Of a stretch of 64,000 nucleotides of DNA, positions 1-64,000 are shown piece by piece. This DNA is from Bugula neritina (Eukaryota > Animalia > Bryozoa): assembly GCA_964035545.1 (NCBI GenBank), contig OZ037773.1:9639751-9703750 (forward strand). The letters are read 5' to 3'. Every line of letters starts with the position of its first letter. Position 1 is the stretch's first letter. The position numbers and the translations under genes are program-made. The notes under the pieces were generated by a model, which was not told the origin of the DNA, did not search any database, and saw nothing but the letters and a program-made list of their open reading frames with translations.

Positions 1-619
1 CTCTAATGTATTGAGTAACTCTGAATAATTTATAAGATAAAAACTTAATGATAAGACTCCAAATAAAGTGACATGTTTGTAACTCTATTTAACATTGATT
101 TTTGAGAAATGTAAGTATTTATTGTATCTTGTATTCTTAGCATTTGGCTGTTGGTGTTTCAATAGAAACTATTGACAAGTTTAGCATATATACGTAAAAG
201 CTGCGTAATTGTTAAGTTTTAAACAAACTCTATCATGGTAATATAAGATGCCCCACAAGCTAATGGCATAATTTGTACTGTATATCCTGTTTCTATAATC
301 TTATCAATCCACATATAGTAATAAAAGTTAAAATAAACTTTTAATTTGAATCATTTTATAGGGTTTAATAATGAGTTTTAAATTTTATTCAACAACAATA
401 GAATTCACAAAACTGTAATAATGTAAAACCATGATATAGAGATAAATTAATTAAAAAAATAAAATAGCATAAACCTTTCAAATTCCTCATAGTTAAAATA
501 ACGTCAAAAGGAAATTTTGTCTATTGTTATATATATATTACAAATTATTGGTTGCTTTATCTCAAATAATGAGGTTTCCAAATACTATAATAAATGAGCC
601 ATGCGGGTAAATGCTAAAA

Positions 620-1719
620 TTATACAATTAAACTGCCAGCAACGCAAAACACATAAAAGTCATCTATAAAAGCTAATTAAGTATTGATTATATAATTATT
701 TTAAAACTGTTTAATTTGTATATTTCTAATATTTTTGCATTTAAAAACTGTTTTAAAAAATTAGAAACCATGCAACTGCTTTTTATGAGGTTGACCTGCA
801 GAAAAATTAATTTATATCTGACTACTTTTTGCAGCAAAAAACCTACAAATTTTTGCTAATTTCTGCAAGTTTATTATATATATTATACAAGTATATAAAC
901 GTATTGCGACTTTTATTACTATAATGTATTCTGCTTTACTATTATTTCTGAAACTAATATAACGAAAAGCTCTATACGTACCCCATTGATCTTTTATAGC
1001 TCTACTGCACTCCAAAGATGACCTCCGACAGTTAACAGCACACTCAACCAAACTTCTAGTGGTAGAGATCTTGTTAACAGCAGACGTAGCGATAGTTAGA
1101 CTAATGTCCTTAGTCACATGACCAGTTTTAAGTTCGGGTAAATCTACCAATATTACAATATACTTGTAACACGTACAGCCCAATTTATTAGTTTTTTGTC
1201 AAAAAATTTATATTTGTAAATATCAAAGGATTAGAATGAAATGCACCAAATGCACAAATATAACTAATTATATAACGAAACTATATGTTCTATAATATAA
1301 ACAGTGATTATAAATTAGAGCCAATAATTTTCTATGCAATATATATGGATAATAACACAAGAAAACTACATTGTACAGTATAATTGATGCTGACGTAGAT
1401 CAGGTTTTTCCTAAAAATTGACAAACGACTTTGAGTATCTTATATTATAAATTTAACACTTGATAATAGTCATACAATAATTATTGCTAATTTAATCAAA
1501 CATTTAAAAAAAAATAGTTAGTTCCTATAACTGAATGTTTTGTTGTGGCTTTTACTACTTTAAAAGCATTATAATCCTTACAAGATGTTAATGTTATATT
1601 ATAAGAAACAATTATATACAGTAATTATTTTTTGTTATGACATACTTACACTGAATACTTTCAGCTGCTTCAATTCTTGGAAATACCAAGAAAATAACAT
1701 GGAAAACCAACACCAGCAT
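620..1719 (-). CDS. Small secreted PAN/apple-like protein, ~91 aa, 3 exons (1719-1650, 1143-982, 663-620)
   Basis: Phase-consistent GT-AG splicing gives MLVLVFHVIFLVFPRIEAAESIQ-YLPELKTG...TRSLVECAVNCRRSSLECSRAIKDQW-DDFYVFCVAGSLIV*. Hydrophobic signal-like N-terminus; C-x3-C-x6-C-x14-C spacing resembles the PAN/apple core. The last exon is least certain. Confidence 0.55.
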
Positions 1720-2488
1720 TGTTGCATTAGTTTATGGTGAGGTTCTGCAAAAATCTAATAAACATAAGGAATTAGGCTTCATTTAAATATCAGAAAAGTA
1801 TTGATTTTGAGAAATTTCCTATGTAGTTGCAACATGGGAAGACAATTCTTAACTGATTAATTTGCATAACATTATGAGTAGTTATATTAAATAGTTAAAA
1901 TGGAAGGCAGGCAATAAAGGAAGTTGATTCTTTGACACTGACGTTTGTTTAAACCTTTGGTTTGTCTAAAGTATCCATTATACTTGTGATGATCTCTGGT
2001 GGATTTCAGGCTGGCAGCGGAATTTGTGTTATCACGTTTGCTTGTATGGTGCAGATATTTCAGCAGAGTTATACTGCAGAAGTAATCACTAGAACTTGAG
2101 TTTACTAACAGCTCTAATGACTGTTGAACTTTCATGTTTTCCTATCTTCTCTCTACCTTATATATAAGCTGGCTATTTATGAGACGTTGGGCAGAGTTGA
2201 CTGTAGGTTTATTGAAGCAATGCATTGCGTGAATATATTTAAACAAATATATGTTTGACCCACAACGTTAGCTAACAACAAAGATTTGACTGTACACTGC
2301 TTCAATGGATAACAAAAAAACCTGAGGGGCTTTCCAAATACAATACACTGATCAAAGAATAAACTATTGTTGTATTAATTTGTCATTCTATATCATTTTG
2401 CGCTCCGTCAATCAACTCTAGTCTATTGATTTATCAGGCAGCTCCCTGAATGCTGTTATAGTTGTGATACAAGTCTTCGATTCTAAAG

Positions 2489-5400
2489 ATGGCATCTGCT
2501 GCACTGACTGAAGACTACAGCTGTGGATACTGTCTACAGAGACTAACTTATATGACTGATCCAAGAGAACTTCCATGTTCTCATATTTTCTGTTTACCCT
2601 GTTTACAAGCTGACTATAAGAAGTTTGAGAAGATAGACTGTAGAATATGTGGGTATGTTTCAACTCTGTTAATACTTCAGGACAAATTAGCTTATCTGTG
2701 TCAAAAAATGTATAATTAATGTTTATATTATAGAAATTTATAGAATCGCTACCCTTGTTTATGGTTTTGGTTTATGTTATTTTTAGTGAAACTCATCTTC
2801 GAATATTCTGTGAAAGTTTGAAAAGGTCAGCAGTCCTTGTTGTTGGTGAGTCAGCCAATGAAGATGGGAAAGGCAGCACCTTTATTCACTGTGACCTGTG
2901 CCAGAATAAGGAGAGCTGGTCTGTCAGGTTCTGTGCTGACTGCAACAAACGACTCTGCGCTGACCACTTGAAGGTAATGATTCTGGTGAAAGGCAAAGAA
3001 TGTCAGACCTTTCTGCTGATGTACATCCTGGTGGCTAAGATTTTCATGCAAGTGCACTCAAAATTGATACTAAATTTATTTGAATGACCAGGTAGATTTA
3101 TGCAATGCCATAGCATACCAAATTTATTAGCAAAATTATTATATTATGTTACTGCTACGTTATTATTAAACAAAATAATTTTCTAATTGGTAGCCTGGCT
3201 ACAGGTTTAAATATATAATAGTGTCTTTGAATACAAGATAAGCAAAAGTAACCGTAACTATATTATCAATTTCTAAAGCCGGGTGTTTGAGGAAACCTGA
3301 AACTACTTTAACTTGTATTCATTAAACATAATAGTTTGCCTTTGCTTACAGTAAAAGCCTTACACTATTTTAGATGCATGAAGAATCACTAAAGCTGTTT
3401 TTGAAAAAGGCTCACAGCTTGGTCAGTATTACGGAATACGCTAGAAACTCATCCAAATATGAAAAGACGTTCTGTCCTGAACATGAGCAGGAATATCAAA
3501 CGCAAGTTTGTGAGAAATGCAAAAAAGTCTTCTGCTTTCATTGCTCTATAACCGACTCGTGTGAAGGAGGTAAAAAACCAATACTTGGAAAAATTGAAAA
3601 ATATTTACAAGGTCTTGGCGACAATTTTGACTGAACGTTTAACTTTGCTTATATAAAATGTATACACAAGATCTTTGATATTTCATCTTTTATTTGTTTG
3701 TTTTGGAATTATAATGACTTAGATTATTTTGCAGAAGAAGCAGGAGGTTATCATAAAGTTACTTTGTTGGAAAAATTTTCTGAAAAAGTGAGAGTGGAGT
3801 TAAAAGCTTCTATGCGAAAATTGTCGGAAAAAATATCCCAGCTGTCTCAGGTTGAAAAGACTGCATGGAGTAACCTGGATGAGTTGGAGGTCAAGGTTAA
3901 AGAAATGAATGAAGAAGTGGATGAAGTAGCAGAAAAGCAGGTAGCGATGGCATTTTTGAATAGAATATACAGTACATGCTGTAGTTTGTATCTTTATTGA
4001 ATAAAAATGAAAGAAGGTGTTTATATTTGAGTCAAAGAGCTATAACATTGGCAACTCATAAAGTTACAAAAGATATTCTACTTTTCAATACTTATTTTAA
4101 AATCTAAAAAATGTTTTGAATGCTTTTGTTTCAATTTTTAAAATTATTTAAGTTACCATAAATAAAAATGATTGATTTGTGTTTTTGTATAAATTATTTA
4201 AATTAAAAGTATATTGATGAAAGATGATTGACTATAGCATATTTCTGATATATGTTTTAATTGGTTGTTTTTAGACATATATATTGACCTCTACAAGCTA
4301 ATACACAACAGTATAGTGGTAGCAGGTTACAAAATCAATGAGTGTGACAATTTTAAATACAATTGTATTAGTGCAATACGGAATCAACTACTTTGATAAA
4401 TTTTTGATTTTGCAAGTTAAAATTACTATCTATATACTCATCAATTTAAAATTTGAAATCACAGTAGTTTTTGCAAAAAAATACTATAAAGTAATAGATG
4501 TTACCTAAGAAAAACTTTAAAAATTTAGACTCGATGTAATATTTTGGAGTTGTTTATTGTAGTGGAAAATGTAGAATCATGCTTTGAAAAACAGTTAATA
4601 GCCAATCTTTGCCTTTTAGATTTGTGAGATTAAAAAGAACTCCACAGAAGTAAAAAGCCAGCTCAAAGAATTTTTAGCAAGAAGTTCAATCAGAACTGAA
4701 AAGTATGCTATAGAAACCGAAAAGGTGAAGGACGAGTTAGAAGAAGTATGGCGGGCTGCCAACAAAAAGCTTATTCGTAATAACGATTTGGAAGTCATAA
4801 GGCATCAGGAAGAAAACTTGCAGTGGGTGGAGTCAACAATTGCAGACGCTATTATGAAGCCACGCCCATTATTCAATTGTTCCTTGGTGTCTAAAGGTAA
4901 CATAATTATTTCATTGAAAAAAAATTGAAAATTTTTTTTATATGAGTTTTTTTTTAATGATTGAGCAGCGCAAAGGATAGTAAATGATTTACAGATAATG
5001 TATAGTTGCCTATAAAATTGATTATTTAAACAAATTTCAGGCTCCTTTCTTGGACTTGGACTCAAGTTTACTTCTGATTCCTCTCCACCCTATGATCTAG
5101 AGCTTGCTAAGCAAGAAGTGTCTATAAACATGCAGAAGATTTGCTGGACTAATAAAGGTTTCTTATATGCATCTTCGAGTGGGCAAAAACTTTCATTTTT
5201 GAATGCTGATGCTGCTTTGGAAAATTCTGCTGACCAGCCTGGAAATATCTTTGCACTGAGTGTGACGAATCAAATTGTGGCATTTGCTACGAGTATTTTA
5301 GAATATTATAAAAGTTCTTTTGAGGTCAGCTTATGTGCAGCTGATTTGACTACCAAGAAGTCAATATGCAAGTTTGATACAAGTTCACAAAGTTCACCAG

Positions 5401-7238
5401 CGCCTTTTCTCCTGTCCACATTTCCCCACACTCATCAGCTGGTAATAATTAACAGCCAGACCAAAGAGCTTAAAGTCTATACTAAAAATGGAACACTTAG
5501 ATTTTCATTGCCACTCTCAGGGCTTCAGCACCCGACAGCTTTGCATGCGCTGGATGACGGAAAGATATTGATAGCTGACTCTGGCAGCGTCAGTAAGTAC
5601 CAAATAGAGGGGACCAGACTTCAGTGGCTCTGGACATGCTCAAATCTCAACAACGTTCAGGCGATCAGTGTAGATACTGAGGGCTATATCTACTGTTTGA
5701 CGAACAGTCCTAACCAAAATGCTGGAAAAAGCATCAAAAATATATCTGTCATCTCTAAGGAAGGTAATCCTAATGTTTGAGTCAACTGCTCCTTAGCTTA
5801 CTGGATATGTAGTTATTACAATTTTCTAGTCCAATAAGTGTTTGTGATAAGCACATGCACATGTGGTATAGTAGCCTGCTACATGAGTTTGGTAAACAGT
5901 TAAAACTAAAAATATTAAAGCTAATTTTCAGTATTCCGACGTAGTATATGTGGCCTCTCATTCACTGCGCTTCCATGCCTTAAAATTAAAATACTGATGA
6001 ATGCGTCTTTAGTTTGCATGAACTTATGACTGAGTTTCATTCGATGCAGCTGCGTCAACATATATATGACAAACCCATTCGCATAATTGCGTAATTCAAA
6101 GCTTGGAAACATACATGGGCTTTCCATGTACCGATCTCAGATCGATCTTGCTGAGATCGATCTGAGAAATGTGCTCAGATCGATCGAATTTCCATGAGAG
6201 TGTCAGATCGATCTTGCGAAGTTGCCTCCTCTTAAGTGAAGGATACTTTAAAAGTATAATTTGTTCACCTGTTTGAGTGATTAAAGCTGCTACTGTTGAA
6301 AACACGATAGTCGTAGTCTAAAATTTAATCCCAGCTATAAACTATACGCAGCAAAGCTTTCAGTGTATGGTAATTTGGCCAATTTAAAAAAATTAATTTT
6401 AATTTTTTAGCTTGACAGCTTATATAAAATTAATGGCTGTCTTGCAAATTATTAATAAACTTACAGGATTGTTAGGCTTAAAATTACAAAGAAAATGGCT
6501 AATAAAACTAAGTTTTAATAGTCATTTAAATTCAATTTAAATTCTCCCATTTTTTTACCTTCTACTGCATATAATTGAGTTTTCTTAATCATTGTACTGA
6601 AAGTCAAAGTTTTGGCATCTGAAAAAGTGGCTATCATAATAATTTAATACTTTGCTTAGTAATTATCAATAAGTTATCTTTTTCTACTTCTCAGATCGAT
6701 CTGGCGTCTTTCCATGGTCTTATTGACATGAGATCGATCTGAGTTCGAGCTCCACAGACCGACCAGCTTAGATCGACGGAGATCGATCTTTGGCGTCTGT
6801 TCATGGATCGATCTCGCTGAGATCGATCTGAGATCGGTACATGGAAAGCCGGTGATAGTGATTTAGTAGAAAATTTTTAAATGAAGGTCAATAAAAGTCA
6901 ATAAAGGTCAATAAAAGTCAATAGAGGTCAATAGATAAATCTTTAGAAGTTGATAAAAATCAAAAGAGTTTCATCAATTTTTGTAGATCAGACGATAGAT
7001 GCCTCTTTTCTTGTGACTTCTATAATATAAAAATCTTGCAAATGCCTAATTTCGTCAAATGATAGAGTTGAATTCTATTTTTGTTGTTGCAGGAAAAATT
7101 GCTGGTTATTTGACCCACCCGCAAATGGCTTCCAGAGGTGCCTGTGACATAGCTGTGTCTTCAGCCAATCAAATGGCAGTAGCTTGTGGTTCAAGTGGCT
7201 TAGTTATTTTTAACATCCTTAGACAAAGTCATTACTGA
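2489..7238 (+). CDS. TRIM E3 ubiquitin ligase (RING, B-box, B-box, coiled coil, NHL-like beta-propeller), ~632 aa; exons 2489-2652, 2787-2973, 3374-3569, 3735-3940, 4620-4896, 5041-5763, 7093-7238
   Basis: RING CGYC..PCSHIFCLPC..CRIC; B-box CDLC..FCADCNKRLCADH; B-box CPEH..CEKC..CFHC; charged heptad-rich exons; NHL-like blades (LQHPTALHALDDGKILIADS, VQAISVDTEGYIY). All junctions GT-AG and in phase; CDS 1899 nt ending in TGA. Confidence 0.9.
6118..6850. mobile_element. MITE / non-autonomous DNA transposon in the last TRIM intron
   Basis: Terminal inverted repeats GGCTTTCCATGTACCGATCTCAGATCGATCT (6118-6148) and its reverse complement (6820-6850), extending imperfectly to ~45 bp; many internal AGATCGATCT palindromes; no clear TSD. 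Confidence 0.85.
6884..6934 (+). repeat. Tandem 10-mer (AAAGTCAATA-like) x5
   Basis: aaggtcaata aaagtcaata aaggtcaata aaagtcaata gaggtcaata. Confidence 0.8.
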
Positions 7239-7696
7239 TGGTGATGGTTTCTAACTACTAATTGTACTTACAGAAAAATAACAACCACATATAACATTAT
7301 TGGCTATTACCTTTAAAGACATCTACCTATTGGCCACATCAACTTTTATTGTTATTTAAATAGGCCAATACAAATATCAGAATATAAATTTTGTGTTCTC
7401 TATTTAATTTTTTGTTCATCATAGTTTTCAAATAGCATTTGTATTTTATCTATTATAGTTAGTAGCCCTGCTGCTTATAATATTGTATATGTAGCTCAAG
7501 TTATATCTATATGTAAGCCATTCTACAAGCCAGCCTCATCAAACTATGCATGTATAATAGTAGTTTTTGAGCTGCTTTCAAATAATCTGAAGTTGTTCTT
7601 AAATTTACTTTTATAAATTATAATTTTATGTTTTTTTTTGTTTTTGCTAAAAATAAATTGATGCTAGCTAGTGTTAAAGTTTCAGTCATTTATTCT

Positions 7697-8070
7697 TATA
7701 TATTATATTATGTATTATTAGTATATTATATTATGTATTATTAGTATATTATATTATGTATTATTAGTATATTATATATATTATACTATGTATTATTAGT
7801 ATATTATATATATTATATTATGTATTATTAGTATATTATATATATCATATTATGTATTATTAGTATATTATATATATTATATTATGTATTATTAGTATAT
7901 TGTATATGCTATATTATGTATCATTAGTATATTATATATATTATATTATGTATTATTAGTATATTACATATATTATATTATGTATTATTAGTATATTATA
8001 TTGTGTATTATTATTATATTATATATTATTATATTATATTATGTATTATTATATTATATTATGATATATT
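7697..8070 (+). repeat. AT-rich minisatellite (TATTATATTATGTATTATTAGTA core, ~23-32 bp units)
   Basis: About ten visible tandem copies. Confidence 0.9.
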
Positions 8071-9197
8071 ATGAAGTCAGCAGATTATTAAACGGCAAGC
8101 AGCACTTTACCTGCAATTGTTTTTCTGCTGTTAAATCCTTAAAATTAAAAAAATTCCCAAACATAAAACTATACTCAAAGCTTAGGAAATTTCTAGCTCA
8201 TTGTTTTGCTAAATAAAAGCTATTTTGTTGAAAATACTTGTGTTTAATCAAAAATCTTTTCAGAACAAGCTAATTGATTTTATTTTTTAGACATGTATTA
8301 GATATTTATTTTTTGTGCAAAATCCGAGTCAAATAATGTTTTATTACAGAAATTAAAAACATGCAACATTTTTTAATATAAAATGAACAATGCAAACAAT
8401 GTTAACTCTGTAATTTCAGTGATGTCAAATAATAATATTACATAATTACATAGCCTAATAGTCATTAGAGAACTTGCATAAGACCTCTTATTAGATAACC
8501 AATTGTGGTTACTATGTGATAATATTGCAGTACCATATATACACAGTTAATTGTCTAGCTAGCTTAACATAGCATAAACTGAAGTAAACTTGAAATTTTA
8601 AGTAAATCAGAATCTAAGTGACTGCAGCTCTCCAATATCAGTAAGAAGTAGTTCTTGAGTACTCATCTACTTTATTGAGTAGAGAAAACTGTACCTTGCA
8701 CTACGTATATTAGTCTAGACTAAAGAGTAAATCATAACAGAGATGCTGTGATATTTATAGCTATACAAAGTATGTGTTAATTTTAATATAATTGATTACA
8801 GTTGGTAATTACTTGGAAAGATGTGATTTTAGAGGCACCCGCATCAAATTATAAAAACGAACATGATACCTGAACACATTGAATTAATTAACATAAAATT
8901 AGGCAAAATGCTTATCTTTTAAAACAAAACCAAGGATACAGAATTATTGACTATGTAAAATACTATTTAATGCAGAACTGTTTGTGAGATAAATTAAAAA
9001 GCAATTTGAGTCTAATATGTCACTAACTGACAATATAAGTAAAACAATCATTGCTCCATTTTATATTTATTTATTCCTTCACACAGATGTTTTATAGTAG
9101 CTCAATGCCAAAATAACTATTGTTGCATATCTAAATATAAAAAAATCAACAATAAAATAGTTGTTAGGAAATTTATTTTCAAGTCAAGGTTAAAATA

Positions 9198-12100
9198 ATG
9201 AATATTAAAATGTTTTATTTATTTATGGGATTATTCCTTTTGTTTCGTAAGAGTTTACAAAACCTTCAGAGCTCTACTTGGCACCAGAAACATAATAATG
9301 GTATGGCAGACACATGTGTAGGCAGGAGTATAGCAGATGCTGCTTTATAGTTTGTTTTGTGCTGATTATCGAATCACATTTAAACCAATAATATGTGTTT
9401 GATCAAATTGGTATTAATGCCAAGATGAGTGTGAATACACTACTAGTGCACGGGTAAAAGACAGCTTAATAATAGCCATCAAATTGAATTGTCTAAAATA
9501 AGATTCTGTAGATTTTTTTAAGGAAATAATATTTTTGGCAACAGTCTTAAACATTATTTCTTGCAGGATTGTAGAGAGAGCAAAAATATAAAATGAGTAT
9601 TTTTCATTATACATAAATGTGGTGACAGTTTATTGCTGGTCATTATTTTGACTCTTCAAAATGTCACAGTCAAAGTAATAACTGCTCTGCTGCTGCATAA
9701 AAACAAAGATTTGATTGGTTACAAGGCTATGAATTGACCAATGTCAAACATTGACACATCCATAATCTGTAAACAGATTTTCTATACAAAAGCTCATTTT
9801 CTTCTTTAATATTATGCTAAGTAATACATTTCTACCCCTGCAATGGCTGCAATTAATAGCATCACTAAAGTAACTTAAAGTGAAATGCTTTAAAAACTTT
9901 GACAGTAAACAATGTAAACAGAGACTAATACAAATTTCTGCAGGAGGAAGTAGAAAAGAGACTAAGAAACACCAGGTGGTTGGAGCATTGATGTTTGAAG
10001 TGCATCCCATAAAGTCAGGAGGTGGTATTAGCAAAAGAAGTGCAACGCAATATATCAGAAGATGTAAGCTACATTCCAAATAATTATACACTAGTATTGC
10101 TGTCCTTTTACAATTTTTACTCTGTAAACTAATTGATTCAGAACAATGATGATGTCTGTTTGGTTGTTTGAAATTAAAGATAAATGAACATTATAAAAGG
10201 TATTTTCTTGTAAATATTATTTTCCCTGATATTATATTTATTGGTTACCAAAAATTAGTTTTAATGAGTTTGTATTCATGTAGCTTTTTATGCATGTCTA
10301 CTGGCATGTCATACCCATGATGAAACAATTTTCACTGGGAAACACAAACTGTTTGTATGTTACTCAAAGTGGTAATAAATAATAACATGCTGTTATATTA
10401 AGAAAAAGAAATTTCAAAGCACCAACTTTTGCACACGGTTTATAATATTATTATATCAAAGTTGTAAGCCTATAGACTAAATGTCTGAATACATATAACC
10501 AGTGTTTAATAACATGTTTTTCAGTAGCTGAGTCTCCAAGGGATATTGTGATTAAAACTCAGGAAGCACCAAAAGAGAACGAAGCTGAAATCACTTGGAC
10601 TCAGACATACTACTCCTTCATTGAGCTGACTTGCAACCAGCAATGCTGTGGAGAAAACAGATTCTTCAGAGTGAGTCAGTAGATGTTACAATTAATCTGA
10701 AGAGTGCATCAGATTATGTTTGCCAGACAACAACATTTATCTTAATTCATACTCGTTAAACTTTTACATTAATGCTACTTTTACATTTAAAATGCTATTT
10801 CGACTGCTTTCTCCTCAGTAGAAATATGTCATAGCTTTGTATCAAAGATGTTTGATTATCTTGTCAACTAAATAAGCTGGCCTTATAGCTGAGACCAATT
10901 TCTGACAGTTTTGTATAAATAAATTTCAAATAGCTATTTCTATTCATGTTTGAAAACTGCAGCTTCATTGACCTATTTAAAGTTTCTTTTATATGAAAAA
11001 TAGTTAAATTGCGTTGAAAATCAGTCAGTGTTTCCTTTGATGTTATTTGGATAAATCTTATCACATAGACTATCACTATACCAAAGCTATGTAAAAGCTA
11101 TAAGAATTGGCTTTTGCTAGAATAATGCACTGCTCCATTAAATTGATTTGTTGTACTTTTAGCTTGAGTCACCTCCTTTCCTGGTTAAACCCATCAGATC
11201 TGGTGTGAGGTGCTCCTTTAGGTTCCAGTCAGTGCTTGTAGATGAACAAGACTCTTCTCTTGAAAAGTCTAAGCCAACTACCAGTGAATTTTACTCATGT
11301 ATGTATATACAGCTCTGTGATTGGTTGTGTCTGTCCACTCAAGTGTGTATACAGCTCTGTGATTGGCTATATCAGTTTACTCATGTATATGTACAGCTCT
11401 GTGTCAGTTTACTATGGCACATGTGTATCCATGGAGATAATACTTTTAGTATAAATATAATTTTAAAATTATATCATTCATATATATTCCTGTTATTTGT
11501 ATGTTTCGTTAAAAGTATTAAAAGTAACAAGCCTAATACTAAATTAGATGCATTTTTATTGCTTTTCAATTCAACCAATTGGAAAACTATTCAAATTTAA
11601 AATGTGTTTTTTAACAAGTAAATACTATTTAGCATTTTGTAAAAACCTATAGAAATGATTTCACCTGAAATTTTTTAGTTTTCGGCAAATGCTTAATAAT
11701 ATTATTCAAGATTACGCAATTATTTTTCATTCTGAAACATTATATAATATGATGTGGCAGGGGAAACATATTATATCTTTTTCTGATAAGAATAACATCA
11801 AGCATTAACGTCATTGCTTTCTAATGCAAAGACAAAGTATTACAGCAAAGTCACTTTATCAATTTTGTCTCTAGCTACTACTTGCGTGTTTACTCTTTTG
11901 CAAAATAAAAATAAGGATAAAAATATATTTCACACCACAAAAACTTTTTCTAACGTAAGCTACACCTACCCTTATAGGTTTACCATGCAATAGTGCAGTG
12001 AAGTGTTAATGCATTTGGGTTTATTTCCAGATCCATCAAAGCTGTCTAAGCTTGAAATTTTGTACAGATACCATGAGAGTGACGGGAGCTCAGCATTCGA

Positions 12101-14955
12101 GGTGAGAGCTCAGTGGTACGACATCAATGGAGATATTGACCATGTTGTTAGCAAAGTTTACCTTGTAATAAACAATAAAGAGAAGATGTATCTCACAGAG
12201 TATACAAGTTATGTTAATGGTACGTATAGCAAACTGATTCTTTGCTATTTTTGAATTTGAAATTATTCTTTGCTTGTATTTTTGATGATTATTTTATTTA
12301 TAATATATTATATTTATTTATTTTACATATTTTTTATTTTAATGAATTTCTTATACTATAACCTAATTATAAGGATTCTAGCTTTTTTACATAAATATTT
12401 TTGCTATTTTTAATAATGATTTTCGTGATATAATATTATCCTTTAATACTAGTCAATTTTAAAACAGTGCTGTCATAAGAATTCACCAGTTTTTACATGT
12501 TTGCTATTTTATTACCTTTTAGACAAGAGCAATAGGTATGTGGTGAAGCGTCACAAGATTATTGACCATTCAATTATAAGACCAGGATATCTTTATGAGT
12601 TTCATGCCAAATCTTTTGGACTCGGAGGTTTATCTTCACCAGCAACAATCTCTTCTGTAATTATACGTAAGTTAGAAGTAGTTTTTGGCTAGAATTCTAG
12701 GTTGAATTTTTTTCTATCACTAATTTGAAATTAAATCTTTATTTTCAAAAGAAAATGATTCAGAAAATTGATGCAATGATTGGGATAATTAAAACAAACT
12801 TAAAATATAAACCTCAAGATTGTAAAAATAAAATTCATGTCCTTCTAGAGTGTTTTTGTAACATATAAATCAATTTATTTAAATTTAAAGTATTAAAATA
12901 AAAAGGTTCCTTACTAAAAATAAATGGGCTTAATTTCATATGATTGGTTTCTGTTTTGAATAATTAAACTCAGCACCAGTTCACATAACTCATGTATTTC
13001 TGATTTAACAGCCCCCGCCGCTCCTCAAAACTTCACACTGACATCACATCCTGCGTACCCAGTTAAAGAATTCAGCTGGATTTACATTGAAAAAGGTCGT
13101 CAAGATCTGGTAGTGATTAGAATTTGTCTGAAGAACGATGTTCAAACTTGTGTATTTGAAAAGAACTTTACTAAAGACCTTCCCGTGAGGTACATCGTCA
13201 GAGAGCGCCTGGCTAATAGAGATTACTTGGCATATGCGTTCTCATTTTCACAAGGTCAGCGGAGCATCGACAGCAACATGGTCTCTTTTAAATCAGGTAA
13301 CAAAAGAATAGTTGGTTTGAAAGTAGACAAAACTTTAAGTTGATGAATATTTTAGTTATGATAGGCAGGACTTGCTATAGTAAGATAGCAAAAAATATGT
13401 TCCATCCTCTGGAGCATATTCTCATAACTAGTTTTAGTAATATTAATTGTAGCTTTTATTCTAGCTATAATATATAATAATAGTGTTGTTTTTTGAAATT
13501 ATGTAACTGTTAGTCACACTGATTGTAGCTATATATGTAATTAATTTAATAGTAACCATCTAATTAGTATTTGTTATAAGTGTGGTATTATTTATTGTTT
13601 TTTTTGTAATAAATAGAAGTATTGAATGTAACAATATTGATATTTTTTGAAATCCTATCATTGTTTATTATATGTAGCTGTGTTATTTTATATGGCTTAT
13701 TGTACCAATATTATTACTATATAGTAGTATTTATTGCAGCTATATATTAAATAGTATAGTATTTATTTTAATAGTATTTTCATTTGTTGTATAGGTGTTA
13801 GTATTTATTGTTTGTTGAAACAATATTTTCATTAGTATTTCTTGAACAATATTTTCATCATTGGTATTTATTGTAATTGTATAGTTAATATCATTTATTG
13901 TAACTGTATATATAACTTTTCATTATTATTTTTTGTAGCAATATTATTATATTAGGACTTAATGTATGATTTCAGAGACGAAGTACTGCACACACCCCGA
14001 CAACTTGAAGGGACATTTAGTAAATTCAGAAGATTCTTCTCTATTCTTTTTTAAGACCGGTAAAAGATACAAACTCAAATGTAATAAGAATTACATTTTA
14101 GTTCCACTAAAAGACAGAGTAGCAGACTTGACTTGGATTTGCAATAAACAAGGGAATTGGGTGGCGACGTCGACCTGCATGAGTAAGACTCTAGATTCTA
14201 AGGCTTCTCATTCCATTTTTTTCAAATATTTGTTGAACACTTTTGCAGCAAATTCTGCAACACGTTTAGCTAATATGGAAACTTGAGTTTAATTTATTGA
14301 TCTTACACCCTTATATAGAGTAGAAGAGTTCTGCCAGACATACTCTAACTAGCACAGTCACAACTACTCTCTTACACAATCACAAGCTAGATTTACAAGA
14401 TGTAAATCATTACTAACTTTCTTCATTACAATGTAATATGGGTTATAAATTTTAATGAATTGCTGAGAACTAAAGATAAAATCTTTAAGATATAAAATTG
14501 ATTTGAAAAATATAAATTGCAAATACAATCAAACTTTATAATGCTTTTAAAGATAACTCATTGCAGCTCTTGAATTGAAGTTTAGTCGTTATTTAATAAA
14601 TTCATGTTTTATTTCTATTCTAACAGAATCAACTAGTTTTATTTTACTGATCACATTTGGTGCCATATCAGGAGGAATTATGGTTGCTCTGGTGCTAAGC
14701 TATCTTATATATAGGTTGGTTATTTATAATAAAATTATTCTAAGTTAAAAGAACTATACTCAACATTTTATTATAATGTAAGTATATATATTTGTTTCTT
14801 TCAGTTGCAAAAATATGTTGGATAGGAAAAAAGCAACTGCAACTGAATTATTCATTGCTGAAAGACGAATAAAAAGAACTCTTAGCAAACCAAGCAGAAG
14901 AAGTGTTCTTGCAATAACAAAAAAATATTCTTTATTGGAAAACAGACTATATTGA
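9198..14955 (+). CDS. Receptor A: short divergent paralogue (putative signal peptide, partial FN3, 3 FN3, CCP, TM, tail), ~522 aa; exons 9198-9300(?), 9944-10063(?), 10525-10670, 11163-11298, 12031-12219, 12523-12666, 13012-13296, 13976-14182, 14627-14714, 14805-14955
   Basis: Exons from 10525 on are open, in phase and align one-to-one with exons 12-19 of B-E (e.g. PPAAPQNFTLTSHPAYPVKEFSW vs PKPPQNFRLISHPALSKRTFGW). TM FILLITFGAISGGIMVALVLSYLIY; tail ...KKYSLLENRLY*. The first two exons are tentative. Confidence 0.7.
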
Positions 14956-16565
14956 AATTTTGATCAGCCAATTGAAAAGTCATTAAGTAGAGTTAAATGC
15001 ATTTCATGTAAATATAACTAATATATTACTCAGTAAATAAAATCAAACAATGGTTGATTCAAACTATAGCAGGTTTAAACTGTTAATAGTGACTACAATC
15101 TAATACTTCTAGTAAACAAAGACTACCAAGATGATGTCAGACAAAACTATGTATACAAAGTTATTACACAGCTAGTATAATTAAGTTATTACATGCAGGA
15201 AACTATACACATTCGTTTTATATTAGTTAAGTTAACTCATTAAGCAAACATACAGCTTCGGTACTAATGGAAATATTTTCTATGTCATTATAAGATACAC
15301 ACATGATACATAAATTTATACATACATTTATACACCTTCATACAGACTATACACTGTATAGACACACATGCAAGCATTTGAGCACATATTCCCTAAATTA
15401 GAGTATATCTGTTTATATATACTCTAATTTAGAAATTATATAATTATGTCATTTCATTATACTAGCTATAACACTGTATACACACATGCACATGCAAGCA
15501 TTTAGAGTATTACATATGTGTTTATATTTACTCCAATTTAGACATTATATAGGTCATTTTAAAGTTTTCTATAAATAATTATTTTATTATTGCATAATAT
15601 AAGTCATTAGTCCAGCTGATTTTTGTTAGAAATTAAATTTCATTTGCTACCTAAAACGTAAGTTTTTTTTCAACTATACTAAACACTGTATTTTGTTAAA
15701 GATAATTTATATGAATATAAGTTATATAACCTCTAGTTGATAATTATTTTCAGATTTATTTTTATTGCGATGTTTCAATTATACATACAATTTAAATTCC
15801 ATTTATTTCATCACTTGTATTATAGTAAAATATTTGTATAAAGTATAGTTTGCGCTGTAACCATTAAACAATCTACACAAATATACATGCATGCATAAGT
15901 TGTTTCATTCTATAAACTCATGACACAGTTATTCATCTTTTATATGACAGGAAAACTATTATTGCACAACTAACAAATTAGTGATAGAGTAAAACATTAA
16001 AACTCGTATAATAAAATAAATCTTACATATATAACTATATTATATATAGACATTAAAACTGGCATAACATTTGTGTGCAAAATGTTACCTATTATATACA
16101 AATAGAATTGTGAGAGCTGAGTGCTATAGAACACCTAATATATTTAACATTACACATACATGCATGTATGCAAGCATTAAGATATAGCAAAAGCTGATGG
16201 AGTGTATAGGTAAGGGATGTCAGTCTATATTATTGAGACTGATATATAGCTAATAACAGCTTTATTACTTGTAAAACCATATAGAAAACGTCACGTGTAA
16301 ACCAGTATAGTTTATTAATCAAAATTTAAAATTTCTGGAAGTTTCTTAGTAGTGTAATGTAGTAATGTAAAAATGCTGTGTTTAAAGTATTCTTTAATAA
16401 AAAATTGTTAACTGAACGAAAAACGCTATGTCGGAATGTAAATTTTGTTTTGAATTAATTTGAAGTATACCATTCTAGTGCAGAAAATAGTAATTTAGTT
16501 AAAAAACTGAAATAAAAACATATTAGAAGAGACAAGCTTGATAATTGATATAAGTAGAAGACAGA

Positions 16566-19500
16566 ATGAATATAATCAGTCTACTTCTATGTCTATCAGT
16601 TGGAGTCATCAACCTGATACGTCTTAGTGTGCAGAGATATACAGTCACGAAGGCCCTCCTACTTTCAGATGGTGAATAACTATTACTTATATTTAGTATC
16701 ATTGCTTTATATAATCTTTAGTTTAAACAAATTTTTGCTCATTACATTTCTGAGTGAATTACTAGCATATGACTAGCCATAACCTAGTTATAATGTTCTC
16801 TTACGAATGTTTTCTATTTTTAGATGGAATCTATCTTGGACCTCATTTTGAAATAATCGACAATGTAAAAACAGGAAAAACGAAACTAAGATTTAGATGC
16901 AGGATTTATAACGTTTTGGGTGGAGTGAACACTCTTGTGTTTTTCCCCAATTACCCTGATTTGTGGGACTATAGTGAGTAACTGCATTGTCTGTTGATTG
17001 AGTTACCAATTTTAATTTTTCAAGCTTTGAGGCTTTTTTGTTGTTTATAAAAGAAGCAATAAGACTCAGACAATAAGACGCAGACAATAAAACGCAGACA
17101 ATAAGACGCAGACAATAAAACTTTTATATCCGCTCTTAGCAAGTCATTATATATAATTTTTTGAAAGAACAGTTTTAAATGCAGATGAAACTTTGAGATT
17201 TTGTCAACCGGATGTCTGGTTTTCAAGGATCATAAACCTCTGAAACAATAAAAAAATGTTATGTTTATATAAACAATGTGAGTTACACTCTCAGCTTGAA
17301 GACTTAGTACAGTGATGGCAAACCATTTTCTTGCAAGGAAATATTTACAATTCTGTTTCAATTAATATACTTTTTATCTATTGAGGATGTACAGCTACAA
17401 TTTACAGCCTGCTGTAAAAACTTTGATTACATTTTTTAAAATCCTACTTCATTTGCTTAACAATTTTATCAAAAGCTCAATCAATTGTAGGGTAGAATGG
17501 GCAGCCTAGTTATTGAGCCAATTTTTTTTTTCTGAGCATTATAAGACTTGTAGAACTTTTCTTGTCAATCTAAAAACCAGCACCATGAAAGTCAGTCATA
17601 TGTGGCTGTCTTTGTCTATCAAAACTAAATGCATGTGTAATTTATACTCACTAAGATATGGAAAACCTATTGAACTAAACCTATTTCTCATATCGATCTA
17701 GCTAAAATAGATCTGAGATAAATTCCTGAAAACCAGTGAATATTTCAAAAATAGTAGCCATTACTGCAGCTGCATGTTAATCTATCACAAGCAAATGTGA
17801 TGTGATAAAACTGTTTTGCAAAAAAAGTAACAATGTTTTACCTCTTTAAATGCAGTATACTATTTGGAAACAGAGTTGTGAGATTGTTCCATTGTTACAG
17901 GGAAACCACCTGTTCATATACTATCTAGTGAAAACTGTGAGAGAGTAGGCAGAGTCTTTATCGTTTGTGAAAATATTCTTGGAGAAATGACATTTAAGTC
18001 TAAAGACATGGCAGGATATTACGGCTGTCTTTTGGCACGCTCCCAAAATCTCCCAGTCTACTTCATCGACGGAGGTAAGCACTTACAAGTTTTTGTGTAG
18101 CCTGAGTTGAATAACAAGTCTGTGTTAAAGTAACTAGAACTACGTAAACTCAAACCTTATACTTTTGTTTGCCTGCAAACATATTATAGACCTGTGTATG
18201 CTTGGTAACCTACTGTTACCTCAGAGTTGTTGTTTCAGAATTGTTATTCAGTACTGATTTCTGGAAATTGATTGTTTAAAAATCATAAGCAAGTAACTAT
18301 AAGCTAAAGAGATCACATAAAAGCATTCAATATCTGATAGTACAATTGTATTCTTTAGATAATCCAATAACGTATGCAAACGAATCTAAAGAACAAAGAA
18401 GCAGCCAATATGGAGATCGTGTTTCTTTAACAGCTACACTCAATGTGTACCCTGAAAACCTGGCAGCTGGAAAAGTGAAAGCTACTTGGTAGGTGTTTGA
18501 ACTCATTAAGTAGAAAGTCTACGACCTGGTATAAAGAAATGTTAGGTTACCTTCTATGCTGGAGGCATCTAAAGTTATTACATTATCATATTTAGATAAA
18601 CAGCTTACGCATTCTTGCAATATCTCTCTGTGTTATTAGTAGTTACCTGTTCACATTTATCTAGAATTCAGTAATTCAGTTAAAGTATATCTATCCATTT
18701 TTTTATTGTCATTTATTTTAGGTTCAAATATACAGGTAGGACTAAGAAAGTAAGAATTGGCCAAGCTGTAACTACGATTATTGTTCAAAGAGGAAGAGAA
18801 TCGGTCCTTCAGTTTAATAAATTTAGCATAATAAAGATTGGTGGAAGATACATCTGTCAAATGAGATTCACTGAGTCAAATCAAACCTACACAACTGGAG
18901 ATATGTTGGTGAAAGGTATGTCTTTGTAAACGTATAATAACTTTGAAGCTAATGCTCAGCTGTTTGATCTTATAAATCACTAATGCCTATTGTAGCAACA
19001 CCAAAGGCTTGGATAAGAAATGACAGATCTGCTGAGTTTACTTTTGCCCGAGATGAAACAGTGACATTCAAGTGTCTCTCGCAAACCCACCCTTATCCGT
19101 ACAGCATACAGATGAGCATCATAATTGATCTCGCTGTCTTGGATTTTTCAAAGGCCTTTGACGTTGTGTCGCACCATAAACTACAGGTTAAACTGCTAAA
19201 TATCGGAATAGCTGATAAAACTGTCAAATGGATTTTTTCATGGCTTCAGAACCGTCTTCTTTCAGTCTGTGTCAACAACGTCAAATCGGCCACTAGACAT
19301 GTGACCTCAGGAGTGCCCCAAGGCAGTGTATTAGGACCATTGTTATTTAATGTGTACATAAATGACATGCACTCTGCGGTAGCCAACAGCAAGCTTAAAC
19401 TATATGCAGATGATTCCTTGTTGTACAAACCAATCACAACACCTGCTGATTCTAGTTTATTTCAGAATGACTTAGACCATCTTATAACTTGGGCAGACAG

Positions 19501-22500
19501 TTCTCAGATGAAGTTCAATATAAATAAATGTGAGCATATGACAATTCAACGCTCCACTGTAAATCCCCTAGTGTCTCAATACAGCATGAATAATGACCCC
19601 TTACAATGTGTTGACAAAGTATTATACCTTGGTGTCACGATTGATAATAAACTGTCATTCGATCAACATATAATAAACATTTGCTCAAAAGCTAATAAAT
19701 TATTACACATGCTGATGCGCTGTCTAAAAAAGGCTAAAAGTAAAACCAGAGCCATAGCTTATAAAACAGTCTGTCGCCCTATACTAGAATTTGCGACCCA
19801 CACCTGGTCTCCATTTAAATTGAAAAACATCAACATCATAGAAGGTATAAATAGAAAAGCCTTCAGGTGGACATTCTGTAAGAGAAAACGAAATCATATA
19901 ACTGAGCTCATGACAAATTCTAATTGGGATAGCCTTGCACAAAGACGTGACAATGCAGACCAAAAAATGTACTTTCGTATGCTTTCTGGTAGTGCCGCTA
20001 TAGACCAAGACCGGTTCTCCCTTCATTTTGCAGAGTCTCACAATACCAGACATGGTGCTATTAAGGGCAATATCAATACCAAAACTGCCAAACATTCATA
20101 TAAACATCGCATCCATAAACTTTTCTAATGATTCTAGCTGCTTTGCCTAACTGATTATAAGCACTTAACACCGACTCTGCTTTATATCATCTGAAGCTGT
20201 GCGGTGTATATCTATTTATTTATTTACTTTTTTTTTTTTTTTTCTCTTTCTTTTTTTCTTTCTCTCCTGGCAGTAGCTAGCTATTGAGCTTTGAATCGAA
20301 GCATAATTAACTATATTCTTATCTCGTAGACAAAATAGTTTTCTTCCTTACTACTGATAATCTAAACAATTGTTCATACACCACTGCATCTCGATAAAGG
20401 AGCCAAAGCGCTCCGAGTGAGATTAATTAGATGAGATGAGATGAATAATTCAAGATGACTTTGGCAATAATGAGACTTTGCAAGTTGATGAGAGCTGGAT
20501 AAAAGAAACAGAGATTACCAGAAATAATGTTGATTTTCATTACCAAGTAGTAAAAATAATTAACATTCAAAGTAAGATTGCTGGAATAACATCTATAATT
20601 CTATTGATGGGATCTTCTTCTCTAGATATGTTTATCAGTTCTTAGTACTCCTTATCTTCAAGCTTTGGTGTCTGTCTTTATACCAAAACAGAAGCTGTTT
20701 ATGTCACAGATGTGTTCATTTACGTATAAAAAGTTAGTTGCTTGAAACACTCTTCCTCAATAGATGCATGCATCTTTTCATGTTTCCTTCTTACATCGAA
20801 TATTCTTTGGGTATTTCATTTTGCCGGCAGTTTAAGAGCACATTCAGTCAATCACCTATACTCACACCCGTAGCAATTATTTACACGTAATCATAAGGTT
20901 TATGTTACAGATGTATTTATTAATGACTTGGGATGGATTGAGTGTAGAGTAAACTTTCCATCACCAACTCCACTCATTGTGACTGAAAAAGTGACTATAA
21001 GAAGAGATGTCACTCTACCACCACCTAGTAATTTATATTTTATTTACATATTTACATTTATTATAGTTTCCTAAAAATGCCTTTTATTTATTGGCTTTCT
21101 ATATTTTTTAGAACTATAAACAAGCTGTAGATCATAGATTTTGATTTTTCAAAGGAAGCTAAATAAACTGCTTAATTTTGGGAAGCAACCAATGTCCTAT
21201 ACTCAAGGGAAGTTAGATTTACCAACTTTTTATCTTGTAATATTTTTAGTAAAGTGCTTTCCATTACGACCTATACCGCACAGCAAAGGAGGAGAATATT
21301 GCTCTTCAAAGAAGCGTAGACCTGGCTTCTCATGCACAATTGAGTGTTTTCCTGGGTTTGAGCTGATGAGCCCGAGTCCAGAGGTCAAGTGTGGCTGGGA
21401 AGGTAAATGGATTCCTAGCGAAGATTCAATTTCATGTGAACGTAAGTAAGCTAAGTTGTAATTACAGGATACCTTGTTTTTGCTACTAAGTCTGAGTCTG
21501 AGCTAATAAGGGTGTTCTTAATATAATTACTTTAAAATACTGATATATCACACTGTATGTGACGTTTGAAAATTTTCAGTGGTTCAACAGCAGTTACATA
21601 ATGGCACAGCTCTGTTCTTTATTGAAACAATTTATTTTTCCGATGCATTAAAACAGTTAGAGTGCAGCCTTAAAACTTTATATGTATTAAACTTGTTAAA
21701 TTTAAAAAACAATTGTTCAGCTGGCTAAATGAAGTGTTCATTTACAGCATTTGGTTTAACTTATATTCTTTATTTGTCCATTGATATGTTGACCATTACA
21801 GGTGTCAAGTGTGGGCCATTAAAGCCGGTTGATAATGGCAAGTTCACGGTTAGTGCTTGCAGTCAAAAGCCCATAGAGTTGGGAGGAGTTTGTAGTGTCG
21901 AGTGTAACACTGGTTATACACATGCACCAGAGTTTACTGGCTATCTTTGTAACTCTAACAGACAATGGACTCCTGATCCTACCCTTACTCTATGCAGGCG
22001 TGAGTATATAGATGGATAATCAATGTAGTAAATATATTAACTATGCTATGCATTTGTAGATTAAAGATGTAATATAGTGTATGGTATATGGTGAGCAAGT
22101 TTTTTTATTATATGGTCATATAGCATAATCTATGGTTTTGCTAGTGTGTGCATTCACATATTGCAGCTGTAACACACTGTACTGGTTTATTGGAGAACAT
22201 ACACACAATGTGCTAGCATATAATGTACTAGTGTAAAAGAGTGCGTGTACATTTATATGTGTATTATAGCTGTAGCATGGGGTAGTGTAGTGTAAGTTGT
22301 TGAACATGGACATATTGTATAGCTGTAACATATTTTAGTGTAATGAAGTGCTTGTATGTATGTATATATTGCAGCTGTAACGTGTGCTGGTGTACTTCCA
22401 CCTATTCTTGGGCATGGACGATATGATAGCCATAAATGTCAAGATCCAGCACTATTCAGAGAGTATGGAGATAATTGCAATGTAATCTGTAACCAAGGCT

Positions 22501-25500
22501 ACTTCTTAGCCAAGAAAATATGGTACACTTGCATAGATTCTGGAGATTGGTCAAATGATAAAACATCTTCAAAATGCACTAGTGAGTATACATTCAAATA
22601 ATCTTCAATTATCTATAAGGTAATGCACAACTAAACTTTGATTTTATTCTCAATTGTCTAATACCTGCAATATAAAAATACAACTTTGTTGGGTGATTCA
22701 AAATTTTAATTTCACAGTTTCAAAATTTTATTTGGTTTTGCAAATATTTTTTTTTTTAAATAATTTTTTTTCAAATTATTTAATCTTAGCCGTCGTTGCT
22801 TTTAAATTTAGTTTGCAGCAAGTTATGTATTTTAGTAACATTTATATATTTTTAGTAAATGCGGTGGATTTTACGAGCCTGGATATTTTACCCAACAATG
22901 AAGGAGTGTTACTGAAATTTGATCTCTCAGATTCACCACCAGTAGACCTAAACACTGACGTAATAAGAGTTTTGTTATGTAAACTCTATGGTAACCGAGA
23001 ATGCAAGGAAAGACGGTTTCCTATTGCAAGTAGAATTACACAACTTGAACTCAGAGAAGACTTTTTAGTTGGGGATTGGGAATTTACTCTACGTTTCATC
23101 AGAAATCGACTTGACATCAGTAAAGACAGCCTAACAAAGGGCATCAAACGGTGTAAGTCTTTGGTTCAAATCTCCAAGAAAGCAAAAGTATTTTATAGCA
23201 AGAATTATTTTATGGAAGGATTTATTTTAAACTTCTACTGGTTTTTAAATATGAACTGTTTGTTATTGATACCTGAATAAAAAGTTGTTAAGCTACAAAA
23301 TAATAATTTGCATTTAGTTAAAGTAAACCAATCAGTTAATAATAATAACTACTAAGTCAATACATTCACCATTTTAGATCCTCTGGCTCCAAAAGATGTT
23401 GAGATTCTGGTTCAACCTCCTCCCAAGGAACATGAAATCACGATCAAATGGACACCAACATTTTACTCATTTGTTGAACTTTCATGTAACAGGATCTGCT
23501 GTGGTGGAAACAACAAATTTACGGTACAAGTCAACACAAAATGGCAACAGGCTCAAGAATATCTAAAACCTGACAATTTCAGTGCAACTTAAAAAATGAT
23601 TTATAAGATTCGTTTCATAGCATTAAAATAATAACCTGGCAACTTTTTTTCTTCATATGAAGTCTTTAAAAAGCCAGATAAAAACCTTAACTTTATCCAG
23701 TTATTAAACAAAATTTTATAAAATTAAAAAAATTAAAAAAAACTTTCAACGCCGCAATTGAAGAAACTTTTTTATTACAGCTGAACACACCACCGTTTGC
23801 TATAGAAGATGTTAGGTCTGGTACAAAGTGTATATTCAAAATGAGATCAGTGCTCTCTGACGACCCTGATTATGTAATAAAGTCTACACAAGTTGTGAAA
23901 GAAGTACATACGTGTAAGTTGCTTAAGTTCTTGCTAAGTTTACACATCCAAATTATGGTAGGTATGCAGATTCTTTATATAGTGCAGTTTATTTTGTAGA
24001 AGCAATTGAAATCTTTCAACATGTGGCATCTGTAAGGAAAAAGTATATTATATTTCATGTCTTTAACAAAAACAATGAGTATTCAAAATATTACAACTGT
24101 ATATAAACGTTCTATATTTGGCTTTAATTAAAATTGAATATATTTATAAATCTCTTTTAGAATAGTTGTTTGTACCACCAACAACTAACTCACTTTAAAA
24201 GCAAAAGCACTATGTGTACAAAATCATATTTGCATCATGCATAAATATTTTTCTCCGAATTGTCAGTGTAACTTGAAAAAAATAATTATTCAACTATTTT
24301 TCTTTAGGCTCAAAGTTTTTTAATTGTTAACAACCATTTTTATATGCATTTTAAACACCAACTTAAAAAACAGTTCTGTGGTAATAATAAATCTAATCTG
24401 TATCCAAAACAATATAACAATATAATAAAACTAGTTTTACTCATTTACTTACAGATCCTTCACAGCTACAAGGAATCAGTGCAGTATTTGAAAATGATAA
24501 TAGTGACCTTGGTTTGCAGTTCAATATTCACACTGCATTGAATATTGCCAAAGGAGATCTTGAGAAAGTTGTGGTTTATGTGTCCATTGACAAAAAATTG
24601 GGTGAAAAAATTGAACTGGCTAGGAAGACAGTGAATGTTGCAGGTAAACCTTGAAACTTCCTGTTGCAGGTAAACCTTGAAACTTGTATTGAAAAGCATC
24701 ACAAGGCTCTCTGAACTTTAATTACACTATAATGCATTAAATAGTTTGACAAACACATTCAATTTGCTTTATTATAAACAAAGAATAATTTTATAAGAAA
24801 CTTGAAATAATAAAATAATATTTTAAAATAGTAACATTATATAATAATGATAACAGATGGTAAAACATTTTATAATACTCTGAACTGTTTTATTAGCTGC
24901 ACATCGTCACAATAGAAAGTTGTTCACTAATTATGAAGTGCCACCCCAATTTGTAACACACGGAGCTCTTTATGAGATTTATGGACAGGCCCTTGGATAT
25001 ACTGGCTTGCTATCACCTCCAATCAATACATCAATTGTTCTACGTGAGTCATTGTACATATTATAATAGATATGATCTACTTATAAAATTATTTTGAGTT
25101 GTAATAATGGCTCAGTGCAGTTTGTAAATTGGTGCATTTATGTGGTGCAAATCAAAATCCAGTTGATATATATATGATTCTTGAAGGTAACTTTGAAAAC
25201 AAGTTCTTTACATATCCTTTTAACCTGCAGATATCTGCAATACACAACTTTACCCGAATGCATTACAAAAGCTTAAGCAGTATAGTTGTAGTAGATTTGC
25301 AGGTTTAGCAAAGCTGTTTTATTTGTTTATATTTTGCAGCCTATTTTATGTAATTCAGTGTCCTTTTATGTGTAACTACTAATAACTATAAATAAAAAGA
25401 ATGAATTGCAAATGCATTTAAAGTCAAATCTGTAAGGATGAGGTCATTGTAAAAAAACCTCAACCTTGCTCCTGAAGTAATTTGAATACATAATTGTACA

Positions 25501-27652
25501 TATTTAGCTCCTAAGCCTCCTCAAAACTTCAGACTGATTTCTCACCCAGCGCTGAGTAAGAGAACGTTTGGCTGGTCATATTCTGAGAACAGTATACAAG
25601 ATTCTGTTGTTATTCGAGTTTGTATTAAAGAAAGCCTTCACACTTGTCTGGTTGAAAAAAAGTATGTTAGAGAACTTCCTGTACAACATACAACGGAACA
25701 ACGACTAGCTGACGGTGAATACTCAGCCTACGCATACTCAACCTCTAGAGGAGTGGACAGTGGTTATAGTAATGTAATCTACTTCATAGCAGGTATGGAG
25801 TCATACAACATATGTATACACAGTGACTCGGAAATTTGCATTTATTGTGTAATATTTTTAGTGGATTTGTTCCATTTTATAATATCACAGTTAGGCATAT
25901 CATGGAATTGAAAAAAAATATTTTAGATATGACAATATCGCTTTTTACAAGCACAAAAGCATGCATATAGATAAATACTTGATGCATGTATACATAGAGT
26001 GAGATATATCATGCATGCAGCAGTTTTTTTATAGATTTTTATAAAAAAATTAAAAGTGCAATTATTTTATCAAAAAATTGTTATTTCATTTAACAACATT
26101 AAATCAGGACTTATAAAATAATGTTGCCTGCAGTAAATATTTCCTTCAAATGTCAATCTTACATGCAGAGCATATTAAATTAACCAACAAAATCGATTAA
26201 TTACTCAGAAAACTATGCTACGCTATTAAAAAATAAAACTGAGTGAATACTTTATTTAGATAACAGTTATTGTCAACACTTGGATGACCTTAATGGTCAC
26301 ATAGTGACACCAAACAACAAAAAGCAGTTCTTCTTTAAACCTGGGAGTGGATACAGATTAGAGTGTGACCCGCGTCACGTATTGGTTCCATTAAAAAATG
26401 GATCCAGTGAATTGACATGGAACTGTACAAAGAATGGAGAGTGGATTCCCACGTCAGCCTGCATAGGTACTACAATATACATATACTAGCATATTAGAAA
26501 TTATGTTCCCTGTTTTCATAGAAATATATAATGACATTCTAAGCACAGTCTTACAACTAAGTGAGCTGCAATGACTTAGAAACCTGTCTGAATGTTTTCG
26601 TTAAAAAATCAGCTTTTTGATTGCATTTAAACAAGCTACAGATAGTGCAAACCTACCAATATCTTTACAGAAGTTACTGCAGCATATAAAAATATTTTAC
26701 ACACACCCAGTAGTAACTATTGTAACTATAGTGCAATGACTTCTTTAAACATTTTCACTATTTCTAACCATGTATGTTACTACCTTTTCAACTTTTCAAT
26801 ATTACACATTGATGTCAGCAATGGTACATTTATCTCTCTCTTTTTCCAACTTAAACAGTGCCTACTTAAAATTCTTTCACTAAAATTAATCAATGACTCA
26901 CTTCAACCAATTTTGAAGTTCGACTCTTTATATAAGTATAAATTTAGAAGGAAATATTTATATAGAGGTTAAGGCGAATTAGAATCAAACTATATAATCA
27001 ACCTATATAAGCGTTTACGCTTGTAATTTACTATGTTTTTTCCCGGTTACAATCTGAATTTGATTACTTCAGATGAAAACTTGAAACACATATTTGCAGC
27101 ATATACTGATGTGGCTCGGACACTCATCATTTTGGGAGCAGTAGCTGGACCAATAGCAGTGATTGTAACTGTTGTATTCATCACACACACGTAAGTGTAC
27201 ATACGGGATAGATAATATCGGTTTACAGCCAATATGCACTATAACACGAGTAAACAAGCTTAATAAGAAAACTAGCTATGATCAATCACATCTCATATTT
27301 CAGCGAACTCTTTTTCTTTTTTTTTATTTTGAACTTTTTAATCAGACTTAATACTTGTTTAATGTAGCTAAAACAACAAAAAGCTTACATTGAGGAAAGA
27401 TTTCTGGAGTGGAACATTTATCTCAATTTATGTTTTAGGTGTCGAAGATGGCAGGCAAGAAAGAACCAATCAAAACTGGAGGCGATGGCCCTTCATAGAA
27501 GAGTGACCTGCGCTGTAAATAATGTACCAACCATACATGCTTTTGCTCTTGATAAGAAATACTCAAATTTACAGCATAACGCTTCAAGACTCACCATGTC
27601 GACACATTATCAAATAAATAGGCCAACTAAAATTACTAATCAATATTATTAG
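16566..27652 (+). pseudogene. Receptor B (SP, 3 Ig, 3 CCP, 4 FN3, CCP, TM, tail), 19 exons; exon 6 interrupted by a LINE
   Basis: Exons 16566-16671, 16824-16973, 17901-18074, 18359-18488, 18722-18915, 18996-19126[LINE]20451-20571, 20911-21027, 21250-21441, 21802-21999, 22375-22581, 22856-23152, 23378-23523, 23781-23913, 24455-24643, 24897-25043, 25508-25792, 26260-26466, 27100-27190, 27439-27652. No other lesion was seen. Confidence 0.8.
19127..20444 (+). mobile_element. 5'-truncated non-LTR retrotransposon (CR1/L2/Jockey-group LINE): RT C-terminal part plus 3' UTR
   Basis: RT motifs LDFSKAFD, SGVPQGSVLGPLLF, LYADD, YLGV; ORF stop at 20128; 3' stem-loop GGAGC-caaagc-GCTCC followed by an (AGATG)n tail; 6-bp TSD ATAATT at 19121-19126 and 20445-20450. 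Paralogue E shows the empty site ATCATAATTCAAGATGA. Confidence 0.95.
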
Positions 27653-28184
27653 TATATTTTGAAGATCACATGTTACTGTACTTATCTCATTTTGTTGTTA
27701 GTATCTCCTAATATTATACATTGAGTGTACATTTTAGTAAAATGTCACGTGACTGCAGTTAATAATAAATCATTACAATGGGGAAGTTAAAGACAAGGCT
27801 TATAATTGATTAAACTAGGAAACGTAGCGTATGAAACTATCAATACATCTTTACACATTATATAGCTTTTATATTATAATATGATGCGTGCTTATATTTG
27901 TTACTATGAAGTATCATCATGGATTAACAAGACCCTAAAAGATGAGATGTTATATAATTATGAAGGATATGCATGTACTTTTATAGCAGCTGCAGAGCAG
28001 TTGTATATAATATAGGATACTATGATGCAATATAATGTTATATAACACAAATATAATAAGCTATAACATACTGTGTTATATTATAACGCAATATCATATC
28101 CCAGCTATACTATAGGATAGTATAAGATAATATCATGCAGGATATGTAAGGTGATAGAAAGCAGAGTAGTTGAATATTTCTCTT

Positions 28185-28351
28185 ACCTTCTCCTACATGA
28201 TATGCTCATCAAGAGAAGTTTTCCAAATAGTCTGAGATGCTGCACCAGCAGTTAATCTGAGTCCAGTGTCTGCATATTCCTTCACATAGGTTATGGTGTA
28301 CAGATCTTCCACATCACCATCTTTATTACTTGCCTGGTACTGGAACCTCTA
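28185..28351 (-). pseudogene. Orphan exon fragment of a CTHRC1-C-domain gene (copy 1)
   Basis: Minus strand reads RFQYQASNKDGDVEDLYTITYVKEYADTGLRLTA, nearly identical to the exon at 62160-62370 (RFHYWASNKDGDVEDLFTITYVKEYADTGLRLTA); retains a splice donor; ends in a stop. Confidence 0.85.
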
Positions 28352-30341
28352 TGCTACACTAATTGAAAACATGCAATATCCTAGCATTGCAATTTAACAA
28401 AAATAAAAGAAAGCTTGCAGAAAATTTTAAAGCAATGATACAATACCGGTGCAAAGGCAAAATATGCTGTGCTTTAATTAGGCTCTAACAAGGTATTGTT
28501 GACTGAAAGAAGTTCATTATGCTTTAACAATATCTTTGTTTTGAATTAATTTAAAGCGTGCTATTGTATTGCAGAATATAGTTATTCAGTTAAAAAAGCT
28601 GGAGGATATTATAACAGAATAGAGAAGAGAAGTTTGATTATAGATATAGATAGAAGACAGAATGAATATAATCAGTCTACTTTTATGTCTATCAGTTGGA
28701 TTCATCAACCAGATACACCTTAGTGTGCAGAAACCTTTGAGCACCAGATCAGCGCTATTTGTTGGTAAATAATTAAATATTTTATTTTACTTATTTACAT
28801 TGATGATTTCATTATTTTCAATTTGACTCATGCGTCAGCAAATAACTAATATACAACTTGTGCATCGTTTACTTGGAGTACAGAGACCATCTAATTTCAA
28901 TTATCAGTGTTATTGTCTTTGGTCAGAATTGTTTATGAAAAATATTTTAAGGTAATGAGCACATTGGACCTTACTTTGAAGTAGCTGAAAACATTATGAC
29001 AGGAAAAACAAAACTGCAATATACCTGCAGAGGGGAGCACCGTAATAATCTTATATGAGGAACAAACACTCCGATTTTTTTTACTAATTACCCTAACCTG
29101 GAGTCCTATGGTGAGTCAAGAAAGTTTTAGTGTATTGAATAAACAAAATGGAATACTCTTCTATTAATCGTGTATGCAGTTAAAATATTTTTTCAAACAA
29201 TAAAGTACTGTTGCCATTTTAATTAATGCTTGGCTCGCAAACAGACTTGTGAGAGAATTTCGTTGTTACAGAGGTACTAAAAACTAGAATATTAGCTCGT
29301 GAAAAATGTAAGAAAAGAGGTGTACATATTGAAACATGTTTAATTATTTCTGGAGAGACATATGGTCGGTTTACTAAAGACATGGCTGGGCATTATGCGT
29401 GCGCATTGAACCCACACGAAAATCTGCCTATCTACTTCATAGATGAAGGTACACTCTTATATATCTTCTACTACCTTTTCTCTGCTAACACTTATATATC
29501 TTTGTGTAGTCTGAGTTAAATGCAAACAGTATTTTACAGTAACATGGGATCACAGAGACTGTGAAAACTGGCTGTCTTGTAACCGTTCATCTGCTAACAA
29601 ATTGTAAAACTGTGTATACTTAATAGCTTACTATATTACCTCAGTGTTCTTGTTTCAGACTTTTACTCAGTACTAATTTTTTAAAAATGATTTTGAAAAT
29701 GCAAGTACATTCACCAGCTAAGAGTATATTTGTATTTTCTGATAGATAATCCAATATTACGTTCAAACAAGGCGACTGTAAGAAAAGATGGATATAGAGA
29801 AATTGCTTATATAACAGCTACATTAAATGCGTACCCAAAATATCTGTTAGCAGGAAAGGTACAAGCTACTTGGTAAGTGTTTGAACTGCGTATATACAGG
29901 ACTGTTCTATGAATAAATACATAATAAGGTTTCAGGCTACTAAATATGTTTGAAATGGATGTGATAGCTCGTATTTTAATTTCAATGTTCTTACGTATTC
30001 TTAAAACTTCCTTCTGTTTTACGAGTACTTAACTGCTGAAGATATTTTGAAAATTTACCTACCCAGTTCAGAAACATCCCAATTTTTCACATCTTATGGC
30101 TGTCAATCATTTTAGGTACAAATTTATAAATTCAACAGAAAAACAGGTAATCCGACAATCTGCCATTGTAAGTTTTGTTACTAAAGAAGGGAAATCTACT
30201 CTTCAGTTTGATGCTTTTAACATAATTAGAGTTGGTGGGAACTACATCTGTGAAATGACTTTCACTGAAACAGAAGAAACTTACACAAGTGGAACCATGT
30301 TGGTGAGAGGTCTGTATTTAGTTTTATTTCAAATGTATAGG

Positions 30342-30446
<105 letters not shown>

Positions 30447-31019
30447 GTTTATATATTAAGTATATTATATTTATACAAATTATACCTATCAATAATAATA
30501 ACACCAAATGTGAATGATAATTTGTTAACAATTTGTGGCATTTCTACTCACAGTCTGCCTAAATATAAGCTTTTCAGTTGACTTTAAAGCTCAGCTAGTT
30601 TTTCTTAAAAACAGTTGAAAATATAGTGTCTATTGCAGCCATACCAAAAGCTTGAATAGCAAATGACAAATCTGCTGAGTTTGAGTTTGCCCGAGATGAA
30701 TCAGTGATATTTACATGCAATTCTCGAACCTACCCTTATCCATACAGCATAAAAATTAAAATCATAATTCAAGATGATTTTGGAAATAATGAGACTTTGC
30801 CAGTTGATGAGAGCTGGATATTAGGAACAGACATTACCAGTAATGATGTTGATACACACTACCAAGCAGTGAGAATCTCAAAGATGCAAGGTAAGGTTGC
30901 TGGAAAAACTTTTCCTGAGGAATGTATTTTTTCATGTTAGGTACCTCCTCATCTTTTCTTTTCTTCAGATATTTCATTTCACTGTTCATTTGCCAGCATT
31001 TTGAATGCAAACACACTAA

Positions 31020-31330
31020 CACTTACTCACCACTAACTCACTCACCCATCTACCGACTCAATCACTCACCAACCCACTCACTCACTCACTCACTCACTCA
31101 CTCACTCACTCACTCACTCACTCACTCACTCACTCACTCACTCACTCACTCACTCACTCACTCACTCACTCACTCACTCACTCACTCAGTCACTCACTCA
31201 TTCACTCACTCATACTCACTTACTCACTAACTCGCACACTCACACACTCACACATACGCAAACTCACACACTCACACACTCACACACTCACACACTCACA
31301 AACTCACACAGGTGCACACACAGACACACG
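31020..31330 (+). repeat. (CTCA)n / (CACACTCA)n microsatellite in intron 6 of C
   Basis: Direct observation. Shorter CA-rich tracts occur at the same intron position in D (~41612-41652) and E (~52364-52470). Confidence 0.95.
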
Positions 31331-31693
31331 TTAATTTACTCATGTCCTCATTCTCACAATCGTAGGAATTCTTTATATATAATTATAAGGTTTATGTTAC
31401 AGATGTATTTATCAATGATTTGGGATGGATAGGATGTAGAGTAGACTTTCCATCACCAACTCCACTCATTGTGGCTATACCAGTGAATGTTAGGAGAGAT
31501 CTCACACTGCCACCACCTAGTAATTTACATTTTGTTTACATATTTATGTTAATCTAATAAATTTGCTTTTTTTATATTGTATATAGATTCATGTGAATAA
31601 TCTGCAAATCAAGCTATTGTCATGTAATTAAACTAAACTAATTAAACTGTTTATATTGACTAATAACCTAGAGAAATTTTAGATAAAAGTGAA

Positions 31694-31994
31694 ACGGCTG
31701 AAAGTGGCACAGGTAAAAATGCCACCAGCGATAATGGCACAAATGAACAAATAGGGAAGTAGGGAAACATCGCACACTGATGTTAACTTTTCCCCGAACC
31801 CCAAACTCAAACCTTTAATTCTTAAACCCCAATACCAAACCTAAATCCCCATTCCGAAACCCAAACTCTCATCTCAAACAAATAACCCCAACCGAAACCC
31901 TAACATTAAGAATATAGGTACTATTGTAATCTACTTTGCCATTTGAACCATTATTAACTGCTGTTTTTACCGTGCCACTTTTGCCGGACACCGT
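31694..31994. mobile_element. Degenerate MITE-like insertion with internal AAACCC-type repeats, specific to C
   Basis: Imperfect inverted ends AAAGTGGCAC(A)GGTAAAAA / TTTTTACCGTGCCACTTT; absent from the equivalent intron of B, D and E. Confidence 0.65.
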
Positions 31995-34350
31995 CCAGGG
32001 CGTATACTACACTGAATTTATTCAACAACTCCCTTGCATAATATTTTTAGTAAAGTGCTTTCCATTAGCACCTATTCCACACAGCAATGGAGGAGAATAT
32101 TGCTCTTCCAAGAGTCGTAGACCTGAATTCTCTTGCACAATTGAGTGTTTTCCTGGGTTTGAGTTAGTCGGCCCAAGTCCAGTAATCCAGTGTGGCTGGG
32201 ACGGTGAATGGTTCCCAATTGATGTTTCGTGTGATCGTAAGGATTTTTGAAAATATATAATGCCATCGTTTTGTTTAAACAATTAAATACTTAATATGAC
32301 TCTGAATCTTTAAGAAATTGTAAGTGTTACTTGACATCATATAATTATTATAATGCAGTTTTTTTCTAACCTCCCAAATTCACATTAGAAGATTTTATGC
32401 ATTGTGGACTTAAAAAAGTTTATTTTCTACTAAAGTTACTAAAATGCTAATTTCATGCTTAGGGCTTAAAATTTATGATACAATTAAAAATAAAATAATA
32501 GTTCATCCGTTGCTATTATTTTAGCTAATTAGTTGAAAACTGATGCCTAATATATTTTCTAGGTATAAAGTGTAGCCCACTAATAAAGTTTTCGGATGGC
32601 CAGTTCACAAATAGAGATTGCACCAGGAAGTCTATAGAGCTGGGCGGAGTTTGTAGTGTCAAGTGTAACCCTGGTTATACACATGCACCAGAATTTACTG
32701 GCTACCTTTGTACTTCTAACAAACAGTGGGTTCCAGATCCCTATTCAACTCTGTGCAAACGTGAGTGTATATTTAGATAAGCAGTAGAGTGTTTATAGTG
32801 AGTATAATATACTATGACCTATGTGTATGTTATATAGTTTTATTTGAGATGTGTATATCACTGCTGTAGTATGTGCATGGGTATATTATAGCTGCAGCAT
32901 GGGGTATGTATAGTGCATATTGTTGCAAATGTGAATTAGATTACATTTGTCACATATAATAGCTAGTGTAATGAAGTGCTTGTACATGTATAATATGTAT
33001 ATATACTACAGCTGTAACATGCGCTGGTGCACTTCCACCTATTCTTGGACATGGGCGATATGATAGCCATAAATGTCAAGATCCAACACTATTCAGAGAG
33101 TACGGAGATCAATGCAATGTAATCTGTAACCAAGGCTACTTCTTAGCCAAGAAAATATGGTACACTTGCATAGATTTTGGAAACTGGTCAAATGCTAATA
33201 AAAATTCACAATGCACTTGTAAGCTTTGATTTAAATAATTCTTTGCTTCTTTTTGGGCACAACACAATTAAACTTAAACAGTTTTTTTAAGTTTTTATCT
33301 AAATACTTTGATAATCTGCTTAATTCTATGCTATTATAAAATGCAACTTTCACTACTCTATTCAATTTTTTTTATTAGTGGTGCATTCTTATAAATTTGT
33401 TATTGCAAATACTCTATTTTTACTTAGTTTATTTTAACCTTTTTAATATTGGTGGTTATTGTTTTTAATTTAGTTTGCAGCAAGTTATGTATATTAGTAA
33501 TATTTATATATTTTTTTCAGTAAATGCAGTAAATTTTACAAGCCTGGATATTTTACCAAACAATGAAGGAGTGTTACTAGAATTTGATCTCTCAAATTCA
33601 CCACCAGTAAACCTAAACACTGATGTAATAAGAGTTTTGTTATGTAAACTCTATGGAAACCAAGAATGCAAAGAAAGACGGTTTCCTATTGCAAGTAAAA
33701 TCAAGCAACTTGAACTCAAAGAGGAATTTTTAGTTGGGGATTGGGAGTTTACTCTCCGTTTCATCAGAAATCGACTTGACATCAGTAAAGACAGCGTAAC
33801 AAAGGGCATCAAACGGTGTAAGTAGTATAATAAATGTGAATATTTCATGAAAAAAGCAACTGAGAACTTTGGTGCAATGGTTTGCGTGTCTGCTTCCAAG
33901 CTAGTGGTTTTGCGTGGAAGTCTTCGGTTCGAATCTCCATGGAAGCAAAATTATTTGATAGAAAAATTTGTTTTAAATCTCTATACTAGCTTTTAAATAT
34001 AAACTGTTTGTTATTGATACCTGAATAAGAAGTTGTAAAGCTACAAAGTGAATATTAAGTGATAGTTTAAAGTAAGCCAATCAAATAATAATATATAACA
34101 GCTGGTAAATCAATGCAATCACCATTTCAGATCCTCTGGCTCCAAAAGATGTTGAGATTCTGGTTCAACCTCCTCCCAAGGAACATGAAATTACGATCAA
34201 ATGGACACCAACGTTTTACTCATTTGTTGAACTTTCATGTAACAGAATCTGCTGTGGTGGAAACAACAAGTTTACGGTACAAATTAACACAAAGTAGCAA
34301 CAATCTTGAGCTCTAGGCTCAAGGATACCTAAAACCTGACAGTTTCAGTG

Positions 34351-34492
34351 CAAGTCCTAACAAGTCCTAATAAGTCCTAATAAGTCCTAATAAGTCCTAA
34401 CAGCTGTTTTTGAAAAATAATTGCCCCCCCTGGAAATCGAACCCGAGTCCTCTGGCTTGCAAGCAAGTGTGCCACCATTACACCACGGGAGC
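34351..34492 (-). mobile_element. tRNA-derived SINE or tRNA pseudogene (34492-34422) followed by a 10-mer tandem tail (34401-34351)
   Basis: Minus strand GCTCCCGTGGTGTAATGGTGGCACACTTGCTTGCAAGCCAGAGGACTCGGGTTCGATTTCCAGGGGGGGCA has A and B boxes, mismatched stems and a 6-nt anticodon loop; then a T-run and five copies of (AAGTCCTAAY) as read on the plus strand. Confidence 0.7.
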
Positions 34493-37410
34493 CACTGGGT
34501 AAACTCAACACTACAGTTTTGTTTGATTGTATAGTTCTTACATTGTATTAAAGCAAAAGCCTAACAACCGTACTTTGCTTTTATGTTAAATTGATGAAAA
34601 ATCAGATGAAAGCGTTTATCTGTAATTTTTATACAAAATGTTATGCAGTTGAAGAAAATATTTAAGAAAACGTTTAAACGAGGCAGTTAAACACAATTTT
34701 TGTTACAGTTAGACACACCACCATTTTTACTCGAAGATGTTAGGTCTGGTACAAAGTGTATATTCAAAATGAGATCTGTGCTCTCTGACGACCCTGATTA
34801 TGTATTAAGGTCTACACAAGTTGTGAAAGAAGTACATACGTGTAAGTTACTTGAGGTCTGGCTAGTTTACACATTCAAGTCATGGTAGGCAGAATTGTGC
34901 ACTTAACTTTGTTGAAATTACATTGGCGCCTTTACAACATGTAGTATCGATGTAAAGAGTAAAAACAGTTTTTTTATCTCCTTATAATTAAAAAAATGAG
35001 TAGTCAAAACATTACACGGGTAAAAGTTTTTTACTTAGATTCACATGAAACTGAATATATTGAAAGCTATTCTTTGAATTATTTGTATGTATTGTCAACA
35101 TAGATGATTAATTTTAAAAGCAATAGCACTAGGTCTAAGGAATCATATATATTTATATCATGCATGGGAATTTCCCTTTGATTTGTCAGTATTAATTGAA
35201 TAAAATAATCACATAGCTATTTTCATTGAGGCTACTTTTATACAACTAGTACTAAACATTTTTATGAGCACTTGTCTTGAACATAAATTTAAAGAAAATT
35301 GTGTGTTGTATAGTGATAAATCTAATCTATATAAAAAAAGGAAGAAGATGTTAGAATTTGATTTCTCGTTTACCTACAGATCCTTCACAGCTGCGAGGAA
35401 TTAGTGCAGTATTTGAAGATGAAAATAATGATCTTGGTTTGCAGTTCAATATTCACACTGCATTGAATATTGCTAAAGGAGATCTTGAGAAAGTTGTGGT
35501 TTATGTTTCCATTGACAGAAATCTTGGCGAACAAATTGAACTGGAAAAGGAGACAATAAATGTTACAGGTAAACTCTAAACTTCCTGATAAAACTTAAAA
35601 AGACGTTTTCTTAACTTCAGTTAACACTATGCATAAAATAGTTTGACAAACACATTCAGTCTGCTTTATTATAAACAAAGAATAATTTTATGAGAAACTT
35701 GAAATAATAAAATATTTCAATATAGTAACGTTATATAATAATGATATTATATGGTAAAGCATTTTATAACACACTGAACTGTTTTATTAGCTGAAAATCG
35801 AGAGAATAGAAAGTTGTTCACTAATTATGAAGTACCACCCCGATTTGTTACAAATGGAGCTCTTTATAAGATTTATGGACAAGCTCTTGGATCTACTGGC
35901 TTGCTATCAGCTCCAATCAATACCTCAATTACTCTACGTGAGTTATAATATATATTCACTAGATTTTACCTAATTACAAATTACTGCTAATTAAGTAATG
36001 CTAGTTGACCACCAAACTGTAGTAAATGTTTGAATATAATTCTTTATATTTAGCTCCTAAACCTCCACAAAACTTCAGACTCATTTCTCACCCAGCACTG
36101 AGTAAGAGAACCTTTAGCTGGTCATATGCTGATAACAGTATACAAGATTCTGTTGTTATTCGAGTTTGTATTAAAGAAAGCCTTCACACTTGCCTGGTTG
36201 AAAAAAAGTATGTTAGAGAACTTCCTGTACAACATACAACAGAACAACGACTAGCTGATGGCGAATACTCAGCCTACGCATACTCAACCTCTAGAGGAGT
36301 GGACAGTGGTTACAGTAATGTAATCTACTTCATAGCAGGTATGGAGTCATGCAACATATGTATACGCAGTAAGTTGGAAATTTTCATTTATTGTGTAATA
36401 TATTTAGTGAAATCATTCCCCTTTATATTATTACAATTAGGCATATCCTGGAAAAAAAACACATAAAATGGAAACATTGCATTTTTTTAAAACCACAACA
36501 ACATGCATATAGGTAAATATTTGATGTACATAGAGTGAGATATATCATGCAAAAGTTATTTCTTATGGATATTTATAATAATGTTGAAAATGTAATTGTT
36601 AGAATATTATATTCAAAAATTGATATTATTTATTTTAAAACACTATTAAATTAGAACTCATAAAATAATGTTACCTGCACACCTTTCTTTCAAATGTCAG
36701 TCATGCATGCATAGCATATTAAAATAACTAAAATCTGTCTCATTAATTAGAAAACCAAATGTCATTGTAATAAAAAATATAACTGTGCCATACTTTATTT
36801 AGATAACAGTTATTGTCATTAACACCTGGATGACCTTAATGGTCACATAGTGACACCAAACAACAAAAAGCAGTTCTTCTTTAAACCTGGGAGTGGATAC
36901 AGATTAGAGTGTGACCCCCGTCACGTATTAGTCCCGTTAAAAAATGGATCCAGTGATTTAACATGGAACTGTACAAAGAAAGGAGAATGGATTCCCACGT
37001 CAGCCTGCATAGGTACTACAATACACAAATATTAACCAATTAGGAATTAAGTTCTCTGCTTCTATGGAAACATTCAACCATATTCAAATTAACCACCATT
37101 TTACACTAGCTAATAATAAGCACATAGAGCTGTCAACATGTTTAAACACTTTGAAACTAGTCAATATAATCACAGTTTAACGGTTTACAGAAAGTAAAAC
37201 CTACCAAAATTTTCCAAAAACTACTATACTGTAAATAAAAAGATGTTATGCAAATTGAGAAACATAATATACTGCAAATCTAGTGCAGTGAATTATTTTC
37301 CTTTTTTATTTTTCCATCAAGTGGCTATCAGATTTTCATCATTGCACATCAAAGTACGTTACTACAGTATACATTTATATCAGAAGAGGCTTATTTCTTA
37401 TTTAAACAAG

Positions 37411-37620
37411 AGAGCAGCCGTGGTCTAGGGGTTAGATTGTTTAACTACTCAACACAAAAGCATGGGTTTGAACCCTGACCAAAGCTATTGGTAGGAAGAG
37501 CATCTATTCATAATTTCTTCTGTGCCTCATGTATGTATGTCCATTGTCAGCTTTAACAAAAACTCCTCCCATTAGGGGTTTCCCACACGGAGAGTAATTG
37601 TAAAATTGTGTGAGTTTTTA
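37411..37620 (+). mobile_element. tRNA-derived SINE, family shared with 44799-45030
   Basis: A-box-like GCCGTGGTCTAGGGGTTAG, B-box-like GGGTTTGAACCC, body TAGGAAGAGCATC..CATAAT..TGTGCCTCAT; aligns with the copy at 44.8 kb, which lies in a different intron. Confidence 0.75.
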
Positions 37621-38964
37621 TTTTTTATTTAAACAAGTGTCACTAAAAATTATTTTACTAAAACTGATCAAGGATTCACTTAGACTAAATTTAAACTTTT
37701 CCCTTTAAAGTATGATGCTAGCATATATATAAGCAATCATTTGTTATTTTGATATAGGAAAAAGGGCATAGACATCAATATAAGTGTTTACCACAGTTAT
37801 GTATCACTCACACATGAGCTAGTGTGTCTTGCTGTTTATTAACTGAATTTGATTATTTTTTCAAATTATAATTTTAAAACAAATTTATTTTAGCATATAC
37901 CAATGCGGCAGGGACACTCATCATTTTGGGAGCAGTAATTGGACCAATAGCAGTGATTGTAACCATTGTATTTATCACACACAAGTGAGTGTACATATAT
38001 GCAATAGACAATAGATTAACTCTGAATATATGTACACTAATAGGAGTAAACCAACTTCATAAAAGACTAGCTTGCACATCTCAATTTTTTTTAAACTTTT
38101 GTTTGTCTGATTATTTTGAATTGTTTAAAGTGTCACAGAAAACCTTTGAGTTTATCATACATTGTTAATGTAGCTAGAACAACAAAAAGCTCACATTGAC
38201 GCAAGATTTCTAATGTGGGGCTTTTGTGTTAATATTTATTTTAGGTGTCGTAGATGGCAAGCAAGAAAGAACCAATCAAAACTGGAGGCGATGGCCTTTC
38301 ATAGACGAGTGACCTGCGCTGTAAATAATGTTCCAACGTTGCATGCTTTATCCCTCGAAAAAAGATACTCAAATTTACAAAAAAATGTTTCAAGACCTAC
38401 CATGTCCAGACAGTATCAAATAAATAGAGCAACTAGAATCACTAATCAATATTTTTAGTTTTATTGTATTGATTGGATTTTGCTGTTAGTATCTCTTAAT
38501 ACATTGTGACCATATTTTAGTAAATTATTGTCCAACTTAATAAAGGATTGTAATGGAAACGTTAAACTTTAAGCCTATTATTGATTAAATTAGAAATATA
38601 AATATATATATAAAACTCTCAATTAATTCTTTAAAATTATATATAGCTTTTGTCAGAATATTATATGCGTGCTTGTATTTATTACTGTGAAGTATCATCA
38701 TGAATTAACAAGAAACTACAATATAAGATGTTATATGATTATGAAGGATATGTACTTTTATAGCAGCTGCAGAGCAGTTGTATATAATATAGTATACTAT
38801 GATACAATAAAATATTATATAACACAAATATAATAAGCTATAACATAATGTGTTATATAGCACAGTATCATATCCTATAACATAATATATAGGATAGTAT
38901 AAGATAATATATCATGCAAGATATGTAAGTTGATAGAAAGCAGAGTATAGTTGTATATTTCTTT

Positions 38965-39107
38965 TACCTTCTCCTACATGATGTTCATCAAGAGAAGTTT
39001 TCTAAATAGTCTGAGATGCTGCACTAGCAGTTAGTCTAAGTCCAGAGTCACATAAGTTATGGTGAACAGATCTGCCAAATCACCATCTTTATTACTTGCC
39101 CAGTCAT
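38965..39107 (-). pseudogene. Orphan CTHRC1-C exon fragment (copy 2, with deletions)
   Basis: CAGTTAGTCTAAGTCCAG...CACATAAGTTATGGTGAACAGATCT..CACCATCTTTATTACTTGCCC matches 62221-62307. Confidence 0.8.
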
Positions 39108-39393
39108 GCTACACTAATTGAAAACATGCAATATCTTATCAATTTGATTAAAAAAAGCAAAAAAGCTTGCAGGAGTTTTTACGGCAATTATACAATGCAA
39201 GCGCAAATGCAAAATATGCTGTGTTTTAATTAGGGTCCTACAAGGAATTGTTGACTGAAAGAAGTTCATTAAGTTATAACAAAAACTTTGAAGCATGCTA
39301 TTGTATTGTAGAAAATACTAATTTTTTTAAAAGACTGGAATAACAACAAAATAGAGAAGAGAAGTTTGGTTGTAAATATAGATAAAAGACAGA

Positions 39394-48401
<9,008 letters not shown>

Positions 48402-48636
48402 CCTAATTTAATTATTCCGGTTATTTTGATCTATCCGATTCAGCTTTTAATATCTCCTAATAACATGTGATTTATATTTGCATTTAAAAACACATTATAA
48501 TAAAACATTACCTACAAAACCTAATATTTATCAAATTAAAAAATATAACCTGCAAAAATATAAAAAAATCTTCAGATATAATAATATAATTATCATCTTA
48601 ATATAATGTGTTTGCATTTGTTATACTAACTCTTAT

Positions 48637-48740
48637 AGTCTTAGCCTGAGTCCAGTGTCTGCATACTCCTTCACATAAGTTATGATGAACAGATCTGTTA
48701 CATCATCATCTTTGTTACTTGCTCAGTCATGGAATCTCTA
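48637..48740 (-). pseudogene. Orphan CTHRC1-C exon fragment (copy 3)
   Basis: CTGAGTCCAGTGTCTGCATACTCCTTCACATAAGTTATGATGAACAGATCT...ATGGAATCTCT matches 62229-62322. Confidence 0.85.
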
Positions 48741-49040
48741 AGCTACACTAATTGAAAACATGCAATATCTTACCATTGAAATTCAATGAAAAGAAAGACT
48801 GTTTGCAGAAAATTGTGAAGCAATTATACAATGCAGGTGCAAATGCAGAATATGTTGTGTTTTAATTATAGGCTCTAACAAGGTATTGTTGACTGAAAGA
48901 AGTTCATTATGCTATAAAAAAATCTTTGTATTGAAATACTTTAAAGCAGAGAAGATAGTTATTCAGTTGAAAAAAAGCCCGAGTATATTATAATAGAATA
49001 GAGAAAAGAAGTTTGGTAATAGATATAGGAAGGAGACAAA

Positions 49041-52000
49041 ATGAATATAATCAGTCTACTTTTATGTCTATCAGTTGGAATCATCAACCAGATACACCTT
49101 AGTGTGCACAGACCTTTGAGCACCAGATCAGCGCTATTTGTTGGTAAATAATTAAATATTTTATTTTACTTATTTACATTGATGCAGAGACCTGTGGGCA
49201 CGGAGGCAGCACTCTTTCTTGGTAAACACTTATTATTTTTATTTTATCTATTTATTTTAATAAGTTTATTATTCTTGTTTGAATACATTCTCAATCATCC
49301 AATGGCTAACATACAGTTAACTGCTCACAGTATATTTTGAGTAAAGGCCTGGCCACACACTCGTGAGAACCACACAAAATTGTCTATTTGACACGAAAAC
49401 CCAAAATTACGATCAATTTTGAGGGAATTCATTTATAAACAGTGGACGAAAAATCGAAATTAATGATAAGCACCATTTGATTGGCCAATAGAATTTTAGC
49501 AACAGTAATTATTTTATTTCTACCATGATTCTGTGTCTAGCAATTTCCTGCTGTTTGTATTTGGTACAAGACGCATTCAGCGACTATTTTTTATGTGTTT
49601 CCTCCGACGAACGTGTGACTGGTCATAAAGAGAAGATAACTCATCACAATACTTACACAAATTTTGTCTGATTCTTACGAGTTTGTAGCCAGGCCTTAAA
49701 ATTCTAGCTGTAGAGTGTTTATGTTAGAGTTTGCTTGTCAGTTCAGTCATATAACCAAACGCAGCTGGAAGCTTTAGTACTTGCTAAAGCTCGTCAGTAG
49801 CTTTTTAACATCTGATTGTCTTTCAACACAATCTACCTTAAATTATTAATGTTACTGCCCTTGAATGTAGTTGTATATGAAACATTTATATTTTAAGAGT
49901 TCGAGCCTATTGGACCATACTTTGAAGTAGCGGAAAACGTTATGACAAGAAAAACAAAACTACAATATACCTGCAGAGGGGAGCATCATGATAGGCTTAA
50001 ACTAAGAATAAACACGTTGATTTTCTTCACCGAGTACCCTAACTTGGAGTACTACGGTGAGTGAGTAAAACTTTAGTTTATTGAATAAACATAATTTTGA
50101 AACAACAAGGCTTTTTATTACAGAACAAAAACATAATTTATTTACCTAGAATGGTGTAAATTTGTGAAAACCAATCCATAAGTGACAGATTTGTGAGAAA
50201 TGATGAAAATACAAAAGTGTAAATCTTTCTATAAAATTATGGATACTCCCAGCTATAGTAAGAAATTTTCTTTCAATAAAGTATTTCTCAATAATTCTAT
50301 TTTAATGCTTTTATTTACTAAAAAAATATTTGCAAGAGCCTGTTGTATTGAGTTTGATTACATTTGATAAATTCCCTCTTACACATTATATACTATATTT
50401 ATTATTGTACTTTGCTTTACCATGTTATTTGCTATATATGTATAACATTGTATTATTTATAATATTTTGATGACAGATTTTATGCATCTGACAATAGGAA
50501 GGCACATGTCTACTGGTTTTGCCCCTACCTGAATAAAAAACTATTTCAAGTGGCATTATTTTTGAATAGGGTTTAGAGATGTAAATATGTATAGATATAT
50601 GAAGATATGTAGATATGTAGATACGTAGATATGTTGATATGTGTAAATATATGAAGATATGTAAATATTCATTAAACTAGCACATACTGCAGCTAACTAA
50701 CAACATGTTTGTCAAAAATAGACTCATCTTCTATCAGCTGTGTGTACAATTATAGTAGCTATTAGCTTTTTTAAAACAAAAAGTAGAGTTGCTCTTTCAA
50801 ATGTGAAAAAACTTAATTGTTACAGAGCAGTTTCCCACTAGAATATTAGCTCGTGAAACATGTAAGAAAGGAGGTGTACGCTTTGAAACATGTTTAGTTA
50901 TTTCTGGAGAGACGTATGGTCGGTTTACTAAAGACATGGCTGGGCATTATGCATGCGCTTTAAACCCATACGAAAATCTGCCCATCTACTTCATAGATGA
51001 AGGTAGACTCTTATATATCTTCTATACTACCTTTTCTCTGCTAACATAATATTGTAAACCTATACTATAGATAACCTACTATTACTTTAGAGTTCATGTT
51101 TCAAATTTTTACTCAGTACTAATTTTTGAAAGACAATTGTTAAAAAGCAAATACATTTATCTGCAGAGATTACATACAAACATTCACTATGCCTGATAAA
51201 AGTTACCTTTTTTTAGATGAACCAGTATTATATACAAAAGAAGCTATTATAAAGAAAGGTGGATACCAGGAAGTTGCTTATATAACAGCTACACTAAATG
51301 TGTACCCCAAAGATGCTATAGCTGGAAAGGTACAAGCTATTTGGTAAGTTTTTGAACTGATTACATAACAACTCCATGACTAAGTATATTACATAAAGAG
51401 AGTAGGGCTAATTAATATGTTGGGAATAGATGTAGCTGCTACACTATTTCATTTTGATAGAGTTAAAATGCACTTCTACGATGTATTTTTGGTTCAATAG
51501 TATTTGACTGTTGAATATATTTTGAACATTTAATTGTCCAGTTCAGATAAATCCTGATTTTTTCATTCTATAACTGTCAATAATTTTAGGTACAAACTTA
51601 CAAGTGCAACAGAAAAGCAGATAGTCCGACAATCTGCTATTGCAACTTCCGTTACCAAAGAAGCAAAATCAATTCTTCAGTTTGATGCCTATTACATAAT
51701 TAGAGTTGGTGGGAACTACATATGTGAAATGACATTCACTGAAACAGAAGAAACTTACACGAGTGGAACCATGTTGGTGAAAGGTCTGTATTTATTTTAA
51801 AATGTATAGGCTGTATATATATGCAGTTTAAATAGCAAGTATATATAATGTTTATACAAATAATGATAATAATATTAGCACTAAATATGAATGATAATTT
51901 GTTAACAATTTGTAACATTTCTACTCACAGTCTTTCTAAATATAAGCTCTCTCAAGTTGAACTTGAATCGCAGCTACTTTTTCTTTGAAAAAAAGTTGAA

Positions 52001-55000
52001 AAACTAATGCCTATTGCAGCCACACCAAAAGCTTGGATAGCGAATGACAAATCTGCTGAGTTTCAGTTTGCCCGAGATGAATCAGTGATATTCACATGCA
52101 ATTCTAAAACCTACCCTTATCCGTACAGCATACAAATGAGCATCATAATTCAAGATGATTTTGGCAATAATGAGACTTTGCCAGTTGATGAGAGCTGGAT
52201 ATTAAAAAGAGATATTACCAGTAATGATGTTGATACCCACTACCAAGCAGTAAAAATCTCAAACATGCAAGGTAAGGTCGCTGGAAAAACATTTCCCAAT
52301 ACATGTATCGTTTCATGTTTTCTTCTCTTTTCTACTTTTCTTTTATTTCACAGTTTATTTGCAAACACACACCCACACACACAACACAAACACACGCTCA
52401 CACACTCACACACACAACACACACACTCAAACTCACAGGCACACAGGCATGCACTCACACACTCATACTAACATCCACAGCAATTCTTTACACATAATAA
52501 TAAGGCTTATGTTACAGATGTATTTATAAGTGATTTTGGATGGATTGCGTGTAGAGTAAACTTTCAATCACCAACTCCACTCATTGTGGCTATACCAGTG
52601 AATGTTAGGAGAGATCTCACACTACCACCACCTAGTAATTTATATTCTTCTAATAAATTTGCTTCCTTCATTTTGTATAGATTCATGTGAATAAAATGCA
52701 AATTAAACTATTGCCATGTAATTAAACTACAAAGCTCATTAAAACCCAGGTCATATACTATAATTATTTGCTTTGGTCACCAACTTCTTATTTTACAATA
52801 TTTTTAGTAAAGTGCTTTCCATTAGCACCTATTCCACACAGCAAAGGAGGAGAATATTGCTCTTCCAAGAGTCGTAGACCTGAATTCTCTTGCACAATTG
52901 AGTGTTTTCCTGGGTTTGAGCTAGTCGGCCCAAGTCCAGTAATCAAGTGTGGCTGGGACGGTGAATGGTTCCCAATTGATGTTTCGTGTGATCGTAAGGG
53001 TTTTTGAAAATGTAAAATACTATCTTTTTGTTGCAAGAGTTCTCTTGTACAATAATTAAATATTTAATATGACTCTGATTCCTTAAGAAATTGTAGGTAA
53101 GTTTTATTTGACAACATATAAATATTTACATGCAGTTTTTTTCTAGCCTCCCAAATTCACATTAGAAAAATTTATGCATTGTGGAATTAGAACAGTTGAT
53201 GTTCTTCTATAGTTACTAAATGTTTTATTTCATGCTTAGGGCTTAAATTTATTATATAATTGAAAAACATAAAATAATAATTCATCTTTTGCTATTACTT
53301 TATAGCTAATTAGTTGAAAACTGATGTTTGAAATCTTGTTTAGGTATAAAGTGTAGCCCACTAATAAAGTTTTCGGATGGCCAGTTCACAAATAGAGATT
53401 GCACCAGGAAGTCTATAGAGCTGGGCGGAGTTTGTAGTGTCAAGTGTAACCCTGGTTATACACATGCACCAGAACTTACTGGCTACACTTGTACTGCTAA
53501 TAAACAGTGGGTTCCAGATCCTTATTCAACTCTTTGCAAACGTGAGTGTATATTTCAGTAAACAGTAGAGTGTTTATAGGGAGTATAATATACTATGACC
53601 TATGTGTATGTTATATAGTTTTATTGGAGATGTGTATATCACTGCTGTAGTATGTGCATGGGTATATTATAGCTGCAGCATAGGGTATGTATAGTGCATA
53701 TTGTTGCAAATGTGAATTAGATTACATTTGTCACATATAATAGCTAGTGTAATGAAGTGCTTGTACATGTATAATATGTATATATCACAGCTGTAACGTG
53801 TGCTGGTGTACTTCCACCTATTCTTGGGCATGGACGGTATGATAGCCATAAATGTCAAGATCCAGCACTATTCAGAGAGTATGGAGATCAATGCAATGTA
53901 ATCTGTAACCAAGGCTACTTCTTAGCCAAGAAAATATGGTACACTTGCATAGATTCTGGAAATTGGTCAAATAAAAAAAGAAAGTCACAATGCACTTGTA
54001 AGTAATTCTCCCATTTTTATGATACAAAGCAAACAAGCCTAAACATTTTTTTTTAGGTTTTTAGCTAAATACTTTAGTAATCTGCTCAATTCTATGCTTA
54101 CAATATAATGTTCACTACTGATTCAAACATTTCCCTTGGTGCTGCAAAAGCTGTTTTTATTTTGGCAACAATTTGTTTACCAAAAATCAATTTATTTAAC
54201 ACTCATAAGGAAGCCAGGCTTTGTAATAAATATAATACATCTACTTGTTTTAAAAATAAATAAAAATCTCAGTAGAATTTTTTGAAAAAAATGTGATAAA
54301 TATGTATGATGTTTTGTTTACTTGCATGCATGTTGTTAGGTATGTGACTTGACATTGCTTACTTATATTACAAATATGTATTGTGTCACTTTTGAAGCAG
54401 TATGTATATGCATTTTTTTAGTAAATGCAGTAAATTTTACAAGCCTGGATATTTTACCAAACAATGAAGGAGTGTTACTAGAATTTGACCTCTCAGATTC
54501 ACCACCAGTAAACCTAAACACTGACGTAATAAGAGTTTTATTATGTAAAATCTATGGAAACCGAGCATGCAAAGAAAGACGGTTTCCTATTGCAAGCAAA
54601 ATCAAGCAACTTGAACTCAGAGAAGACTTTTTAGTTGGGGATTGGGAATTTACTTTACGTTTCATCAGAAATCGACTTGACATCAGTAAAGACAGTGTAA
54701 CAAAGGGCATCAAACGGTGTAAGTAGTATTTTATTTTTCACCTATCTCGGCTTTGTCCTGCAGTTCCAATAGTGGTAAATAGTGTACCATAATTAGTATA
54801 ATAACTGTAAATGATTCAAACAAACATCTGCATGATTACTTTGGTGAGCTGGTTATAGCGTTTGCTGACTAACCTGAAATCTTGGGTTTTGGTCTTCATG
54901 AAGGAAAACATATTTTGTAGAAAGAACTATTTTAAACTCCAGTTAGTTTTACAGAGACTGTTCATTTTTGATACCTGAATAAATTTTTTTAGGATGAAAA

Positions 55001-58000
55001 TTGTTATTATCAAGGGATAATTTAAAGTAAGCAAATCAGTTAATAATAATAACTAGTAAGTCAATACAATCACCATTTCAGATCCTCTGGCTCCAAAAGA
55101 TGTCGAGATTCTGGTTCAACCTCCTCCCAAGGAACATGAAATCACGATCAGATGGACACCAACGTTTTACTCATTTGTTGAAATTTCCTGCAACAGAATC
55201 TGCTGTGGCATATACCACATATTCACGGTACAAGTTAACATACAAAGAAGTAGTAGTTACAATAGTCAGACAAAGTTATCAGCAAGGTCATTGAAGTGTT
55301 TTTCTCATTACAGCTGGACACGCCACCGTTTGTACTAGAAGATGTTAGGTCTGGTACCAAGTGCATATTCAAAATGAGATCTGTGTATTCTGAAGACCCT
55401 GATTACGCAATAAGTTCCACACAGCTTGTGAAAGAAGTACATACGTGTAAGTTCCTACATCTGCTAAAGTGTAAAATACATCTTATAAAAATATCTTTTG
55501 GGTGGTTGTCAGAAAGAGAAAAAAAATCTGTTGGTTTTTACGTTGGTCTGGCTAACTTACTCTCGGAAGTTACAATGTCAAAGCACGCATGCAGTTAAAA
55601 TCTCACAACATGCAAGGTTAATTCAATCCAAAAAATATCTTTCTTCTCGCTGATACAGCAAATGTGAATCCCCAAAAAGTCTTTCCTAGAATCTTCTAGA
55701 AGTGGATTTGTATAAACTTAATATATTTGAAAAAATTATTTTGAATAAAATTTGCTTGTATATATTGTAAGCAAACCATTGATTACTGATCAAGAATAAT
55801 AAATAAATATAAAATTGCATTAAATTATATACCTATAAACTCTAAAAATAAATTTCGCATTAAAATGTTTTGATTATAAACAACTATTAAAGGTTAACTA
55901 TTTTCAATAGGCAAAAGTTTATGCAATTATGCCTAAATAGTTTATAGCTATAGTTGACTTCAATTTAATTAAAAATAACTTGCATGCTATTTTACATCTA
56001 TAAATCTATACCAAAGCAAATGAAATTAGTATGATGTTAAAAAAATAGTTTATTTATAGATCCTTCGCAGCTAAGGAAAGTTAACGCAGTATTCGAAGAT
56101 GGAAATAAAGACATTGGTTTTAGTATTAACATTCACGCTGTGTTGAACCTTGTTAAAGGAGATCTTGAGAAAATTGTGCTTTATGTGGTTATCAACAAAA
56201 ACTTTGGTGAAAAAATTAAACTGGAAAAGGAGACAGTAAATATTACAGGTAAAGCCAAAACCTCCAAAAATAAAGCATCTAGACATTTTATGAACTTTGT
56301 TGAACATGCTGTATGGAATGGTTTGACAAACGCATTTAGTCTGCTTTACTATCAACAAACATTATTGTTTTGAGAAATGCTGAATTATGAAATATTTCTA
56401 AATCTATAACAGACGGTAAAAGATTTTATAATATACTAAACTGTCTTGCTAGCTGAAGATCGCCAGAATAGAAAGTTGTTCACTAATTATGAAGTACCAC
56501 CCCAATTTGTAACACATGGAGCTCTTTATGAGATTTATGGACAGGCCCTTGGATCTACTGGTTTACTATCACCTCCAATAAATACATCAATTGTTCTATG
56601 TGAGTCATTGTACATATTAGATGCGATCTACCTGTAAACTGTGTTTTAATTTTATTAAAGGCTCAGTGCAGTTTGTCTTGTTGCATATACTTGTAGTGCA
56701 AATTAAACAGCAGTTGATAGATAGGTTTTTTGAGTGTAACAAAGATATATCTGTGATACATAAATCTAAACAAATGCGTTGCAAAATCTTAATCAGTAGC
56801 AATAGTAGGTTTACAAGAATTATTTTATTTGTTTATGTTTTGTAGCCTTTTTATGTTCTAGTATCTTTTTATGTGTAAACACCAACAATTAAATTGAAAG
56901 AATGCAAATGCATTTAAAGTCAGTGGAAGTGAACTTCTTGCATGCTAGATCTGTAAGACCTTCCTGATAAGATAATGCGGCCACAATAAAATAGCTCAAC
57001 ATTACTACTGCAGTAATACTAGCTGACTAGCATACTGGAGAAAATATTCAAATATATATTTGATAATATTATTTAGATCCTAAGCCTCCTCAAAACTTCA
57101 GACTGATTTCTCACCCAGCGCTGAGTAAGAGAACGTTTGGCTGGTCATACGCTGAGAACAGTATACAAGATTCTGTTGTGATACTGGTTTGTACGAAAGA
57201 GAACATTCAATTCTGCCTGGTTGAAAAAAAGTATGTTGGAGAACTTCCTGTACAACATACAACGGAACAACGACTAGCTGATGGTGAATACTCAGCCTAC
57301 GCATACTCAACCTCTAGAGGAGTGGACAGTGGTTACAGTAATGTAATCTACTTCATAGCAGGTATGTGGAGTCATGCAACATATGTGTACACAGTAAGTT
57401 GGGAATTTCCATTTATTGTGTAATATATTTAGTAACATGGCTTCACAATTTATGACGTATCATAGTAATAAACCATCTTTTTTATATTAAAAACTTATAG
57501 ATTTGTATGTATTCCTTTTTCATCTTTGACTGTAACAATTACTATAATATTATAGTTAGATATATAAATTGAATAAAACAAAACTATGCAAAGGTCAACT
57601 TTGATTGCGCTGTAGCAACATTGAAATAAAACTCGCAAAATTTTGACATCTCTCTTCCTTTCAAAGATATAAACTCAGAAGTCATAGAAAGTTCATGTGC
57701 ATGCATGAATGTATAACTATAAGTAGATGTGATTTTTTTTTAAAAAGATAATCACGCAATTTTTATAATTGCTATCCCTGTAAGAATCCACGAAAGCAAA
57801 GGGCTTATGCTAAGGCGGGCTAAGGACTTATTTAAGTTAGGTGCAAGAGCAATTGTGACAGAATGCTTTTCCTAACATCACCAACGGACTTTTTCAGAGC
57901 TCAAACACATGACTTTGTTTTTATTTGGCAAACACCCTAACTCCAGACCACAGCTGCTTCTATTTTTACTCTGTAAAAAACTTTATTATTTCAGATAACA

Positions 58001-59230
58001 GCTATTGTCAACACCTGGATGACCTCAATGGTCACATAGTGACACCAAACAACAAAAAACAGTTTTTCTTCGAACCTGGGAGTGGATACAAATTGGAATG
58101 CAATCCCCGCCACGTATTGGTCCCGTTGAAAAATGTGTCTGGAGAATTAACGTGGAACTGTACGGAGAAGGGAGAGTGGATTCCCACGTCAGCATGCATA
58201 GGTACTACAAGATATATATACGCACTAGCCATGCAATTGCGATATCTAGATCTGTTTTTATAAATTAAGCTTACTACATTTTAAACAGTATTTTAATTAC
58301 AATTAGGCTAACAAAAATATTACACTTGGAAGCATGTCTGAATTTTTTAGTTCAGAAGTCAGGCTTTTAACCAAAAACTGGTAAAATTTAACCAAAACTG
58401 GTAAAATACTAATATTTCAAATAAATTCTTACAGCAAAGACCAGCAACATACATATGCTAAGTATTTGATACTGTCGAATTTAAATAAAAAATAGAAAAA
58501 TCCTTGTCTCATTTTGGCAAATTAAATTTAATTTGTATTAATGCTAAAACAGATGGATAATTGTTAATCGAATCTTAATTTAATTTTATTCATTTATGTT
58601 GAGAATTAAGAAATGATAGCAATAATTATTTGACATGGTAGAGAAACAAACTCAACATGTATATTCATAGATCACTGACATGTCAGTATGACTTTTTGTC
58701 ACAAATATTTTTTGAAACTGTTTGAAACAACTTATTTCAGCATATACCAATGTGGCAAGGATCATTATCATTTTGGCTGCAATAAATGGACCGATAACAC
58801 TGATTATAGCTGCTGTTTATCTCATATTTAGGTAAGTACTCATGTATGTATAATATATATTATAAAATAAGTTTGCTATTGGTATACACCAACACTTGTA
58901 CAGCTTGTGTGTGTGTGGAGGTGTGTGTATGTGTGTGTGTGTGCAAGTGTGCGTGTGTGTGTATACAGTATATATGCATGTATGTTATAATATATGATTT
59001 GTTTTAGGTACCGTAAATGGCGAGCAACCACACAAGCATTAGAATTGGAAGAAAGAGCCCGACAGAGAAGAGTGACCTCCGTCATCCATAGTGCCTCCAC
59101 AATGAAAGCTCTTGCTCTCACTAGAAAATATTCACATTTACAGCAAAATACATCCAAAACCACTTTATATACGCAACACCGATTTAATAGATCGTCTAAT
59201 TCTTCAAGAATTCATAACCCAAAATTTTAA
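49041..59230 (+). CDS. Receptor E, apparently intact, ~1145 aa, same 19-exon architecture
   Basis: Exons 49041-49143, 49898-50056, 50826-51002, 51217-51343, 51590-51783, 52020-52271, 52518-52634, 52808-52993, 53344-53541, 53791-53997, 54422-54718, 55082-55227, 55314-55446, 56060-56248, 56453-56599, 57077-57361, 57995-58201, 58741-58831, 59008-59230 (3438 nt, open). TM IIIILAAINGPITLIIAAVYLIF; tail ...RKYSHL...NPKF*. Confidence 0.85.
49345..49696. mobile_element. PIF/Harbinger (Tourist)-like MITE in intron 1 of E
   Basis: TIRs AGGCCTGGCCACACACTCGTGAGAA / TTCTTACGAGTTTGTAGCCAGGCCT with 3-bp TSD TAA (49342-49344, 49697-49699). Confidence 0.85.
58906..58962 (+). repeat. Imperfect (GT)n microsatellite
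   Basis: Direct observation. Confidence 0.9.
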
Positions 59231-60529
59231 AAGCTTTATCCTCACTCGGTTTTTGCTTTTTGACTTTATGGTTTAAAGTATGTTCTATGTCTATTGTTTT
59301 CAATAAATTGCATATGCATACTCTCCAAAATGCTATCTCAATATGTCTATAATTAGAATTGCAATAGAAATTAATTAGGCAGCAAAATTTATTCCCTTAA
59401 GATTAACCTAGTCAGAAAACTCGTCGTCTGTGCATGAAATGTAAATTCTTACTATATTTCTTTACATTTTGGTAAAGAAAATTTGCTCTTTGTAAATTTC
59501 TTAATATTTATATTTATATATAATGTACTGCTATTCACATTGCAAGCCATAGTATCTGCTCAAAGAAAATCTTTGCCATAAAAGTTGTACTAACCAGTAA
59601 GAAGCGACATCTTAACTTTGTTTTGTGGATCTGATTTTTCACCACTCGATAATTTAATCATTATTATACTGCGTCAGAAAATAAAAAAGTACCTTGTTTA
59701 AATAATATTTTGTGGAGTCAGCAAATTCTATATCTAAGGTGAAACTACGCATTATTTAACACTGGAATTAATCCCTTGCTCTTATTAGCAAATTTGGAAA
59801 AATCTTATATGCTTCTTTATGTTTTTTTGGAATTTTAGGGCAGGCTTTTAAACAAGCTGAAACTATAGTATTTCAAATACGACTTCAGGATTTACGTAAA
59901 TGCATCAGAATTATATTAGCAATATAATTACCATCCATCATCTAAGAGAGTAGCAGTTGAAGAATTATATACTTTTAAAGACTTGTTCACTTGCCAAACC
60001 ATGCTTTTTAATTATCTTATTAAAGGAAAAAACTAAATTATTAAGACATAGCTATTTATTTTGATTGTTAACCCTAAGTTTAATTTTATGCCTTAGCTAA
60101 GCTTGAAATTTTCAAATGATGATAAACGCAATGCATGCATTAATTTATTGATACTAACTTTCATTATAGCTGTGAACAAAATATATGACACAAGCTATAT
60201 AACAGTTTTTCACTGCTCAAAAGATATTTTAATATGTAATATGTTAAACAAAGTATTTTTAAAAAATCAATCATATATTATAAAAGTAGTTTTGTTGGTA
60301 GGGATAGTTAAAGTAATTCTTGCAAGTTTTCTTTTGGATCACCAACATTGCAAATATTTGCCTTTTGTACATCGTACTTTTGAAGTCGTTAATAGAACAA
60401 ATCAATTGTCTAAAATAAGCATATGAAAATATTATAAAAACACATCGAAAAAGCATTAAATTATTTATCAAAAATATTCTGACACTAAAGCATCAGGTGC
60501 AGTCAATGGGTAGTTAAAATTTTAACTCT

Positions 60530-63500
60530 TTAGTCATCACAGTTCACAGGTGTGGAGGAGCAGGTTTTTACAAGATCCACTCTCAGTTCTTCAACAAAGA
60601 TATGGAATGAAGACTGCCAGCCCGTGTATGCCTCAGTATGAGTGTACCCAGAGCAGTAACCAATAGCGTAGGTGATGGTGCGACTTCCCAGAGATATCCC
60701 GTGACACATTCCACTCACTGAAACATGAAACGGAAAAGAACATAAATTTCATTGTACGGTGAACTATAGATATCAATATGAATGTACCCAGAGCAGTAAC
60801 CAATAGCATAGGTGATGGTGTGACTTTCCAGAGATATCCCTTGACACTTTCCACTCACTGAAGCTTAGGTTATGTAACTCTTATAAGCATCTCTAAGCAT
60901 AAAAGTAAGATGCAAGAGAAGTTTTAGAGTTGTGCGTTTTTTGTGGAATAAGCAATAATATCAAGTTATATTTACATTTTTCTTTTTTATTACCCAAGAA
61001 GTTATTTTGAAGTATTTGGATTCACGTAGATTACACAATAGAAAAACCGTTGCAAGAAATACTATGCTATAAAAAACTTTATATATGTATAAGGTAACTT
61101 AATCTTGCACATAAAATTCTGTGAAATTATAAATCTTAGTTAAATATGCTAAAATTATACTATATTAAAATAAAACACAACATTATATAATTCATGACAA
61201 TATTATATCATGTGATATAAAATGATATGCTAGACAACACAACATAATAATATCATAATAAAACATAATATAATAAAACATAGTATATCATAGAATGATA
61301 CAATGAAATACCCAGTTTAAAGTTGAATCTAATATATCTTTCCTAATTTTTTTATACATACTATGTCTCTGAATAATGCCTGCATGGCCTCCTTAGTATG
61401 GAAGTTTAATATTAAATATCTGAAGTATATAATTTTATAGCTGATGAGTTGAACAGTATACAGTTTGTATATTTACACTAAAGTGCTATTGGAGTATTGT
61501 TATTGAAGTAATACCTTGCATTGGATAGTAATAGTCAGTGTGTTGATCAAAGTAACTGACCCCTTCTATTCGCCCAGGTGTCACACATTCGGAGCTATCA
61601 ATCTTGAAATACCTAAAAATATAGAAACAATAATATTCAGAGACTACATTAGACTATACAACTAACCATATAATGATTAGAATCTATCTTATTTCAATTT
61701 TTTTAAATTTCATCAGATTTTAGTTATGTACCTGTGCGGAAAAAAAATACAATATGCAATTTATTGCAATAAAATTGGATGAAATACAAGATAATGCAAT
61801 ATAATGTAATGCAATGAAATGTAAAACAATATGGCATAATGCAATACAATTTACCTACTGTGATACAGTGTAGTGAAATACAGTGTAATGTAACACAATA
61901 CAATGGGATACACTGTAATTCACTACAATATAATGCAATACAACATCATGCAATCAAATGGCATACACTATAATGTAGTTTAACAAAGGCAATGCAATGC
62001 AATTCAAAATAATGTAAAGTGATTAGGTGCAATATTATACAATGTATTGCAATACAGTATAATAAACTAACATGTCATGCTATTGTCTGAGTGTTTCAAG
62101 TATGCACGTTCGTATATGATTTTTAATCTAATGATAAAGAGAGTAGCTTTATGTTTTACCATCTTCCACATTGAGTGTAACCTGCAGGGTGGTTGTACAT
62201 GGTGCGATGAACCCCACTAGCAGTTAGTCTGAGTCCAGTGTCTGCATATTCCTTCACATAAGTTATGGTGAACAGATCTTCCACATCACCATCTTTATTA
62301 CTTGCCCAATAATGGAATCTCTCCAGATTACCACTGTGACTTCTGAACATCTTCTGGTTATGGGATATCACTAAAAAATGAGCATCAATATCAAATTTCA
62401 AAGTCCAAATAGTTATTTTATGTCTTAATCAGTGTTTGCAAATATAAATAAAAATGTTAGTAGAAAATAGAGCATATGCAATATTTAAACCTGTTTTAAT
62501 AAAGCTACCAACAACTAATACTAAAGTTTCTGCTTTGCAAATTTACAAAATAGCACCGCTTAAATGATTTTATTTAAATTTGAATTCTTACTATTCAGAT
62601 TTTTTTTAATTGAAATATTATATTTATGTAAAGATTTATTAGTTGTTAAATAAAAGTTCTGAGTCACCTCCATCAACTGCATGGTCTCTTCTCACTTCTT
62701 CAATGTGCAGACGTGAAGGGGAGTTGAATCCACCAGTAACAGTTCTGGTTGGTTGGCTATAACTATCAATACATCTTCCAATGTATATTCCAATGATGTG
62801 ATTTCCAGCCAAGAGACTATTGTCACAGATACCTTCCACTAAAAATGAGAATCACATTGTATTAATTACTTGGAAAGCTTTAACAATAGCAAAGTGAATT
62901 CTTCTTACAATGCCAATTGCTATTTTATGAAAACAATACAACTGTCTACGCACAAGTTCTGACTCTTTTGTGGTCTCTCCAGTAGGCATAGTTATCAGGT
63001 GAACTCGTGTGTATTACATAATCAAGTTGGGGGGAACATTCACTGTCTCCTATCTTCACAAACCTAAATGTGGAACAAAATTATTAATTATAATTATACT
63101 TATACTACTATAGTTTTATCTAATATTTAAAAGCTTTTAAACCTAAATATTCAAATGTGAATGTTCAGCATTCTTAGTATATAAATAATTATTATTGTGT
63201 GGGATAATAGCATTACTTTTTTAAGAATAAAAACGATGCTAAATAGTTTTAGCAAGTTATTTCTGTTACCTAGACACAACATGTACAACTAACCATCGTG
63301 CGCAATAGTAGAGCCCATTTGTCGTTACAATAACGGAGGACACTGCACTGTATTTAATCCTTAGACTAGTGTCGTCTGCAACTTTGGTATACTCTATTTC
63401 CTACAAATAGTAAGCAAAGAAATAGTATACAATTTTAATAAAGGTAGATATTTGTACAAGCGACACTGCTTCTGAAATGCTATTGCGGTGTATCTTCGTT

Positions 63501-64000
63501 AAAATGTCATACAATTTGATAAGAAATAAAATAAGTATTTTGCCATGCAACTGCTTAATATAACAATAAGTGCTGCTAAACTTTAAATTTAAAAAGATTT
63601 CTCTCACTAACCTTGAGAAGTCGGCTTTCTGCATGCAAATCAAAACTCTGATCAACTTCTTCATTCCAAGTTTCATACTTGTAGTTGAACACATTGAGTA
63701 GAGGGCAGGACAAAAGGCTTTCATCTGGAAAAAGGACTGAAAGTTTTTAGGAGTTTAACAAGTTTAGTAATTTCAACCACAATTCTCCTCAGTTTTTAGA
63801 TATTTCCAATTTTGAGGCACTTTATTTAGCAGAAACACAAATTTGTTTCACCATATTCAGTGACAACAATGCAATTTGCATCATATCACAACTTTTATTC
63901 GATTGTCTACTTGAAACAGTAGTTGGGTTTAGGGTTCAAAAGGTCTAACTAATCCAGGACAGACCTGTAACTGTTTTCTGTGGCACCATCTCCATGATCA
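60530..64000 (-). CDS. 3' part of a gene with tandem CTHRC1 C-terminal-like domains; exons 64000-63965 (continues beyond window), 63724-63612, 63400-63294, 63063-62954, 62838-62668, 62370-62160, 61612-61515, 60717-60530
   Basis: Two complete repeats: YTKVADDTSLRIKYS..CARW-FVKIGDSECSP..RT-LEGICD..IYIGRC..TGGFNSPSRLHIEEV and YVKEYADTGLRLTAS..CGRW-YFKIDSSECVTPGRIEG..VSGMCHGI..IGYCSGY..AYTGWQSSFHIFVEEL. Both match the CTHRC1 pattern as recalled (FTK..S.LRV..CQRWYFTFNGAECSGP..VEGLCEGI..VGTC..TGWNSVSRIIIEEL). All junctions in phase. Confidence 0.8.
61780..62065 (+). repeat. Degenerate pentamer repeat (TGCAA/TACAA)n
   Basis: aatgcaatataatgtaatgcaatgaaatgtaaaacaat... Confidence 0.75.

Follow-up and report, generated by a model that had tools for sequence, protein, structure and literature searches.

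A stretch of 64,000 nt from the colonial bryozoan Bugula neritina (the window, below) contains five head-to-tail genes, A-E, all on the + strand and together spanning positions 9198-59230. The best explanation of this array, to which we assign a probability of about one half, is that its members belong to a bugulid-specific family of type I receptors in which a variable head would bind variable ligand above a conserved stalk, and whose gene cluster turns over.

The array and its gene models

The array was delineated by self-comparison and hand-built gene models. Self-blastn yields collinear blocks at offsets of ~9.6-12.1 kb and 64-95% nucleotide identity, and these blocks include introns as well as exons. 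An earlier note on this DNA had proposed five paralogues in tandem, two of them intact, two recently disabled and one short; that count and that division hold, now with exact coordinates:

9198..14955, + strand, copy A: short paralogue, frame open (modelled from splice sites and a tblastn search with the E protein)
16566..27652, + strand, copy B: full-length, all splice sites kept, frame of 1127 aa after subtraction of a LINE insert
28662..38458, + strand, copy C: recently pseudogenised, retaining its 19 exons and every splice site
39394..48401, + strand, copy D: intact, open frame, 19 exons, 1126 aa
49041..59230, + strand, copy E: intact, open frame, 19 exons, 1131 aa

Translation is predicted to start at 9198 in A, 16566 in B, 28662 in C, 39394 in D and 49041 in E, and the stop codon of E ends at 59230, so that both limits of the array agree exactly with those in the earlier note. 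CTHRC1-like and TRIM-like genes flank the array. The introns of the E model are all GT-AG and mostly of phase 1; GT-AG is kept at 18 of 18 introns in each of the four long copies, B-E. The signal-peptide and TM exons are conserved among copies, the former in B, C and D together with ~100-200 nt of upstream sequence. The order of modules in B-E is signal peptide, three Ig-like domains, CCP1-3, FN1-4, CCP4, TM and cytoplasmic tail. (What this order predicts is a type I single-pass surface receptor, presumed to be expressed and to bind a ligand.) Origin of the copies as an assembly artefact is ruled out by E-specific contigs from the source run, which are single-copy and of uniform depth (~120) across E 52700-58300.

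Domains of copy E

The intact copy E serves as reference for the domains (all + strand):

49041..49101, +, exon 1, signal peptide, phase-1 donor
49898-50056 and 50826-51002, +, 'Ig1', two exons, Ig label resting on sequence motifs
51217-51343 and 51590-51783, +, 'Ig2', two exons, single Cys in ..GGNYIC..
52020-52271 and 52518-52634, +, 'Ig3', two exons, ..SDFGWIAC.. motif
52808-52993, +, CCP1, one exon, phase 1-1
53344-53541, +, CCP2, one exon, phase 1-1
53791-53997, +, CCP3, one exon, phase 1-1
54422..54718, +, FN1, single exon, conserved Cys pair, FN3-like fold predicted
55082-55227 and 55314-55446, +, FN2, two exons, putatively of FN3 type
56060-56248 and 56453-56599, +, FN3, two exons, putatively of FN3 type
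57077..57361, +, FN4, single exon, most conserved domain of the family
57995..58201, +, CCP4, membrane-proximal CCP-like exon, C..C..C..W..C
58741-58831, +, TM exon
59008-59230 (stop codon included), +, cytoplasmic exon, tail of ~75 aa with RRVT and KYSHL

CCP1-3 are recognised by Pfam as Sushi domains (PF00084): they score 24.8, 25.7 and 26.8 bits, where the curated cut-off is 20.7. CCP4, at 13.4 bits, lies under that cut-off, and has the C..C..C..W..C pattern. Nothing other than Sushi is recognised by Pfam in any E exon.

FN1 and FN4 were assigned by structure prediction. The AlphaFold2 model of FN4 has a pLDDT of 94.4, and its listed Foldseek matches in the PDB (titin Fn3, irisin, CDO/BOC, tenascin and cytokine-receptor domains) are all of FN3 type, with TM scores of 0.64-0.83. 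The FN1 model (pLDDT 79.7) likewise finds FN3-type domains in nearly all of the matches listed (IL-7Ralpha, EpoR, TSLPR, monobodies; best E 3.8e-3, TM scores 0.5-0.63). On these models FN4 is predicted to be a bona fide FN3 fold, and FN1 to have an FN3 fold as well. Sequence profiles are less responsive: Pfam fn3 matches none of the FN exons at E <= 1, FN4 has no match in a PDB sequence-profile search, and an FN3 sequence-profile test gives an hhalign probability of 27%. An FN4 profile (HMMER) weakly matches a gar fibronectin-like protein (E 1.3e-9, summed over nine repeats). Spliced-domain alignments of FN1-3 give no hhalign signal against 14 gar FN3 repeats, so the method is insensitive here.

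The three N-terminal modules, putative beta-sandwiches, are probably Ig-like. F-strand-type motifs (D-x-G-x-Y-x-C in the canonical domain) are present in all three, and the corresponding regular expression matches E twice, against 0.08 matches expected from shuffled sequence. In particular, Ig1 contains four Cys (46, 86, 96 and 117) and the F-strand-like KDMAGHYAC, and the Cys spacing of the Ig 'pin' is Ig-like in both Ig1 (Cys46-Cys117, 71 residues) and Ig3 (Cys266-Cys335, 69 residues). Ig1 lacks the C-strand Trp and has an extra Cys pair; Ig2 has a single Cys, in its F strand, and ITATLNVYP where the B-strand Cys would be expected. These departures from the canonical pattern, pointed out in the earlier note, are all read in E. 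The Ig exon halves have no Pfam match; a PDB profile search returns noise for Ig3a and noise plus one ROBO2 row for Ig1b. For Ig2b the seven best matches are all Ig domains (CD47, CADM1) aligned over strands E-F, at sub-threshold E values of 0.23-1.4. ESM Atlas scores for three Ig exon halves are all below 0.9 and uninformative. When hhalign compares Ig1-3 with ten I-set exons from elsewhere in this genome, the probability is ~1%, no better than for controls; this negative carries no weight, because the same insensitive method also leaves FN1-3 unlinked to true FN3 domains. The domain architecture first proposed is thus borne out for CCP1-3 (Pfam) and for FN1 and FN4 (AlphaFold2/Foldseek), but not for the Ig identity, on which Pfam, PDB profiles, Atlas and hhalign are silent or sub-threshold.

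Short and disabled copies

Copy A, whose frame stays open for 465 or 526 aa, is without the Ig1-3 and CCP1-3 exons:

9198-9246, +, signal-peptide exon
9881-10063, +, possible FN1 remnant
10525-10670 and 11163-11298, +, FN2 exons
12031-12219 and 12523-12666, +, FN3 exons
13012-13296, +, FN4 exon
13976-14182, +, CCP4 exon
14627-14714, +, TM exon
14805-14955, +, tail exon

Its FN4 is 45% identical to those of B-E, a distance about that of the paralogues on contig C7 (below). Copy A is an old paralogue rather than a recent truncation, a status that the earlier note had missed.

Two kinds of recent inactivation are seen among the long copies: LINE insertion in B and premature stops in C.

19127..20450 (1324 bp), +, fragment of a non-LTR retrotransposon (LINE), truncated at its 5' end and interrupting exon Ig3a of copy B in the sense direction
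29056-29058, +, TGA, stop 1 of copy C, exon Ig1a (D has CGA)
30653-30655, +, TGA, stop 2 of copy C, exon Ig3a (D and E have TGG)
36820-36822, +, TAA, stop 3 of copy C, CCP4, arisen by a 3-nt insertion

The LINE fragment matches Pfam RVT_1 (E 3.5e-23, on 18968-20125), ends 3' in a short tandem repeat, and has produced a target-site duplication of 6 bp (ATAATT; 19121-19126 and 20445-20450, junctions read against E). Copy B is otherwise whole, its frame being open once the fragment is removed; its Ig1-Ig2 region has diverged strongly from C, D and E (59-70% nucleotide identity).

The family and its distribution

The family has at least 16 members: the array itself and 11 CCP-array genes on contig C7 of the same genome, in which 16 FN4-type exons fall into two clusters. 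The C7 relatives place true Sushi arrays on the same FN3x4-CCP-TM stalk, and this stalk, common to the array and the C7 genes, is the conserved core of the family. (The earlier note had passed over this shared core.) A second receptor, on contig C8, reuses the N-terminal three-domain module.

Beyond this genome, 1.84 billion proteins searched with a profile contained no full-length relative that could be found, only exon-sized fragments from related samples; metagenome contigs scanned with the Ig3a peptide and the FN4 alignment gave nothing, or unrelated FN3 domains of 32% identity. The family would therefore seem specific to bugulid bryozoans. The search for further copies and taxonomic range that the earlier note had recommended thus yields the additional members and the narrow range just given, and the one-to-one, full-length orthologue among conserved adhesion proteins that would have told against its proposal was not found among those 1.84 billion proteins.

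In another sample, one contig aligns collinearly across the junction between B and C, with 80-86% identity, which implies that the array predates this genome. The protein encoded by the FN4 exon shares 95% of its residues with a copy from another sample, although the DNA around that copy is only 80-86% identical. B. neritina is a complex of cryptic species. In two further samples labelled as this organism, no copy reaches >= 93% identity to E in introns or in exon FN3a, and the copies present are diverged ones only; these differences could equally reflect cryptic species, and their reading as hyper-polymorphism was rejected as unproven. Three runs with an exon-only look (X2, X5 and X6) were considered as RNA and found to be DNA: their contigs begin in the acceptor region, continue into unlike intron sequence, share a 559-nt intronic deletion, and in no case contain a GT..AG exon-exon joint.

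Divergence and turnover

The closest pair of paralogues differs from exon to exon. Between C and E, for example, dS is 0.38 in Ig1, falls to 0.03-0.07 in CCP1-2 and rises to 1.6 in the tail, and the FN3a exon, TM and tail of E are the most diverged among the four long copies. The paralogues are, on this evidence, gene-conversion mosaics. Ig1-2 are the fastest-evolving domains: among C, D and E their dN is 0.12-0.22 vs 0.03-0.06 for FN4, with dN/dS of ~0.3-0.6 in Ig1-2, 0.08-0.33 in FN4 and 0.05-0.15 in CCP4. In no domain is dN/dS consistently greater than 1; the overall range of 0.05-0.64 indicates net purifying selection.

The cluster turns over: copies arise in tandem, exchange sequence by gene conversion and have, in two recent cases, become pseudogenes. 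Together with the protein search, these processes support the view, already put forward in the earlier note, of a lineage-specific birth-and-death receptor family. Genes for recognition receptors of the immune type behave in this way; that these receptors act in immunity or allorecognition is conjecture. Adhesion families with no immune role can likewise show a gradient of constraint and turn over in tandem. Moreover, two of the four long copies are dead, and the subfamily could therefore be decaying. That the cluster is already functionless, the frames of D, E and A being merely still unbroken, is nevertheless very improbable: the two disabled copies, and the failure to find an RNA run containing the stretch, are set against dN/dS that is far under 1 for all domains (down to 0.05-0.15 in CCP4), GT-AG at every intron of the long copies, conserved tail motifs, and an FN4 that stays 95% identical in protein amid much more diverged DNA.

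Cytoplasmic tails and proposed mechanism

The tails are divergent except for two short motifs, RRxT, kept in B-E, and KYSxL, present in four of the five copies; ITIM, ITAM and NPxY are absent from the tails of A-E. In the mechanism that we propose, the variable N-terminal Ig-like/CCP head would bind a variable extracellular ligand, for which microbial, opsonin-like or conspecific cell-surface molecules are candidates, and the conserved FN3x4-CCP stalk would keep the head off the membrane. The tail (~70 aa) may relay binding through RRxT (a basophilic-kinase site) and the Tyr motif KYSxL (YxxPhi/SH2-type), either by phosphorylation or by AP-2-mediated uptake. The cluster encoding these receptors changes by tandem duplication, by gene conversion between paralogues, and by loss through point mutation and retrotransposon insertion.

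Alternative readings and known receptor systems

The strongest competitor, still improbable at something over one chance in five, is that these are ordinary receptors of cell adhesion or morphogenesis (for zooid budding, neuromuscular wiring or epithelial contact), in tandem by chance and divergent at their N-termini through subfunctionalisation. Adhesion molecules classically combine an ectodomain of Ig-like and FN3 modules with a short tail; LAR-type RPTPs, DCC/neogenin, Dscam and contactins share N-terminal Ig-type domains (putative ones in the array), several FN3 domains and one TM with the array, and the FN4 model superposes on FN3 domains of neogenin, DCC, contactin and PTP-delta. Purifying selection in every domain and tails devoid of immune signalling motifs fit this reading too. 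On the other hand, conservation of those Ig-FN3 receptors extends across phyla; their I-set domains are canonical and detected by Pfam, their cytoplasmic domains are long and conserved, and no CCPs separate their Ig from their FN3 modules. Developmental adhesion molecules are usually conserved, whereas no orthologue is detected here beyond close relatives, and further evidence against such a role is the recent inactivation of half of the long copies, the widespread gene conversion, and the 11 related genes of the second cluster.

Class I cytokine receptors enter the comparison through FN1, whose best structural matches are IL-7Ralpha, TSLPR and EpoR and which has a conserved Cys pair. These matches are weak (E ~4e-3, TM 0.5-0.63), there is no box1/box2, and WSxWS, which together with two Cys pairs marks the cytokine-binding module of that class, is found nowhere in A-E.

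It is doubtful that the CCPs bind a C3/thioester-type opsonin, clearing targets or protecting self in the manner of the vertebrate RCA. CCPs are the sole ectodomain modules that Pfam recognises, and the array resembles the RCA cluster and selectin-type CCP receptors (CR1, CR2, CD46, CD55) in its type I topology, CCP ectodomains and tandem clustering, as do the C7 paralogues with their long, TM-anchored CCP arrays. RCA ectodomains, which bind C3b/C4b, are nearly all CCP, however, whereas only 4 of the 11 ectodomain modules of B-E (3+1) are CCPs, in the company of three Ig-like modules and an obligatory FN3x4-CCP stalk; homology is recognised at the level of the generic Sushi domain, with no sequence relationship to RCA proteins seen beyond it.

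A role in allorecognition or kin recognition of colony or larva, by allele-specific and perhaps homophilic N-terminal binding, is an equally doubtful proposition. The host is colonial. The Sushi/SCR surface proteins fester and uncle fester, linked to a polymorphic locus of the colonial invertebrate Botryllus, have a role shown by knock-down and polymorphism data. They share Sushi/SCR domains with the array and are otherwise of different architecture, lack an FN3 stalk and are not homologous. The closer likeness is to Alr of Hydractinia, also colonial, where tandem single-pass receptors have atypical Ig-like domains missed by Pfam and an FN3-like membrane-proximal part, and where pseudogenes and recent duplicates likewise occur (PMC9546547). 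Alr proteins have 1-3 Ig domains (a V-set-like domain 1 and I-set domains), no CCP and often ITAM/ITIM, in contrast with four CCP and four FN3-type domains and neither motif in the array. The parallel with Alr drawn in the earlier note extends to the tandem cluster and the pseudogenes, but not to ITIM/ITAM. Moreover, the Ig fold has been shown for Alr and is here putative, a label from sequence motifs; allorecognition is genetically proven for Alr1/2 and conjectural for the array. There are no cnidarian proteins among the FN4-profile matches, and no sequence kinship to Alr was found: the array is an analogue of Alr, not a member. Larvae of B. neritina are reported to settle in a kin-biased way (Keough 1984, cited in PMC10078279). 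The two samples without an E match at >= 93% could be taken as further support, but these differences, read against no control locus, could equally reflect cryptic species; neither positive selection nor ITAM/ITIM is seen.

A stronger form of the proposal is less probable again: that the array and its 11-gene sister cluster constitute a bryozoan kin-recognition or histocompatibility locus, independently invented from Ig-like, CCP and FN3 modules. Were this true, the missing E-like haplotypes elsewhere would represent extreme haplotype diversity and presence/absence variation.

Significance

Among animal phyla with colonial members, the bryozoans rank as a major one, and Bugula, with its bryostatin-producing Endobugula, is a classic model of symbiosis. 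To our knowledge, bryozoan immune receptors are almost uncharted. In the literature we found no published molecular candidate for bryozoan self/non-self or kin recognition, the sole hint being a remark on 'weak similarities to Alr1' in a draft genome paper (PMC7576161). What is new here are exact gene models for a lineage-specific family of receptors, at least 16 in number, whose order of domains had not been recorded, and the sight of such a family in fast turnover: its copies undergo gene conversion, one has newly been knocked out by a LINE, and another is a young pseudogene with three stops. If its members do not prove both expressed and polymorphic, this would be one more ordinary lineage-specific adhesion family; if they do, they would become candidates, open to direct test, for receptors that recognise kin, symbionts or immune targets in Bugula.

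The receptor array

The window holds a real and well-defined array of five head-to-tail receptor paralogues (A-E, with start codons at 9198, 16566, 28662, 39394 and 49041), which encodes an undescribed, lineage-restricted receptor family of a colonial bryozoan, the Ig-like modules of these proteins being putative. The surrounding sequence is AT-rich animal DNA (~31% G+C). Four units give long collinear plus-strand matches in self-blastn of the window, at offsets of ~9.6 to 12.1 kb and with inter-unit identity of 64-95% in exons and introns both.

The long copies (B-E) specify a signal peptide, three putative Ig modules (Ig1-3), three CCP (Sushi) modules (CCP1-3), four fibronectin type III-type modules (FN1-FN4), CCP4, a transmembrane segment (TM) and a cytoplasmic tail. 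The model of E rests on open segments together with splice-site scores and comprises 19 exons (GT-AG throughout and nearly all phase 1; two exons per module for FN2, FN3 and Ig1-3) in a single open frame of 1131 aa running from the ATG at 49041 to the end of the stop codon at 59230. Projection of these exons onto the other long units finds all acceptors and donors retained in B, C and D. D is an open frame of 1126 aa. C is intact apart from three in-frame stops: TGA at 29056-58 (CGA in D), TGA at 30653-55 (TGG in D and E), and TAA at 36820-22, which arises from a 3-nt insertion. The sole defect of B, which is otherwise open across all exons, is a 1324-bp insert (19127-20450) within Ig3a, the first exon of Ig3. 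This insert is a 5'-truncated LINE, with partial reverse transcriptase coding sequence (RVT_1, E 3.5e-23), a short tandem-repeat tail at its end and a 6-bp flanking duplication, ATAATT. The remaining copy has canonical splice sites throughout and an open frame of 465 or 526 aa:

9198-14955: copy A, with its own signal-peptide exon, a possible FN1 remnant, FN2, FN3, FN4, CCP4, TM and tail

Because the self-comparison and the models of A-E agree with them, the coordinates, copy number and ~10-12 kb period of the earlier note are correct, as is its count of two intact copies (D, E), two recently disabled ones (B, C) and one short one (A).

Two further genes lie on either side of the array:

2468-5777, plus strand: RING gene upstream of the array (zf-RING_UBOX, 27 bits, confirmed)
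60533-62851, minus strand: CTHRC1-type gene downstream of the array (C-terminal domain exons, PF25815, best E 9.5e-12)

The former, which looks like a TRIM-type E3 ligase, also has exons resembling a B-box (rich in Cys/His) and a coiled coil, and ends in an exon of 252 aa.

Repeats are of several kinds. Long (TA)n and (ACTC/ACAC)-type microsatellites (30265-30543, 30919-31430, 46010-46330 and 52254-52526) occupy introns of the Ig3 and FN3-FN4 regions, vary in length among copies and give rise to spurious long ORFs. A very high-copy element in the FN4/CCP4 intron of E (57749-57935; contig depth 6,400-37,000, versus ~120 around it), with loose ends bearing GGTTCRAACCC (similar to a tRNA B box), is probably a SINE of tRNA origin. 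An ~80-nt repeat (28261-28340, 39048-39130, 48650-48730 and 62233-62313; also positions 6511-6560 of locus L017) sits ~350-400 nt upstream of the C, D and E start codons and recurs ~3 kb past the last copy, then ~10 kb beyond that; it may be a promoter remnant or a mobile element.

Extracellular modules and tails

CCP1-3 score above the curated Pfam Sushi cut-off and CCP4 below it; Pfam recognizes neither the Ig nor the FN exons. The predicted fold of FN4, based on 19 aligned sequences (paralogues and fragments), has a pLDDT of 94.4, and its listed Foldseek matches are FN3-type domains only (titin, irisin, CDO/BOC, neogenin, tenascin). Nearly all matches listed for FN1 (pLDDT 79.7) are likewise of FN3 type; cytokine-receptor domains and monobodies head them, at E ~4e-3. 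Of the architecture originally claimed, the Sushi identity of CCP1-3 and the FN3 fold of FN1 and FN4 are verified, FN2 and FN3 being putative modules of this type.

The N-terminal triad of B-E consists of putative Ig-like modules, so labeled from sequence features. Cysteines are spaced 71 residues apart in Ig1 and 69 in Ig3, and the F-strand-type motifs of Ig1-3 (..AGHYAC, ..GGNYIC and ..FGWIAC) are each preceded by an E-strand-like L/V-x-I/F. A PDB profile search with the second half of Ig2 has Ig domains (CD47, CADM1) in all seven top places, aligned over strands E-F, at E-values (0.23-1.4) that are not significant. Searches with the Ig exons of the Atlas, of the PDB otherwise, and by hhalign give no signal; the silence of hhalign carries little meaning, since it failed on FN1-3 too. 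Inspection bears out the remarks of the earlier note that Ig1 lacks a Trp after its first Cys and that Ig2 lacks the first Cys.

The tails are ~55-80 residues long, and ITIM, ITAM, NPxY and WSxWS motifs are absent from A-E. RRxT (retained in B-E) and K-Y-S-x-L (retained in A, B, C and E; YSNS in D) may serve as a basophilic-kinase site and a YxxPhi/SH2-type interaction site, respectively.

Family and taxonomic range

An FN4-exon profile finds 14 matches among 1.84 billion representative proteins: a gar fibronectin-like protein (weak, generic FN3), an unnamed 2024-aa protein from environmental assemblies (weak, E 9.3e-4) and 12 short fragments of 61-200 aa, the source contigs of which, where looked up, are from JGI, Logan or ENA assemblies. 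No annotated full-length relative is present in this set, nor any from Watersipora (RefSeq proteins included), which upholds the proposal of a lineage-restricted family; a literature search found no published description of it.

Profile searches of the window's own assembly (G000) covered 216 Mb. For B. neritina, whose genome is highly heterozygous, the published draft totals 214 Mb and k-mers suggest 221 Mb (PMC7576161). FN4 exons number 16, five in the window and 11 on contig C7 at 7.12-7.34 Mb, and FN1 locates the same two clusters. The Ig3a exon matches B-E and one 35%-identical exon on contig C8, and no others.

G000:C7:7118866-7339691, both strands: second cluster, 11 paralogues (loci L011-L014, L018-L021, L023)
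G000:C8:10988000-11001000, minus strand: receptor with an Ig1-Ig2-Ig3-like triad (loci L015, L022)

The C7 genes place up to eight or more true Sushi exons ahead of FN1-FN4-CCP4-TM. Because they share this stalk and are without Ig-like exons, FN3x4-CCP-TM is the family-defining core, and B-E are a subfamily with a head of the Ig-like triad and three CCPs. (The Sushi array of each C7 member is long and Pfam-positive. Four of the C7 FN4 exons hold a stop codon, so this cluster has pseudogenes too.) In FN4, A is 45-46% identical to B-E, about as distant as the C7 genes (39-45%); this rules out a recent truncation and makes A an old neighbor.

The C8 gene encodes a single-pass receptor in which the Ig1-3-like triad (33-35% identity to E) sits on a different stalk, indicating exon shuffling of the triad. 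Beyond it come two exons of ~150 aa, a Ser/Thr-rich stretch, TM and a tail whose ILYAVV matches the ITIM consensus; none of the pieces tested has a Pfam match.

Sequence evolution

By Nei-Gojobori estimation on a codon alignment of the four long copies, dN/dS is 0.33-0.42 overall. The least constrained parts are Ig1 and Ig2 (0.32-0.64) and the TM exon (0.59-1.12, over 31 codons), and the most constrained are FN4 (0.08-0.33) and CCP4 (0.05-0.15); among these four sequences dN/dS is consistently >1 in no domain. C still has the dN/dS of an intact copy, and its inactivation is therefore recent.

Within single pairs dS changes sharply along the gene (for C-E, 0.38 in Ig1, 0.026 in CCP1, 0.072 in CCP2 and 1.6 in the tail; for B-E, 0.036 in CCP3 versus ~1.0 in Ig1), and the nearest pair differs exon by exon. 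Outlying segments are Ig1-2 in B and FN3a (the first FN3 exon), TM and tail in E. Gene conversion or unequal crossing-over has made mosaics of the copies.

A 4611-nt contig (L001, JGI 3300002729) runs collinearly through the 3' part of B into the 5' part of C, with 80-86% nucleotide identity (95% protein identity in FN4). This collinearity across the B-to-C junction makes the tandem arrangement older than the present genome, and implies that a related bryozoan with this tandem array contributed DNA to the metagenome sample.

Sequencing runs and host genome

A search for RNA runs containing the stretch found none. Four runs were aligned to 52700-58300 (5601 letters), part of E. The source DNA run gives unbroken cover at depth ~120 with 0-2 differences. 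Three runs from other samples under the same organism label give exon-sized islands only, at 93-97% identity, leaving exon FN3a and most introns uncovered. Their contigs have acceptor-side intron bases followed by unlike sequence, a common 559-nt intronic skip and no exon-exon joint, which rules them out as transcripts; they are DNA from diverged copies, whether paralogues, alleles or those of sibling species. A number of variants fixed in these runs occur in no source-run copy; the differences could reflect strong haplotype diversity or merely cryptic species.

Mitochondrial COX1 has in-frame TGA, with AGR and ATA codons at conserved Ser and Met positions, pointing to the invertebrate mitochondrial code. 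An HSP70 open frame in the nuclear genome matches B. neritina protein EB796_001881 at 98% identity and its Watersipora counterpart at 83%, in keeping with a host that is B. neritina or a very close relative. A nuclear COX1 copy (G000:C6:11174072-11175412; 433 bits, versus 435 for mitochondrial G000:C321:12636-13976) shares the 9 TGA codons and is either a recently arisen NUMT or mitochondrial sequence joined in error.

Probable function

Ordinary adhesion is a distinctly less probable role than immune-type recognition, and a complement-receptor-like role is unlikely. Allorecognition proper is equally unlikely. B. neritina larval settlement is reported as kin-biased (Keough 1984, as cited in PMC10078279); the draft-genome paper mentions just 'weak similarities' to Alr1 (PMC7576161). 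A merely decaying cluster is very improbable. Immune-type recognition receptors are the most likely class, with a probability of about 0.5: two clusters totalling at least 16 members fit such receptors, as do the mosaics left by conversion, the fresh pseudogenes and a fast-evolving head set on a conserved stalk.
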